The notes under the pieces were generated by a model that saw only the letters and a program-made list of their open reading frames with translations, searched no databases and had not been told where the DNA came from. A stretch of 64,000 bases of DNA from Phoronis australis (Eukaryota > Animalia > Phoronida), in contig NMRA01000826.1 in NCBI GenBank assembly GCA_002633005.1, positions 66,978 through 130,977 of the forward strand. Reading direction: 5' to 3'. The stretch's first letter is position 1; each line of letters opens with the position of its first letter. Both the position numbers and the translations under genes were made by a program. Shown piece by piece: positions 1-64,000 of this stretch.

Positions 1-518
1 TCAGTTAGTCCACCTTTCTGCAAGTACAGTGTGTGGCCTATCTCATTCAACCATCTCCATCACTCATTCAAGTTGTGTTATATTTGTCAACATTTTTCCC
101 CACCCACCATCCCGTCATTTACCCCTCTCCAATTTTAACCATTTTGTTACGCTTTTCATGTGTTTTGGGTCATTACTTCTTATTCCGTCTTACTCTGGGT
201 TCTTTTACGCACACGCCCTAAACGATTTTCCTTATGCCTATCTTGCAGTTTTTTGTGTGTTCATTGTCTGTACATACATCATAATACATATCAACATGGT
301 TCAATGATCCACTTCTTATTTTACATTGCAACATGGCTTGTTGCATACTCCAGACAAAATAGATTCCAATAACTAATGTAACGTGATACTTACAAACAGC
401 CCTAGATTTATATGGTTTGTAGTGCAGTCGTGGGCGTATTTCATCTCTTTGTATAGATCTTGTGACATGAGTTGCTGTGAGAGGTAAATCTGAGCCTTGG
501 TGTCATCTTGTGTTGCAG

Positions 519-600
519 GTATGAAGTCAAGTTCCAGAGTGGTATGGACTGTGGGGGCTCTTACGTCAAGTTGCTGCAGCAAGACCCTGGCCTAGACTTG
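519..600 (+). CDS. CANX: Calnexin internal exon (lectin domain); gene starts upstream of the window
   Basis: ttgcag|...|gtatgt; encodes YEVKFQSGMDCGGSYVKLL, the calreticulin/calnexin family signature. Confidence 0.95.
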
Positions 601-1878
601 GTATGTACAACCCCATAACATCCACAGGCATAAACATTTACCACTAATCTTGCAAACTTTCTTTATTGATTATATTCACTACACAAGTATGTGTACATTT
701 TTCTTTAAGGTCTTTTACTTTAGCTCCCAATACCGTGTTTGTAAATAACAAACAATTCCACCAAAGTCTTGACAGCTGAGGTTTTTGTCTGAGAGGTCTT
801 GAAAGAAAATCAAACTCTAGCTTTCTTACTTAAAGTGTTCCATCAAAGAATGAGACGAACTATCACTCTATCACTATAAAGAATGTCTCAAATTATTCCT
901 GACTCAGCAAAGATTAAGACCATGACAGTGTGTGCCCTTAATCAAAAGTTGGTTTTTGTTGAGGAAGGCTGGTTAACTATTACTTCAACAGAACAAATAA
1001 ACAGAATTTGCAAGTTTTGTACAAGAATTTTCATGCCTGAAAGTTATGATGATCTTAAAAAAACAGTTTTTGTCTCTAAAAACGTTTGGACATTATTTCA
1101 GAGAGCATAGTGTTGTTGCTGGGCTCATTATGGATTTTAAAATATTTTTGATGGGACCAAGCTCAGTGTTTTGAAAAATGTGCCTCTTGACGTTTGGTTT
1201 CATAGGCTGTTATTTACCTTGAGCGGTTTATTTGGGTTTGGCTGCCAGTATTTGAAAATCTGTACAATACCGATACTGTGTGGTCCTTTAACCACGGGAG
1301 TGTCATCTGCATATTTTGATAGGGTGCGCCTCTGGGAAATTGGGATATTGAGCCTTTTAGAGAGTGGTTTACTGACTGTGAGCTGCACAGTTTGTTTCCC
1401 ATCTTGTTTGATTGAATTGAGAAATAAAGCAAGAAATCCTAAATGAGTCACACAGCTCTAAATGTAATGATTTTGGCACAGCACTTTTCATGTTGATACC
1501 ATACTAGCATTTTTCATTATAGTATTTGGTACATCACCGGCACTTCTAAAATATGTCCAACTACTAGACTTTACCGGGATTCACCCATGCATAAAAGTAG
1601 TCATCGGGGAATATTGTTAATATGGCTAAAATACCACAGAATACCTGTCATCAATTTAGTGTTGCAGTTTTGAAGATATTCACTAGGTGGTGTACTGTTG
1701 GGAATGATCTCTTGAATAAAGTGAGAACAGAAAACTGTTCCTCTGCATTTGTGTCAGTCCAACTTGTTTCAATACCACCACCTAGTAATCTCATTTTGAC
1801 AAGAATCATGCAATGCAAGTTTACTTCCTTTACCAGCTCTGAATCTCTCAGCCACAGTAAATTTCCGCTTGTTTCCAG

Positions 1879-1995
1879 AAAAACTTTGTGGACAAGACAC
1901 CTTTCACCATCATGTTTGGACCTGACAAGTGTGGCACCGATGCTAAGCTTCACTTCATTTTCCAGCACAAAAACCCCAAGACAGGGAAATATGAG
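1879..1995 (+). CDS. CANX: Calnexin exon
   Basis: [39 protein letters not shown] (IMFGPDKC motif); AG/GT, phase 0-0. Confidence 0.95.
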
Positions 1996-2010
1996 GTAAA
2001 AATGTGCTCT

Positions 2011-2163
2011 AGTCTGTGTGGATGTGCTTTAAACATGGCTGTGGTAGTGTGTGTGTATTAGAACGGCTTTCTTGTACACTCTGCAAAGTACAGCTATATT
2101 AAATGTCCTTTTTCACAGCAGCTTATGGTTACTCTATTTGTTTGTGTTTGGACGGGGACAATA
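2011..2163 (+). ncRNA. Candidate intronic H/ACA snoRNA, copy 1
   Basis: hairpin, ANANNA (ATATTA 2096-2101), hairpin (tgtcc..cacag/ttgtg..ggacg), ACA at 2158; homology with two other intronic copies ends at the ACA. Confidence 0.4.
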
Positions 2164-2873
2164 TGTACTCACTGCTAATATATGTGTGCGTTTAGGCTCA
2201 CATGCCTACATGTGAAGCTATGCCTATATGTAATGTGAAGTGTGTATGCCTATATGTGAAGCTATGCCTATATCTGAAGTGAGGTGCTTCTGCCAACATG
2301 CTATAACTGTATCAGAAGTGAGGTACCTGTGACTACACGTGAACCTATGGCTATATCAGAAATGAGGTGCGTGGGCCTACATGTTTAGCTATGTCTATAT
2401 CTGAAGTGAGATGTGTGTGCCTTTACGTGAAGCTGTGCTTATATCTAAGGCTAAGTGCTTGTGCCTTCATGTGAAGCTCACTGACCACTTGCTCATCTTG
2501 TCCCTTGGTCAGGTGAGAAGTGATTTTTGATCTTGACATGCAAAGAACGAATGGTTTGTTGTTACTCGAGATCATGCCCAGTGCATAGAATAACACACCC
2601 TGACATGTCAACTTGTAAAGCTCGTCCTTGAGCAATAAGAAACTGCCAATTCTTTCCAATCCCACAAATCACATCTGTTTTACTAAGGAACAATTTGAAA
2701 TCAATTTCATAAAGGTCCGTGGTCTAAGCGGGTTAAGTTGGGTTAATAGCCGCTTTAATTTAATAAGTGTTTTCATTTAAAGTGTTTAATTCCCTGTCAA
2801 ACATTGATTTAGACCATGAAGTTGTGTCATCACGTCCATACACACTTGTCACACTAATGGCTCTTTTTGACAG

Positions 2874-3028
2874 GAAAAACACGCCAAACCTCCGACCAAG
2901 AAGTTCAGTGAAGCGTTTGACGATAAGAGGACTCACCTGTTTACACTCGTGTTATTTCCCGACAATAAGTTTGAGATCTATGTAGACCAGAACCTTGTTA
3001 ACTCTGGCAGTCTGTTGGCAGATTTCAG
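2874..3028 (+). CDS. CANX: Calnexin exon
   Basis: EKHAKPPTKKFSEAFDDKRTHLFTLVLFPDNKFEIYVDQNLVNSGSLLADF; phase 0-2. Confidence 0.95.
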
Positions 3029-3425
3029 GTAGGCAGTACATTTGTAGTTCATAACATGAGGCGCCTTGAAGGCAGTTGGTTGTCATAATTGGACACAACT
3101 TGCTTCTTGCCTAGTTATGAATTACAGGTTGTCTGAACATTGTGTGCACATTTCAAATCAAATGAACAACATTGTTTAATGACACAGGAATAAGATTATT
3201 GGTTTTTACGAGGTGACTAAAAGGAATTAAATCTTTCAACTAAATGTATCCTTTGAAAAATAATTTTCTGCATTTCGTCAACGTTTTTGAGTTTTTAGTA
3301 CCTGTTACTACACACAGAAAATTTCTTTTCTCAAAAACTGAAATATTTGTTTATCATTCCAGCACATACAGAATATGTGACAGGTGTCACACGTACTCTT
3401 GCACCAAGTTGTAAACATGCAGGTG

Positions 3426-3766
3426 ACCTGGTCACAGTGTACCTGGTCACACTGTACCTGGTCACAGTGTACCTGGTCACAGTGTACCTGGTCACAGTGT
3501 ACCTGGTCACTGTACCTGGTCACAGTGTACCTGGTCACTGTACCTGGTCACAGTGTCCTGGTCACAGTGTCCTGGTCACAGTGTACCTGGTCACTGTACC
3601 TGGTCACAGTGTACCTGGTCACAGTGTCCTGGTCACAGTGTCCTGGTCACAGTGTACCTGGTCACTGTACCTGGTCACAGTGTCCTGGTCACAGTGTCCT
3701 GGTCACAGTGTACCTGGTCACAGTGTCCTGGTCACAGTGTCCTGGTCACAGTGTACCTGGTCACAG
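3426..3766. repeat. 13-15-bp minisatellite (GTACCTGGTCACAGT variants)
   Basis: tandem array seen directly; explains the overlapping repetitive ORFs. Confidence 0.95.
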
Positions 3767-4073
3767 AGTGTGATCCATGACAATACTGCATTGGAAGTAC
3801 TTACACACTGTATTATAGAATATGTATCCTCAAACACTTCAAATACCTATTTTGATGTGACATTTCATAAATATAGACATTGTTGTGACAATTTAAACAA
3901 CAATGGATATCTGTTGCTTGGAGGTTTTGTGTTATGAAGACATTAGCTGCTAAGGTTGTTTAGGACCTTGATAAATGACTTCAACTCTTAAGTGAAATAT
4001 CGAAAAAAAAACTCTGCTTTGTTAACCATTGAAAGTACATATTTTCTAAAAGGAAAAGGATTGAGTATTGTAA

Positions 4074-5345
4074 GGGCTGTTCCAGCAAAATCCGTATGGG
4101 TGGGGGAGGCCGTCAGCAGAAATAAAAATTCATGGATGGTGGCCTTCAGAAAAAAGCTCAAATTATGGTGGTCGTTCTTGTAAGAAGTGAAGCATTAAAA
4201 GTGGGTGGTATTTTTGACCTGTAAATGTTGACAGGTTGGTATTACACATCTCAAAAGAAATCCAAACTCATCAAAAATTCACTTGGCTAATACCCTAACA
4301 TGTCCAAAAAACAAATAACACCATGTTGCCAGTGTACAGAGTGCAATATGTACACTAAGCCATTAATCAAGTCATGGGCAACTTGATTACAAGCACAAGT
4401 TTAACTGCAGTCATATTAGAATGAAAATGTCTGCAACACTAAATTGGTGTTAACACATATAAGAAAATTGATGATTTTAAAATAAAACGTATGAGGGGTA
4501 CGATAGACAAGTTCCAATATTCACCTGACATACCAGAATAAAAGAGCTCGTGGAGACAGTTTTAGATTCACAGATCCATGAAATTGAAAAAAACTTTATT
4601 GAAAGTACAGACACATGGTAACAGAGACACCTAGTGGCTGCCAAAAGCATTGCTCACAGGTGTCTTTGAAAAGCACATTTCTGGTAACTGATACGAGTTG
4701 TGATCTCACATGGAATTTTTCTGCACCCACAAAAACTTTGTGGTCGGTCCGTCTGTCATTATCCTTTCTTGTCCATCAATTATCTCAAGAACCGCTTGGT
4801 GGATCATGATGAAATTCGGTACAGAGGTACTTCGCAAGGATGCACCTGCACCAGTCGATTTTCCGGGCGGGTTTGGCAACTTTGGTATCCCATGTTGGCC
4901 GCTTTAGTTTTCGACAAGTCATTCCTTGCATGTTGATTATCTCTTCACTGATCACTGACAATGAAAGACGAAATAGAAGTATATCGCAAGAATGTGCTGG
5001 CACCAGTCAATTTTTGGATGCTGGATTCAACTACTGTGGCACAACTGGAAATTTGGCACAAAAATATGTAGCAGGGATGAATGCGTTGACAGAAGTCATT
5101 TTCGTTTTGATTTGACCACCCTCTTGGCTACTTTAGTTTTGACAATATTGGACAAGACAACTAGTTCTTGTCTGTCAACAGGTCATCCTGGAGGCAGTTT
5201 GTTTGCAAGTGTTGGATTTTATATTTTAACCTATTAGTTAAAAAATTATGGGTCATGGGTTGGAGAAATAAATGAAAAATATGGGCGGTGGGTACAAAAT
5301 AAAAGTGCCTTCTCCCCTCCCATACAGATTTTGCTGGAACAGCCC
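4074..5345. mobile_element. PIF/Harbinger-type non-autonomous element
   Basis: TIR GGGCTGTTCCAGCAAAATC..TATGG / CCATACAGATTTTGCTGGAACAGCCC; TAA target duplication. Confidence 0.85.
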
Positions 5346-5362
5346 TAAAGTTATGCTTCTTA

Positions 5363-5782
5363 TTACGGTGTCTTTATAATTGTCACGTGACCCCATTTTT
5401 TAAGTAAAATTTCCATGTGCAAGAAAGGTACATTCATAGCAAAATAACCCCCGGCTAATTATACTATAACTTTCTTGTATGAAAATTGACGTTGTGTCTC
5501 CAAAACACTGTTAAGAATTTTTTATTGTTCACTTAGTTCGAGGTTTATGCCAAATTAAGTTGCAAAACACCCAAATTTTTTGTAAAAAAACAACAGCGAT
5601 ATTGTTCGGTACACATTTTAAAGGAAAATTCTTACAGCATTTCTGAGACATAACAAAGTTTTTTATAAAAAAAATTAGCAAAATCGATTGGAGGTTTATT
5701 TTGCTATGAATGTACCTTTGTTGCACATGAAAATTTAACTTGAAAAACGTGTTCATGTACTAGTAATAAAGACACAGTTGTA
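5363..5782. mobile_element. Foldback MITE (TA-flanked, Tc1/pogo-like); related fragment near 47910-48170
   Basis: long internal inverted repeats (GGTACATTCATAGCAAAATAACC at 5428 / GGTTTATTTTGCTATGAATGTACC at 5693); ends TACGGTGTCTTTAT / ATAAAGACACAG. Confidence 0.6.
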
Positions 5783-5937
5783 AGAAGCGTATTTTTAGAA
5801 TCCTCGGTCTTTCTCCTTTCAGTAAGTACATACTTTTAATGGTTGACAAAGCATAGTTTTTTCGATATTTGACTTGGAGATGAGGTCATTTATTAAGATC
5901 TTAGATAATCTAAAAACAATTTGTTGACTAATTCCAG

Positions 5938-6012
5938 CCCAGCTGTCAACCCTCCTGCCGAGATTGAAGATCCCAATGATAAGAAGCCTGTTGACTGGGA
6001 CGAGAGAGAGAA
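5938..6012 (+). CDS. CANX: Calnexin exon (P-domain start)
   Basis: [24 protein letters not shown]; phase 2-2. Confidence 0.95.
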
Positions 6013-6505
6013 GTATGCAACTTAGCAACCCCTCCAGTCGATCAGCTGTCAAATTAGAACACCTGCAAACTATCTGACGATATGTTGATTAGCTGATATC
6101 GAGTTACCTCCATTTATCGATTGATTCATACTACATAGAACTGGGACAATCAATTACAGCATTAGTCATCCTCCAATGTGTAAAGCATGAAAAGCTTTTC
6201 TTCTATTTTCTCATTTTTGGAATGTTGAATACATGTGATATGCAGTGTTATTAAGGGAGATTTAATAATGCTGACAATTTAGTCACTTGTCAAAACAAGG
6301 TAAATGGTGATTTTAAGGTCTTTAATGGTTACAGTGATGAAGTTCTTGATATTTTAGCTGGAATGACTTCTTTTCCAGTCCTTAACAAAGACATGCAACA
6401 TTTAATGCCCATAGCTGTATCTGACATAAGCTAGAAGTTTAATGGGTTCTACATTATTACTGGCACAACCTCATTACCCTGTAAAGTTATGTGTTTCTCT
6501 TGCAG

Positions 6506-6541
6506 AATCCCCGACTCTGATGCAAAAAAGCCCGAGGACTG
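6506..6541 (+). CDS. CANX: Calnexin 36-nt exon (P-domain)
   Basis: IPDSDAKKPEDW; ttgcag|...|gtaggt; phase 2-2. Confidence 0.93.
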
Positions 6542-7167
6542 GTAGGTTATGTTAGGCTTGCCTGCATTTTCCTTAATGATAGTCTTTCTCAGAAATAACT
6601 GGGAGTTACTACCTGTCCTGTACTCTACTGTCCTGGTGTATTTAGTGGGTACCTAAGCAGAGTTTGCCTTCCACTTCCAAACATGGACCCACCTTCCAAA
6701 AATATTGGGGTTCAATTTGGATATCTTGGTGTTTGGAAGCAGTCCAGAAATCATGACACTAGAAAAGAGTGATGTCCAAATTGCATTTGGCAAACCAGGT
6801 GGTGGGTCTTTCTGTGCAGGGCACTCAGTCACCTGAAGGATAGATGCTTTATCTTATGAAAGGAGGATTTTGTGGCATTTTTTTACTAAGGCTGTAATTT
6901 TCTTGATGTTTATTTACTGCACTGTTTTTTGTGACAATAATCCTTTATGCATTCACAAATAAGCAAGTATAAACTTGAAGGTAAATAATTAGAAGTGAAT
7001 AATTGTTAAATTCTATGCTGTGTTATATCCTGTGTCACACATACTCCTTAACATTCACTGCTGTATATATCCAGTGTCATAGCATCTATATCCTGTCACA
7101 GTGACTGTGCTGTGTCACAGTGTCTATATCCTGTGTCACACAGTCTCATACTCCTTAACATTCACTG

Positions 7168-7296
7168 CTGTATTGATCCTGTGTCGCAGTGTTGATATGC
7201 TGTGTCACTCTACACATACAGCTACATTAACTGTCCTTCTTCACAGCAGCTCGTGGCTAATGTTCGTGAGTCTGTGTTTGGACGGGGGAGACAAAT
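7168..7296 (+). ncRNA. Candidate intronic H/ACA snoRNA, copy 2
   Basis: gctgtat/atacagc stem, ACATTA 7224-7229, second hairpin, ACA at 7291. Confidence 0.35.
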
Positions 7297-7549
7297 TATG
7301 TCAGCCTCTGTGTGGAACTAATTCATACCTCTACCCCAGCGGTGTTATTTAGGATTGAAACGGATGACATCACAACTTAAGATTTCCCAAGTTTTTTTTA
7401 AATTTTTTTATCATATCAATTCTTTTTCACGACATCTTACATTGATTAGCTTCTTTCATCAATTAAAATAGGTTTTTCCTGTATGGTATAAAAGTTGAAG
7501 CAAAGCTGCATTTCTGTGTAGAAATAAAAAATGGCCAGTGACTAACTTA

Positions 7550-8104
7550 GGGCTGTTCCAGTAACATCTGTATGGGAGGGGGGGAAGGCACCTATTTTTC
7601 GCACCCACCACCCATATTTTTCATTTATTTCTTCAGCCTACCACCCGTAATTTTTTATAAGTTTGAAATGCAACCACCCGTAATTTTTTTTGTTCTTGTG
7701 GTTGACTGCACAGACGCTTGAGTTTATCTGTTCCTCCATCACCACTGATGTCATTCATTACTAAGAAAACACATGTTTCTTATATATGGTTATTAGCCAT
7801 AGAGAAATTCGAGCACCTGTGGTTAAATGGTGTTATGGGCATGCCGATGAGGAGATCGGAGGGAGTGAAAAAGTTGCATTTTTGTTTCAGTTTTTGATTC
7901 TGTGCGGATTGTTTATAAAATTTACTAAAATTACCCACCATCAAACATTTATGGCCCAATGAAAGAACAACGACCTGTGAATTTTTATTTTTTTGAAGTA
8001 CGACCACCAGCCATTTTGAATTTAAATCAAACACAACCACCCATAAATTTTTATTTCAGTTGCCTTCGCCCCCCCCTCCCACACAGATTGTGCTGGAACA
8101 GCCC
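7550..8104. mobile_element. PIF/Harbinger-type MITE, same TIR family
   Basis: GGGCTGTTCCAG...CTGGAACAGCCC with TTA duplication. Confidence 0.88.
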
Positions 8105-8431
8105 TTAGTAAAGTTATTAAATCCGTGACCAGTTACAAAAACTGCTTCTTTTCAGTTCCAAAGATGAGTAGGATTCCTGGTTCAGTTGTGTCTACTTCTC
8201 AATGGTATTTCATTCCATCCCTCTATGAGAAACGTAATGATTGTGTCGCCAGTCTCAAATTGTTTTGTGAGATGGTAGCCAGAGTTTAGTGACGGGTCAC
8301 ACACACGCGTTGAGACTACCTCTTCAACCAAACATAATAAAACGTGGTCGCGTGAGCCTCCCGGTCATTTTGCATTTTTTCCTCAATGCTTGCCTCCACC
8401 TTCTGCTGGTGATTGTCAAAGTTTATTTCAG

Positions 8432-8545
8432 GGACGAGACATTACCAGAAATGATTCCTGATGAGAGTGCTGTGAAGCCTGAAGGTTGGCTAGATGATGA
8501 GCCTGATTTGATCCCCGACCCGTCTTCAGAGAAACCATCTGATTG
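8432..8545 (+). CDS. CANX: Calnexin exon (P-domain)
   Basis: [38 protein letters not shown]; phase 2-2. Confidence 0.95.
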
Positions 8546-8631
8546 GTTAGTTCATCACTATTATACCACTGACGTCAGGCCTGAATAAGTTTAGTGCAGG
8601 ATGGTACTAAAACCATTCAGAACATCATATC

Positions 8632-10124
8632 TGCCGTACTCGTCCGGATTACCACTCATGCTTGGCTAACCGTCCACCCCAAAATTTTCATTTTTAAGCG
8701 CCCATGCTCGGCTTACCACCCACCCCCAATTTTTTATGATCGAAACCTTCTTAAAAGCGTGTGTGCTTTTGTGAATGTTCGTCTCGCAAAACTAAGATTT
8801 CAAAACGTGTGCAATTCGCTTACTTTTCAATGACAATCAGTTTTAGCAGAACCGGGAACTTGCCTTACTATGGCGGTAAAATAACCATATTCTCATGCTC
8901 TACTAAAGTAGACACAATATTGTTTCCTTTGGCTCACGTGCAGAACTCGTGTCAGCATGTACTGAGACAGCTCTTGTCGAATGTATTTCATTGCCGTGGA
9001 AAAACCAACAAAGTGGTACTTGACAAGAATTTCAAGTCCGTGGCCTACCTTTCTGGATAACCCTGACTGAACACGAAACATCACCTTGAGCAATGAAATA
9101 TAAAAAAAAAACACGAGCACACTTGGATGATACATGACCATCGATTTTGGAAACTCCACCGGCAATATTTTGGATGCATCGTTTTGAATACAAGCCAATA
9201 CGGGCCATATTTCCGTGTCTTCATTATAATCACGTTTTTAATGGCTCATTCCTGAGACCAAAGTGGAAGCGCCCAACCAAAAGCAACGGTGCAAGAAATC
9301 AACTTAAGCGCTAGTCGAACATTCTATCCACATCTACGTGGTCAAAACTTATTTTTTTTTGAACTCCTGATTTGCTTGTTGACTTTTTGCGTGATGTGTT
9401 TTTGCTTTTTACATGCGTTTTTGCTTCATTATTTTCGCAGCCGACTGACCACCCCTATTGCCTAACAGTAGTACCGTCTGATTGTTGATCACGTGCTTTG
9501 AACAAATTCTGGGAGGTCGGTATTGGCTGTTCAACACAGAAAGAAGTATACAATGCATATAAAATGTAACATTGTTCAAACTAGGTTCAAAGTATTTAGA
9601 AGAAAGACCGGCTGTCAATCATTAGCACGTGTGGTTGCCAAAGTAATTATCAGCAGCATATCTTTACAAAATCACCTGCTTCCAGAGCAGTACATGATGA
9701 TCTCGCGTAGTCTTGCGTGATTTCGCTTTTCTCAAGAAACGTGCCCTACTGAAGGCACGTCTATCTGTAAGAATACCTCAGTTCCATGACATGACGAGCA
9801 GCGACCGAAGTACGTAAAAACCCAATTATGCTCGGGATCACAGCGCCACTGTATCCTGTGCGCTATTCCACTTCAGCCCGTCGAAGTCCATTACTTCAAT
9901 CTGCCGACGTATATTTCAACTAACGTGCTTGAAGTCCGGTATCAGTGTACCTCCGTGAGGGTAAAATCGGTCTTTTTTGCAGTAAGCACCCACTCCCGAC
10001 TTTTCAAAAATGTCAATTTTGACCGCCCATGCTTGGCTTACCGCCCATGCTTGGCTTACCGCCCACCCTGTTTTTTAGATTCCCACTTTAAGCGCCCTGG
10101 GCGATAACCCGAACGAGTGCGGTA
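8632..10124. mobile_element. Non-autonomous pogo/Tigger-like DNA element
   Basis: imperfect TIRs CCGTACTCGTCCGGATTA / TAACCCGAACGAGTGCGGTA; subterminal CGCCCATGCTTGGCTTAC repeats at both ends; CpG-rich interior. Confidence 0.65.
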
Positions 10125-10294
10125 TGTTCTTTAGTTTAACTTTTTGTGTTGGAAGGTTGATTGCATTAAATTCTAATATTTGTTTGACACTTGCCTGCCA
10201 TACTGTGTCACAAGCAGAACCTGCGTTTTGGTTTTGCAAGTTTATTTCACCGAGACCTCTGTTGTCCTATTTACACTGTTAATGTATCTTGTAG

Positions 10295-10335
10295 GGACGA
10301 TGACATGGACGGAGAGTGGGAACCAGCCAAGATCT
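10295..10335 (+). CDS. CANX: Calnexin exon (P-domain tip)
   Basis: DDDMDGEWEPAKI; phase 2-1; donor gtgagt. Confidence 0.95.
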
Positions 10336-10503
10336 GTGAGTATTTTATTGGTGTTCTTGGGTTTGCTATGTTTTGAAAATCAAATATTTGTATGTGTACT
10401 TGTTGGCAGCATGGATACTACTGATATGCTTCTGAAAGTCATGGAAATATTGAGGTATCTTGTATTAAAATACCTGTCCTTGATTTATGTGGCTCAAGAC
10501 TGA

Positions 10504-10632
10504 ATGCTATATGGTAATGCTATATGGTAATGATATATGGTAATGATATGTGGTGGTAATGCTATATGGTAATGCTATATGGTAATGATATGTGGTGGTA
10601 ATGCTATATGGTAATGCTATATGGTAATGCTA
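10504..10632. repeat. 13-bp tandem repeat (ATGCTATATGGTA) next to a calnexin acceptor
   Basis: seen directly. Confidence 0.9.
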
Positions 10633-10650
10633 TTTTGTACTGTGTTTCAG

Positions 10651-10841
10651 CCAACCCCAAGTGTGAAGCTGCTCCTGGGTGTGGCGAATGGACACGACCT
10701 CAGATTAAGAACCCCCTGTACAAGGGCAAGTGGCGTCCACCTATGATTGCCAATCCCAACTACAAGGGTACATGGAAACCAAAATTGATCGCCAACCCAG
10801 ACTTCTTCGAGGACAAGACACCATACAAAATGACTCCCTTT
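10651..10841 (+). CDS. CANX: Calnexin exon (P-domain type-2 repeats)
   Basis: [63 protein letters not shown]; phase 1-0. Confidence 0.96.
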
Positions 10842-11595
10842 GTAAGTAGTCCATTTTTAATACAAAACAAATTTTCCCTGTATTGTGTACTAGTCTGGTT
10901 ATTGACTTCCTCCAGCACACCTATCTTCTTTCGTTACAATCAGTAGCTATAGTTACTGGGTATCAGATTTTTACTTGTTACATTAGTTCTACTTATAGAA
11001 CCTTGTTAACACTCATTTTTCTGCATTCCTTGAGAATGAGGCCTGCTTAATTCTAAGTTAGAGAACTGTTTCAGTGGTTAAATGGAAGTGCATGTGAAGT
11101 CAGAGGCGACAACATTTGCTCATTTGCATATTGTCCATTAATTTTCAAATTAAATTGGCCAAAGTTTGACAGAGAACTTTGTCAGACTCTGCCAATCTTG
11201 CACGAACTTGTTGTTATAGTTATTTGGCAATTTACTCAAATCTGTCGTAATAAAATAGTGTTTTTGTTGAAATTTAGTCAGATATTAATGACAGAATATT
11301 TCGTGTAGCCACTAATTGTTATTTGTGAGTTGACCTGCAAAGTTGAGTAATTTTGACAATCTGCATGGAGTGACACCTGTTGAGATTTTGTGGAGATTTA
11401 GCGAGAATTGGAGTGGGTTGTATTGAAAACGAAATGGAGTCATGGTTTTGTGTATGAATTTAGACATTGTCCAGTGTACTTTGGCTCAATTGGTATTTTA
11501 TTTTTTAATGAATGTTACATAGCAGCCTAGATTTTATAGGATTTCAAAAATGAAAATCGTGAAAGTTATAGATGATTTATTTGCTCCCCTGTCAG

Positions 11596-11751
11596 GTGGC
11601 TATTGGTCTTGAACTGTGGTCCATGTCTGACAACATCCTCTTCGACAACTTCATCATCACTGATGACAAGGCAGTTGCAGACAGTTGGGCTGGTAAAACA
11701 TGGCTACTCAAGAATCGCTACGAGACGGCTAAGGCTGCATCCAGTGGCAAG
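11596..11751 (+). CDS. CANX: Calnexin exon
   Basis: VAIGLELWSMSDNILFDNFIITDDKAVADSWAGKTWLLKNRYETAKAASSGK; phase 0-0. Confidence 0.93.
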
Positions 11752-13256
11752 GTACATTTGACCTCGTAGTAACTGCTGTGTAACTTGTTTTGATCATGTA
11801 TTCAACAAGGTGGTCACAATTTAAATAAGAATTTCCTGCCCAGTGTCGCTGTGGTAGATCTAATGTCCCAGGCAGTGCACAGTTTGTGTGATGGATGTGA
11901 ATCCAGGCTTTGGTGAAATTGTACCTGGCTGATAGCACTGTCTCCAGCAGAAATTGTTTCATTCGAACTTGGACTGGTTCCGTTTTCATACGTGCACATG
12001 ACTTTGTATAAATATGTGTGCATATTGCTATCTTGACGTTCTACATATTGGTCGTAATTGACTATCACCCTGCAGTATCGAGATCCATTTTTAACTACAG
12101 TGAGGGGGGCAAGTTTATCGAACTTAATACTAAAATCAACAGCATGCACACAAGTTGTGTTACCATTTTCTTTGTTTTCAAATGTTAGCAATGCCATCCT
12201 CACTTAATGATGATCACGAAGACACTCACCAGGTGGTGCTAATGTGTGATGTATACACTGTAACAGTAAAGCATAACAGTTGTGACAGGTGTGCATGTTT
12301 TATGAGGAAAACAGTGAACCTTTCATGTAACACTTCACTAAATTAAATGCAATAAGTAACCAAGAAAGTTTATTTTTAAAAGTTGTTTTAATTTAACTGG
12401 CGTTAATTGAACTTGATGATTAATATATCACGAATTAGTATGAGCGCCTAACACAATGTGTGAAACTTATTTCAACTCAACTTCGGCATGTGTGAAGTGT
12501 GGGTCACCAAATAACAGTGGGCAGTGTCACTTTCGACCTGTCGCACTTCAGCTTTCTTTGTCAAGATTGCTCATGAGCCAAAATAAAAATTTCTTCAATT
12601 TTAAATACAAACCATTATCGTATACACCATTGGTATAGTATTGGTCAGTGAACACAAACCATTATCGTATACAACATTGGTATAGTATTTGTCAGTGAAT
12701 ACAAGTAGTTAAAGTAAACTTACCTAGCTGCAGCACTATCAGCATCAATGCTTGACCTCATTTCTCTTGTCATTCAGTAAACCATTCCTCCAGAATTCAG
12801 TGATTTTGTGTCATCAAAGTGCTTCCCAAGAACTAAACCTACGAGTTAAGTCCAAACTGCTTGAAGAATTATAAAGCCAGTCTTACACAAAACAGTTTTG
12901 TTCAGTGTTGGTTAGTGATGCTATTTTATTCCAATTCAAAAATGTTGAATAATTTGTTTGCAAGACCACGTATGGCCCATAGGGTTGACTTGTGTCATTC
13001 AACTTGTGTGCATGATTGTGATTGTGATTATGCTGCAAAATGGGACTGCTGCAAAGTCCTTATTTTTGTATACTTAGGTTCAACAATTTTTTGGTATTCA
13101 TTTAATTTTGGTCATAGAAATGAGTATTTTAAATTGAACCCTATGTCGACCTGAAACAAGCGCATGATTTCTCTGTCCATCAACTATCTTGTTGTCTAAT
13201 TTTATGTACTTTCATTGTCATATGAGTTGTTTGACAACAATCTGATTGTTTTCCAG

Positions 13257-13394
13257 CTGAATTTTTTCCAAAAACTGTATCACTGGACTAAAGAGAAGCC
13301 TTGGATGTGGGCTGTCATAATACTGGCTATTGTGCTTCCCACTCTGCTCTTTATTGCGTTTTGCTGCATCAAAACGCCACATGGTAGAATCAAG
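13257..13394 (+). CDS. CANX: Calnexin transmembrane exon A (alternative)
   Basis: LNFFQKLYHWTKEKPWMWAVIILAIVLPTLLFIAFCCIKTPHGRIK; PWxW-TM-FCC pattern; ttccag|...|gtagtg; phase 0-0. Confidence 0.85.
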
Positions 13395-13655
13395 GTAGTG
13401 CAGTGTTGTCATTATGCATGCTCATCCCGGCCAGGTGACCTTCATGTCATCTGGAGAAGCTGGTGCTGGATAAATCCCTGCAATTTTCAAGGATGTGGTT
13501 GACACAGCTTTATGAACAATTGAGTAGTGTTCTTAGTGTCAACCTGCCCCTGTGTGTACAAATATTCAACAGAATTGTGTGAAGGTCACCGGGCCATACA
13601 TGTCTTATTTCTGTTCACTTTGTTGTTGTTGCAAGCTAACGTTTGTCTTCATCAG

Positions 13656-13799
13656 GGTGGTATCAGTGGGTTCTTCAGCATGCTGCTAGACGCTGCCAAT
13701 GACCGCCCGTGGCTGTATGCCATCTACCTCGTCGTTGTACTCCTCCCTGTTGTCGTCCTCTCCATTTTTCTATGTCCGTCCAAGCCACAGATTCCAGAG
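13656..13799 (+). CDS. CANX: Calnexin transmembrane exon B (alternative)
   Basis: GGISGFFSMLLDAANDRPWLYAIYLVVVLLPVVVLSIFLCPSKPQIPE; branch-point-like gctaac at 13635; phase 0-0. Confidence 0.9.
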
Positions 13800-15077
13800 G
13801 TAGACAGTTTTCTGTTAACATGAATGTCTTTCAGCTATGCAGGATGTGATACGTGAGCTTTAGCCAAGTTTGAAGCAGTATGCAGTGTTGACTTACTCTA
13901 TGTGTTAGTCCTGCCTGATAGGTTTACAGTGACACTTAAACATGTACTTGCATGCTTCTAACTATGCTAATGTACAGCAGGAACTAAACGACAATGCTAT
14001 TTGAACAACTGTGCTAAATAAAGAGCAGTTGTATTCACTTGTAAATGTGAAAACAAAAAACTCTGCAAATAGGTGACCTTTGCACTTATGGGGCTCACAT
14101 AGCCCGCATCATGCAGTGTTATTCCCCAACACCACGTCGCGATACTTATTGGATACAGTTGTGTGATTTACAGCGGATCATTATCGACACAAAACTCATT
14201 CTTAAAAACATTTGGCAATTTTCAACCTACTTCATATTCTCATCATCGCTATATGTTGTGTGTCTAACTAATTTGACCGAGCAAACACAGAGATATGGAA
14301 TTAGTGTGCTAGTTCAACTTTAACTTGTTACCATGTTTATGTACAGCCCACATGTACAGTGTAGTAGAACTCCAGTTAGGGAAAAATTAATAACTTTGCC
14401 CTAGACCAGAGCTTGTACTAAATTTTAGAAATAGGCACTACTGACTGTCCCAAATTCAAGAGTCACCAGAAATACTTAAAAATTAACTGCTAAGTATGTT
14501 TTGTCGGACTGTCTTGATACAAAACCCTATGTCTGAAATTTGAGAAATGTAACGACTGCGACAATCGCCCATCTTCAGAATCAAGGAAATTCAATCTCTG
14601 CCGGAACATTGGTGTCCCAAATTTTAGAAACTTTCCCAAATTGGAAAATTTGCACCAGTAATCAGTATCGTCTGTTACTCCTCGTAATTACTAGTGGAAT
14701 TCTCCATCACAACTTTTGAGCGCAAACAGAATTCACGGTCATCGTTACCATCTTGGCGGGGAGCGACTGTTGAATTTTACTAGAGTTAAGATCTAATCAA
14801 GTGTAAACAAACATTGTGGCAGATACAGCAAGGTGCAAACAAAGAAATACGATGCATACTTAAGTTGATCACACATGGTCACACTGCTACATGCTTGAGT
14901 GACCAGTTGTGCTTCAAAATTGTATTGGGTGGCGTAGTTGAATATTAAGGTCTTCCTTTGGCTATGAAATGCACTGGCAGTTGTGTTAACATATGCATGT
15001 GTACATTATTCTTATGTGAATCTTGACGACAAACAATTCTATGCATGAAACTGTCATATAATCTAGGACTCCCTATC

Positions 15078-15500
15078 ATTCACTGCTGTATGTATCCTGT
15101 GTCACAGTGACTATATGCTTTGTCATAGTGACTGTATCCCATATCACAGTGTCTGTATCCTGTGTCACACAGTCCCATACTCCTTAACATTCACTGCTGT
15201 ATATATCCAGTGTCACAGTGTCTATACCTGTCACGGTGACTATGTGCTGTGTCACACAGTCCCATACTCCTTAACATTCACTGCTGTATATATCTAGTGT
15301 CACAGTGTCTATACCTGTCACAGTGACTATGTGCTGTGTCACAGTGACTATATCCTGTGTCACACAGTCCCATACTCCTTAACATTCACTGCTGTATATA
15401 TCCAGTGTCATAGCATCTATATCCTGTCACAATGACTATGTGCTGTGTCACAGTGTCTATATCCTGTGTCACACAGTCTCATACTCCTTAACATTCACTG
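15078..15500. repeat. Complex TGTCACAG-based minisatellite; shorter copy at ~7015-7170
   Basis: repeated tactccttaacattcactgctgtat and tgtgtcacag units. Confidence 0.85.
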
Positions 15501-15626
15501 CTGTATTGATCCTGTGTCGCAGTGTTGATATGCTGTGTCACTCTACACATACAGCTACATTAACTGTCCTTCTTCACAGCAGCTCGTGGCTAATGTTCGT
15601 GAGTCTGTGTTTGGACGGGGACAACA
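15501..15626 (+). ncRNA. Candidate intronic H/ACA snoRNA, copy 3
   Basis: same layout; ACATTA 15557-15562, ACA at 15621. Confidence 0.38.
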
Positions 15627-15911
15627 TATCCTTGTTAAGATAGTGGTTGTAAACTTAGTTGGATTACCATTATAATTTATTACAATATTCTGAATCTCGG
15701 TAACATTTTACAAGAACACCACGGTATGTTGTCTTGATCGTTTTAGCTATTGAGCTGAGCTGTGTAACCAATTGTATATTATTACACAATGTTAGGTTGC
15801 CTATTGCATGATGAACTCGCCACGAACTTATTGTCTAGACATCTTCTTGTCCTAATCTCCCTGGATATCATTATCTCGTGTTTCTTAACCAATGCACACA
15901 ATTTTTGTCAG

Positions 15912-16085
15912 GCTGAAGATGATGCAGGTGAACGAAAGAAGACTGATGAAGCAACGGCAGACGATGCAATAGACGAAGAGGAGGAGGAGCCTGAACAAGA
16001 AAGTGATGAGGTAGCAGCGGGGGCGGGTGATGCGCCGGAGGTGGAACAAACCAAGAAGAAAGGCAAGAGTGCCTTAGATGCAGAG
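15912..16085 (+). CDS. CANX: Calnexin exon (acidic cytosolic tail)
   Basis: AEDDAGERKKTDEATADDAIDEEEEE...; conserved KKTD; donor gtgagt. Confidence 0.92.
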
Positions 16086-16147
16086 GTGAGTTAAGTGTCA
16101 GGCAGTGGCTTTATAAAGAGATGAGTCATTGGGAGGGGTGGGTGGAT

Positions 16148-16370
16148 TGGTTTGTAGGGGAAGTGTGTAGGTTAAACGGACAGATGAGTTGCTGGGACAG
16201 GTTGGTTTGTAGGGGAAGTGTGTAGGTTAAACGGACAGATGAGTTGCTGGGACAGGTTGGTTTGTAGGGGAAGTGTGTAGGTTAAACGGACAGATGAGTT
16301 GCTGGGACAGGTTGGTTTGTAGGGGAAGTGTGTAGGTTAAACGGACAGATGAGTTGCTGGGACAGGTTGG
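16148..16370. repeat. ~54-bp tandem repeat x4, followed by a ~37-bp repeat x3 (16425-16535)
   Basis: ggtttgtaggggaagtgtgtaggttaaacggacagatgagttgctgggacaggtt repeated exactly. Confidence 0.92.
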
Positions 16371-16846
16371 GTGAAAGCGTGAGCAATTTGTGATTCGATG
16401 TTGTGCAAGGTCATAGCAGTGCTTTGTTGTATAACCTGCCGTGTGCACTACTTATTGTATTTGTTGTATAACCTGCTGTGTGCACTACTTACTGTATTTG
16501 TTGTATAACCTGACGTGTGCACTACTTATTGTATTATTGCTCACTTGTACCCATCTCCAATACTGATTTAAATACTGAAAGCGATGCCACCAAAAGTGTG
16601 CCATTGCACTTAATCAATGCAAACTGTTGGTCTAAACAACTCATTCCTTACTTATATAGATGAGATGTGATTTCTGAGTTAAGATTTGACATCTTGTTAT
16701 TCATGGAGATCATGCTGGGCGTATCAGATTACAAGCCAATATGTAGAGCCTGATCTCAAGTAATAACGAAATGTCATTTCTAAGGAGGTCTAAAATAACC
16801 TTCAATTTACTAAGGAACAATATGAGACCAATATCACAATGATAAG

Positions 16847-18184
16847 CAGGGACTCATCTAGCGACCGTCATTGGATGCCACGGCAATGATGGCATGGCCA
16901 AGACAGAAAAGACGGCAAGACAACCTTGGCGAAAATGACAGCTAAATGAAGAATTTTAGCATTTATGATCAATAAATTTTATTGAAACTCACAATCCATT
17001 GTTTTTAGTTTGATAAATATTCAGAAATAACTCGACATTAGAGACTATTGCTGTCTATTTCTACTATAAATGTCACAATGACTCGGCAAATACTGGCAGC
17101 CATGTTTTTTGGGGAATACCTTCCTGTTGTTTGTGATGTCAGGGTGACCTTATATGGAATTTCCAGCATGGCGAGTGGAGAAATATTGTATCCAGCGCTA
17201 ACTAACCGTACATGGAACTTAATGTTTGCCGTACCCCTAATGCTCGTTGCCGAAATAGGAGAACCTTTATGATGAAAAAAATGATACCTGTCGACTGACC
17301 TGCCGTACAAATGCCACGAGTGTCGTTGAACATGCAAACCAGATAAAACTGAGCGCCAACTTCCCTAATTTGTTTGCACTGTTCCGTTGCAACTCGAACG
17401 AATAGATGAAAAAATTAATACAAAATCTGCTCATGCCGAACGACATATATTGATGTGCGAGAACACAGTGCAAACTTGACAGTCACGAAAAAATGAAATG
17501 TTTCATCTAATGTTGGTTACCTGTCCAATGACTAACTTAGCATGTAAGTAAAAGCCTTGATTTGAAATACTTTTTGTGAAATTCCACGATTATTGGGCGA
17601 TTCGAGTTTGCTCTGTGTGTGGCACTGCTGTATATGGAAAACGGTCACCCAGTCACATTCACAACACCTGTTACTTCGGCTGTGAAGCAGGCCGCGATTT
17701 GGGTCTTAAAACTGCAAGAAAATAATGGTTCTTTTTAGGAATATATTTGTTGTAGCATAGTATGAAAAAGTGGTTGATTTTGGGCCTGGTAAGTGTCAAC
17801 AAAGCATCCATTTACAATCCACTGCAGAAGACGCTAAAAACCACAATGTCCCCGGCAACCACTGGCGGCACTTGTAGCCAAACTCTAGGCGACTCCAAAT
17901 TTTGCGATTAAAACACTCGGAAAAACGATTGGAAAACGTCAAAATATGAGCACCTAATTCAAACACAGTTCTGACATGTTTTTTTTTTGTCATCATCTTA
18001 CACGAGGCCAAGTCTGGGTACCGAAGCGCAGGTGTAAATATGCCGTCACTCCTATTTTCGAGCGGAGATTTTTGCTTGTGTTGAGTGCCGGTGGGCCTGA
18101 GTTGTGAATTTCTTGAGGATATGTGTCCACATTTTCACAAATTTAATTTGGACCCCAACTTTTCAAATCGTAGATGAGTGCCTG
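16847..18184. mobile_element. Non-autonomous hAT element
   Basis: TIR CAGG(G/C)ACTCATCTA; perfect 8-bp target duplication ATGATAAG (16839-16846, 18185-18192). Confidence 0.88.
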
Positions 18185-18297
18185 ATGATAAGTGAACTAA
18201 ATCAAAGGTGGATTTTTATAACAACAAACACTTAAAGTTCTTGTTCATGTTTACAAATGATCAATTAATTAGTTAATTGATGTTGATTGATTTTAAG

Positions 18298-18390
18298 GAG
18301 GAAGAAGAGGAGAATGAAGGTGAAGGAGAGATTGACGAGGAGGTCACACGGAGGTCATCACCAAGGAAGAGGAAACAAAGGAAGGATTAG
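18298..18390 (+). CDS. CANX: Calnexin last coding exon
   Basis: EEEEENEGEGEIDEEVTRRSSPRKRKQRKD*, matching the calnexin SPR..RK.R(K/R)(D/E) C-terminus; AATAAA at 18993, 19810 and 20625 downstream. Confidence 0.92.
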   Translation, partial: EEEEENEGEGEIDEEVTRRSSPRKRKQRKD

Positions 18391-21011
18391 GTTGTTGTGC
18401 TGTCGTCCAGTTGGAAACCACCTGCAGGAGCTATTAAATTCTATAAGCAATCTGACGAGCATACTTTAGTCATAACATTGAATAATTGTGTTACAGGTAT
18501 CATAAAAAACAAGCCTTGTCATAGGACTTACACTCATACTTGTTGTTAAGTTTATTTGTTGCAATGTTTATGTTAAACATTTATCTCTGTCAGTGGTGTG
18601 TACATAATGTCCAATCCAACAGTTTTGTACAGTACAGCACTGCTATGTATATCTGGTGTTACACGATCTATGGTCATCTTTTACTGCTTTAATGATGTTA
18701 TTTGTGACCATTAACGAGTATCAGGTTAGATAATTTGTATTTTTTTGTAACAACTGTTAGTGTGGAGGTTGTTTGCTCGATTCTCCTGGACAAGTGAACG
18801 TAAATGTGTGAGAAATAACTTCACAACAGGTATGACTTGTTGGGAGTGCTACACTTAGTACTTGTGCTAGTTGAATGTGCTTCACTTTCTTACCACATAC
18901 TCACATTCGATCCAAACATTCAGTTAGACTACATGACCTTCAACTCTTCTAAACTATTGTGTAACACTTAGGTCAGCCTCTAGGCTTATATTAATAAAAC
19001 TAAAAAAACATTTGTAGTTAACCAGACGTTGTGGAAGGTGTGTGGGTGGTTGATATATGTGTTGGTCTTGCACCAGTAGTTTAGTCAAAGCTTTAATTTT
19101 GAACATTTCAAATTTGGTCACTGGTAAACAGGTAGTGCATGCGGTTGTTGACTTGTGCGAGTTTACGTGTACTGGCTAGCAGTAGTACACAGCAGACACT
19201 GCCAGTGGACCACTCAGCCAGGATAAACAGGACTAAGGAAATTGTTTCTAGTCAGTGTTTTGTTTCTGTAAGTAAGAATTGAGTGCAGTCGGCAGAAGTG
19301 ATATGGCTAAACCACTTCATTGCTCTGGAGTGTGTTGTGATGGTAAATGCCACTTCCTTCAGAGTTGCACACGCTCATATCACAGCTTACTGCTGTATTT
19401 TGGTTTCCGTCTGTGCACAACTCCTGGGTTTATTAATATCCGGAATAGTTTCAGTTATGTTGCTCTATTAATCCTTCATTTTCTTGTAGGATTTTAGTTG
19501 GACAGGAAGATTTTGGAGGCAAGTCACTGATTTTCTTAGGCAAGCAAAATTGTGTAATTGAAAATCATAATTTTGATTGATGTAGAGCAAACGTTTAGTA
19601 ATGTTGGTACCTTGCTCATTTGTGCAACACGGTTTGGGCTGTCCATGAGCTGTTGATTGGTCTAGTTAGCAAGTTAGATACTACACTGTATATTTGTACA
19701 TTGTGTTATTGATTTTTATTAGATTAACACAGGGAACCCATCAGTTTTTATCTGATTTTGATCATTGTTGTATATTTCAGTTCCTTTACAAGTTGTGTAT
19801 TTCAATCATAATAAATGTTACCTGTTTATGTTTCTGTCCTTTGCTGCTCTGGTTGCAGGGCCATTCACTGAATGCCTCTGAAGGATGATTTAGAATGCAA
19901 GCAAGTGTGAAAACAGATTTTTTGCTCTTTTCCACAGGAAGAGCGAGAGTGAAATATTTCAATACATATTTTGTTTGTGTACTTTTCCATGGTGGTATGA
20001 ATATAGTGTACTATTATTCCATCACTGATCTGGTTACAGAAACTTTCAATATACCAAAGTATATTCTATGGTCATTTTGATACCAGTCATCTGCTGCTAC
20101 CAACGTTTTATTGTTGCATTGTGACCTGATGTATAATAACTGACCAGCCTAATCTTTCTGGAACTGAGGTCGATCATACCATGCATTTTTCTTCCCCAAC
20201 AAAAACAAAAATATCAAAATTGACTGCATAACGAAATTGTAAGCCTCCATTTGCTTCAGTGTCTGAAAAAATGAAAGTCCAACCTGGAGCACTGATCCCA
20301 CCAAAATAAGGCTCACAACTTGACAATTATAGAACTTCATTTCTGTTGAACATGAATAATGCCAAGAGCATCTACAAACCAGAAACATTTCAGAACATCA
20401 CCAGGCTAACCTAAAAAATTAAAATTGACTGCATTCACCGAGTGGAGCAAATGAATAAAGGTTTTCTATTAAAATGCATGAAGTAGATCAACAGTAAACG
20501 TTTATCAGCATTGTATTGTTGAGGACTACATGTGATTACCTTTTCAACAACCTATTGAAGTGTTCAGCCAATCACAACTTGGTTGTTAATTTTTCAGTCT
20601 AACCTTTGTTTCCACTTTTTTTTGTAATAAAACTGAAACATTGAAAATTCTACCTGTAATTGTGGACCAGTAGATGACGTATGCTGTAGTTTTCTTTTGT
20701 TTCTCTATTTATAACAGAATTGTTCAGTTACATTTCTTGCGTATTTCTATCAAGAAAGTGCAATGTCGCAGCATCAAAAGCCTTAGTCTCCAATACCTCA
20801 TGTGCCCAAGGTTGATTTTATATTGTTAGTTGGTAGGGCGTGATTAACCATGATTTTATCTAATCACAAACAGTGGCAAACAACTCTGGCCTAATTTACA
20901 AAAGCTTTACAACCTAAAATTTCGAGAAGATGACCTTTGTTGTGTTTTTCAGCAAGCAAAAGTAATTTAGTGAAGTCTTACATTTTTAAAAATCGGTGAG
21001 CCATAAACTTA

Positions 21012-22114
21012 AACAAGAGCAACGCAGAGCGTTGAAATGCGCCCACAATTGCACCGCCAACGGTATCCTTCTAGGGTTGTTTATTGGTACCATAAAGTGG
21101 CCAGTAGAGGGCATATATGTAGTATGTTGTACTTAGCAAAATGGAAAGGCATGGTCATTGTCTCCTCAATAGGCTAGGGGCAAAATGTGAGTAATCTTCA
21201 TAATACAAGCACATCCTATACACCAGTTGCTTAAAGCACCACAGAAACATAGAATTAAAAACAAATTTACCAACATACAAGATTAGCACAGCATTAGAAT
21301 GCCAGAAACAAATTTCTACTTGGAACTTTTCCTTCACAGTCACGAAGTAACACAAAGTATACACCTGAAGACCTATGAAAATACAGAGGTCAATGTAAAA
21401 TNNNNNNNNNNNNNNNNNNNNNNNNNNNNNNNNNNNNNNNNNNNNNNNNNNNNNNNNNNNNNNNNNNNNNNNNNNNNNNNNNNNNNNNNNNNNNNNNNNN
21501 NNNNNNNNNNNNNNNNNNNNNNNNNNNNNNNNNNNNNNNNNNNNNNNNNNNNNNNNNNNNNNNNNNNNNNNNNNNNNNNNNNNNNNNNNNNNNNNNNNNN
21601 NNNNNNNNNNNNNNNNNNNNNNNNNNNNNNNNNNNNNNNNNNNNNNNNNNNNNNNNNNNNNNNNNNNNNNNNNNNNNNNNNNNNNNNNNNNNNNNNNNNN
21701 NNNNNNNNNNNNNNNNNNNNNNNNNNNNNNNNNNNNNNNNNNNNNNNNNNNNNNNNNNNNNNNNNNNNNNNNNNNNNNNNNNNNNNNNNNNNNNNNNNNN
21801 NNNNNNNGTCATCTCACTAATAGGTGCCAACATACCAACTTTCATGAAAATTCGTTCAGGACTTTTGAAGATACAAAGGTAAGCGTAAAAAACTAAAATT
21901 GCCACTAGGGGGCACACCGGTAGTCGGATCCGTCCGAAAGTTCGCACATGCAGTCCCATTCATGAATGGAACATATGTGCCAAATTTCATGAACGTATGT
22001 CAAAGGGTTTTGGAGATAGAGCAGCGGACGCCGACCGGACGGACGGACAAACGGACGGACGGACAGAGATGACGGCATAATGCGTCCACATATAAATATG
22101 TGGGCGCATAAAAA
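21012..22114 (-). mobile_element. DINE-1/HINE-like non-autonomous Helentron element (spans the N gap)
   Basis: on minus strand: T-run, ATGCGCCCA subTIR with partial inverted repeat, (GTCC)n, body, TGGGCGCAT subTIR, CAACGC-TCT-GCGTTG stem-loop, CTTGTT. Confidence 0.8.
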
Positions 22115-22776
22115 GGCACCGGAAAGACTTTGGCTTAGTGACTGCTGTTTACATTAATTGACTTCTAATTAGATTTCCACCTCAATCCAGAGGTCTCTAG
22201 TCTACATACAATAGAGAGGTCTCTACAGCTCTACATACAATAGAGAAGTTCAATAAGCAGTGCAAACCAGTTTAGATTTTCAAAAATACTTTGAGGGTAA
22301 CAGACTGTAACTGCAGAAAATCTTGTGCATGGGTCAAGTGTCGGACTGACTTGAGATTTGTGCCAGAAACTCTCCTGATTTGAATGATGTTGACTGTTCA
22401 AGTTAGCCTTGGTATGACATGTACAACTCCATGTAATATATTCCTAAACTTCAGACATAAACATCCAGCTGACTCGCCATCGCCCAATGCGTTGTTAAAT
22501 GCATGTCCTCGGAAAATGTTGATTAACTTATAAACATCCAATTGGCTGCCATCTTCCAGTGTGTCTCTTTAAAAGCAGGTCCTCAATCAATGTTCATAAA
22601 TGTATCATCCCAAGATAGTAAAATGGTATCACCAATTGCAATGTGACGGTAGGATTTTGAAGCATTACCTTGAACACTTGTGTGGGCTCATGTCAAGAGA
22701 CAGCACTGCACTGTAAAGCACTGTAAGCAGTATGGATGTCCACAGCACAATAATAAAGAGTGTGAGGTTAACTTAT

Positions 22777-22942
22777 TCAGCCCGGCTGATGATTCTGTCT
22801 TAGTTTTCTCCATGAATCAGATTGTGACCTTCTCTCGTTATCGTCTAACCACTGGAGTAGCGCAGATACAATGAAAGTTTCACAGTTCAACATAAGGCCT
22901 ACTGCGTAACTGGCACATGCGAAGTCTGCATCTTCTGTTCCA
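22777..22942 (-). CDS. FANCF: FANCF-like probable last coding exon
   Basis: ttttgtag acceptor, phase 2; GTEDADFACASYAVGLMLNCETFIVSALLQWLDDNERRSQSDSWRKLRQNHQPG*; terminal SW..L resembles FANCF SIWTDL. Confidence 0.45.
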
Positions 22943-24299
22943 CTACAAAATATGTAAAGATTTAATATGGCTGCCACTAGGAACCACTAACACTAATTAC
23001 GACACACATGCCCACAAAATCCTTTGCACACAATTTCAAAACATTGCACCTGCTCAACTTAGGATGTTACGGTTTGCCAAGAAAGATGGACCATTGGAAA
23101 CTTGTCCCATTTCACAGTACCTTGTACTGCATCAATAGATTTGTGCAAAAACAACGGTTGTCGAGAAGCTTGTTCATAAGGAATGCAAATTTAAGGTCCT
23201 GTATACAGCTCAGCAATTTCAGCATTAGCGATGATTTCAGAAAACTGCTTTAAAATATAACTTCCAAAGTTATAAACCAGAATCACTTAGTCAATAAATT
23301 GTAATGTTGACTGCTTCTATGAAAACTTGTTACGTACCATTCCCCTGGATTGTTAAAGCCAAGAAATTTCCAACATCAGGATCTCGTCTAGTATCACATT
23401 CGATAATCATTAAACTTAACAAACAAGCTTAATGCTGTGGCAGAGTCAGAGCTTACAGTCACACAAAGGAATTGGCAGGTGAAAGTTACAATCTAATTTC
23501 GCTAAAACTCCACTGTTTTTGTCCATCCGATGTTTTTGGTGATAGTATTTTATACAGAACGCATCTTCATCACGACATTTGTTGAACGTCGTTTGGAACT
23601 AGGGTTAGTGACAGGAGCACTGTTTACAACATGATTGGTGGATTACACGATCTTATCAGACGAACGCAGACAATGAGAGAGTTGGACTACATGTAAACAT
23701 TGGTTTGACAACTTTCTTCCGTTGCTTTCGCTTTTGAACTCGTCTGAGAACGACACTTGTGTATCCTGACCAGCTCATCAGTGAAATCGGGATACTCATC
23801 CCACAGCACGGGGGCATAACGATGTAACATTTTATTCTTTCACTTTTTTTACTTCATCAAGAGTCAAATCCGCTACATATGTATCACTGATGTCAACTTT
23901 ACCACTGCACCACCAGCATGTGCCCCCAACTAAAAGTCTTAATCCCTTCTTAGTATTTGATCATGATTCTGACATCACTTTTGTTTTTAAATAACCCGTA
24001 AAATATAAAGTACTAAGTTAATACTACATCAAGTCCCACCTTCCCAATGTTGCACTGCACCACCAGTACTTAGTGAAAGTGAATAATTGCATAACATCGA
24101 GCAATAAATTGGTGATTTTTAAAATTGTTAAGCTTCTGAAATTGAATTTCTCCAAAAAGTTAGGTTAGGATTATTTCTACCAGAAGATTTTTTGTGTACT
24201 TAATACGTTTAGTCACTTAGATATCATGATTGGATGAGGCTGGGGGTTAGGGAAGCCCCAACTACAATACACACTCTTACAATAATAGTTATATGAAAA

Positions 24300-25040
24300 T
24301 TATTACAACAAAAAGAAGAACATATTAACAAAGCAATAAAAATAAAATAATAAAATTGGGCGTAATATAAAATTAATATACTATCACTATGAATAGGGGT
24401 GAAAGGAAAGGGGAAAGGGGAGGACTTTCAACACTCATTCACACTCATACTCAAACTTGAAGAAAAGTAACTGTACAATAACTTCAAAAAACAATATACT
24501 AACTTTCTAAAATAGTTATTCAATGCAAAAAAACTGTTCCATTATTCAGAGAGATGCCTGCAAAAACCCTCCACAGATCTACAGTTTTGTCCGAGACATT
24601 GATGGCAGTACTATTTACTGTTTCAAACAGTTTGAATTTAAACATATTAAAACAAGGTGGAGGCCCCTTGGAGACCCCTGTCTTGATGGAGTATACAATG
24701 AGATATAGTATCTGGGAGTAATATGATTATAGTCCTAGATAGTATTGAGCATGGGTGTACAGGGTGTTGAATACTTCACATTCTCCTGAAAAGTTAGGTT
24801 GGGATCACTTTTGCCTGAAGAAATGATAGCACACAAGAGCAACACTGAACATTAATAAGCACCCACTGTTTAGATTGCATAAACGGAGATATAAAAGAAG
24901 ATCATTATTTAAAATCTTTCCACTATAGGCTAAGGCCATAGCCCCAGTCACATCATCCTGTGACCAAGTCAGGGAAGAAACTTCAATTTTTGTGCGGCTA
25001 GATATATCTTCAAGCATTTGATATTCAAAACGTCCCCCCA
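24300..25040 (-). mobile_element. Possible decayed Tx1/L1 3' fragment
   Basis: weak zf-RVT-like remnant (KILNNDLLLYLRL..GCLL..YHFF) followed by a pyrimidine-rich tail. Confidence 0.25.
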
Positions 25041-25084
25041 ATTAAAGTAACACATTTTTTCCACGCTCTCCTAATATAACATCA

Positions 25085-25688
25085 AACAAGAGGTGGCAGT
25101 GTGCTACATCCTTAGCCAATCACAAGAAATGATGAAAAAATTGTTAATCAGGTGGCCAGTTGCAAAAATAAAATTTGTATAAATCTTGTGGTGATTGACA
25201 ACTCTACCAATTTCGCAGAGAATATGACTTGACAGCTTTTTTGAAAAACATGCCAATTTTCACAATCATCCTTTGAGCGGTTTGGTTGATAGAGGGGTAG
25301 ACGCACAAAAACAGAGTCGAAAACACTAAAAATGGCCACTAGGTGGCGCAAACTATGTGGAATCCATCTGAAAACAGGAGGATAGCGTCATCTCACTAAT
25401 AAGTGCCAACATACCAAATTTCATGAAAATCCGTTCAGGACTTTTGAAGATACAAAGGCAAGCGTAAAAAACTAAAATTGCCACTAGGAGGCACACCGCT
25501 AGTTGGATCCGTCCGAAAGTTCACACATGCCGTCCCATTCATGAATGGAACATATGTGCCTAATTTCATGAATGTATGTCAAAGGGTTTTGGAGATAGAG
25601 CAGCGGACACCGGACGCCGCCCGGACGGACGGATGGACGGAGATGACGGCATAATGTGTCCACATATAAATATGTGGGCGCATAAAAA
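25085..25688 (-). mobile_element. HINE-like element, variant end
   Basis: same terminal hairpin and GTCC tract; starts AACAAGAG on the + strand. Confidence 0.75.
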
Positions 25689-25791
25689 GGCGTGGATCCA
25701 TACACCGCAAGACAAAGCTTGCACTTGCAATAAAAAATCTTTGCTTATGGAACAAGCTCACTGACCAAGTACTTCAGGGTCGCCATATTGC

Positions 25792-25950
25792 TAGGATATA
25801 GGCTACGAAGTTAGGATACACGCTAAGAAGTTAGGATATAATCTGAGAAAACTGATCATAGACCGGAAAGCTAGGACATCGGCTAAGAAGCTACGATATA
25901 GGATAAGAAGCTACCATATAAGCTAAGAAGCCAGGATATAGGCTAAGAAG
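25792..25950. repeat. 20-bp degenerate tandem repeat (GGATATAGGCTAAGAAGCTA)
   Basis: seen directly. Confidence 0.85.
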
Positions 25951-26170
25951 CTTCTGAGTATACTTGCGAAATGTGATATTGCGAAATCTTGCTTTTAAGG
26001 AAGAAATTAGGCTAATGGAACACACTCGTGTTTGTGACTAACTGGCTGTAAATAACTACTTTAATGGTTTTATAGAGCCTCAGTTGACATCCATACTGAA
26101 TAACTTCATGTGAGTTCACAAATCCAATAAATTGCTCCTTAGGCTAGTGTTGAATACTGGGTGTACTTAC

Positions 26171-26296
26171 CTTGAGTCAATTATCCTTGCCAAATACCTC
26201 AAGTAGGCTTGGAAAAATGAATGGTACTTCGTTGACATGGCAGTAAGAATTTGGCCATCAATCTTCAGCAGGACTTGGGTATTGCCGTGGTCAGAG
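26171..26296 (-). CDS. FANCF: FANCF-like exon
   Basis: SDHGNTQVLLKIDGQILTAMSTKYHSFFQAYLRYLARIIDS, compare LPAGLLTLVTSRHPALSPVYLGLL; phase 2-2; donor gtaagt. Confidence 0.62.
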
Positions 26297-28157
26297 CTGT
26301 CAAGGTAAACTTTAACTTAACACACTTTTGACATTTCATTTGGGACTTAACTGTGTTCTCAAAGAAACAGTACTGTAATGACTTGATGAAGACAAAACTG
26401 TATAACGTAAACTAAAATACTGTCCGCAGATTTCTGTCGTTTACCTTTTTCTAAAAGCGATCTTACAGAAAAATCAGTTTTCAGGGGAAAATGGTCAACT
26501 GACTACAACTCTGGGTATTACTTTGTCCTGATAATTCCAGCAATCATCAAAGATACATAAGGTACATGGTGACCAAAAACTTTATGTTTTTGCCTCTTAA
26601 AATTATTCTTTCAGGAACCTCTACCAAACTTTACATATAAAAACTGCTATGAGTGAATGACATTTCAACCAAATTACAAAAATAAAGAAGGTTCTTTACC
26701 ATCTAACTGCCTCTTCTGTTCACCATTGTGATGCAAGCACATGCATGGTCAGGTAAACTCAAAGAACAGTCTTGGTCTACCGCACCTCCCAATTATGAGG
26801 TACAGAGACCTTAGTACAGCATGGGCAGCTAAACCAAAACATGGCATTATTGGAATCATTAGCTCACTTGATCAAGCTCAATTCTGAGCGTCATGTTGTT
26901 GAGCTTGAGAGGTTTTAATGGGAAATGGGTGTGTTAGAGATTAGCAGTGGTACCAAGATGGGTCCATCCCAATACAGCTTATGTAACACTTAAATTTAGG
27001 CTGTAATGTGTGTACTATGTTTAGGTCTTTACCGATGGCAGCAGCTCTCGACTGAGTCAGTCCGTGCCTAAAGGCCAGATGTGTAAAACATAATGCATCT
27101 ATGTGAGTAATGCATAACTCTTAGGTTTACCTGTTGTATCTGAAAGATAATCTTTCTCAGGTGTGTAAAGCACTCATGTTGCTTTGCGTATACACACATA
27201 TACCTTTGTATGTTTACCCAAGTTGGGTGCGTTGCCAGTGCGACTTGAGCTACAGCCAAGTAGTCTGTAACTAGACATACATGAAGAGTCGGTTACCACT
27301 GAAGTATGACGCTGTAAACTTATTTTCAGTTTTATAAGTGTTTTATTATCAGTTTTGTATAAATAATTATATTGGTTTGTCGAGTTTTATAAGTGTTCTA
27401 TTATCAGTTTTGTATAAATAATTATATTGGTTTGTCGCTTTGGCTCATCTCTGTGTGCACTTGTTCCATGCTCCCAATTTTACAACAGTATCAAAATGTT
27501 GATATTACAGATTTGTGAGGTAAGTCATGACCTGAAGGCATGACATTCAACGGACAGCACTCTCAACAGATTCAAACTTATTTTATGCTCACTTACAAGC
27601 TCACTTTAAATACTGTGTTACTTTATACAAATAACCCAAGCAGTAGCTTAAACAGGCTATAAAATGGTAACAAATAGAGATTAATTTCCAACTTTTTTTT
27701 GTAAAATAATAGAAATGCCATCCATTCCTAGTGTGGCTGGACAATGGTACAAAGATCTCTTGCCGGTCATGCGTGTAAAGCAACATTTATTATGAAAAAT
27801 ATGGCTGTCACTATTGAAAAAGAAAATATTCCCAATCCTTAATTATGGTGCTGAGGAGATTTCATCAGGGTAAAGTATGTAGAAGCTGTTCAAATAAGTT
27901 TTGTAAGTTCTTACTAAAACTAAGAATACGTCAAATGTAACAGCAAGGGCAGGGCGGGGATTGGGAAGATGCAGGATGCATTTTCAAAGACTGCAAAGTC
28001 ATTAAATACTGGTTAAAATTGACACCTGAAGCCAAAAGATAAGGCTAGAAGTATGACTAAGTGTTACTAATTTTAATACGAGATGGGTCACCCAGTAAAT
28101 AGTTTCATAGGTTGAAAGCAACATTAGGCAAGCTTATGCCCATCCAGACATGACCAA

Positions 28158-28363
28158 ACAGGGACAGGCATACCACGTGGCATACCACAGGGACAGGCAT
28201 AACACAGGACAGGCATACCACAGGACAGGCATACCACAGGGACAGGCATACCACAAGGACAGGCATAACACAGGACAGGCATACCACAGGACAGGCATAA
28301 CACAGGACAGGCATACCACAGGACAGGTACACCACAGGGACAGGCATACCACAGGACAGGCAT
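28158..28363. repeat. 16-17-bp minisatellite (ACAGGACAGGCATACC)
   Basis: seen directly; source of the Cys/Val-rich spurious ORFs. Confidence 0.92.
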
Positions 28364-28650
28364 TAAGTTTTCCAGGCCATCACAAGTGTCTTTCTTGCTC
28401 AATACTGTGTCATTCACCACAAAAGAAAATTTAAATTTGACTAGAAGCACAAAAGTGATGTACGTGTACAAAAAGTTCTTATCCACATATTGTGGGTAGG
28501 TTGTGCATAAGTTTTGGAATAAATGCATAGAATTGATACCAAAAGTTGTGGAATAGGTTTTCAAACTCCGTTCAAGTAAGGTACCTCCACGTACTGAAAG
28601 CAGACATGACTGCAAAAGAGACTTATGATTCTATTCTTGTACTCACATAC

Positions 28651-28772
28651 CTCGTAGACAGGTCATCCACAACACTGATGATGAAATGTAGCAAGATCTT
28701 CCTTGCAGCAGCACCATCAACTTCACTGTCACTGCCATCTTCTGTCAGGAGACATGACTGAAGTAACAACAC
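28651..28772 (-). CDS. FANCF: FANCF-like exon
   Basis: VLLLQSCLLTEDGSDSEVDGAAARKILLHFIISVVDDLST, compare KVIAVALLQ...SQVLVHWLL; phase 0-2. Confidence 0.6.
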
Positions 28773-29640
28773 CTGCCAAAGTACCATAAAAAGCCAGTTT
28801 ACGTCCTAAGTTGTGAAGAAAAATTTGGTCAACTGAGGTCATTTCAAGATTAATTGTATTTCGTCACTTGATTTTTCAAATACAGGCAGACATTTTGAAT
28901 AAGAAAAATGGTTCTCATCAACAATCAGCACGATTTCTTAGTTAACCGTACTTTCAATCTCTCCAATGTTGAAAACTGCCACTAACAATGTCTATGAGTC
29001 TATATTTTGAACATCTAAGTGACAATTCACACCGGCAATAAGACCAGAAACTTTCAGTCTGCAATCCAGTTTCAAGTTTAAATCATCAACACATTACAAA
29101 TAAATTATTAGACCCATAAAGTGGCTATAATCCCATCTTACATCATAAGACCCACACTTTTGTTATCAATTAATTCATACTATTCTCAAATTACTGACTG
29201 CATGTGTCCCAAAAAGAGAACTCCATTCCAGTACCTTCAGAAAACTGTCACAAAAATCAGGCAAAATTGATGGTTTTGACACCAACTCTTATTTGTCAGG
29301 GAATACTCTCTCATTGCACGCAGGTAGGTGGTCGAAGGCTACACTCTGTATTTTAAAGCAGGGAATATTCCCTGCACAGTGTTCCCTTACTTCAAGCATA
29401 TAATTACATAGTTAAAGGCTAAGTTTCACCCATGCCATTTATTCCCTATGCTATTGGAAGTACTGAGAAAAGTTAAAAATTTTATTAAAAAAATTGCAGG
29501 TGGTCTGGTACACGTACCAGACAAGAGCAAGCCGCGTATGTGGGCCCATTGCACTCATCACCTGGAACCATTTTTATGCTTTATTAATATATGGTTAAAA
29601 CTGAACAGAGGAGCTAGAAACCGGACTCAAGGATCTAGCT

Positions 29641-29721
29641 GTGTGGCCCAGAGGAACTCGAACCCACAACCGTCTTGAGTAAAGAAAGCGGGCACCTATC
29701 GCAATAGGCCACATTGCCTCC
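29641..29721 (-). mobile_element. tRNA-derived SINE head (degenerate)
   Basis: minus strand A-box-like TGGCCTATTGCG and B-box GGTTCGAGTTC; no intact cloverleaf. Confidence 0.45.
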
Positions 29722-30532
29722 TCAAAGTTAAACATTGGATACCCTATAATTTTGAAATTCAGTTAATTTTGCTTTTTTTGTTTCTAAGATCGAAACCTTG
29801 CTTTTGCTTTTCAAATAAAGGGATACTATATTCCCTTTTAGCTTATAAACTGTGGTAACTACATCACAAGTCCTTAAAAAATAATGCTCTGCAATCATAG
29901 TCAACTCACAAAAGTTTGGAACACATTGGACATATAAGTGTGCTTCACTGGTGAGTGTGACCAACATTTTCTTTCAATTAGACAGCTTTTAGGAAAAATC
30001 AGGAAGTTTTCTATCTGACTAACACTTGTATGTAGGAGGTGAGATAGCAGGTGACAGATCCAGTTTGTGATGAAAGCACCTAAACAGGATTGTATACTTT
30101 GTTGAAGATAGTAAACAAATGAAGCTAACGTTAAAAGTTTAATATCAACAACATACCATGGTACATGTATTTAAGTACATCAATCACATCAATTGAAAGG
30201 TTTTCGCTGTGCTTCCGCAAGAGCAAATGACTGCATGATTTATTAAATGATCTTGTTTATATCTTAAGACTACCTGCACATACTGAAAGCATTACTACAC
30301 TATCCTACAAGACTACTAACTTAAAAATAAGAATTCCTTTTAAAGTTAAAAGCTAAATTTATCAGTCATGATGGACTGCTTTAATCAATAATGTCTTGTA
30401 TGATCTCCATAAACTACAAAGTTACACTAAAAACCCAATGGCTATAACCCAGTTTCGCGTGATTGCAAAACGAGAAATGAACTGTAGACAAAAATTGTTA
30501 ATTTTGATGGAAAAAGTAGTCTGTGTGGCATC

Positions 30533-30554
30533 TTAAGGCATCTTTTTCTTCTTC
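30533..30554 (-). CDS. Nested gene probable last coding exon (KKKKMP*)
   Basis: strong acceptor ttttctgtttcag, phase 2; minus-strand AATAAA at 30239-30244. Confidence 0.45.
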
Positions 30555-30930
30555 CTGAAACAGAAAATTGAACCATAACGTAAAGACCTTGTGCTTGTGC
30601 TTCACATACTATATATAGTTAAAAAACACAAACATTGAATGAAACTCATTATACTGCATGAATTTAAAGAATTTTGTGCTTGGTTTGCAAATGATTAGGA
30701 CTGTCTGATATTCTTGAATTTACTATGAGTTCAGGATGGTTTTCACAAGCTTCAATGTGATAAGCAACTTTTGGGACACTCATGATTCAAATTAACTGTC
30801 CTTTGAGTACGAAAAAGGTATACATTTTCTGAATCCTTGAGTGAACACTTAGAATACTAAAATCTTGCTCCTGATCATCAGATTGAGACTTTTGTGTTAA
30901 AGTTGCTTTTTCTCCAAGCACGAATTTCTG

Positions 30931-32979
30931 AACAAGAGCAACGCAGAGCGTTGAAATGCGCCCACGAATGCATCGCTAACGATGTTCTTCTAGGGGTGTT
31001 TACTTCGAACATAAAAATAGCAACCAGATGGCGCAAAATGTCAATTCCATCTAAGAACTTGCATGTATCATCAAAACTATTTACCAAATTTCATAAAAAT
31101 CCGTAAAGGAACTTCTGAGAAAACAGGAAAATGAAACAAGAGCAACGCAAAGCGTTGAAATGCGCCCACAATTGCACCGCATACGGTATCCTTTTAGGGT
31201 TGTTTATTGGTACCATAAAGTGGCCAGTAGAGGGCATATATGTAGTATGTTGTACTTAGCAAAATGGAAAGGTATGGTCATTGTCTCCTCAATAGGCTAG
31301 GGGAAAAATGTGAGTAATCTTCATAATACAAGCACATCCTATACACCAGTTGCTTAAAGCACCACAGAAACATAGAATTAAAAACAAATTTACCAACATA
31401 CGAGATTAGCACAGCACTAGAATGCCAGAAACAAATTTCTACTTGGAACTTTTCCTTCATAGTCACGAAGTAACACAAAGTATACACCTGAAGACCTATG
31501 AAAATACAGAGGTCAATGTAAAATACTAAAATTGCCACTAGAGGCANAACTTCATGAACGTATGTCAGAGGGTTTTGGAGATAGAGTAGTGGACGCCGGA
31601 CGCCGCCCGGACGGACGGACGTACGGACGGACGGACAGAGATGACGGCATAATGCGTCCACATATAAATATGTGGGCGCATAAAAATGAAAATGCCACTA
31701 TATAAGCCCAAAAAACATAACTGCCACTATGAGGCGCCAAGGTAGATAACGTCATCGGAAAATCATCATCAGACTTCCTCTTCACATTTTAATAGGAATA
31801 TAAATGCCAATTTCCACAACCATCCTTAGAGTGGTTTGGTTGACAGAGGGGCAGACATCAAATTACAAGACTCGAAAACAGTAAAAATGGCCACAAGGTG
31901 GCGCAAAATGTCTCCAATTTTACCAAAAAGCAGATGATAACGTCACCTCACTAATAGATGCCTAACTGCCAAATTTTCTGAAAATCGATTGACGACCCAT
32001 TAAGATACAGACAAACGTTAAAAACTACAATTGCCACTAGGGGGCACACGAGTAGCCCGATCCTTCCAAAAGTTGTCATCCTCTGTTGTCACATTCATAT
32101 AAATACACCAGCAAAATTCAATAAAGATCCTACAGAGCGTTTAGGAGATACAGCAATGGGCGCAAAAACAAACAAAACTGCCACTAGGACGCGCCATAGT
32201 ATTCGAAATCTTCGAAAATCATCGTTAGCCACCGTCTTCACATTAAGAACATATGGTTGATAGAATGGCGGATACCAAAAACCAGACTCAAAAACAGTAA
32301 AAATGGCCACTAGGTGGCGCAAAGTACCACAAATCCGTCCGAAAATGGGAGGATGGCATCATTTCACTAATAGATGTCTAACTGCCTTATTTTATGAAAA
32401 TCCATTAAGGACCTCCAAATCTACACTGGAGGTAAGCGTAAAAAAATTAAAATCGCCACTAGTATTCGCAGAGGTCCGAAATTCGTTGTCATCGGTCTTC
32501 AGCTTAATGGGAAAACATCTGCCAAAGCTCATTAACATCCTGTGAGGGGTTTAGGAGATGCAGTCTGGGCGCAAAAAACAAACAAAACAATCACCAGGAG
32601 GCGCTAAAGTTGTTGACGTCTTCTGAAAATCATCGTCAGTCGCCCTATTCACAGTAACAACATATATCAATGCCAATTTTAAAAATCATACATCGGTTTT
32701 GTAGATAGAACAGCGGACACCAAAAAACAGATACGTAAACAGTAAAAATAGCCACTAGGAAGCGCAAAGTATCCCGAATCCGTCCGAAAACCGTAGTCGA
32801 AGAGGTCCAAAACTCGCCATCGTCCGTCGTGAGCTTCATAGGAACACATCTGCCAAATCTCATCAAGATCCTGGGATGGGTTTAGGAGATACAGCTGCGG
32901 ATGGCGGATGACCGGATGCCCAGACAGAGATGACGATAATATGTGACCACATATAAATAATTATGTGGACGCATAAAAA
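30931..32979 (-). mobile_element. HINE-like element with a second HINE (31135-31686) inserted inside
   Basis: two AACAAGAGCAACGC starts and two terminal hairpins in nested order. Confidence 0.8.
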
Positions 32980-35900
32980 TCAGCAGGTAACACCCATGTT
33001 TGAAGTATTAAATACTGAATATTTTTTACAAACAATGGAGGTACCAGCCATAAAAATTACCTCTTGAAACCAATTCCACAAGTTAAGTTTTGTTGGTTTT
33101 CATTCTTAACGATTGATATTTTAATTTAAAATAAAAATCTCAGAGAATTGCTTCTCTTTGCCACAGACCATAAAATGAGTATACCAGTTTTGAGCAAATG
33201 TCCCCACTTATAGAGAAAAATGTTCAAGACTCCTAAATGTTGAAAAGGAAGTAACCAATAAAGATATTTGGTTGAAGTTGTCCAAAACATCTCGCACGTT
33301 TGGCACATAAAAGATGTGAATAAAGTCCTCATCTCAAAGGGCATTCTAGTTCAAAAAAATTATTATGAAACATGGCATAATGTTCTTATTTTCTGTTATC
33401 AAATTAAAAGCTTTTTTAGCACAACTTTGTACATCGGACGAGATCGGAAAATCATCGACTATTCCTATCTATTTCCGTGACCTGAGTTCCTGTGTGTCAG
33501 TTCAGGAACGATTCTTAAATGACGGTCATATTGTCCTTGAAAACGTATTGACATCACCGTGAGCGTAAATGTATTGTTACTTTGTTTGGTTGCTTTTGAT
33601 TCCCATTTTGGTTCTTTTTATACAAACTTGATTATTTAAAGTCCAAATTTTACTTGTTCTTTGTATATGACGAATGGTATTTAATGCATAATCATAAGTT
33701 TGTGAAGTACCGTCACAAAGTCTCCCATAGTCAACACTCGGCTACTGAGGTCAGCCCTGACTCATCGCGAGGGTAGGTCAAATTTCAACAACAGTACCCG
33801 TTTAGGTAGTATATCAGAGGAAAAAAGTTTCTGAGTCAACAAATGTCTTATCATTAAATTGATGCAAAGTACCAGCCTGAAGTTAGCAATTGCCGTGTCA
33901 CGGTGACTACCCAAACGTGTGAGCGCAGTGTGTAATTGGCAGCAAATCGGCACCAGTTTTACTGGCTGTTTAAAAATGTAAAATAAAAAAGAACATCCAC
34001 ATACGGCGATGTTTCGACAATCAAAAACAAGTTTTATCTCAAAACTGACAGTGAGCTTTACATCTGTGCTTGATTTTGCTGTCAGGACACAGAAACCAGC
34101 GAAGTAATTCGTCGCGACTCTTCGCCGGGAAAATAATCACTTGATAAATTGGCTTTGGTTTTCAATCATCACTGACAATATATTTCCAAACCTCACACAA
34201 AAAACTTACAATATATACCTCTGTTGTCTAAATATAAAAATTCCGCGCCGCAAACCGGGGCGGGGGAGGAGTGTAGAGGATTTTCGTCAATGAGCTGAAT
34301 GTCAGCGATGGGAAAATATTGGTGTTAGGAGCATGACACAGTATTTTTTAATCTCTTTGTCACAGGAATTTCACTCATTCAGAGCCGGGTAGCTAATTTT
34401 CATCTTGCTACATGGAGCAGACGTCCGACCGCGTACCATGGCAGCGTTTTCCCGTTCAGTGACTTTACCAGACGTAGGGGGTTCTGAGCATGCGATAAAA
34501 TCTAGCTTCTTTGTTGACTGCCAAGCACACTCTTTTATCTGTTATGACAAGTAGGCCAATTATCTACCATGAGGCTTATTACAGACCACGTGTGAACACA
34601 GTCAAACTCAGAGTGACTTGGTGTATTCGGAAAGAATAGATTGTCGTACCTTCATTTGCAGTAAGGCCATTTTGGCGATTCAAAAACTAAACATGATCCC
34701 AATTTGATGAAGACTTCAGAAATACTACTGGTTTATGTTCAAGTATGTTATAACTCAACTTTTTGTTTTAACAGCACAGCCCAGTCAGGGTAGATAGGAA
34801 CTTATTGGAGATTAGAGCAATTATCGAACAACAGAGAGCTGGCTCTCCAACCATAAATGCCAGAATGAAGTTAATCAGTCGTGTCAGATATTGGCTTCTG
34901 GGGGTAAACTTCCCAACTTGTTGTTTGGCTATAGAATCGAACAAGTTGGGAGCAACGAAAAAACGCCGTAATGTGGCAGGCCAGGCAGTCCGGCTTTGTC
35001 GGCTAGCAGCGTATACGAATGTTTCTGCCCAAGTGGGAATTATTCCTTTTACTTTAAACTCGTTAATACTTACAGTACCATTTGGAACCATGGCAAGTTT
35101 TCCACCTGCAGTTATTTCGCCTCCAAATTGTATTCTCTTGGCACTCAGCCGCCCGGCCGTAGCCGCCAAGTCGCGTCTAAATTCATTTTCCATATTCACG
35201 CAAGTTTAACTGTAAGGATATTCTAACTGTATAACAATTTTATTCAATATTTGATGTTGCGTGTTCGTTGTTCTGTTTATACTGTTTGTTTACCAGAGAC
35301 TGTTAAACCCAGCAAAACACGCTTATCGTAGCCCGCCATAGGCCCGTTATTATTCAATCGTTGCCGCAAAACTGTTACTAGTCCTTAATTTTATACAAGA
35401 GTCGGAAACTATTTTGGTATGTACACGGCATTCATGATTTGAACCATTTATTCCGATAAAACACTGGGACGGCATGCCTTCATCTTTTGTCAGTGCGAGT
35501 GGTCTGATCGGTCAGCACCAGGTCATTGGCTGCAGATCCAAGCTCGGCAAAATAATTTCTGCCGAAATTTATTTTCAATTGACACATTTTGTTAACATTT
35601 TCAATACAAATTTTCCCTATTTTGGTTTTAGAAAAGTTGAGGTCCGCTATCGATTATTTTATCCCCGTTTGGAGGCTGGTAACGGACTCTGCTCCAGTCG
35701 CACAGCTGGCGTATCCTTAGCCTGGGTTCCTGAATGAATTGTACTTCTGGCTTCGCAGTTAGTTCAAAATGGCAGTGTGATCTTCCAATCGGAATTATGA
35801 GTGATGCGTTTATTTAAACTTTCTTCGACTACGGATTGTGTATTGGTTACGGGATAAGTACTGAATGGTTGCTAAGAATGTCCTCGAACCACTTAATAAG

Positions 35901-36022
35901 GGTTAAAAAACATGTGCTTCTAGGACTTTAAAGAATTCCTTTTGAGGGTAGCAATTAAATCTTAAGACCTTATTTTAGTAATGACGCACATGTTGCATTT
36001 CTGAAATAAGAACTCTACTTAC

Positions 36023-36300
36023 GCATATGCTGTAATCACCTGGACAAGATTATCGGGAGGAGTTATGCAGCCACCACATAACTGGCTTGGCAAAGACCCA
36101 ACAACGTAACTTGGGAACACCTGGAGGGTATGCATTCTCCCCTTGCCTAATTGCAACGACCCTTCACTTTCTGACATTGTAAATTTTCCATCTTCATCAA
36201 CGTAGCCAATGGGCTTTTTACAATGTTGGAGCGAGTTTGGTCCAACCCACCGGCCCAAGTAAATAGCACCTCTGCTCCACTCCACAATGCCAATAATTTC
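36023..36300 (-). CDS. Nested gene exon (beta-rich C-terminal domain)
   Basis: ttgttttag|EIIGIVEWSRGAIYLGRWVG...NLVQVITAY|gtaagt; 278 nt open; phase 0-2. Confidence 0.6.
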
Positions 36301-36355
36301 CTAAAACAATGCGACATTAACATAATTCAACAACATTATGTATCAAAGCTCTAAA

Positions 36356-38071
36356 AACAAGAGCAATGCGGAGCATTGAAATGCACCCACGAATGCATTG
36401 CAAATGGTGTGCTTTTAGGGTTGCTTATTTGTGTCATAAAATGGCAGCTAGATGGTGCAAAACATACAATCTGTCCGAAAGCGGGAACATGTCATTGCTT
36501 CTTTAATAGAAAGCTAAACTCCAAATTTCATAGAAATCGGTCATGGAACTTCAGAGAAACAAAGGAAATCAGAATAAAATGAAATTGCCACTAAGGGGGC
36601 ACAGTGTTCATTGGATCCGCCTGAAAGTTGTCATTGTCTGTTGTTAGCTTCATATAAATAAACTTACAAAATTTAATAAAGATCCTGCAGTGGGTTTAGT
36701 AGAGGCAGCTATGGGCGCAAAACAAAACAAAACTACCACGAGGAAGTGCAAAAATAGTCAAAGTTGTCATCATCAACCGTCCTCTTCACACTGAGAACAT
36801 ACACGCCAATTTTCAAAACCATCCTCAGAATGATTCGGTTTATAGAGAGGTAGATGCCAAAAAACAGATTCAAAAAGAGCAAAAATCACCACTAGGTGGT
36901 GCAAAGTACCTTGATTCCATCCGAAAACAGGAGGATAGCGTCATCTCACCAATATATGCCCGTATTCAAAATTTTATGAAAATCTGTTGAGGACCTTTGA
37001 AGGAAAACGTAAAACTAAAATTGCCAACAGGGGGCATACGAGTAGTCAGATCCATCCCAAAATCATCATCGTCCGTTGTCAACATCATGTAAACACACTT
37101 CTTAAATTTAGTAGTAAAGATCCTGCATATGGTTTAGTAGATACAGCCATGGGCGCCACAGTAGTCGAAGTCATCGGAAAGTCATTGTCAGCAATACACT
37201 TCATAGTAAAAACATACACGCCAAATAACAAGACTTGAAAACAGTAAAAAAGGCTACGAGGTGGTGCAAACTAGGTCAAATCCATCTGAAAACGGAAAGA
37301 TAGCGTCACCTCACTAACAGAAACCTGTATGCCACATTTTATGAAATTACGTTGAGGACCTTTGAAGATACAGACTGAAAACGTTAAAAAAAAAATTACC
37401 ACCAGGTGGCACACCAGTTGTCCGATCTGTTCGAAACTCGTTGTCGTCTATTGTCAACATCATATAAATGCACTTACTAAGTTTAGTAAAGATGCTACAA
37501 ATGGTTTAGGAGATATAGCCATAAGCGCAAAACAACAAAACTGCCACTTGGAGGGGCCACAGTAGTCGAAGTTGACAGAAAATCATCGTCAACCATCCTC
37601 TTCATAGTAAGGACATACATGCCAATTTTCACAATCATACTTAGAGCGATTTGGTTGATAGAGGGGTGGACGTCAAAAAACAGACTCGAAAAAATGGCCA
37701 CTAGGTGGAGCAAACCAAGTCGAATCCATCCGAAAGCGGGATGATGCTGTCGTCTTACTAATAGATGCCTAATTACCAAATTTTATGAAAATACGTTGAG
37801 GACCTTTGAAGATACAGAGGTAAACATAAAAAACTAAAATTGCCACTAGGGGGCATACCGGTAGTCGGATCCGTTCGAAAGTTCGCTCATGCTGTCCCAT
37901 CAATGAAAGGAACACAATGTGCAAAATTTCATGAACATACGTCAAACCATTTTGAAGATAGAGCAACGGACACTGGACGCCGGACGGACGCTGCCCGGAT
38001 GGATGCAGATGACAGCATAATGCGCCCACATATAAATATGTGGGCGCATTTTATACGTGGGCGCATAAAAA
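36356..38071 (-). mobile_element. HINE-like element with internal ~145-bp tandem array
   Basis: both termini present; repeated GCCACTAG units. Confidence 0.82.
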
Positions 38072-38226
38072 TACTGCATCAGTAATGAGGGTATCTTGAA
38101 AAAGCTACCAACATTTTACGCAATTACATACTCAGACAACTTACATCAATGTGTTTTTCCTTCACCCTCTTGGCACGAGGTTCATTCGCCTGTAAAAGTT
38201 TCATAATTTTGGTTACAGTGAAGTTA

Positions 38227-38446
38227 GAGCTGTTCCAGTAAAATCTGTATGGGAATGGGGGAAGGCACCTTTTTTCGCACCCACCACCCATATTTTTCAT
38301 TTATTTCTTCAGCCTACTACCCGTAATTTTTTATAAGTTTGAAATGCAACCACCCGTAATTTTTTTTGTTCTTGTGGTTGACTGCACAGGCGCTTGAGTT
38401 TATCTGTTCCTCCATCACCACTAACGTCATTCATTACTAAGAAAAC
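38227..38446. mobile_element. Harbinger-type MITE left part, cut by an assembly join
   Basis: near-identical to 7550-7770; TTA flank. Confidence 0.8.
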
Positions 38447-38860
38447 NTGCAGATTCTGGTTATAACAAATTTTAGCAAAAAATATAACTTTGTGTAAGTT
38501 GGCAGCAAATTTTCTTCAAAGCAAGGGCAGTTGAACCATTGTTTTCATGTTCACAGCAGTTCTGTAGATTATACTACTCTTAACAATGACAGCTGTGTCC
38601 AATCAAAAATCCATGTGGCCATCTGCGTCTTTTCACTTCATTATTACAATGAACATCAGGCACCTGTTGAGTTGTGTCTATACAAAAGCGGGTGACATTC
38701 TGAACTTATGAGAGGACTATAGGGAAGCAAAAATCAACAGAAGCCAGTGTAATATTCAATAAAAAACACATAAAGATAATGACACAAGTTGCTGCTCAGA
38801 TGCATCAGAAATTTTGAAGCGGTGACATCATGATTACTATATTTGATAATGTTTACATAC

Positions 38861-38923
38861 TTTGTCAGACTTTCGTTTGTTGTTAACTGGTTGGCTACTG
38901 ATGGCACCCTGTCTCAATTCATC
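38861..38923 (-). CDS. Nested gene exon (basic, NLS-like KRK)
   Basis: cctttcag|DELRQGAISSQPVNNKRKSDK|gtatgt; phase 0-0. Confidence 0.55.
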
Positions 38924-39469
38924 CTGAAAGGTGAAAAATACACTGCAATAAACTGCACAATTACGATAAAAGCAACCCTGCTAATTGTAACAAAAAGCTT
39001 CACTGGGTTGGAAAATAATGGTAAGCAAATTGCTACTTAATTAAGTACACATCAGAATTTCGACATCCCAAAAGTGTAGTTATTTCTTTTTGATGCATTC
39101 AACAAAACTTACTAAAAATAGCACAGAAGCGTCATGGTGAATAACTGGTTGCCTATTAAAATATACAAAAGTCATACAAGATCATCTAAATTCAGGCACA
39201 AAACAGTTTATTTGCAAGACGCGTTTCCCAGAAAAACTACATTTTCACCAACTTTCTTGTGTTTAATAAGCGCACATACTGTGTTTCTTACGTGGAGAAT
39301 TTTATTCTCAGTCCAAGATACCCATTGGTTTACAAAAAACATAATCACAGTTTGTCAAAACAAAATACCACTTTGGTGTCTGCCCGTGTTGTGTGCTGAA
39401 CCCAAACTTGATGATCCAGCAAACGCAAAATATTCACGCATTTCCAGTTTCTGTTCTTAATTCATCATT

Positions 39470-40090
39470 CATAAACAAGTACAAAAAACAGACAAATACA
39501 TCCATTCACACCTCAGAAAAGACCATTCTTGTATCTCATATAAAGTAAACAACTGGTACATTGAGTTAAAGTAAACACTAAAATTTTCCCATTTCCCAGA
39601 GAAGCTGTCACACACAAAACTTTTAAACGAAACTAATTTTTCATGATTATAGTACTCATGAGTATATGTAACAAACTTGTGAATATTAGGAATATTTTTG
39701 TGACATCTCTCCTCATAAATGTACTGTTTCGCTGGTAATAGCAAAATGTTAAATAAAAAATCATGTGTCTCATAAAGTCCAAGAATAAGACAAACAGTTG
39801 GGAAGTTGAACGAGACACTTTTAAGAAGTTTCTGAATTCCTTTCAAAAACCTTCTACAGGGCGACATTCCCAAAAAAGGTATGACAGTGTCTCTGGAACT
39901 TCATAACAAAAGGAACATAAATTAGAGTCCCGAAATTAGATTTTGACTACAAAAAAGTATTTGTCGCAATAATCCTGTAGAGTGTAATACTCTAAATTGG
40001 AAATATGTAAAGTTGGGATCCTTTGTAATTTCATAAGGCAATGTGTATATTATGTTCTTCCAATCTATACTAACTCAATTTCCCAACAAA
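39470..40090 (-). mobile_element. Tx1/L1 LINE ORF2 C-terminal fragment
   Basis: frameshifted DWKNIIY..FQFRVLH..LCSFCYEVPETLSYLF (zf-RVT), then ILGL..NILLLPAKQYIY..HEK..KW. Confidence 0.75.
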
Positions 40091-40687
40091 TATGTGTGAC
40101 GGGACGTTCGTAACTTTACGCTTATTGTTATTCTTATTTAGTTGCAAATGTTCAGTTATTCTTATGCTAATGTCTTTGTTGCGTCTCAGTGCGCCTTTGT
40201 TACGTGGGCATGCGGGCGCGACTGTATGTGTCGGGCACTTCACTAGCGACAGGCTTAGGAGAAGGGTGTTTGCCTTCCTTTGCCTACATGAAATTGATCG
40301 TCATCATGTGTAACTGAACTGAACGTATGCCTGATGAGGAAAAATACACATTTTTGATGCTCAGTGGAGACTTGCTCTGTTACATATGTCTACAACCCTT
40401 CACAATTCCAGGTTGATGACTGCATCCACAAAAAATCACATCCACCCACCCAGCAGTTAGGGAGATTTTAAAGATATTTACCAGTATAAGCAGACATTCT
40501 CGCCTGAGTATACCCAACCATTCTAAAACAACCAAAGTAAACAAACGCCCCTCGCACTGAGGTATGGCTTGCGCTCTTGCCCCGGCATAAACTGCTTCTG
40601 AGAAGGTGCATAATGAAGGTAAAGGGACTCCATAGCCTTCATAAAGCATATTAAGCTCATTTACATGAAAATTAAATCTCATGAGAN

Positions 40688-41113
40688 TTTACTGGAACAG
40701 CCCTCATACTTTTTATTTAAAAATCATCAATTTTCTTACATGTGTTAACACCAGTTTAGTGTTGCATAACTTTTCAATTCAATAGGACTGCAGACAATCA
40801 GTTGGCTCAAATCAAGTTGCCCATGACTTGATTAATGGCATAGTGAACATATTGCACCCTGTTCACTGGCAATATGAGCTTTTTTATATTGGGATATGTT
40901 AGGATATATGCCAATTGCATTTTTTTGAGTTTTGACGGCTGAAGAAACCAACTTGTCAACATTAACAGGTCAAAAAATACCACCCATTTTTAATGCATCA
41001 CTTCTTACAGGAACGACCACCCATAATTTGTTTTTTTTTCTGAAGACCACCACCCATGAATCTTTATTTCTACTGCTGTCCTCCCTCCCTCATGGATTTT
41101 ACTGGAACAGCCC
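40688..41113 (-). mobile_element. Harbinger-type element end (inverted relative to 4074-4490)
   Basis: TIR TTTACTGGAACAGCCC at 41098-41113 and again at 40688-40703; interior matches the reverse complement of the 4074 copy. Confidence 0.75.
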
Positions 41114-41117
41114 TCAT

Positions 41118-41236
41118 GAGAATCCATTAAATCTCAGGAGAATCCATTAAATCTCAGGAGAATCCATTACATCTCAAGAGAATCCATTAAATCTCAAGAG
41201 AATCCATTATATCTCAAGAGAATCTATTAAATCTCA
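41118..41236. repeat. 19-bp tandem repeat (GAGAATCCATTAAATCTCA) x6
   Basis: seen directly, just inside a donor of the nested gene. Confidence 0.92.
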
Positions 41237-41249
41237 TAAGTATCCATAC

Positions 41250-41426
41250 CTGAAGTCTTTTCAACAGTCCAGTGAGTCGGGCAATTTCATTCTTTTTTTC
41301 CTCCAATTCATTGGACAATACGTTGAATTGATCCTGTAGACATTTGTGGGCTGTTTCAGCCTCTCTGCGAAGGTGCTTCTCAATGGACAACCTTTTCTGA
41401 ATAGCTCGTATTTGGCTTGTAGAATT
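41250..41426 (-). CDS. Nested gene exon (coiled coil)
   Basis: ttgcag|NSTSQIRAIQKRLSIEKHLRREAETAHKCLQDQFNVLSNELEEKKNEIARLTGLLKRLQ|gtatgg. Confidence 0.78.
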
Positions 41427-41898
41427 CTGCAATAAGATGATGAGATTGAATCGTAAGTCGTGTGATGTTGAGCTTCTTTTTAGTAGTCATTTTCTACATC
41501 ACCAGTAGGCACCAAAATAAACTCTTCATTAGTTAGAAAACATGGCCCATTCCAAGAAAACCAACTTAGCTATGACAAATCTTAAACTTCAGTCAATTCT
41601 AAGATAAAACCAGAATTTGTCTCAAGACCACTTCAAGAGGTCTTAAGTTTGACTTAATTTTTTTACTGAAGTTTTGTCTTAAGTTAAACCATATTACTGG
41701 ATGTGGAAGTTTCAAAGTTTGGAAGTTGAGAAATAATTTAGACTTAAATAAAAATGAACTTAAGTCAGTTTTTTGAACGGACTGAAAGTTTCTTAATTTC
41801 CTTTGACAATCAACCTGAACTTTAAAAAGGTAACCATTTGAATAATTCACCATTAATTTTTGCACCATACACATAATATTAAAGATATAATACATTAC

Positions 41899-42024
41899 AT
41901 CTCCTTCCTTCCGCTTTCTTTCATACATTTCGTTTTCAAGCTGTTCAAGCTCCCGCTCTGCTTTGTTTGCTCTTCTCTCTGCTTTTTCTAATTTCTGCTC
42001 AGACTGTTCCAAAGCCAACTTCAT
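41899..42024 (-). CDS. Nested gene exon (coiled coil)
   Basis: MKLALEQSEQKLEKAERRANKAERELEQLENEMYERKRKEGD; phase 0-0. Confidence 0.75.
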
Positions 42025-42846
42025 CTACAGCCGATATTTTAGTTCAGTCAAATTGCAAATTATTGAGTGTCCAATTGATCGAATCACTTGGCTACTTCGT
42101 ACAATATATAAATAGTCATATGACTCAGTCTATACTTTATTTCATTCAAATTCCATATCATTGAGTGCCAGATTTATCAAATCACTTGGTGTTACTGTAT
42201 TGTGGATGCACGTCTCTCCGTTGTTACGTATTCTCACCAGAGGTCAATTTGGGTTTTAACCAATGTTAAGTTGTTGACCGGGCAGTTCAAGTTGGTCTGT
42301 GACAACGTGCGGATGTGAGTGGAAATTATTACAATTAACACTGATAAATTGTTAGCTAGTCACTGGTGCTGAACATTCTAATGACTGGTTATATGCAGTC
42401 AAACTACTGATTAAGTATTTTGTTGATAAGGTGAGCGTATTCAACTGTGTAGACAGCTATGTCTGCTGTTGTGCGTGGAACACGTCTGTAATATTTAGTG
42501 GGAAGCTGTGAATCATGTGGGTACAACCAGATGATGACGATGACTCGAGATACCACAAGCTCAATTGGTGGTGTTCGTCCCTGTATTATGTTATGTATAA
42601 CCACTTGTCAAATATTAGTATGTTTAAGATGTAAACATTGCACAAAATAACTAGAGAGGTTGCTATACATAACATGTCAAGTTTTAAAACCGTAGTTATT
42701 TTCTTGAATTTATGCTGCTACTTGCTATCATGGAAATATATACCTGGCTATGAAACACTTAAAAGACACCTTACATTGAGAACACAACCTGCCTACATTT
42801 TTAAACATTGTTTGTAACCAGACACAATCACGAACCACCAACCTAC

Positions 42847-42913
42847 CTCTGTTACATCTATCTCAACGTCACAATCTTTCTTTCCAGTCTCAGCAGATTT
42901 GAATGTATTGCTC
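42847..42913 (-). CDS. Nested gene exon
   Basis: ttgttttag|SNTFKSAETGKKDCDVEIDVTE|gtaggt; phase 2-0. Confidence 0.75.
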
Positions 42914-43837
42914 CTAAAACAAAAAAGGATGTTTTTGATAAACTAGCATTTCCACTCTAACAGTCTGAGAATATTTATTGTTTGTAATTACATTTTTTAT
43001 GGAAAAGTAGGGTGTAACTGTAAAATGACAAGTAAAATGAAAAATATCAAGAACTGTTTGCAAAGCATGGTCATATTTTTTCTACAGACAGGAATCTTTT
43101 ACTAACATTTATTTGTTTATTTATTCATTGTAATATTTACAATGAAAGTGGCCTCTTCAGTGATAGCACTGCTTTCCGAGAGGGCGCTTAGCAACAAAAT
43201 ATAAAACAGTACATGTAGGACAGGCTACCAGAACAACAGGTCTTGGGAACACAACATATCTCCAGACTTATGAACACGGCTCAGACAAAAGTTATTTAGG
43301 TTAACGTTGGACCGTAGAAAAGCATCATCCTACTCTGGATAACTTTTAAGCATCATATCTGAGAAATGGCTCAACGGATTCAAATCTTTTTTGTGCTATT
43401 CTCCACAAGAGGAGCTATCGAAAGAGGAATTTGATGATCAAAAAATCAAAAGTTGCATGAAACGAAAAGGAAATAGTCTTTTGAAATTTGATCATGGCTT
43501 TGAAATGAAATTTGGTTATGTATCATTCTTTATAACATTGACTAGCCATGGAAGTACCTCTTTTTGCTAGATTGCACTAAAGACATGGCCATGTGACTCA
43601 ATCACAGACAAAAATGTACTATAAAATCAAAAACCGAATCTTAAATTACATTTTCTACTTTCAGAAAATGAATACTCTAGCTATTTGCTTGAATGCATAA
43701 TAAATAAATGGTGAAATGTGAAAGGACTTCACGATGGTAGAAAAAAGATTTCCGAATGATATAGACGAAGTGCGTTGCTAAAGATCCAATAGGAGAGTTT
43801 TAAGTTACCTCTGTTGTGGGAATGAATATTGACTTAC

Positions 43838-44097
43838 TTTGAACCTTGGTCCTTCAACTTTTCTTTAAATTGTTGAAAAGTGATTTTTCGTTCATTTAGG
43901 GACTTAATAAGTTGCAGACTTGATGTACTGGCATCCACATTTATAAATGCATATTGCGTCAAGTCCTGCTTCAGAGGCTGACCTCTGAGCTCCTTATTTC
44001 TCCAGCGCTGGAAGGTTGTCAGTAATTCTTTGAATGTGTCTTGTGGGAGGCAAGCCACTTTCAGATGAACTTTGTACTTGTTCCGCAACTGTTGTAT
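43838..44097 (-). CDS. Nested gene exon (helical region after the ParB-like domain)
   Basis: gttttag|IQQLRNKYKVHLKVACLPQDTFKELL...FQQFKEKLKDQGS|gtaagt; phase 0-2. Confidence 0.8.
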
Positions 44098-44589
44098 CTA
44101 AAACAATACCATCACTATTTGTGGGCAATGAACGCTTGTAACCTCCACCATTATAAATTCTTCCAAACTATTTAGTGTTAGCTAGTTGACACTGCAGAAA
44201 TAAAAGAAATTTATTTTGCCAGAGAAAAGTCAAAATTTTATAATTAAATTTAGATTTTCAAAAGCTATCTTATTCACTGTCAGCTGCAGCACTACCAAAA
44301 CACTGAAAACAACACATCTTTACTTCTTTACCATGATCGCGGACTTAAATACAAAGTCCACGCTAAAATTGACACAGCTGCTAATCAGGCTGTGTGAGAA
44401 CATTTTGGGCGAACATGCGTGGTATTGCACAATTTCAAAATTGCATATTAATGCATTTTAGTTGCATAGCAGTACTAACTTGTATTGAATGAAAAACACA
44501 ATTGTTCCAAAATGAGGGAAAAAATAAATTATCTCGGCCTTCCAAATTTTGCAAGCAAATTTGTTGGACTAGACTTATCAAAATGTCAC

Positions 44590-45086
44590 CTTTTCTATGC
44601 GGAGAATTTTTGCCAAGTTGGTCCTCAATTCCGATTTCAATTTCATTTCCATTCGTTCAGGAGATGAGTGCAGCTTGACAGCTTCTTTTCGGAAAAGTAT
44701 GACATAATCTTCAAAAGTCATTGGTTTTGATACAGTCGAAATAACATTGCTATCATTTCCCAGTGTCAAACACTGTTCTGTAGTGAGGCCCCAATATATG
44801 TTGATGGGCCATTCCTTGAAGATACTGTTCTCCTTGGCCAGATCCTTAAGTGCCAAGTGGGTATGGTTACCCCCTATAATTTGGACGGGTATTGAAGAAC
44901 TGATGATTTCTTCGTAAGAAGGTTTTTTTGAGACGTCAACGAGCCCCAACAGAGCTGTTGTTCTGGTTTCCGGACGCATCAAGAGAGACTCTTTCAAAGC
45001 TTTAACATGCTTTGCGTCAGCAGTACGGCACATGATGCCATTGTCTGGCTGTCTCATTTGAAGCACTGGGATCATGAGATAGTTAC
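44590..45086 (-). CDS. Nested gene, ParB/Sulfiredoxin-like domain exon
   Basis: 497-nt open exon: RTADAKHVKALKESL...VQIIGGNHTHLALKDL...INIYWGLTTEQCLTLGNDSN; follows the ParB N-terminal pattern (R, helix, strand, IIxGxH..A, V, helix ending N). Confidence 0.8.
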
Positions 45087-47530
45087 CTATAACAAAACAA
45101 TGTTAGACAATCACGTTACACTCAGTAAGCACTTCCGGGTATTGTTCATTTCAAGCAAATGACAAATCTTAATGTGCAACAAGCATTAAACATAAAAGTA
45201 TCAGAATTTCTACCCTAACAATAATTAGTTAACAAAAGTGACAGTTGCAGAACCGTTCCGCATGCAGAACCATTCTGCATGGGGAGCGATTTCCTAAACA
45301 GAATGGTTTTGAGGGATATTCGTTTTGCCTAATCAACTTAAAATGCATTCCATTCCCATGCCACTTGAAAGTATCAATGTGACATGGCTGTTGCGGAACC
45401 ATGCGGAATCTGAGTGACAAGATGAACAACACATCTATAAGAGGAAACACATTTCATACAGGTCATAACTGTGATGGCGTATCTAGCACATAACTATCCT
45501 AAGAAAAATTCTGTAATTAGTCAATAAGGCTCCGAGACAAACAGACAACCGCATCAAAACTTAGTGTGGCCCTAGCTCTGGGCTCATGTAGGAATTGCTT
45601 AAACTTTCGCCATAAAACTTGCTTAGCTATTTTTGTCCGCCTTCAAAAACCTTGAAAGTCTGTCTCCTAAACCTGTGATCTGGCATTTAGCTGTCAAGCA
45701 TAACATCCCGTCTGATAGGTCACAAAGTGTGCACTGTAAACTTGAAGTTATTCTAAACTTGGAGCACTCTAGAGACACATTGTTGTGCAGTTCTATCAGT
45801 CTGCGTACTACTCATGATGATGAGTTTTACCAGGACCAGTTGTTTTTGTAATCGCTTCTACTTAATCATTCCCACCTGAAAAAATTCAGTTTTGTCACCC
45901 AGACATTTTCTACTCTGACATCTTGCCCTGTGCTTGACATGGGCATCCAGTCATATTAAGTTATTAACCTCCAAAATAATCCCCCAACTTAATGGCTACA
46001 ATATTATGTCTGTGTAGGTTCTGGACTGTACTACAAGATAAATTGCCTGATCAGCATGTCTATGAGTGATGTCTATGTGGAATCAGCTTCATCCATCTGG
46101 TTTTGTTTATGCTCTGGTTTCAACTCACCATGTAGCAGATTGAAGGTGCCTGATGAAGTGGTTGTTTGCTAGAGTTGTTCACTGGTACTGACTTAAAATT
46201 GATAAACAGTGACTGCTATTTTAAGAATCTGTGCAGTTTAAGTTTCATGTTCCTGGGTCAGATAAGAGGTGTAGTAGTAATGGTTTGTTCAACTACAGCA
46301 CTTACATGATGAAAGCAGTCAGACAGATTGTGGCTGACAACTTGGTTACTTTGTTTTATATATCTGAGGTTACTGTAACTCAGATCTCATGACTGTTTAT
46401 AGTGTTGTCAGCTAATTCAATATTTATGTTCTAAAACTGGCTTGAAATGTTTATCTCAAACATGCTTTATCAATTAGTTGTCAAGGTTACAAACTTGAAA
46501 GCAGCCTTTTCAAACTGGTTGTAACTCCAGAACTAAGAACAGCTGGATATATAGGTAAGACTGAACAATGAACTTAATGTTGAAATTTGCTATATAATGA
46601 TTAGATTACATTTAACAAGGAATAATTAATTTATAAGTGTTCAGTCACATTAATTTTGTAGTGGAAATATCTTTCAATTCTGCGCAAAATTAATTACTGG
46701 TATGTTTTATTGCCATTACCAAAAGTACATACCCCCCCAACACAGTTGACCATTCCCTTACAGTAAAAGAGCAGATTTCAAGGGAATGACAGGCATGAAA
46801 TGGAACATTCACTAGCTATTTATAGCACTCAGAATCCAAGTGAGAAATGTCGTTTTGCAGTTCGACTATTAGAAGTGAGTGTTGAGTCGACACGAGAGTA
46901 GGTTTCCCGAAATTAATTCATTTTGTCAAGTTGTGAAAGCATTCGCCACTTTAACATATGTACTGCACTCTAACATTGCCAGTGGCGCTCACAATTGGCC
47001 AATGGCAAGCTGGCGAGTGGCTAGTGCAAGCCCAGGAAGGTGACAGAGTTCACACAATATTCCTTAGTTGTAGTCTACACCTTCATGCAGCAACATGAGA
47101 AGCTGTAGAAATGGCCAGGATTCAACCCTTTCATCGTTTTTTGAGAGTGAGGCCAACGTGTAAGGAATATTCCCTCAACTCTCACACGACATGAGGAGTT
47201 GTCACGAAGCGCAGGAAATATTCTCTGCTTGAAGATATTAAGCATAGTATTTGGAGAACTACCTGCTTGCAGTGATGGAATGTCCCGTCACAAAGAATAA
47301 TATTATGCATAAAAATCCTCAATTTTGCCTTATTTCTTTATCAAATTTCTATAATCTGCAGTCACACCCAAAAAGGTGCTGGAACAGATATTCCTTTTTT
47401 GAAATAGAAACAGTTGCCGCCGCCAGGCTACAGATACAAAAACTGTTGTTTTAAAGTGACATACACATTGTTTCATAATGTGACTTTATCATGCTACTCA
47501 TTCTGAGCAATGTACTCTACACTTACATAC

Positions 47531-47588
47531 CAACCAATTTGTCTGAAAGTGCACCATCATGTTCCACATGTGAAGGCAAACTTGCAGC
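47531..47588 (-). CDS. Nested ParB/Srx-like gene exon
   Basis: atttcag|AASLPSHVEHDGALSDKLV(G)|gtatgt; phase 0-1. Confidence 0.65.
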
Positions 47589-49566
47589 CTGAAATTAACA
47601 GATTTTCATAAAATAAAATACTCCTTCTATAATACCACAGCCAATGTTAACAGCAGTATATTCAATACTAACCCTGTTACATTTAGTAAGTATTAATCAG
47701 TTGATGATAAAACAAAGCAGTTGACTTAAACATTGCTAGTTAAAGGTTATCTCCAACCATATTTAGTGGTCTCCATTCTAACTCGTAGATTAAAAAAACT
47801 AAGTTGCCAACTGGTAAAAGTCTATATTTTCTGAAACAAAAAATAGCTGGGAATATAGAAATCTGTTTTGTATTTATGTACCATTATTATTTTTACGTTA
47901 CTTTACAACACCCTTTTAAGTCAAAATTTCATTTTTAAGAGGGGTACATTCATAGCAAAATAACCCCTCAGTCTATTTCAATGAAAGATTTAGTTCACCA
48001 GTTACCTAAAAACGCTGTTAGGAATTTTCGATTAGTCCTTTCATTTGGTTTTCATGACAAATCAAATCGCAAAAAATAAGGAATTTTTGTAAAAAATAGG
48101 AGTCGAATTCGTCTTTGTTAGATTATGACAAAACTAGGGCTTTTTATTGAAACTCCTAACAGCATTTTTGAGATTGATGAATTAATATTAAGTTTGGAAA
48201 GTTTCGGCGAATTCCACCAAGCCCTTTTTGAAAACTCGTGTTCTTAAGTTCAATTACAGTTGATTTGCTGAAGCCGAGAAAAAGCTGATTAAACTGGGAC
48301 GAGCAAAAATGTCAAAGTCTTCGGTATACTATTTGGTGAAAACTTGTTTTCAGTAAATATAACCTATACATGCCTTAACCATGTTAGCTATTTCAACATT
48401 CAATCACAATCTTATGTCAACTGAATTTGCAGTGTGTAATTAACTTAATTATCATTAAAAGTACCGTCCCCAGCCAACTGAGACCTACTTTGAAGTAGGT
48501 CGCAGCTCATTGTTATTAACATAGTCTGTATGCATCACGTACCGGGAGACTGATAGGACACCTACGGTAGTAAGAAGTGGATAACAAAAATCGAGTTGGT
48601 GGTTAAAGTTTGTCCTTAGCATGAGATCAAAATAGCGAAATGCCAATGTACTTATTGAGTTAATTTAAGGAATTTGCATGAGGATTTATCTCATTTCACA
48701 ACTTGTTGTGTTCGTGACCACAAAGGCGTGAGGCGACTCGTAGAACTCGTTCTCAACAGTCGTATGCATGTATACGCACAACTCTTCAGGATCAAAACTA
48801 AGTTAATGTCTTTGTTTTCTCCGCCACTGTTCTAACATAAGTTCACCTCATGGACTCTATTATGGCGACTCGGTGAATGAAAGGGCATAGGGTATATACG
48901 AAGCTGCTCTATACCTGGTGCGAGATTCGATTTGAGTGACCTTTGACCTCGGATAAGTAGTAAACAAATATCCACGCGGTTGTGCGGTTCTAAGGTGGTT
49001 CTGCTAAATCTTTTTTCTCGCTACACTGTATATATTTTGTATTTGAAGTTACCCCAGAATAAAGATAATGTATTTTGCTAGACACATGTGAAATATTTTT
49101 GAAAATGGCCAATTTTTGTGAATAAGGTTTGAGATATCCTTAAAAGACAAACACACAACTTGTGGCAAAAGGGGATGACAATAATAACAGTTAGTGTAAT
49201 AAATAATAAGTCAATAATAATTCATCATTAAGAACACTTCATGTAGCAAAAATACAATGGTGGTACAGTACAAAACAGTGCCACATATCAAATGAGGGCG
49301 AATTACCGAATGCAAGGATTGAAGATATGTGAGTGGCAATTAGAAACTGGCAAACATGAAGCAACTTCATGCAAGGGGAGAGTATAAAAAGATGACTAAT
49401 GGAGATCATACAGCAAATAATTTAATAACTTCTGCTTTTTTCTACTAACATATTAACAATTCATTTTTGGAACAGAGCACTTGCTGACAAATCAAACTCT
49501 CAGGTAAAGAATTTCTCCAAAATTAAGACAATTCATCTTATACAACTGTTGTAAAATCATACTCAC

Positions 49567-49610
49567 AGCATGACTTTCTGTAAAATCTTGATCAACAGAA
49601 GCTTGGTATT
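49567..49610 (-). CDS. Nested ParB/Srx-like gene exon
   Basis: tttccag|(E)YQASVDQDFTESHA|gtgagt; phase 1-0 reconciles the neighbouring exons. Confidence 0.55.
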
Positions 49611-49621
49611 CTGGAAACAGT

Positions 49622-50237
49622 AACAAGAGCAATGCAGAGCATTGAAATGTGCTCACAAATGCAACGCAAACAGAGTGATTCTAGGGTTGTTGTTCTTGTA
49701 TCATAAAAATGGCAACTGGAATGCGCAAAAAAGTCCATTCCATCCGAAAACGAGAACATGAACATACCCACAGGCGTCCTCAGCTTTTGATCGTCCACAA
49801 TACACTATATAATACTACAAGGTATGACACTCCCGACTAGAAATTCCACGGGTGCTTCACTTCAGCCGTCCATAGCAAACACAAAACTCAATAAATTTAC
49901 ACAAAACATAGGTTCAACAAACCATGAGGAATTGTTCTTTCTCCCAACACCATTTACAGTGTCCTGCTTCACCCAGTTCGCAAGAAATTTGCGGTCAAAG
50001 CACAAAATCTTCCCAAAAAGCCCGTCCGGAGAAACTCCTTTGTAAATGGAAGTTAAACGACGATAGGGAATCATCCAATGAGTTACAGATGAACAGCAGT
50101 TGCCAATTTGTCACGGAAAGTTAAGAAATCGTGAAAGGTTTAGAAATAGAGCAGCAGATGCCGGACGGAGGGACAGTCAGAAGGACGGACGGAGATGACG
50201 GCATAATGCATCCACATATAAATATGTGGGCGCAAAA
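49622..50237 (-). mobile_element. HINE-like element with an unrelated interior
   Basis: both termini present; ~49760-50125 does not match the array. Confidence 0.7.
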
Positions 50238-50691
50238 CAATTCACTTGTTTGGGATGGCGAAAAATTAATTATTTTGCTCAAAGTTGGAGATCGTACCAA
50301 ATTTTAGAAATATGCAAAATTGGTCATCCAAAATTCAAGAATTATGAAACGAATTTAGCTATGGCAGCTATTTTAAATGATTTCATCTCAGAGTTGATAC
50401 AAAATGCAGTGTCCAATATTTCAGAAATATGATGAATGCTTTAATTACCAACAACCTCGTATTATTTTGGCTTGAATTTCAGTGTCCTGAACTTTAGAGA
50501 CTGTCCCAAACTGGAAAACTTTTGTAGCATATTTTCAGTTGACACATTCCCAAAGTTGTTCTCTATCAATTGTGGTTTGTCTTGTGCAGGAAACGTGCCG
50601 ACTAAAGCCACGTCTGTCGTGAAAATGGCAAATTTATTTGATCACTCATTTCAGCTATCAAAAAGCATAATGGCAATTCAGTTGCACTTAC

Positions 50692-50824
50692 CTTGAACAA
50701 TCGTTGCCCACTTTTGAAGAAATAGTGTTCTGGATAATCCTTTGAAACAAGCAGAAATTGCATTTTTGTCAACCTGTAGATTTTTAAATTGTACACTGAT
50801 CTGCTTGCCATCACTCAGTGTCAC
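50692..50824 (-). CDS. Nested ParB/Srx-like gene exon
   Basis: attttag|VTLSDGKQISVQFKNLQVDKNAISACFKGLSRTLFLQKWATIVQ|gtaagt; phase 0-1. Confidence 0.55.
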
Positions 50825-52152
50825 CTAAAATAGTAATAAACTTGCTAATGCCCAACAGCATTTTTAAACAAAGTGAGGAGAGAATGTTGAGAGAATCTTC
50901 ACTGAAAATTTATGAATTGTTACCAAATAGTTTGACTTAACCATAATTCAAGCCACATCTTGCAAAAAATCGTGCTGATGAATATCATGCCATTCACAAT
51001 GAGCATTGTACAGTAAAAACTGGTAAATACTTGACACTTGCATTTTGCAATTTGTTTATCCTGTATATCCATGATATCAGCAGGAGAGTATTGGAAAAAA
51101 ATATTGTATTCAGCTAATTTCAAATCTGCTTCCAAATATCAACTATTCTTGTTGCAAATAGCCAATATTTTGTGAACATGAGTTGCTTTGAGCATGAATT
51201 TCTGAAGGTTCTGAAGGAAGCAACTGAAAGGTCAGAAAGCTCACATTTCAAATCTTTTTTACTCATGTTGATAGTTGGATAGGTGGGTCACTCCAATAAC
51301 TCCAAAACTACAAATTAACAAGATACCTCACCCAATTCGTCTATAATTAATGTCAGTCCACGTAGTGGCAGAATTCAGGTCTGACATCATGTTCAGTTAA
51401 TATCAGGACCCAAATACAAGACACTAAAATCCATCTGCAGATGCCATTTTCATCAACAACCCGTTTGCATCCCCCTCTGTGATCAGAATTTTGACATGTG
51501 AATCATGAAACTTCCAATCTTGACAAGTAGTGCTGATGCAAAATCCCACGATTTCTGGAAATTTCACGTTTAAATGCCCGTGTTTGGTTAACTGCCCACC
51601 TCCAAATTTTTGAGTTTGCCAATTTAACCGCCCAGGGCGTTAACCTGAACGTTTACGATAAATGAGATGAACTCCTTTTTCTCCTTTCATTATACACGCG
51701 CCACAGTAAGAGATGGCACATTCCAACCGAAGGAGTCTGTGAGAAAAGGCAGCCTTCAACCTACAGCAAAATGACAAGCAACAAGAGTTAGTTTGCAGTT
51801 GTAGTACAGTTGCAAAATAACTCTTAGCCATTTGAAAATTTTCACTCCTAAATTAGTTTACAAATTTACTGTTACTACTTCAACTGACTGTTCAACTGGG
51901 ATTTATTTCAAGTGGTGTACCAGCTCCAACTTGAATTTCAAGTGTGGTTCAGCAGACAGAAAACTAGGATGATTTCAACTGGCCTTGAACTAGGATTTCC
52001 ACTTTTTTCAGTGTAAAAAAAAACAAAGAAACGTTTGAGTTTATGCTTCAAAATCTGTTGATCCCAAGACTAAGAAAGGATTTTGTAAGCTTGCAGTCAC
52101 TTAGTCAAGAAATCTGCCAAGGGTCAGTTCTTATGATCAAAATACTAGTTAG

Positions 52153-52562
52153 AAACAAGAGCAACGCAGAGCGTTGAAATGTGCCCATGAATATAACAGC
52201 ATCGCAAACGCTGTGCTTCTAGGGGCGTTTATTTGTATCATAAAAATTGCCACTAGATGGCGTAAAATACGTCGAAATCATCCAAAAACGGGAACATCTC
52301 AGCATTTACCAAATTTCACAAACATACGTCAGAACAAAGGAAAATGGGAAAAACGTAATTGCCACTAGGGGGCACAGCATTCATCAGATTCATATGAAAG
52401 TCGTGTCCATTGTCAACTTCATATGAATACAATTGCTAAGGTTGCCTTCGCCTTTAAGAACATTATTGCCAATTCTCAAAATCATTCTCAGAATGCTTTG
52501 ATTGATACAGAGGTGGACAGCAAAAAAAGAGACTTTGAAACAGGAAAAAATGGCCACTACGT
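52153..52562 (-). mobile_element. Truncated HINE-like element
   Basis: AACAAGAGCAACGCAGAGCGTTGAAATG end plus three array units. Confidence 0.72.
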
Positions 52563-53529
52563 GCATTTTGCGTCTAAAATTTTGACCTTTTAAAAACGTC
52601 TGATGAGTCAACAGTTAAGTAATTGGATTATAAGCATCAAACACACTTTTTACAGACTTTGCAATAAAGAATTCCACTAAAAGGGCTTATAAAGCTCTGG
52701 AAATGGTCATTCAGTGCAAAGGTTGTCTAATTTTCTTACATTCTTCAAGGAATTTTCAATTTCAGCACATATGCCAATCAAATACACTACTTTACTAAGC
52801 AATCAGACCATTCAATCAGATAAAATATGTCAAAGATCATGAAGTGTAAATTTTAAACTATAGACACTTCAGATTTACCCATGTGATTGATGCATGAACT
52901 GGAGTTTTAATTCCAAAGCTTCAGGTCATTTGGTGCAACCATGGAGTCAGAGAACATAGCTGGACGGAGATCACATGATTATAGACCACTCAATGTTGAA
53001 TTACTGATGAGTTACTGAATTATGGAGGACCCAGCCTACCATCTGTTCAATTATAACTAAATTCATAAAGTTCTTTTTCTATATTTTCCTCAGATACAAT
53101 TTAACTCATTTATTCCTGAAATAGGAAAAGAATGAAATGCTATTTTAGACCAACTTGAAATTTCAGTCACAAAAATCACACACGAATAAATCAAATTATA
53201 CTCACCCTCACAAAACCAACAAGTCTGTCAGTTTCAACAGATTTTATATGTGGACACAAATGGGATGAAGGAGTATCGATATAAATATTGTTGTTCTCCA
53301 GAGTAAACCACCAACTTGATGTAATGTAACAAGCACTCATGTCTCATGTGCTGCGGAGTGTATCAACTAACTGCTGCAATGACAACTGCAACTACAAGAC
53401 ATGTGGGAGCTTTACCAGCACTGGCCACTCCTTCTACATAAATACATGGATTGCCTGTTTACACAGCGTGATGGCCATTAGGGCATTCCTGTGAACTCAA
53501 CCTCATCTATCGCTTTTGTTTATGCTTAC

Positions 53530-53541
53530 CATGCAACACAT
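53530..53541 (-). CDS. Nested ParB/Srx-like gene, candidate start exon (MCCM)
   Basis: 27-nt exon 53530-53556, ccccttag|...atg|gtaagc; phase 0 joins the next exon. Confidence 0.35.
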
Positions 53542-56223
53542 TGAAGTGGAAGTTAGCTAAGGGGATGTCACAAATAAAGAGGATCTTGTTGCATCTCCTG
53601 TATGTGATTATTACCACGTCAAGGTTATGTACATTGAAGGACTCTAGAAAAATGGCTGAACATGACTAAGTTCAGAACATCATACCGGTAGTTTTATACA
53701 TCAGGAATGGCTCATTGGATTCATGTGAAACTTCCCAATACTATGATTTGTGCACTACTCTCCAATACAAGTAATTGCTTAGAAATGCTCCACTTTTTAT
53801 GAGGGCATGTTAAAAATACATCTTGTAAGTTCAATGATTTCCATGATAAAAGTATTTTAATACTTAAAAGTTGCATAAAACGCAAATGATATAATTAAAA
53901 AACACAGTTTTTGAGATTTCAACTTGTACGTTTAAATCAAATGAAATCTGGTCATGCCGTTGCTTTGTTATCTATGAAGTTATCTTTTTGTTAAGTTTAC
54001 CTAAATCATTTAGCAGGCTACTTAGTACTTCACAAGGTTAGCAGGATACTAGGCCTAGATTGTTTACACAACTAGTAACTCCCCAGGATCCAGACTGATG
54101 ACACCATCTGTATGATAGGCCACAGCAGTGCTGCTCTTCAATAGAAAGCACTTATGGACAAATGTGAGTTGATTTTGACCAAAAGCGTGTGATCAAGATA
54201 AGGTAATTTATAATTAACTTTCAAAATTAAATGAGAAAAACACAACAGTTGGAATGCTCAAGCACTTTCCACTCACAGTCAGCAGACAGCTTATCACTGT
54301 CTACATCTAAGTGGAAGTTGAAATAACAGCAGTAATCTACCCTAACTTGGACATGGAGGCAGGACTTCAGACACTGAGCCACTAAGACATGTCCAAATTA
54401 ATTGCCATGTTATTGACATGGTTGCTTAGCTATCTTCTCAATAAATTTTCTAAGGCACGGCCACATGACACAATCAATGACAGACTGATAAAAAGCAAAA
54501 AGCTGCTTTTGCGTTAAGAGTTCTTGTAGATATTTGATATAAATACAGACATGTGGATAAGGCCTTTTACATAACACTTAAGAGCTCCTTAAACGACAGT
54601 TAGAGGGTAAAAACAGTAAGATAGACTCACACTTAGCAGACCCAGTCCTTAGACAAGGTCAGACAGGAATGCAAACTTCAAACTGCAATTAACAAACACT
54701 GCCACAGTATGACCCAGAAGCAACAAAAGGTCCAGTGTGCCTTCATGTACAACTCGCCATATTGCAAATAAAAACATAGAGTTATTCCCCATTCGTGAAC
54801 CAAAACTGTGATAATAAAATCTGCAAGTGTAGCGACACATGCTATATCTGGAGAAAATATAACTTTCATTTAATCCACATGATAATAGAATTAAAAATAA
54901 ACCTTTTGAGATTTAAATTTTTTGTAGAAAACCTTAGGAATTGCCCCTACGAAAACACCATATTTGCCACAAGCATGTAGCAAGATTAGTGGCCAGCTGC
55001 AATCCAGCATCATGCATTGCTGCAAACACTTTGTTTGCAGGGATGTTGCCAGGTTGAGGGGGGGGGAAGTTGCACCCAAATTCAAAGACTTAAAAAATGT
55101 TTGCAGAAAGGTTGGGACATTTGATGAAATAAATTAAAAATTTAAATTTGAGATCAAAGATTCTGCATGGTGGTTTGGTAATTGTCCCAGTTATGTTGCA
55201 CACCCAGCAAACTAATAAGGAACATATTATTGCAAGATTAAACAAACCTTCAAACCTTTTAGATTGTAAAAGTCACATTCCTTGTCCAATTTTCAAAATT
55301 TAAAAAATAAACACCTGTGCTTTTAACAAACTATTCAAATATGCTATTTACAAAGTTTTAAAACAAAAATTTAAAAATACTGTTGTTGCTCCTAATGTGA
55401 TCATGATTGTCTCATTATCTAGGGGAACATAACACTAGCAGCCTGAGGCGATTTAATTAACCACAACAGCATGGTGTTTTTGATCTGAACCAGCTAATTC
55501 TGTGGAGGCAAACCCATCTCCACTGGTTAGGGTGACAAGGGATTCTTTTCATGATGTGACACAACAGTGTGCCATTGTTTATGTAGAGATTCATGGTCTA
55601 CAGACAAGTTCCTGTACTAGCCTTGTTCTGGGATAGGAATGTGAGTCATACATAAATTTTGAGAAAAGTTTATAGCCAAGTACCACTGATCATACAGCTT
55701 TGCTTGCTCCCCATTGGCTAAACTTCAGTGGATTATGTGAGTCTCTGACACCCACCAGACATTCAACTGCAGAATTTTCATTACCTGTTAATAGATGGAA
55801 ATAATTAATCAACATTAGCAGTAAAAGCAGGGTAGGATTGCCATTGCAGTGGCAGATTTAGGGGGAGGCCAAGGGGGCCAAGGGGGCCATGCCCCCCCTA
55901 AAATTGTACCCCAAATACCATGATGACCGTTATCGACAAGTCTGCACATTCAGGTATTATCTACAAAACTATAAAATTATAACTTGGCAAAAGTAGTACT
56001 TTCTGAAAGTAGAAAACCAAAACTGATGTCTGACTTTATGCTAATCTTACATTGATTGAGACACGTGACCATATTGTTTTAGGAATTAAAATTCAGGAGA
56101 AACGAACTTTACGCAAAAACAAAGGCAATACAACCACGTTTTGTTTGATATGTACTTAATATTAAACAAGAAATCTCAAATGTGTTGTTTTATGCCTTTG
56201 AAAATATTTTGTTTATATTTTAT

Positions 56224-56725
56224 CAGGGCTTGGAATGACCAATGACAAAAAACGCGGAAACTTTTACGGCCCAAATCATGCGCACTACCCAGCCTTGAAA
56301 TGGTGGATGTGTACCTTTCCCCGACAAAAATCAGGAAGACTAAAAAAAATGAAAAAAAAAAAACGTTACCACCATCAGTAGCATGCGTGTGCGTCCTTTT
56401 AGCTCGTCCGTCCACTCCCAACCCACACATTTTTGGCTGCAGGGCCGTAGTATTTGTCGCCGCGGTTTACAATAACACGAGACGCCATTGAAAATCCCAC
56501 CACGCTATCCCGGGCAATTTTGACAATTTACGTTCCTTCGAAACATAAAGAGCAACTTCCGCTTTTCGAGGTGAATGTTGTCTGCAACGCCCCAGTAAGA
56601 AAGGAATTTGCCGTGGAAATTTTATATCAAATCCGTTTTTTTTGCGCGGAAATATAATAAAATACGCAGACAGAACATATGAAAAAAGCGGAAATCCGCG
56701 TTTCCGCGGAAAATTTCAAGCCCTG
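56224..56725. mobile_element. MITE with CAGGGCTTG termini (hAT-like)
   Basis: TIR CAGGGCTTG(G/A)AA; repeated CGCGGAA subterminal motifs; TTTTAT on both flanks. Confidence 0.65.
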
Positions 56726-57121
56726 TTTTATGCAACTTTAATTTGTTTTTTTACAAAGATCATAGAAGTCTTATTATGAAAGTACCGCTTCACCCCAGCC
56801 AATATGCTAATTTTTGTTAATTACTCAATACTTTTCAGGTCAATAGATGTCACGTAACAATCTTGTTGCCCCACCCATTGGTCAAATAGCAAATATTGGT
56901 TTATTAAGCAGATTTGTCGGGTAAATAGCATCAGCTTTTTCATAGCTTAAAAACAGCGTTTTGTAGAACAGTGTACGGTAAGTTGATGTTTAAGGCAGAG
57001 GAGTCATTTCTGAGATGTGATGTTCCGAAGTTGTTCAAATTTTGACATTTTTCTAGGGTCCAACATAACCTTAAGACCAGTATTTTAACACGACTGTGTA
57101 AATCCGGCTTTATTACTTTAC

Positions 57122-57160
57122 CTCCTTCTACAACACGTCTGCGCATGCGCTGCGTATGCC
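57122..57160 (-). promoter_or_regulatory. Candidate promoter/first exon of the nested ParB-like gene
   Basis: NRF1-type palindrome TGCGCATGCGC at 57140-57150 in a CpG-rich patch, followed on the minus strand by a donor gag|gtaaag at 57121. Confidence 0.35.
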
Positions 57161-59419
57161 TAACACGAAACCGTGGACTGCAGGCCATGCACCAAAACTA
57201 AAAACTGAAGACATATCAGCATAACAAAGTAAAACACACCATAGCATGAGTAGGTAGGGCCCATCCTTCATGCAATTAAATTCAGGCACAGGCAAATGTG
57301 TTCACTTCTCTAATGTTGTACACAGTAGTTGGTTGCAAACAGCTGTTGTTGGTTTAGTGACAAGCATAAGCATCAGAGGAGGCAGCAGGACATCTATCAC
57401 TCACTTGACAGTAATGGTCACAGGGATTGGGAAACATTTGATAAGATTGGCACACAAAGAGCTTCTGGCACCATCAGCCAAAAGCTGTGTCCAGACAGAC
57501 TACAAATAGGAGCAAGTCTCACTCCAAAGTGCCGTTTACACTTACAAAGTTGACACAGATCAGCTGACACAGAACAAATTGTTCCAGAGTGTAAACGGAC
57601 TGAAACAGCGCAAATTGACACCGCGGTGACAAATTTTTGCCACCCGTTTGTGAGGTAGAGAAATTTGCTCCCGAACATCTTGCGCCATGTTAATTATAAG
57701 TCTAAACGCGAAACTGGAGTAAGGTGGAAAGGATCATCTCTACTGCGCTTGTGCATTGACCTACATACAGGTTCTTTGTCTCTGCAACTCTCGTCATTTG
57801 TAAACCTGCGCATGTGCGATCCAGGCTTTCCAGCCATTAATTTCCGTCTTGCCACAGTTAGTGAGCTGTGTGTGTAAACGGCCGCTTGACACGTGTCAAT
57901 TTGCTCTGTGTCAGTTGCGCGGGGCCAAAAGTTGATGTCTAAACGGGACTCAAAAGACATTGTCCCAATTAGCAGGCCAATAGCATGGTGGAATCAAATA
58001 CAGCTTAATTGCATTTCTCCAGGGAAAGTGTAAATAAAATAATATAAAATTACCAGCAGTCAAATTAAGAACTGTAGGCCTACTCATGATTGAGTAAGCA
58101 AATGAGTCTGAAACTAAAACATTACCAATAGACCTTTACTTTGCAGATAGTGCAGTTGCAGTGAATGATCATACTGATTTGTCACCTTTGGGCACTACGG
58201 TGATACAAGAGCAAATTCAGTCAATTTAATTTTAGTTAATTTTGAAATAAATTGTTCTCCTTTCAGAGTAAACACAACTGGTCTCACTTTGCTTTCTTAT
58301 TTACTTATAATTAATAAAAATTTTGGAAATTTCCAGCTGGCTGACTAAGTATCTATGGGGGCTATGTCTGGATGCTATGAGTGGACACGTCATGAGGTTT
58401 GGAACATAAAATGGGGGGCAACACTGGAGGAGAAAATGGAGAACGATGTGGATGGTAAAACGGGTTGTCTGTTTGGAAGCTAGTGCTTTCTAATTGGGAC
58501 ACCTCATTAAGCCAGCAAATTTATTTACTTAAAATAAGAACACACTTTCTGATGTGAAGTTCTTTAAACTAATTTCAAGTAGAACTTATTCACGAGATGC
58601 TCTTACAACACAAAATCACAATCACAGGTCTATTGACCTCTTCACAAAATGACATCCCACATACAGAATAGAGCTGCAAGCTCAAAATATCTGCAGCAAC
58701 TGTTGGGTCTTTAGCCTATATGGAAAAGTTGGGATTATTTCAGGTGACAAAGAACAATACAGTAAACCAGCCACAAGCACATAAATCTCACTGTTGGACT
58801 CCAGTCATAGTCTCCACTTGAACCCTCTACACAGCCTCCACACATAAACAGCTTCCAGACATAAGGGTCAGAATTTTACGCTATTATTTGCCTGTAGATT
58901 CAGGTTCAAAATATTTAGACATACATTAGCAGCACCAACTTCTTGGTCTAAGCCTTTCATTCCCTTAAAATTTTATTTAGAGTTGACATGGTCAAGGTAT
59001 TACTCTGCCATCAATGACATGACAGAATATCCCTGGCTGTGATTCAACTATAAAATCACAGTGATGTGTACGGAATATTCCCTGTTTGAAGATACCTAGT
59101 GTAGCCTTTGAAGACACACCTGCCTGCAATGATGGAATACTCCCAAACAAATAACAAAGTTTCACAACAAAATCATCAATGTTGTCCAATTTCTGTAACC
59201 TGCTTCCGGACTTCAAAAGTTACTAAAACAGAAATTCCGTGTCCGTTCTTTGCAAGCCCAGACTGAGTGAGGAGAAATTAAAGTCCAACATTAAAACAGC
59301 AAGTGGCTTGGTTCGTGAACTGAACACACTCAGGCTTCTAGCTGACAAAAAACAATTTGCCCAAAAATTGTGTGCAAAATAGACCAATCTATTAACAGTA
59401 GAGAGTCAATTCTACTCAC

Positions 59420-59477
59420 CAGTCCATCTGGTTCTTCTGAAACATTGGTCAGTTTCTCAATGAGATATTTTTCAGCA
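59420..59477 (-). CDS. FANCF: FANCF-like exon
   Basis: AEKYLIEKLTNVSEEPDGL; tttttttag|...|gtgagt; phase 2-0 fits both neighbours. Confidence 0.6.
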
Positions 59478-59883
59478 CTAAAAAAATGATTGTATAAATC
59501 AAACTTTGCTTCCCTTTAGCAAAAAAGAATACTCAGCTTACACTGACCACTGCCAGTTAGGAGTTTATGGTGGGTCTCTTCTGGTAAAAAATTAGCCTAA
59601 GGTGAAAACCTGGGTAAAAACATAGCTAACTTTGAACAAAAATTGGCAACAAAGTTTTAGACAATGAAGTGTTGTATTTGTCATAAGTTTGACAAAGCCA
59701 GAACAACTTTGATGAGGTTCATCAACCTTTTCAAACTGCTTTCTGTATCTGAAGCTTTAAAAACCCCAGGCTAGTGTCCACTCAGAGATGTATTAAAAGA
59801 ACTTTACCGGGAGTGTCTGCTTAATGGTGTATTAAGGGAACTTAACTAGAAGAGTTTACACTGTGCGGTTACCAAAACAAATG

Positions 59884-61549
59884 ACAAGAGCAACACAGAG
59901 CATTGAAATGCGCCCATGAATGCACCGCAAATGGTGTGCTTCTAGGGGTGTTTATTTGTATCATAAAAATGGCCACTAGATGGCGCAAACTACGCCAAAT
60001 CTATCCAACAACGAGAACATGCCGTCGTTTATTAATAGAAAGCTATTTATTGAATTTCATAAAAAATACGTAAATAAACTTCAAAGAAATAGAGGTACAT
60101 GGGAAAAAAGAAATTGCCACAAGGGGGCACAGCATTCGTCAAATATGTCGGAAAGTCGTCATCGTCCGTTGTCAACTTCATAGGAATACATTTGCAAAAT
60201 TTAATTAAACATCCTGCAGAGTGTTTAGGAGATACAGCTATGGGCACAAAAAAACCAAACTACCACTAGGAGACGCCACAGTATTCGAAGTCATCGGAAA
60301 ATCGTCAGCCCTCCTCTTCACATTAAGAACATACATGCCAATTTCCACAATCATCCTTCGAGTTGTTTGGTTGACAGAGGGGCAGATGCCGAAAAACAAA
60401 CACAAAAATAGTAAAAATGGCCACTAGGTGGCGCAAAATACCTCGAATTCAACCCAAAACCAGAGAATAGCATCACCTCACTAATAGACGCTTATTTGCT
60501 AAATTTCATGAAAAGCCGTCGAGAACCTTTGAAACCTAAGAAACAAAAAATTGCCACTAAGGGACACACTGATAACCCAATCCGTTCGAAACCTGAAGTA
60601 CTCTGCTTTCAACTTCATATAAATACATCAGCAAAATTCAATAAACATCTGTAGACCTTTTAGGAGATACAGCCATGGGCGCAAAAACAAACAAAACTGC
60701 CACTAGGAGGTGCCATAGTAGTCGAAGTCATCGGAAAATCATCATCAGCTGCCCTCTTCACAGTAAGAACATATATGCCAATTTTCATGTTGGTTGATAG
60801 AAGGGCAGATGCTGAAAACAGACTCGAAAACAGTAAAAATGGCCACTAGGTGACGCAAAGTACCTCATATCTGTCCAAAAACATGAGCATAGCATCATCT
60901 CACTAATAGATGCCTAGCTGCCAAATTTTATGAAAATTCGTTGAGGATCTCCAAAGATACAGAAACCTAAACGTAAAAAATTAAAATTGCCACTAGGAGG
61001 CACACCGGTTGTCAAAGAGGTCCGAAATTGGTCACCATCTGTTGTCAGCTTTATGGGAGCACATCTGCCAAATCTCATCAAGATCCTGTGAGGGCTTTAG
61101 GAGATACAGCCATGGGCGCAAAAACAAACAAAACTGCCACCACGAAGGCGCCACAGTAGTTAAAGTTGTCGGAAAATCATCGTCAGCCGCTCTCTTCACA
61201 ATAAAACATAAATTATATTGCAATTTTCAAAATCATCCCTAGAGAGGTTTAGTTCATAAAAGTGCGGATGCCAATGCATAACTGTCAAATTTTATGAAAA
61301 TCCGTTGAGGACTTCTGAAGATACAGAGGTAAGCGTAAAAACTAAAATTGCCACTAGGGGGCACACCTGGAGTTGCGGAGGTCATCGTCATCTGTCATCA
61401 GCTTCATACAAACATGTCTGCCAAATCTCATCAAGATCCTGTAAAGGGTTTAGGAGATACAGCTGCGGACGCCAGACACTGGACCACGGACGGCCACCTA
61501 GGGATGACAGCAATGTGCGGCCACATATAAATATGTGGGCGCATAAAAA
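59884..61549 (-). mobile_element. HINE-like element with internal array
   Basis: both termini; about ten GCCAC(T)AG units in a three-unit higher-order pattern. Confidence 0.82.
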
Positions 61550-61749
61550 TGAGCCACACTCTTTTGTTTGGGTTAACACTGTATGTACATGTACCTTTTG
61601 AAACCTGGTCACCTATTTTTGAAACTCTGTATATCATCCAGAGGAGGATTTATAAACAATGCACACTTCTCTATGACAATTGACCTTTAATTAGCCTTTC
61701 TTGTTGAAGATTTATCTCAATGTACATGCAGTCTGCATAACCCTCTTAC

Positions 61750-61931
61750 CAGCTTTTGTCAGGTGTACTTTTGATCACTGTTTTCACATGCTCGTACAAT
61801 AGCAAAGCGTGTGCCTTAAGTGTCAAGCAAGTAGTGCCATCTTTTGTTACTTCAACAGCAGCTCCTAATTCCTCAGCTAACAGACAGGATAACTGGTGCT
61901 CCATATTAACTTCATTGAGAGTAAAACACCC
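61750..61931 (-). CDS. FANCF: FANCF-like exon
   Basis: GCFTLNEV...LTLKAHALLLYEHVKTVIKSTPDKS, compare FANCF LMKTQAELLLERL; phase 0-2; donor gtaaga. Confidence 0.6.
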
Positions 61932-62593
61932 CTGAAATCAAAAGAGTCTCTATTAAATTTAATGTGCATTACATATCTAATAACAGAGAAAAAACCCTTG
62001 TGAATTGGAGAGTGTTTTTCAGATAAAAGTACTGGAGTTGACACATATGCTACGGAAGCACTTTGAGCCACAGTAAATCACATCTGGTCTTAAAAATATC
62101 AACTATCTTCACAGAAGTTTTTTTATTCCAATTGTATCCTTTGTTAGAAATGAAACTGCCCACACTGCCATGTCAACTGAAACTAAACCAGTGACACCAG
62201 TAATTTATGGATTTGGTATAAAACAGATAATAACCAAACATTTCCCAAATCTACTCTTGTGTGAAGTCACAATAACTGTCTACAAATCAGACCTAGACTA
62301 CATTATTGATTACGTGAGTTACTGTCGAATCATAGCTTGCTCTTGATTGCCTCAGTTTTGTAGCTCAAAGCCAGAGGTCATCAAGTGTAAATCTGGATTA
62401 GATGCTCAACTCCATAACCCACAATATACTTAACACAACCGTACACTTATTTTGATTTTATATCAAAGTAAAACGAAAAATGTTGATATTGAATACACAG
62501 ATTAGACCCGAAACCCAGGTCACCAGAAGACAGATGGAAGATTCGACATTAGACTCCAGTACATGTAGGTTATGTACACAGATAACACAATAC

Positions 62594-62680
62594 CTCTATA
62601 AAGCTGTCCAAATGTCCTTGGTAAGCGTTCAAAAGCTCGTGTAACAGATCATCACTTAAGTATGGATTCTGGACGAGATT
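62594..62680 (-). CDS. FANCF: FANCF-like protein, internal exon; gene starts beyond the window end
   Basis: NLVQNPYLSDDLLHELLNAYQGHLDSFIE, resembling human FANCF RLLENRALGDAARYHLVQQL; AG/GT, phase 0-0. Confidence 0.6.
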
Positions 62681-62723
62681 CTGTAGATACAGAAAAAATG
62701 TACACTAGCACTGTCAAACATCG

Positions 62724-63955
62724 AAGAGCAACGTAGTGTTTGATATGCTCCCATCACACGCATCACAAATTGCATGGAAATAAGATATAATCAGTTTTTA
62801 ACATGTTGCCAAAGTAATTGGATCCTTTTGGAAATCAAGATCAGTTGGCACTAACAGAACAAATAATGGTATAAATAGCTAATAAGTAGACACATGACAT
62901 TGTGTCACTAAGGTGCCGCCCAATAGTGAGATCCATCAAGAAAAGTAATGGAAAATGCTAAAGTAGACAGAGTACTGATTTGCCACTAGGGTGCACTGAA
63001 ATAGTCATATCCATCAAGAAGTAATGGAAAATACTGAAGTGCACACAATGACAATTTGCCACTAGGGTGCACCACAGTAGTCAGTTACAACAAGAAGAAC
63101 TAATCATAAATACAAAAGCACACACAATGACAAATTGTCAGTTGGATGCATCAAAGAACTTGGTAGATCATGAGGTACGCGCAAATAAAAACTAAAATTG
63201 CCATTAGGGGGCGCTACAGCAGAACTGTCCGAAAATTCATGTCGGATAGGGAAGCAGACACAAAACAAAACAAAACATGAAAATAATAAAATTATGCAAA
63301 AAAGGTCAAATCCATCTGAAACTGGGTGTAACCTATCCTTTAAAAAAACTTAATGGTAAATTTCTTGAACATCTATCATGATTGAACTTGATAGGTGACA
63401 AGTGTATGGAAAGACCTAAATTGCCACAAGCAGATGCAAAAGCAGCAGAACTATGTAGACATCAACGTAAGTCGTGCTCTCCTGAAAAACAAAAACCAAA
63501 TTTTGTAAAAGTTCCATCAAGGACTTAAGTAGATAGAGGCAGAGGCATAAAGCCACTAGGGGACGTTACTATAGCCAGACCTGTTCAAAAATCAATTTCA
63601 GAATGTGCTCTCCTGATTTGAAACACTCCAGCCAAATTATATATTAATAATTCTTCCAGAGGTTGAGTGACTAGAGAAGTGGATTAAAGGGGGCACAAAA
63701 TATGTTGAATCCATAAGGATGTCATTTTCAGTTCAATTTGTCAAATTTCACAAAATTCCATCGATGAACTTGGTGGATACTGGAGCTAACGTGAAAATTA
63801 AATTGCCTCTAGGGGGCACAGCTGTAGTAAAGTATATGCTAATTGTCATTATTATCTGTTGCCACCTCACTAGGAACACATCTACAAAATTTCATGGAGA
63901 TTATGCAAGACACTCAGAGATGACAACAAAATGTATCTGGCCACCCATGTGGGTG
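62724..63955 (-). mobile_element. Old, degenerate HINE-like copy followed by (GT)n to the window end
   Basis: AAGAGCAACG...GATATGCTCCCA end and periodic AAATTGCCACTAGGG units. Confidence 0.55.
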
Positions 63956-63968
63956 CGTGTGTGTGTGA

Positions 63969-64000
<32 letters not shown>

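Follow-up and report, generated by a model that had tools for sequence, protein, structure and literature searches.

Two alternatively spliced membrane-anchor exons in the calnexin gene of Phoronis australis and their counterparts in other invertebrates

Calnexin is a core chaperone of the endoplasmic reticulum (ER). The single anchor of the mammalian protein does two debated jobs, namely the binding of client helices and the carrying of palmitate, the latter bearing on location and lifetime. The calnexin gene of Phoronis australis contains two adjacent exons, A and B, that can each supply this membrane anchor, which raises the questions of how they are used, how old they are and what two anchors might be good for.

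Structure and splicing of the exon pair

The analysis covered a stretch of 64 kb (the window), in which the 3' part of the gene lies on the plus strand; the start of the gene is located upstream of it. Splicing was assessed in three stranded raw-read RNA runs of the same species (X1, X2, X3), with about 18-19% of each run sampled. A joint was listed only from 3 reads at 2 starts, and rarer events escape listing. In a fourth RNA set (X4, contigs), exons A and B are outside the coverage. The calnexin features of the window are as follows, with residue positions counted from the proline of the transmembrane (TM) helix.

520-600, 1879-1995, 2874-3028, 5938-6012, 6506-6541, 8432-8545, 10295-10335 and 10651-10841, plus strand: eight exons that encode the lumenal part with its lectin and P domains, with an open joined frame
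11596-11751, plus strand: constitutive exon directly upstream of the A/B pair, encoding the end of the lumenal domain and ending in phase 0; the joint 10841-11596 is seen in 104/57/41 reads (X1/X2/X3), and 11751 is joined to A or B
13257-13394, plus strand: alternative anchor exon A, with a lumenal helix, a TM helix with central proline, Cys-Cys at +8/+9 and no Tyr at -7; minor form (scan, junction reads, tree)
13395-13655, plus strand: A-B intron of 261 nt, in which a branch-point-like CTAAC precedes the B acceptor by 19 nt; retained to some extent in two runs (sequence, read depth)
13656-13799, plus strand: alternative anchor exon B, with Tyr -7, Ser +5 and only one Cys, located at +9 directly before Pro; major form (scan, junction reads, class B clade)
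15912-16085, plus strand: constitutive exon downstream of the pair, in which the acidic cytosolic tail begins, phase 0 (joints from A and from B, translation)
18298-18390, plus strand: last coding exon, with acidic tail, basic C-terminus and stop codon (from sequence; its joint is outside the read coverage)

The calreticulin-family domain PF00262 matches 10653-10841 (Pfam, E 1e-27), and the only read-seen joints among the eight lumenal exons and the next one are 10335/10651 and 10841/11596. Translation of the last two exons predicts an acidic cytosolic tail that ends in a basic signal of the ER-retention type.

With 138 nt, exon A has 46 codons; exon B, with 144 nt, has 48. Their ends are AG/GT, their phase is 0-0 and their frames are open, and each encodes one hydrophobic helix with a best 19-residue Kyte-Doolittle mean of 3.05 (A) or 2.98 (B). 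With either exon, the lumenal domain is followed by a single TM helix that has a central proline, and the two share Pro-Trp-(Met/Leu)-(Trp/Tyr) and a mid-helix Leu-Pro; the helix ends in Phe-Cys-Cys in A and in Phe-Leu-Cys-Pro in B. Their global BLOSUM62 score is 65 versus -3 +/- 7.5 for shuffled sequences, none of 2000 shuffles reaching 65, and their identity is 25% over 40 aligned positions. The claim of the first-pass annotation, which had described two intact and highly diverged phase 0-0 anchor exons, is thereby borne out. A and B lie next to each other, are homologous and have similar lengths and the same phase, as expected from a tandem duplication. A scan of the whole interval 11753-15912 for phase-0 hydrophobic exons returned B, eight variants of A and two weak intronic candidates, and no other convincing one.

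Several sequence features surround the pair. Intronic tandem repeats are located at 3411-3782 (unit about 13-15 nt), 10490-10667 (13-16 nt) and 16092-16421 (55 nt). A segment of 191 nt that belongs to a family of tandem units of about 109 nt is 98% identical between two calnexin introns (7106-7296 and 15439-15629), evidently through a recent copying or conversion event from one intron to another. Within the intron that follows exon B, a dispersed repeat (13936-14300) draws many diverged reads of either strand in every run, which is indicative of a multi-copy, widely transcribed element. At 15967 and 15977 in the tail exon all reads differ from the window, one difference changing Ala to Val and the other being silent; these are allelic differences between individuals. 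Downstream of the calnexin gene, an assembly gap (N run) occupies 21402-21808. Two open frames lie on the minus strand: the one at 41599-42024 starts with a coiled-coil-like stretch and is probably an exon of a neighbouring minus-strand gene, and the one at 44578-45102 (174 codons) has no Pfam match at E 0.1. The latter contains a Gly-Gly-Asn-His motif, which we take to recall ParB/Srx-like domains.

The junction reads (X1/X2/X3) document that both exons are used. The upstream exon is joined to B in 53/33/19 reads and to A in 4/0/0 listed reads, and the downstream exon is reached from B in 98/51/20 reads and from A in 5/8/0 listed reads. Both flanking joints of B are thus seen in three of three runs, the upstream joint of A in one and its downstream joint in two. 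Exon A accounts for 5 of the 103 downstream junctions in X1 and for 8 of the 59 in X2, and it falls below the listing threshold in X3; the difference between X1 and X2 is not significant (Fisher p 0.07). Read support for exon A is thin: the upstream joint has 4-5 reads in one run, the downstream joint 5-9 reads in two. In X2, coverage of A declines to a depth of 0.4 at the 5' end of the exon, which explains why the upstream-to-A joint is unseen there. The joint from A to B is listed in none of the three runs (169, 117 and 49 reads at the locus in one count; 3-read threshold), and neither is a joint that skips both exons (3-read, 2-start threshold). A or B is spliced in one at a time, with B as the major form and A at about 5-14% where detected.

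The first-pass annotation had made its proposal of interchangeable anchors depend on exon A being spliced in at all. This is the case, since A junction reads occur in two of the three runs and A and B are each joined to the flanking exons, with B dominant. The annotation missed that B predominates in these samples, rather than the exon with the di-cysteine. It had furthermore pointed out that inclusion of both exons would flip the tail into the lumen and that skipping of both would give a soluble protein. Both products indeed stay in frame, but neither joint is listed in the reads analyzed here. Spliced models with A, B, both or neither run to the same stop with 456, 458, 504 and 410 residues in their in-window part, respectively, so that the reading frame does not enforce the exclusion of A by B. 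The A-B intron itself has a depth of 2-6 in X1, about 1-2 in X3 and near 0 in X2, and the 140 nt from 13100 to 13239 have none; the coverage of the intron next to this empty interval indicates that some molecules retain it. Reading from A into the A-B intron encounters a stop after 35 codons.

Distribution and age of the two anchor classes

Isoform models that differ by exactly this anchor exon are present in RefSeq/GenBank for molluscs, nemerteans, Daphnia pulex and Nilaparvata lugens (e.g. models X1/X2 of Lineus, X1/X2 of Haliotis and X1-X6 of Ostrea). With a related calnexin's anchor region as query, a protein search gave 193 proteins, the best 120 of which were considered. Two different anchor exons were found, among the matches listed, in 11 of 12 named mollusc and nemertean clusters (Ostrea, Mizuhopecten, Dreissena, Mya, Gigantopelta, Littorina, Haliotis, Physella, Octopus, Lineus and Tubulanus), a rate that is biased because these clusters were picked for names that mention isoforms. 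The Argonauta cluster has one anchor only, and a second anchor was found in none of the five unnamed transcript clusters examined. Two Ostrea RefSeq models join both exons in the order A then B; the same order is seen in the tandem models P0105, P0221 and P0296, and P0296 likewise joins the two. The Octopus models P0231 and P0233 terminate in a second anchor that is diverged and has no juxtamembrane cysteines; the acidic tail is missing from these models. In Ridgeia and a similar record (P0115, P0343), exon A is followed by a short second hydrophobic segment that lacks the helix proline and is perhaps a degenerate B.

Two further candidates were discarded: the isoforms of Branchiostoma differ outside the anchor, which is shared by 12 of 12 members, and the members of the Orbicella cluster that reach the anchor all share a single one. 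A word-based protein search with exon A alone succeeded for 0 of 6 candidates; a HMMER search with this exon gave 53 matches, mostly calnexin anchors. All 55 matches of a calnexin protein search carry PF00262. A spider protein labelled toxin in UniRef (P0011) is a calnexin to judge from its domain and sequence and was apparently misnamed.

A scan of metagenome contigs provided 68 loci, and seven of them carry A then B as separate phase-0 exons, with A-B introns of 41, about 62, 70, 73, 107-128, 480 and 493 nt. Among the single-hit loci that span both flanking exons, a B-type exon was found in 0 of 12 (24 single-hit loci examined; several near-copies). Exon A of these 12 loci is closest to that of Helobdella, so that B was likely lost in that worm group, and exon B appears to be dispensable in at least one group of worms. 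Exon A, whose disruption in close relatives the first-pass annotation had considered, is intact in relatives, and the breadth of A/B conservation went beyond what this annotation had noticed.

The A-B introns are also of interest for the question of how double inclusion is avoided. Their length is 261 nt in Phoronis australis, 41-76 nt in four loci and 107-493 nt in three. The short introns of the four loci would sterically hinder double inclusion. The 261-nt intron of Phoronis australis would need another control; steric exclusion was rejected for this species, in which the A donor and the branch-point-like CTAAC are 242 nt apart. No long RNA pairing of the exons with the flanking introns was found, the complements being of chance length only (10-12 nt). 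The A-B intron of locus L056 (3654-3694) has only 41 (or 47) nt and is short enough to block A-B joining.

Across the 11 named species, the identity is 65% among A exons and 58% among B exons, versus 38% between A and B of one species. In trees calculated from 40 columns that were aligned on the helix proline, window A groups with the class A exons and window B falls within the class B clade. The split of the two classes has a support of 98/93 on 32 rows (23 rows, among them Octopus B and the two alternative exons of arthropods, left out) and of 99/94 in the later tree of 55 rows with metagenome loci (without Octopus B, L063 and the alternative exons of arthropods). AU tests of groups that were named after the first tree was seen reject, on 32 rows, clades of window A+B (p 0.008), nemertean A+B (p 0.002) and mollusc A+B (p 0.038); the window A+B clade is not rejected on the first 55-row set (p 0.24). 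Window A represents a long branch (1.1 versus a median of 0.14). In the lumenal-domain tree, the window groups weakly (SH-aLRT 87) with Helobdella, Ridgeia and others, outside the mollusc group, a position that probably marks an annelid-like lophotrochozoan. In two informative pairs of metagenome loci from relatives, dN/dS is about 0.03 and 0.06 for exon A, and for exon B it is about 0.25 and 0.12; of the nine pairs, six are synonymous-saturated or nearly so and one is too close to inform. Both exons are, to judge from these values, under purifying selection in relatives.

The early proposal of an old duplication with both copies still intact is thus supported by the shared classes, the order A then B and the class split (99/94). 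The suggested calculation of dN/dS per exon, carried out on the loci of relatives, gave ratios well under 1 for A and B, and searches among other invertebrates found A and B in molluscs, nemerteans and worm loci. We are highly confident of the structure, the splicing, the shared classes, the shared order and the purifying selection in relatives. A single duplication before the mollusc/nemertean/annelid split is likely, as the simplest reading of the sequences; this split of molluscs, ribbon worms and annelids dates to the Cambrian or earlier. Independent duplications in each phylum with convergent sequences would have a parallel in the mrp-1 exon pairs, which have been reported as independent in several phyla (PMC7434440), and would accord with the small number of columns (only 40) and the AU result on the larger set (p 0.24). 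We nevertheless regard them as very improbable within lophotrochozoans, where the identity within classes (about 65% and 58%) stands against 38% within species, the pairs share order and phase, and groupings by phylum are rejected on 32 rows.

The situation is different for arthropods versus lophotrochozoans, which may share the duplication or have acquired it independently. Both named arthropod clusters, i.e. those of Daphnia pulex and the planthopper Nilaparvata lugens, contain two isoforms that differ in the anchor exon. The alternative exons form a long clade of their own (99/95), keep Tyr -7 and lack a cysteine at +7 to +9. They fit equally with class B or with the arthropod main exons (AU p 0.59 and 0.58 for the two placements), so that one protostome origin and two independent origins are both compatible with the data. 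The idea that A represents an arthropod-type and B a mollusc-type anchor was dropped once the mollusc A/B pairs appeared.

Residue differences and proposed functions

The two classes are distinguished by Tyr -7 (21/22 B, 0/28 A), Ser +5 (20/22 B, 0/28 A), Pro +10 (20/21 B, 0/28 A) and adjacent Cys-Cys at +8/+9 (6/21 B, 27/28 A), counts that are partly circular and describe the classes rather than test them independently, because most RefSeq exons were classed by similarity and the rows are related. The class-specific tyrosine, serine and proline had escaped the first-pass annotation. Among single or main anchors of other animals used as outgroups, Tyr -7 is present in 12 of 14 and Cys-Cys in 9 of 14. 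The coral anchor has no Tyr -7, and the ancestral state is accordingly deduced from bilaterians only.

The human anchor provides the functional reference for these positions. Its Tyr -7, Thr -4 and Leu -1 constitute the client-binding motif YxxTxxL, Cys-Cys is located at +8/+9, and joint mutation of Tyr and Thr has been reported to reduce the binding of membrane clients (PMC9753464). The motif is incomplete in B (Tyr in 21/22, Thr in 0/22), and A lacks both residues (0/28). As Thr is also absent from 13 of 14 outgroup anchors, only the tyrosine of the human motif is shared, and B matches it in part. For palmitoylation, both cysteines of human calnexin are described as required for a stable modification; single-cysteine mutants have been modelled as >80% unpalmitoylated, and the modelled half-lives are 5 h vs 46 h, with stable palmitoylation needing two sites (PMC4765739). 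Palmitoylation has further been tied to the location of calnexin at the translocon and at ER-mitochondria contacts, and the proline kink to translocon binding (PMC9913998).

We favor, with moderate confidence, the reading that the two tandem anchor exons have one early-lophotrochozoan origin and provide, via alternative splicing, two anchors with different binding surfaces in the membrane. Mutually exclusive splicing couples the lectin domain and the tail to one or the other of the conserved anchors. The ancestral single anchor would have carried a tyrosine seven residues before the helix proline as well as Cys-Cys at +8/+9. Exon A would have kept Cys-Cys and lost the tyrosine; exon B would have kept the tyrosine, gained Ser +5 and Pro +10 (a proline cap) and often lost one cysteine. 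If human calnexin is a guide, the likely function of the swap would be the choice of different intramembrane partners. By the same analogy, B would be the better binder of client TM helices, or would engage TM partners differently, and A would be a reliably double-palmitoylated, long-lived anchor tied to the translocon or to ER-mitochondria contacts, with cells setting the A/B ratio by splicing. Granted the facts of the exon pair, we lean slightly towards this division of labor. A more far-reaching version appears rather unlikely to us: a duplication that occurred once, in the protostome ancestor, and persisted in molluscs, worms and arthropods would have split the jobs of the anchor between a tyrosine-bearing, poorly palmitoylated client gripper and a di-palmitoylated anchor for the translocon or mitochondrial contacts. 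If it were true, splicing would do in invertebrates what the reversible palmitoylation of a single anchor does in mammals.

The first-pass annotation had proposed that the isoforms differ in palmitoylation. As an explanation of the pair as a whole, a double-palmitoylated anchor would be swapped for a poorly palmitoylated one, with a change in stability and ER subdomain. The skewed distribution of Cys-Cys (27/28 A vs 6/21 B), the proline after the last cysteine in 20 of 21 B exons, the absence of cysteines at +7 to +9 from the second exon of Octopus and from both arthropod alternative exons, and the two-site requirement with its half-lives in the human protein (PMC4765739) are all in line with such a switch. 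However, 14 of the 21 B exons retain two cysteines within +7 to +9, in six cases adjacent ones, including those of four worm loci and Tubulanus, and the A exon of Physella has only one. Since several B exons keep Cys-Cys, the switch cannot be a general rule across species. In Phoronis australis, where B keeps only the second cysteine, its sequence suggests that the switch may well hold, but here B is the major form, and most calnexin would be poorly palmitoylated if human kinetics applied. We therefore consider a palmitoylation switch doubtful as the general explanation; it and the two binding surfaces are not mutually exclusive.

Less probable still, and in our view quite unlikely, is a near-neutral redundancy in which both exons are adequate anchors, any included exon having to span the membrane, and A is a decaying minor exon in Phoronis australis. 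The minor share and fast evolution of A in this lineage (branch 1.1 vs median 0.14) would fit, as would the condition of B, which one worm group lacks and which is degenerate in Octopus and perhaps in Ridgeia. It is at odds with the persistence of class-specific residues across phyla, with dN/dS well under 1 for both exons in relatives and with window A, which keeps its splice sites, frame, proline and Cys-Cys. The second exon might also serve mainly for unproductive or topology-flipping splicing, intron-retained or double-anchor transcripts tuning the calnexin level. The depth of the A-B intron in X1, which about equals that of exon A, together with the stop 35 codons in, the two Ostrea RefSeq models with both exons and the Octopus models ending in the second exon point in this direction, but clean A-to-downstream junctions in two runs, the lack of a listed A-to-B joint and the conservation of both exons at the protein level render it barely credible.

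Comparison with known systems

The calnexin isoforms of molluscs and nemerteans in the databases belong to the same two classes as the window and are automatic models without a stated meaning; compared with them, B is the major form and A is diverged in Phoronis australis. Listings and abstract openings contained no published description of calnexin anchor isoforms, the terms "splic" and "isoform" have 0 matches in a 2023 calnexin review (PMC9913998), and calnexin has 0 matches in the main text of an insect exon survey (PMC3303723); supplementary tables of splicing surveys may list the event, and the Drosophila exon catalogue could include the fly gene. Calnexin isoforms as database models, anchor-swapping exons and invertebrate-wide housekeeping exon pairs are hence already known, and the A/B switch of calnexin is apparently undescribed.

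Exon 17 of Drosophila Dscam1 likewise consists of mutually exclusive exons for the single TM segment of a type I protein (PMC3364881). Dscam1 differs in being a cell-surface recognition receptor of pancrustaceans and not an ER chaperone. The choice of its exon 17 governs dendrite-versus-axon sorting. SLMAP also has two alternatively spliced anchors, TA1 and TA2, which set the targeting to the ER versus ER and mitochondria (PMC2712456). These are terminal tail anchors that differ in hydrophobicity, whereas the calnexin exons are internal, about equally hydrophobic and distinguished by polar residues and cysteines. Closest in distribution are exons a and e of coq-2 in helminths, annelids and molluscs, a mutually exclusive pair in a housekeeping gene that occurs in several invertebrate phyla and is absent from mammals (PMC7434440). 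The coq-2 pair remodels the core of an enzyme with proven function, whereas the calnexin pair swaps an anchor and its function is one that we infer.

Human calnexin shows the same register of tyrosine, proline and cysteines (Cys502/Cys503), and its one anchor carries both features. Two natural anchors that have existed side by side since the mollusc/ribbon-worm/annelid split would allow a ready comparison of which residues serve which job, feasible in cell lines or, via the arthropod pair, in genetic models. With calnexin, a housekeeping chaperone joins the short list of ancient anchor-swapping splice events, one in which B was probably lost in one worm group and the dominance is reversed in Phoronis australis.

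Follow-up and report, generated by a model that had tools for sequence, protein, structure and literature searches.

The window, by which we mean the whole 64,000-nucleotide stretch analysed, contains a calnexin gene (best named matches to molluscs, an annelid, amphioxus and an insect, ~75%, indicative of a bilaterian) and nine copies of a HINE (non-autonomous Helentron), which together carry 46 motif-bearing units, on one strand throughout. The copy designated E1 lies ~1.2 kb beyond the calnexin 3' end, and most arrays sit among presumed minus-strand exons, not between genes. Another gene had been called FANCF-like in an earlier sequence-only reading, an identity that we reject: the 223 frames scanned, with 37 of the 187 listed short frames outside the scan, gave no match to FANCF at E≤0.01, and the single FANCF match stood at E=0.23. 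Two relics occupy calnexin intron sequence on the plus strand, opposite in orientation to the arrays, namely a distant HINE relic (4718..5200) in which the scores at the three motif positions are close to zero (1.1, -3.8 and -1.1 bits) and a relic 3' end of the HINE family (384..463; 71% over 80 bp, E 5e-5).

All nine copies are on the minus strand. E1 (21012..22114), a young copy, contains a 406-N assembly gap and has plus-strand motifs at 21100 and 21901. The array of E2 (24832..25688) starts at ~25250, with motifs at 25335 and 25480; its 3' end at 24832 is decayed (9/35 mismatches) and its assignment uncertain. E3a (30931..32980) is an older copy with an A-B-C array and motifs at 31020 and 31723-32751 (8 units), and inside an A-run of this copy lies a young one, E3b (31135..31686; motifs at 31223 and, beside an N, 31534), which differs from E1 at 9 of 390 bases. 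Ten motif-bearing units are present in E4 (36356..38072), where a deletion near 37160 removed the motif of one C unit, and ten in E7 (59883..61549), whose final A unit is partly deleted. The short copy E5 (49622..50240) retains a single decayed motif at 49712 and an interior without a unit match, and E6 (52154..52580) is truncated, without a 5' end, with motifs at 52249, 52361 and, in broken form, 52553. E8 (62720..63955) is a diverged relative with seven motif positions, a 76-bp sub-repeat and motif spacings of 76-223 bp across 62.7-64.0 kb.

As far as they are described in PMC4067079 and PMC7492417, HINE/DINE-1 elements and the oyster Cg_HINE share with the window family a 5' subTIR with an inverted repeat, a GTCY microsatellite, a 3' subTIR with a palindrome, T-rich ends and central repeats of 140-180 bp. 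Compared with Cg_HINE as described there, only the window family has a higher-order repeat of three units with a CTCF core motif in its central units. In E1, the 5' module (22036..22114, minus strand) comprises a T-run, a subTIR with an inverted repeat (hairpin) and a (GTCC)n microsatellite, and the 3' module (21012..21046, minus strand) a subTIR, a 6-bp stem-loop and a T-rich end. The subTIR pairs are exact in E1 (21037/22101) and E7 and inexact in E3a, E4 and E5. The hairpin adjoining the 5' subTIR has a z of -3.9 in E1 and -3.1 in E7; the 3' stem-loop is weak in E1 (z -1.4) and decayed in E7. Microsatellite runs near the 5' end are perfect in E1, E2 and E3b and decayed in E3a, E4, E5 and E7. 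As regards insertion into T-rich sequence without duplication of the target, 6/6 copies had a T-run at the 5' end and 5/6 had at least TT at the 3' end, the empty site of E3b being judged only by eye from sister copies. Central tandem repeats are present as well, and no N-free frame in the elements exceeds ~115 aa, with no transposase frame by frame length. The subTIRs, microsatellite and central repeats support assignment of the family to the non-autonomous Helentrons, as had been proposed from the sequence.

The array is a three-unit A-B-C higher-order repeat with units ~145 bp apart, and the recurrence originally noted at that distance held across 24 neighbouring intervals (112-167 bp, with a mean of 144.6 and a median of 145), intervals spanning deletions and all those of E8 being left out. 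The repeating motifs are GCCACTAGGTGGCGC in A, GCCACTAGGGGGCAC in B and GCCACTAGGAGGCGC in C. The three-unit order had been read correctly, but not the set of motifs on which it is built, since the ...AGATGGCGC form is restricted to the first unit of an element. A nucleosome occupies 147 bp, and the spacing had been considered meaningful on that scale. We reject such a role because the ~125 bp between sites is less than 147 bp and motif-free oyster HINE repeats have periods of 138-181 bp, making the period an ordinary one for HINEs; other HINEs bear the motif every 38 bp.

Inspection of the positions at which CTCF-like motifs had been claimed confirmed them, with exact motifs at 25333, 32304, 59970 and 60418, a position (61350) 2 bp inside TTGCCACTAGGGGGCAC, a variant form, TGGCCACAAGGTGGCGC, at 31888, and decayed motifs in E8 at 62982, 63058, 63200 and 63553. 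A degenerate 15-mer with ≤2 mismatches matched 32 times on the plus strand and once on the minus strand, compared with a mean of 0.5 and a maximum of 2 in 30 dinucleotide shuffles, both strands together. Some vertebrate CTCF sites also carry an upstream (U) motif, which binding does not require. No such motif was found with A, B, C or the outside locus L001, for which the best scores at gaps of 3-19 were negative, and a two-part site of core plus U motif was therefore rejected. When we scanned the window with a CTCF matrix from zebrafish, not the host's own (ChIP-seq, PMC7182764 Data S1, first 15 columns), 18 matches reached p≤1e-5 against 1.3 expected, all of them within elements and on the plus strand, in keeping with the co-orientation that had been noted. 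Column-shuffled matrices reached the real score in 1/2000 cases for A, 3/2000 for B and 0/2000 for C, supporting the conclusion that the likeness to the CTCF core exceeds background and depends on column order, although a T at motif position 6 is rare (0.001) in this matrix. The description of "dozens" of sites fits the window but no single element, which has at most 10 units and at most 5 strong sites.

Different unit types disagree at 28% of motif positions but at 48% of those elsewhere in the unit, and among same-type classes pairwise motif mismatch stays at 16-18% while that of the rest climbs from 26% to 33%. In a comparison of units that were chosen by their motif, two with deleted motifs being left out, mismatches amounted to 34/352 in the motif versus 568/3128 in the rest (19/225 versus 222/957 for non-CpG G/C), and 65 of 20,000 random window triples were as low. 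None of 10 unit-class differences falls on the five near-invariant CTCF positions (simulated p 0.007). In E8, 19/105 motif bases depart from the family consensus, compared with 34-55% of flanking bases, in keeping with the observation that the motif is the most recognisable remnant in the decayed copy. In type C the motif (16/120) is hardly better conserved than the remainder of the unit (172/1071); mismatch rate showed no fall as information content rose (rho +0.41, p 0.13); and the best-conserved window is shifted so as to take in an upstream A-tract outside the CTCF motif. Within old copies, 18/45 copy-level changes hit near-invariant positions, CpG loss is seen at motif position 13, and changes are slightly milder than random (p 0.085). 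Whole-element alignments, in which units are partly mis-registered, gave motif mismatches of 30/119, 33/135 and 26/137 versus 27%, 20% and 24% for the rest, so that the excess conservation expected at motif positions is seen between unit types but not here. These figures give no sign of site upkeep at the insertion locus. Since near-invariant positions decay in old copies and whole elements show no excess, the lineage that transposes, and not the inserted copies, seems to be what is under constraint.

In a metagenome scan with a pattern that requires the motif, CTCF-consensus arrays of 147-bp and 38-bp units turned up with three more types of HINE end; in all three the motif points at the element 5' end, so that, with the window family included, four types of HINE end share a motif polarity towards the 5' hairpin. 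L001 and L017 have a different subTIR and 147-bp units with the motif GCCACCAGGGGGCGC, mismatches being 6/164 in the motif versus 144/1427 in the rest; outside the motif they are barely alike to the window family (z about 2). L001 has the full CTCF consensus (25.7 bits). L010 and L005/L011 combine HINE ends with 38-bp motif arrays of the same polarity as in the window. The same tandem-motif pattern gave one match in 596 Gb of prokaryote genomes and none in viral contigs. For the oyster HINE arrays, 3.35 million characters of the PMC7492417 supplement (entries to 400 characters) contained a single occurrence of AGGGGGCGC and a single one of AGGTGGCGC. As these arrays and the calnexin-intron relic are without the motif, Helentrons do not need it.

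We think it somewhat probable, judging from the sequence comparisons, that the CTCF core match in the HINE central units is a genuine CTCF site, maintained because selection acts on the lineage as it transposes and not because the host preserves individual insertions. Donor copies bound by CTCF would stay open and unmethylated, or the silencing of neighbours would be limited, giving site-bearing copies a better chance of transposing or surviving; the final site is ~200-230 bp away from the 5' end, the presumed starting point of rolling-circle transposition. Once inserted, the sites would drift, with CpG loss in GGCGC, so that the host would gain oriented CTCF sites only for a time and as a side effect. 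More tentatively, CTCF may be a host co-factor for a widespread Helentron group, several invertebrate HINE families having built central repeats from 5'-pointing CTCF sites at which bound CTCF licenses or protects transposition; insertions might then act as directional multi-site insulators and make HINEs one of the main sources of CTCF sites and lineage-specific genome folding in these animals.

Neutral amplification, by which one ancestral site was tandemly duplicated and its conservation is an appearance created by motif-based unit choice, inter-unit conversion and a stable neighbouring A-tract, would account for the whole-element alignments, for the copy-level changes on invariant positions, for the inclusion of the A-tract in the best-conserved window and for oyster HINEs that manage without the motif. 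We consider it unlikely, however, given that class-level changes avoid the invariant positions, that the E8 motif persists beside strongly diverged flanks and that motif and polarity recur in units of 147 bp and 38 bp whose elements have different termini. It is less likely again that the CTCF likeness is incidental and the binder is YY1 (at AAAATGGC), some other zinc-finger protein or the enzyme of the Helentron itself. Type A does contain AAAATGGC, a word that we take to resemble the YY1 consensus, a second box, CCAAATTT..GAAA, is conserved as well as the motif in type A and recurs in L001, and conservation reaches 6 bp upstream; yet the YY1-like word is missing from B, C and L001, the match needs the CTCF column order, and L001 carries the full consensus.

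We regard as very unlikely the proposal that the inserted arrays are insulators partitioning calnexin, the FANCF-like gene and a nested gene. The 18 strong sites still present, the position of E1 near calnexin, the slightly mild copy-level changes and the loops formed by mammalian TE-derived CTCF sites (reported in PMC9406493) are consistent with it, whereas the decay of sites in old copies and the lack of whole-element excess leave it unsupported. Moreover, all arrays across 21-64 kb face one way, leaving no convergent pair, the majority lie among presumed exons, and annelid CTCF motifs are, as described in PMC7854359, mostly single and at promoters.

HINE central repeats are usually viewed as inert seeds of satellite DNA; were they arrays of selected host-factor sites, the repeats would have a job, and their fixed polarity would allow a direct test. 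The role of CTCF outside vertebrates is treated as an open question in PMC10658182. A high-copy element scattering oriented arrays would supply many natural insertions for measuring binding and insulation, and would at the same time be a confounder of CTCF motif enrichment when invertebrates are studied by Hi-C and ATAC. Among rolling-circle elements that spread dense host-factor sites, as the window family does with candidate sites, Caenorhabditis Helitrons carry clustered heat-shock elements (PMC6927752) and Drosophila miranda DINE-1-like elements gave MSL sites (as cited in PMC4067079); it has been suggested in PMC6927752 that such sites first served the element. Here, by comparison, the motif is CTCF-like and the element, known from its sequence, of Helentron type. 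Mobile elements that multiply CTCF core motifs likewise include zebrafish TDR13B and other non-autonomous DNA transposons (PMC7182764, whose family table names no Helitron), lamprey hAT-Tip100 (PMC5504073) and rodent B2 SINEs (as cited in PMC5504073). The vertebrate sites described in these sources are ChIP-supported, whereas those in the window are sequence matches, up to 10 in tandem per element and without the U motif. The mouse DXPas34 minisatellite, possibly derived from a mobile element, is likewise built of tandem units that each contain a CTCF site (PMC3149622), but as described it is a single locus with 30-34-bp units, while the window arrays are the central part of a mobile family with dispersed copies. 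CTCF sites on TEs and factor arrays on Helitrons are each known; their combination, CTCF arrays in Helentrons, was not found in open-licence PMC and bioRxiv literature.

Two further ideas were discarded. Poly(A) signals are too weakly skewed (AATAAA, 11 vs. 6) to explain the orientation bias. The interior of the young subfamily does not read as a decayed array, as 173/300 and 40/300 shuffles scored equally well; the likeness of this subfamily to the rest of the family ends where the first motif ends.

Nine copies of HINE, a non-autonomous Helentron, were present in the window (E1, E2, E3a, E3b, E4, E5, E6, E7 and the diverged E8), E3b being nested inside E3a. Read on the minus strand, the element opens on a T-run, next to which a subterminal repeat folds back to pair with an inverted copy of itself (z -3.9 and -3.1); inward from this 5' fold lie a (GTCC)n tract and then the central array. 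On the 3' side of the array come the other member of the subterminal repeat pair, a short stem-loop and a terminus rich in T. Passages of PMC4067079 and PMC7492417 describe this arrangement for HINEs. The CTCF-like motif is directed toward the element 5' end; 88-95 bp separate the 3' end from the first site, and 199-230 bp separate the last site from the 5' end. E3b (31135-31686) is a young copy in the A-run of an older one, about 200 bp from the latter's 3' end, and a single N at 31547 may conceal collapsed units within it. Internal deletions at 37160 and 61270 removed units elsewhere; the former, in E4, fuses two GGCGC words and eliminates a C-type motif.

The motif or a variant of it was found at all ten positions that the sequence-only reading had named. 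A degenerate 15-mer with up to two mismatches occurred 32 times on the + strand and once on the - strand, compared to 0.5 in shuffled sequence. Scanning with the first 15 columns of a zebrafish (not host) CTCF ChIP-seq matrix from PMC7182764 Data S1 returned 18 matches at p<=1e-5 where 1.3 were expected, all on the + strand and every one within elements, so that both the match above background and the proposed co-orientation held. Column-shuffled matrices equalled the real score only 1, 3 and 0 times per 2000 for the three central repeat types A, B and C of the A-B-C higher-order repeat, indicating that the match does not merely reflect G+C content. A relaxed scan gave 46 motif-bearing units, with a maximum of 10 in any one element, and the predicted spacing of about 145 bp was recovered (mean 144.6 bp over the 24 adjacent intervals used). 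We conclude that CTCF-like arrays are a real feature of these HINE copies. The nucleosome-scale significance attached to the spacing fared less well: one nucleosome per gap is unsupported, since about 125 bp is left between sites, and the period is not special, since motif-free oyster repeats span the same period range and 38-bp motif arrays exist.

We extracted 36 units, a set from which two units with a deleted motif are absent, and scored 24 internal ones (8 per type), omitting first, terminal, hybrid and E6 units. Mismatch to the type majority was 34/352 within the motif compared with 568/3128 outside it, and just 65 of 20000 random window triples matched the motif's low mismatch. When 30 units were aligned in all 435 pairings, same-type pairs kept a flat motif mismatch of 16-18% while that of the remainder climbed from 26% to 33%; for pairs of different type the figures were 28% in the motif vs. 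48% in the remainder. When majorities of five classes were compared (A, B, C, the distinct first unit of the array and its young-subfamily version), all 10 differences lay outside the five columns that are near-invariant (p 0.007 by simulation, generous like the other constraint p-values because pairs are non-independent and units were chosen by motif). At the copy level, 18 of 45 changes fell on these columns (32 units, three with indels omitted), the changes being milder than random at p 0.085, and position 13, within a CpG, was among the motif positions most often changed. The left terminus differed at 15 of 245 positions, close to the per-copy motif rate. The simplest reading is that the motif is constrained on transposing lineages and then drifts after insertion.

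Element anatomy, the motif match, lineage-level conservation, copy-level decay and common polarity are thus established. CTCF phases nucleosomes and maintains its own sites unmethylated. We somewhat favor the view that the motif is kept on the transposing lineage through putative CTCF binding to donor copies, which could leave the 5' hairpin accessible to the rolling-circle enzyme; alternatively, bound CTCF might lessen the insertion's harm. Neutral amplification of the motif array appears unlikely given that class-level differences avoid the near-invariant columns, even though the C type alone showed little excess conservation (16/120 in the motif vs. 172/1071) and whole-element alignments showed no excess motif conservation (24-25% and 19% vs. 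20-27%), the latter partly because units were mis-registered. That a different protein binds the conserved block is improbable in view of the matrix match, although a second box in type A, CCAAATTT..GAAA, is conserved equally with the motif.

Host insulation by inserted arrays is, in our estimate, about as improbable. The suggestion that arrays partition the calnexin, FANCF-like and nested genes was not supported, since E1 alone plausibly sits between genes, sites decay at the copy level and whole-element alignments lack an excess. The HINE copies in 21-64 kb share one orientation and two relics in calnexin have the opposite one, so there is no convergent array pair. These relics (384-463 and 4718-5200) lie in a + strand gene and the nine copies (21012-63955) among presumed minus-strand exons. 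Element orientation thus seems to track the host gene, which would make the T-rich element strand the putative sense strand; per strand, the bias in T-runs is only ~56-59%.

The calnexin gene is intron-rich, on the + strand, with its stop near 18390 (Pfam). The best named relatives of a calnexin exon are from bivalves, an annelid, gastropods, amphioxus and an insect (~75% identity), pointing to a bilaterian, probably marine invertebrate, host. Two adjacent calnexin frames (13200-13499 and 13524-13820) each resemble a transmembrane exon, and relatives split between matching the first and the second; they are possibly mutually exclusive exons. A minus-strand frame at 26170-26316 weakly matched Pfam FANCF (E 0.23, below cut-off), and further exon-like minus-strand frames extend to 62 kb. 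One at 44.6-45.1 kb resembles nameless, partly ParB-like clusters; the multi-exon frames at 41217-45102 (-) contain coiled-coil regions along with a GGNH segment that is ParB-like, and their nearest atlas clusters are nameless. CpG is depleted across most of the window, which suggests methylation.

Requiring two motifs 128-158 bp apart, we found 21 metagenome loci (about 14 distinct sequences) and, across prokaryote genomes totalling 596 Gb, a single one; a similar tandem-motif pattern gave no viral loci. L001, a complete HINE, differs from the window family in its subterminal repeat; it has a 5' hairpin (z -7.6), and its central array comprises seven 147-bp units carrying GCCACCAGGGGGCGC. Between L001 and L017, which form one family, differences numbered 6/164 in the motif vs. 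144/1427 elsewhere. Outside the motif, the L001 unit resembles the window family only weakly (z 2.0-2.2), and the second (CCAA) box lies at equal distance in both. In L010, also a complete HINE, a third type of subterminal repeat accompanies a 38-bp motif array. A 38-bp array 75% similar to that of L010 occurs in L005/L011, where a microsatellite and then a hairpin end of a fourth type come after it; L007 carries an array of the L005/L011 type, with no end within the contig. Similar arrays beneath two different HINE ends suggest that central repeats may be exchanged between HINE families. As in the window, the motif was directed at the 5' end in all three outside loci with a visible 5' end, a polarity shared over four end types that could be chance (1 in 8).

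Six of the 21 metagenome loci carry a LINE-associated array. In L003 (691-1082), four perfect or near-perfect CTCF motifs ~119-130 bp apart start immediately 3' of the stop codon that closes a zf-RVT-containing LINE frame, making this a putative CTCF array in a retrotransposon 3' UTR; this array recurs in L002, L004, L013 and L019 (which opens with a poly(T) tract), and L009 is related. By eye, no HINE ends were seen around the motifs of the remaining nine loci (L021 excluded). L014 (2176-2853) contains an ~18-copy 38-bp tandem array of GCCACTAGATGGCGC with no kinship to the L010/L011 unit and no termini that we recognized.

Published accounts, as far as the relevant passages go, describe CTCF sites borne by transposable elements in zebrafish (PMC7182764), lamprey (PMC5504073) and mammals (PMC9406493), a CTCF minisatellite in mouse (PMC3149622) and Helitron-borne factor-site clusters in Caenorhabditis (PMC6927752) and D. 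miranda (as cited in PMC4067079). Targeted open-licence PMC and bioRxiv searches returned no literature on CTCF arrays in Helentrons; what appears new here is the CTCF-motif array within a Helentron-type element, transposon-borne CTCF sites and Helitron factor clusters being already known.

The motif is probably not general to HINEs, judging from two comparisons that weigh against it: oyster Cg_HINE arrays contain CCACTAG 54 times and AGGGGGCGC once among the ~3.4 million characters listed, and a distant HINE relic in a calnexin intron has near-zero scores at its motif positions. HINE central repeats in general may nevertheless be arrays of host-factor sites. Among the rows listed, oyster HINE repeats hold other factor-like words, TGACCTTGACC in CL6 and ACAGGAAGT in CL3, which we take to resemble nuclear-receptor and ETS sites.

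Follow-up and report, generated by a model that had tools for sequence, protein, structure and literature searches.

An intron-rich phoronid gene with a predicted ParB-like fold belongs to a large unnamed family of invertebrate genes

ParB is a bacterial DNA-sliding clamp. Does a gene on the minus strand of a 64-kb stretch of Phoronis australis DNA (the window) encode an animal relative of it, and is such a gene still part of a mobile element, or a resident of its host? An initial annotation of the window had joined twelve exons into ~578 aa with a ParB/sulfiredoxin-like domain, coiled coils and a beta-rich tail, and had read the product as a domesticated, possibly mobile-element-derived nuclear protein that might act as a clamp or chromatin factor.

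We found that a 13-exon model (minus strand, 53340-30533) stays open through 634 codons, with GT-AG borders at all 12 introns (Table 1). The core exon (45086-44590) does encode the peptide and the GGNHT motif quoted for it. Starting with this exon and ending at the 30533 stop, nine exons can be joined without a frame break, all across GT-AG introns; poly(A) signals follow the stop at 30385 and 30244. The 5' end and start of the earlier join look wrong. The annotation came without an exon list, and we reconstructed its set from an ATG at 53541 and a length of ~578 codons. The only matching set found (53541-53530, 50824-50692 and 47588-47531 plus the nine) adds up to 1738 nt; read from that ATG, it is off by one base and runs into 39 stops. 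Homology at the sequence level points to a different start: a profile of the N-termini of eight relatives matches exon 2 (50824-50692, E 5e-4) and exon 1 (53340-53206, E 0.054, rank 2 among 3504 ORFs). Exon 2 also has a profile match at E 2e-3, and exon 1 has a tblastn match to the relative P0068 (E 0.009) and a strong donor. Because the exon at 47588 would otherwise be out of frame, we placed a tentative 44-nt linker before it, the top splice score of six phase 1-to-0 candidates, with neither homology nor reads behind it. Frame alternatives to this linker are a 12-nt exon (47542-47531) and a direct join to 45086.

Homolog profiles match five exons in the correct order on a single strand, and two intron positions are common to this gene and its relatives' loci; the match is thus more than chance, and by these sequence criteria the gene is real. 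The coiled-coil exons, basic patches and beta-rich tail of the initial annotation are all present in the model. The tail is probably not of the Tudor-like type: the C-terminal domain exon matches a four-sequence profile (E 4.4e-5), while the profile of the Tudor-type tail found in some relatives does not match it, and Pfam, PHROG and NCBIfam gave no match. Tudor matches in the family were sub-threshold and confined to P0020 (E 1e-3), whose tail type has no match to this gene. RNA reads cover the exons sparsely and in the expected direction in two of three raw-read runs, with a depth of ~2 in X1 and X2, 0.1 in X3 and none in X4. In the bin of exon 2, depth is 0.73 in X1 and 1.63 in X2, all reads having the same direction, and a neighboring intron bin also has reads (0.54, 0.79). 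None of the gene's own splice junctions, which had been proposed as a check, was among the 15 joints listed of 338, a listing filled by repeats.

Table 1 Features of the gene in the window (position 1 is the first letter of the 64-kb stretch)
Feature	Position	Strand	Content or basis
Exon 1, likely first coding exon, ATG 53340, 45 codons	53206..53340	-	First half of N-terminal beta-rich domain, common to relatives
Exon 2, 133 nt, phase 0 to 1	50692..50824	-	Second half of N-terminal domain; ends with family F-x-x-K-W helix
Candidate linker exon, 44 nt, phase 1 to 0, tentative	49567..49610	-	Splice score only
Linker exon, 58 nt, phase 0 to 1	47531..47588	-	End aligns with residues preceding the ParB fold in relatives
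Core exon, 497 nt: predicted ParB-CTPase/Srx fold and first helices of HTH-like region	44590..45086	-	Homologs, fold
Box I Arg, R20 of the exon peptide, kept	45025..45027	-	Family rows; aligned to Arg of ParB QPR
Box II GGNHTH (family GGNH[TS]R; ParB AGERRW)	44857..44874	-	Family alignment; profile register against ParB
Box III Ser-Asn (family His-Asn; ParB Glu-Asn)	44746..44751	-	Family alignment; ParB register
Exon, remainder of helical region, weakly aligned with ParB HTH domain	43838..44097	-	Family profile E 1e-16; profile-profile alignment against ParB
Charged linker exon, 67 nt	42847..42913	-	Phase and splice sites only
Coiled-coil exon 1, weak donor	41899..42024	-	Tropomyosin-like heptads, sub-threshold E 0.002
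Coiled-coil exon 2	41250..41426	-	Sub-threshold coiled-coil Pfam matches; family profile E 0.43
Linker exon with basic NLS-like patch	38861..38923	-	KRK patch at the same place in relatives
Linker exon with second basic patch	38145..38189	-	Exon model
C-terminal beta-rich domain exon	36023..36300	-	Type also found in relatives from Owenia and Saccostrea, and in one from Mercenaria
Last coding exon, basic tail and stop	30533..30554	-	Exon model; without homology support

The gene does not stand alone; sequence comparison places it in a large, unnamed family of invertebrate genes. The core exon has 111 homologs at E<=1e-3, and all species-named ones are from marine invertebrates. The nearest relative is only 34% identical to this gene, and full-length relatives span 399-1031 aa. 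An alignment search with the core exon returned five matches, all within the family; word-index homolog searches with it returned nothing, and it had no match in Pfam, NCBIfam or PHROGs. Across the family, the DndB model (PF14072) matched weakly in 8 of 86 rows (best E 4e-4), this gene's own exon not among them. Exact-short-motif scans found no member in viral contigs (0 of 184 and 0 of 9 stretches), genome contigs (0 of 2) or phage records, distant relatives being beyond the reach of such scans. A phage cluster was listed as a feature neighbor at 0.95 and a DUF3723 (PF12520) cluster at 0.94, the latter without a Pfam match on the gene's own exon. One supposed homolog, P0021, proved to be a repeat artefact and was excluded before a quick tree was built, in which 128 rows were kept and 11 dropped for short domain coverage; this gene falls in no well-supported group of that tree. 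In a 2025 survey of the ParB-CTPase fold, sulfiredoxin figures as the common representative in eukaryotes, and the words animal and metazoa do not occur in the main text (PMC12704722). The Pfam model on which such surveys rely, ParB_N, matches none of the 86 family rows. Our literature searches returned bacterial, phage or algal papers, and none on an animal ParB-like family.

Modeling supported the fold named in the initial annotation. AlphaFold2, given 85 of the 111 homologs as its alignment, modeled the core exon with a pLDDT of 92.8 and a pTM of 0.80 (pLDDT 43.5 when folded from the single sequence). Foldseek found 11 matches to this model at E<=1e-3, led by Noc (E 3e-5), ParB and PadC, with sulfiredoxin first appearing at rank 20. 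In a structure comparison against 48,161 chains (VIA-align), the top eight were all of the ParB/Srx fold. PadC (Z 10.1, rmsd 3.6, 123 aligned), KorB (Z 9.8, rmsd 3.9, 120 aligned), SerK (Z 9.6, rmsd 2.9, 87 aligned) and Srx (Z 9.2, rmsd 3.2, 84 aligned) were nearly tied in Z, SbnI followed at Z 8.2, and only PadC and KorB aligned across model residues 1-164. The core-exon model is best matched by Noc, ParB, PadC and KorB. That the protein is not a sulfiredoxin, as previously argued, agrees with the alignment, in which Asn replaces the catalytic Cys in this copy and in 80 of 85 rows.

Comparison of the nucleotide pocket with the family revealed which of its oddities belong to this copy. The Arg of the ParB GxxR motif is indeed absent in the ParB register (taken from the profile alignment), as the initial annotation had noted; this is a family-wide trait, since 72 of 85 rows have Thr or Ser there, and this copy Thr. 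The family's Arg sits one place later (71/85), where this copy alone has His (none of 85 rows has it). Box I Arg is present in 75 of 78 rows; Box III Asn is invariant (83/83) and is preceded by His in 69 of 83. This copy carries the pocket changes E68Q, R76H, H112S and W153L, so that on sequence comparison it is without the family's own Arg, His and Glu at the pocket. At the aligned places of the catalytic Gln52 and Glu93 of ParB stand Met or variable residues and Asn, and the Box III pattern Glu-Asn-x-x-Arg is incomplete, Ser (His in the family) standing in place of Glu and the Arg three positions later not being conserved.

The resemblance to ParB appears to run, weakly, beyond the nucleotide domain. 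A family core of 22 rows aligned colinearly with 75 bacterial ParB sequences over 187 columns (E 1.3e-3 local, 1.5e-5 global), a score that none of 40 shuffles reached. The part after Box III by itself follows the ParB HTH globally (score 13.7; shuffled mean 2.0, maximum 8.0). Locally its score is weak (15.6 against a shuffled maximum of 15.0), without context pseudocounts it is not above shuffles (12.4 against 13.3), HMM-to-sequence scores are scarcely above those of reversed sequences, and no Pfam HTH model matched among 19 homologs. A ParB-type HTH DNA-binding region is likely, and both the HTH and its DNA binding are what we infer from these alignments. A coiled coil lies C-side of this region by sequence pattern, which supports the earlier reading of a ParB-like layout, in which the nucleotide domain is followed by a helical region and then a coiled coil. 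Furthermore, the nucleotide domain is predicted to self-dimerize (score 0.77 against 0.00 for the best of three controls; pLDDT 82), the runs sharing at least 97% of contacts. In the dimer model, residues 108-122 cross into the partner's pocket (20, 23, 26, 74, 113). The mark used was passed by 21 of 30 solved pairs and none of 23 single chains (17/29 and 0/30 for eukaryotes). Only one of seven eukaryotic pairs lacking an older relative passed it, and the pass obtained here may come from likeness to solved ParB dimers; ATP/Mg, included in the prediction, was uncalibrated.

We give about an even chance to a transposon-derived gene, now resident, whose product binds DNA as a dimer and has a weakened nucleotide switch. 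In this picture, the coiled coil and the ParB domains would hold two chains together, with DNA gripped between their HTH-like regions; typical family members would, like ParB, close this ring by means of a nucleoside triphosphate. Because this copy lost several pocket residues that the family keeps, it would be a poorly switched or constitutive dimer rather than an active NTPase; it might, for example, repress or bind the elements of this family, or serve as a chromatin tether. The terms 'domesticated', 'nuclear' and 'clamp' from the initial annotation would, like transposon origin, apply to this protein by inference.

The mobile-element link itself is observed in distant relatives within the wider family. 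Loci L005 and L007 carry two copies, 88-98% alike, of a family gene that faces a DUF7869 transposase head to head (E 1e-13); they fall in a different part of the tree from this gene (a 26-row group, support 83), and the other five relatives' loci (1.9-6.7 kb) contain no transposase by eye. These relatives, together with a Solemya protein that recurs unchanged as three accessions from at least two scaffolds and two Owenia copies 95% alike, would also fit a gene that is still cargo of a DNA transposon larger than 25 kb, or of a non-autonomous element with unrecognised ends, and that binds sites of its own element; we consider this unlikely. The element might lie inside an intron of a minus-strand gene, since same-strand exon candidates flank the locus on both sides (61931-57405 and 28805-26171); these had no Pfam match, and PDB gave weak chaperonin matches (E ~1) for one exon and none for another. 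Ectocarpus is reported to carry giant non-autonomous elements with accessory genes only (PMC12477816). Against such cargo, we found no transposase, element ends or palindrome arrays in the 64-kb window. The one inverted pair (29247-29378 / 59065-59199) belongs to a dispersed repeat, of which a third copy lies within the gene. A TIR-plus-target candidate at 30516 / 57503 was rejected as chance because about one such match is expected by a rough estimate and because of its position, 17 bases past the stop codon and overlapping an exon candidate. No exact-arm repeated palindrome exceeded shuffles in three stretches of the window, a search that leaves room for degenerate or distant sites. The long introns are packed with dispersed repeats, yet all exons are open; these many insertions suggest long residence. 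Counting towards residence are also the openness of the exons at 34% identity and the members kept at 94-96% identity in four Haliotis species.

A further alternative is a stranded transposon gene in slow decay, its motif losses reflecting relaxed selection on a functionless protein, which we hold less probable still. This copy is among the most degenerate rows, with 6 of 14 conserved positions changed (a count matched or surpassed by two of the 73 other rows), its end branch in the quick tree is 1.38 against a median of 0.46, and read depth is very low, with two weak donors in the model. However, no homology-supported exon contains a stop or frameshift across 23 kb and the intron borders are intact; the hydrophobic core, the invariant Asn, Gly-Asn-His and Box I Arg are retained, and annotated genes of Owenia, Diadema and one 8-row group have lost the same Arg. 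Least probable, in our estimate, is an old host enzyme on the ParB/Srx fold that performs ATP-dependent phosphoryl transfer like SerK, SbnI or Srx and has no DNA role. These enzymes lie within ~1-2 Z of PadC, sulfiredoxins were the only matches of the exon-alignment profile among PDB sequences (E 0.27-1), and many orphan members of the fold bind ATP or GTP, the nucleotide being unpredictable from sequence (PMC12704722). Yet SerK, Srx and SbnI align only over model residues 1-111, whereas the ParB match runs on into the helical region; the missing Srx Cys, the basic patches, the coiled coil, the patchy multi-copy distribution and the transposase linkage favor a DNA-associated mobile gene.

A bolder version of the resident, transposon-derived reading is improbable: that the family, with the full ParB layout of nucleotide gate, HTH and dimerizing coil, is a nucleotide-gated sliding chromatin clamp, the first in animals, spread by transposons and domesticated several times, with this copy a switch-dead version acting as a constitutive DNA bridge or transposon repressor. 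If animal members did bind nucleotide and close round DNA, a bacterial-type switch would operate in animal nuclei, and a direct question would open: is any eukaryotic protein a CTP-gated clamp? The family would also constitute a new kind of accessory gene for transposons and, for molluscs, annelids, sea urchins and amphioxus, a new source of domesticated genes. As a natural loss-of-motif variant, this copy would be a useful comparison and a poor first target for biochemistry.

With ParB, Noc, KorB and PadC, the protein shares the predicted fold, the Arg of Box I and the Asn of Box III at matching positions, a predicted self-dimer of the nucleotide domain, and the order of nucleotide domain, HTH-like region, linker and putative C-side dimerization element (ParB layout as described in PMC12704722). 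It differs in the family Box II, GNH[TS]R rather than GERR, and this gene has extra beta-rich end domains, a long coiled coil and 12 introns, with no parS-like array found. Box I Arg (R20) corresponds to R54 of Myxococcus ParB, but the family has no equivalents of that protein's catalytic Gln52 and Glu93 or of Arg95 and Arg130; R95 is the GxxR Arg, needed for CTP binding (10.1101/2021.05.05.442810). Sulfiredoxin, SerK and SbnI share the core fold (Z 9.2, 9.6 and 8.2), and the GG-x-H motif aligns with that of sulfiredoxin, which is a small single-domain protein with its catalytic Cys in GG-C-H-R; here, by contrast, a 634-codon multi-domain model has Asn for the Cys and adds a Box III helix and an HTH-like region.

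The closest parallels in eukaryotes are algal. PAG3 of red-algal Plavaka is a ParB accessory gene of a DNA transposon (10.1101/2025.02.11.637652), and Ectocarpus Sola1-1_Ec32 carries a ParB-methylase gene (PMC12477816). Like these, the present family is eukaryotic and has a ParB-like domain, and distant members adjoin a DUF7869 transposase. Compared by description only, the algal genes have an oxygenase or methylase domain and sit in recognisable elements (PAG3 with inverted-repeat arrays), whereas this protein has a coiled coil and small beta domains, with no transposase or arrays around it. No DNA-modifying domain (methylase, 2OG oxygenase) matched by Pfam in the 19 homologs or exons scanned, and this protein has no room for one because its remaining globular parts are of ~90 residues each. 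ParB genes in algal transposons have already been published.

The window consists of intron-rich eukaryotic DNA and holds numerous dispersed repeats; the peptide quoted in the initial annotation was found in its minus-strand exon 45086-44590 (the core exon). Of the exon join proposed there, nine exons from 45086 to the stop at 30533 held, in frame and with GT-AG introns. The 5' end did not: the 12-exon set of ~578 codons from an ATG at 53541, our own reconstruction because no exon list had been given, came to 1738 nt, one base off frame, with 39 stops. Relatives instead indicated a first exon at 53340-53206 (weak homology support) and fixed the frame of exon 50824-50692 (E 5e-4). With a tentative linker exon (49610-49567), the full model of this ParB-like gene comprises 13 exons and 634 codons, and all 12 of its introns are GT-AG. 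Homology backs five exons (53340, weakly, 50824, 45086, 44097 and 36300), while the linker, coiled-coil and last exons were placed by phase, splice sites and composition. In metagenome loci L001, L003 and L005 (less clearly in L004), the phase-1 acceptor preceding the core exon falls at the same glycine, and L001, L003 and L004 share the position of the phase-0 intron that follows this exon; these common positions lend indirect support to the splicing.

RNA from three raw-read runs and one contig run, picked by species label, was mapped on window 34601-54600. Depth in the core-exon bin by first-mate direction was 1.81 versus 0.14 in run X1 and 2.32 versus 0.45 in X2; X3 gave about 0.1 and X4 nothing. 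The exon-50824 bin reached 0.73 and 1.63 in a single direction only, and the adjoining intron bin was also covered (0.54 and 0.79). By the usual convention of the mapping tool, these reads are minus-strand RNA. No junction of the gene was among the 15 joints listed; the gene is likely transcribed at a low level. An NRF1-like motif lies at window 57140 (also at 56277 and 57807) and adjoins a minus-strand donor at 57122; this site and donor may mark the promoter of the ParB-like gene and a first exon that is not translated. Candidate exons flank the gene on its own strand, none with a Pfam or convincing PDB match. They may form one or two genes; if one, the ParB-like gene sits in its intron.

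Features of the window and of transposase-linked metagenome loci
Feature	Position	Strand	Remarks
Calnexin/calreticulin-family gene	1879-16085	+	exon 10602-10943, PF00262 E 2e-28
Its other exons	1879, 2874, about 13200-13800, 15912	+	
Flanking exon candidates, higher coordinates	61931-61750, 59513-59420, 57499-57405	-	good-looking
Flanking exon candidates, lower coordinates	28805-28651, 27270-27131, 26296-26171	-	good-looking
Abundant, internally repetitive dispersed repeat family	20990-22110, 25300-25690, 30900-33000, 36350-38060, 49620-50230, 52150-52560, 59880-61540		palindromic end word; heavy RNA read cover, one direction
Assembly gap of Ns	about 21400-21807		within repeat
Single Ns	near 31547, 38447, 40686		
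145-codon open frame	34771-35209	both	inside repeated sequence; high read depth; no Pfam match
Old dispersed repeat, three copies	29247-29378, 47211-47335, 59065-59199		70-73% alike; outer copies inverted
DUF7869 (Sola-like) transposase, intron-containing, and ParB-fold gene	L005 273-4817; L007 505-4107	head to head	copies 88-98% alike

The ParB/Srx fold claimed from sequence was borne out by structure prediction. AlphaFold2 modeled the core exon at pLDDT 92.8 (alignment of 85 of the 111 homologs, omitting long and very short sequences), and Foldseek placed Noc, ParB and PadC on top (E 3e-5 to 7e-4) and sulfiredoxin at rank 20; viral matches were mostly proteins labelled ParB. With VIA-align over 48,161 chains, the best eight were all of the ParB/Srx fold. 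PadC (Z 10.1, rmsd 3.6, 123 aligned) and KorB (Z 9.8, rmsd 3.9, 120 aligned) span residues 1-164, whereas the enzymes SerK (Z 9.6) and Srx (Z 9.2) match over residues 1-111 only. That the product is an Srx/SerK-like enzyme is improbable; it falls outside sulfiredoxin on the cysteine, in agreement with the initial annotation, and outside ParB proper on GxxR and on catalytic and Box III residues.

The architecture is nevertheless predicted to work like ParB's. A profile of the family core (homologs of the core exon) aligned with 75 bacterial ParB proteins, out of 120 loci, over 187 columns (E 1.3e-3 local, 1.5e-5 global), exceeding 40 of 40 column shuffles. The region after Box III tracks the ParB HTH domain helix by helix in the profile alignment, on thin statistics (global 13.7 versus a shuffled maximum of 8.0; local 15.6 versus 15.0), and the signal was absent once context pseudocounts were omitted, as it was from HMM-to-sequence tests. 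The core-exon peptide with ATP and Mg was predicted to self-dimerize (score 0.77, best control 0.00, contact agreement 97%, pLDDT 82). Of the solved pairs, 21 of 30 attained the mark for this score, against 0 of 23 single chains, and so did 17 of 29 eukaryotic pairs; because only 1 of 7 eukaryotic pairs lacking an older solved relative passed, the score may mirror resemblance to solved ParB dimers. In the model, the segment following the invariant Asn crosses into the partner's pocket, presumably as in the closed ParB clamp.

In ParB register, the Box I Arg (75 of 78 rows) and the Box III Asn (83 of 83) are conserved in the family, whose Box II nevertheless reads G-N-H-[TS]-R rather than G-E-R-R-W, and Box III H-N rather than E-N. 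In Myxococcus ParB (10.1101/2021.05.05.442810), Gln52 and Glu93 are catalytic and nucleotide binding requires Arg95 and Arg130; none of these four residues has an equivalent in the family, and the second Arg of the motif is indeed missing, as first noted. The family's polar set (Arg17, Glu68, His74, Arg76 and His112) suggests a pocket that is remodelled but real; PMC12704722 describes the nucleotide of ParB folds as not predictable from sequence. The ParB-like gene itself deviates at 6 of 14 conserved family positions, including R76H, H112S and E68Q. His at position 76 occurs in 0 of 85 rows, and a deviation this large in 2 of 73 other well-covered rows.

A phmmer search over 1.84 billion representatives returned 111 proteins at E<=1e-3 (one a repeat artefact) and 16 at 1e-10, with a best identity of 35%. 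Among 30 representatives looked up, labels were nearly all "uncharacterised"; 14 carried species names, all marine invertebrates (named members come from Owenia, Tubulanus, Haliotis, Mercenaria, Saccostrea, Solemya, Mytilus, Diadema and Branchiostoma). Most full-length members begin with a small beta domain at the N-terminus, continue through a low-complexity linker into the ParB-like domain and a helical region, and then have a charged linker, a coiled coil, a basic patch and a C-terminal beta domain. Two tail types occur, one with sub-threshold Tudor matches and the other that of the ParB-like gene. By motif scan, no close member turned up among bacteria, archaea or viruses. The Atlas feature neighbours of window 44581-45084 include a DUF3723 cluster of ascomycetes (0.94). 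DUF3723 genes are carried on fungal Starship elements and may hold an unrecognised ParB fold; a literature search pairing the two found no paper. Searches likewise found no paper on the animal family, although supplements of PMC12704722 and of two algal papers, outside their scope, may list animal members.

A mobile-element origin, as initially proposed, gained support from relatives: in two of seven metagenome loci (L005 and L007), the family gene stands beside a DUF7869 transposase. Near-identical copies in Solemya and Owenia suggest recent copying. A disrupted family gene in L002 (1600-2420) is interrupted by what look by eye like reverse-transcriptase fragments. Within the window, however, no transposase, element ends beyond chance or palindrome array was found, and the inverted outer copies of the old repeat bracketing the gene were not accepted as ends. 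That the gene is cargo of a large element that escaped recognition is thus unlikely. Members 94-99% identical are retained across four Haliotis and two Diadema species, as would be expected of host genes. Slow decay of the gene, to which its deviant pocket and its position in a quick tree (a long branch in no supported group) could be assigned, we consider quite unlikely, and long residence under selection can be argued because its introns are repeat-laden yet its exons stay open. In that tree, bivalve members spread across several groups and the transposase-linked loci lie apart from the ParB-like gene. On balance, the favoured reading, at even odds, is that the product is a resident, transposon-derived DNA-binding dimer of ParB layout whose switch is weakened. 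The arrangement in L005 and L007 is the design described for Ectocarpus Sola1-1_Ec32 (PMC12477816) and is akin to red-algal PAG3 (10.1101/2025.02.11.637652).
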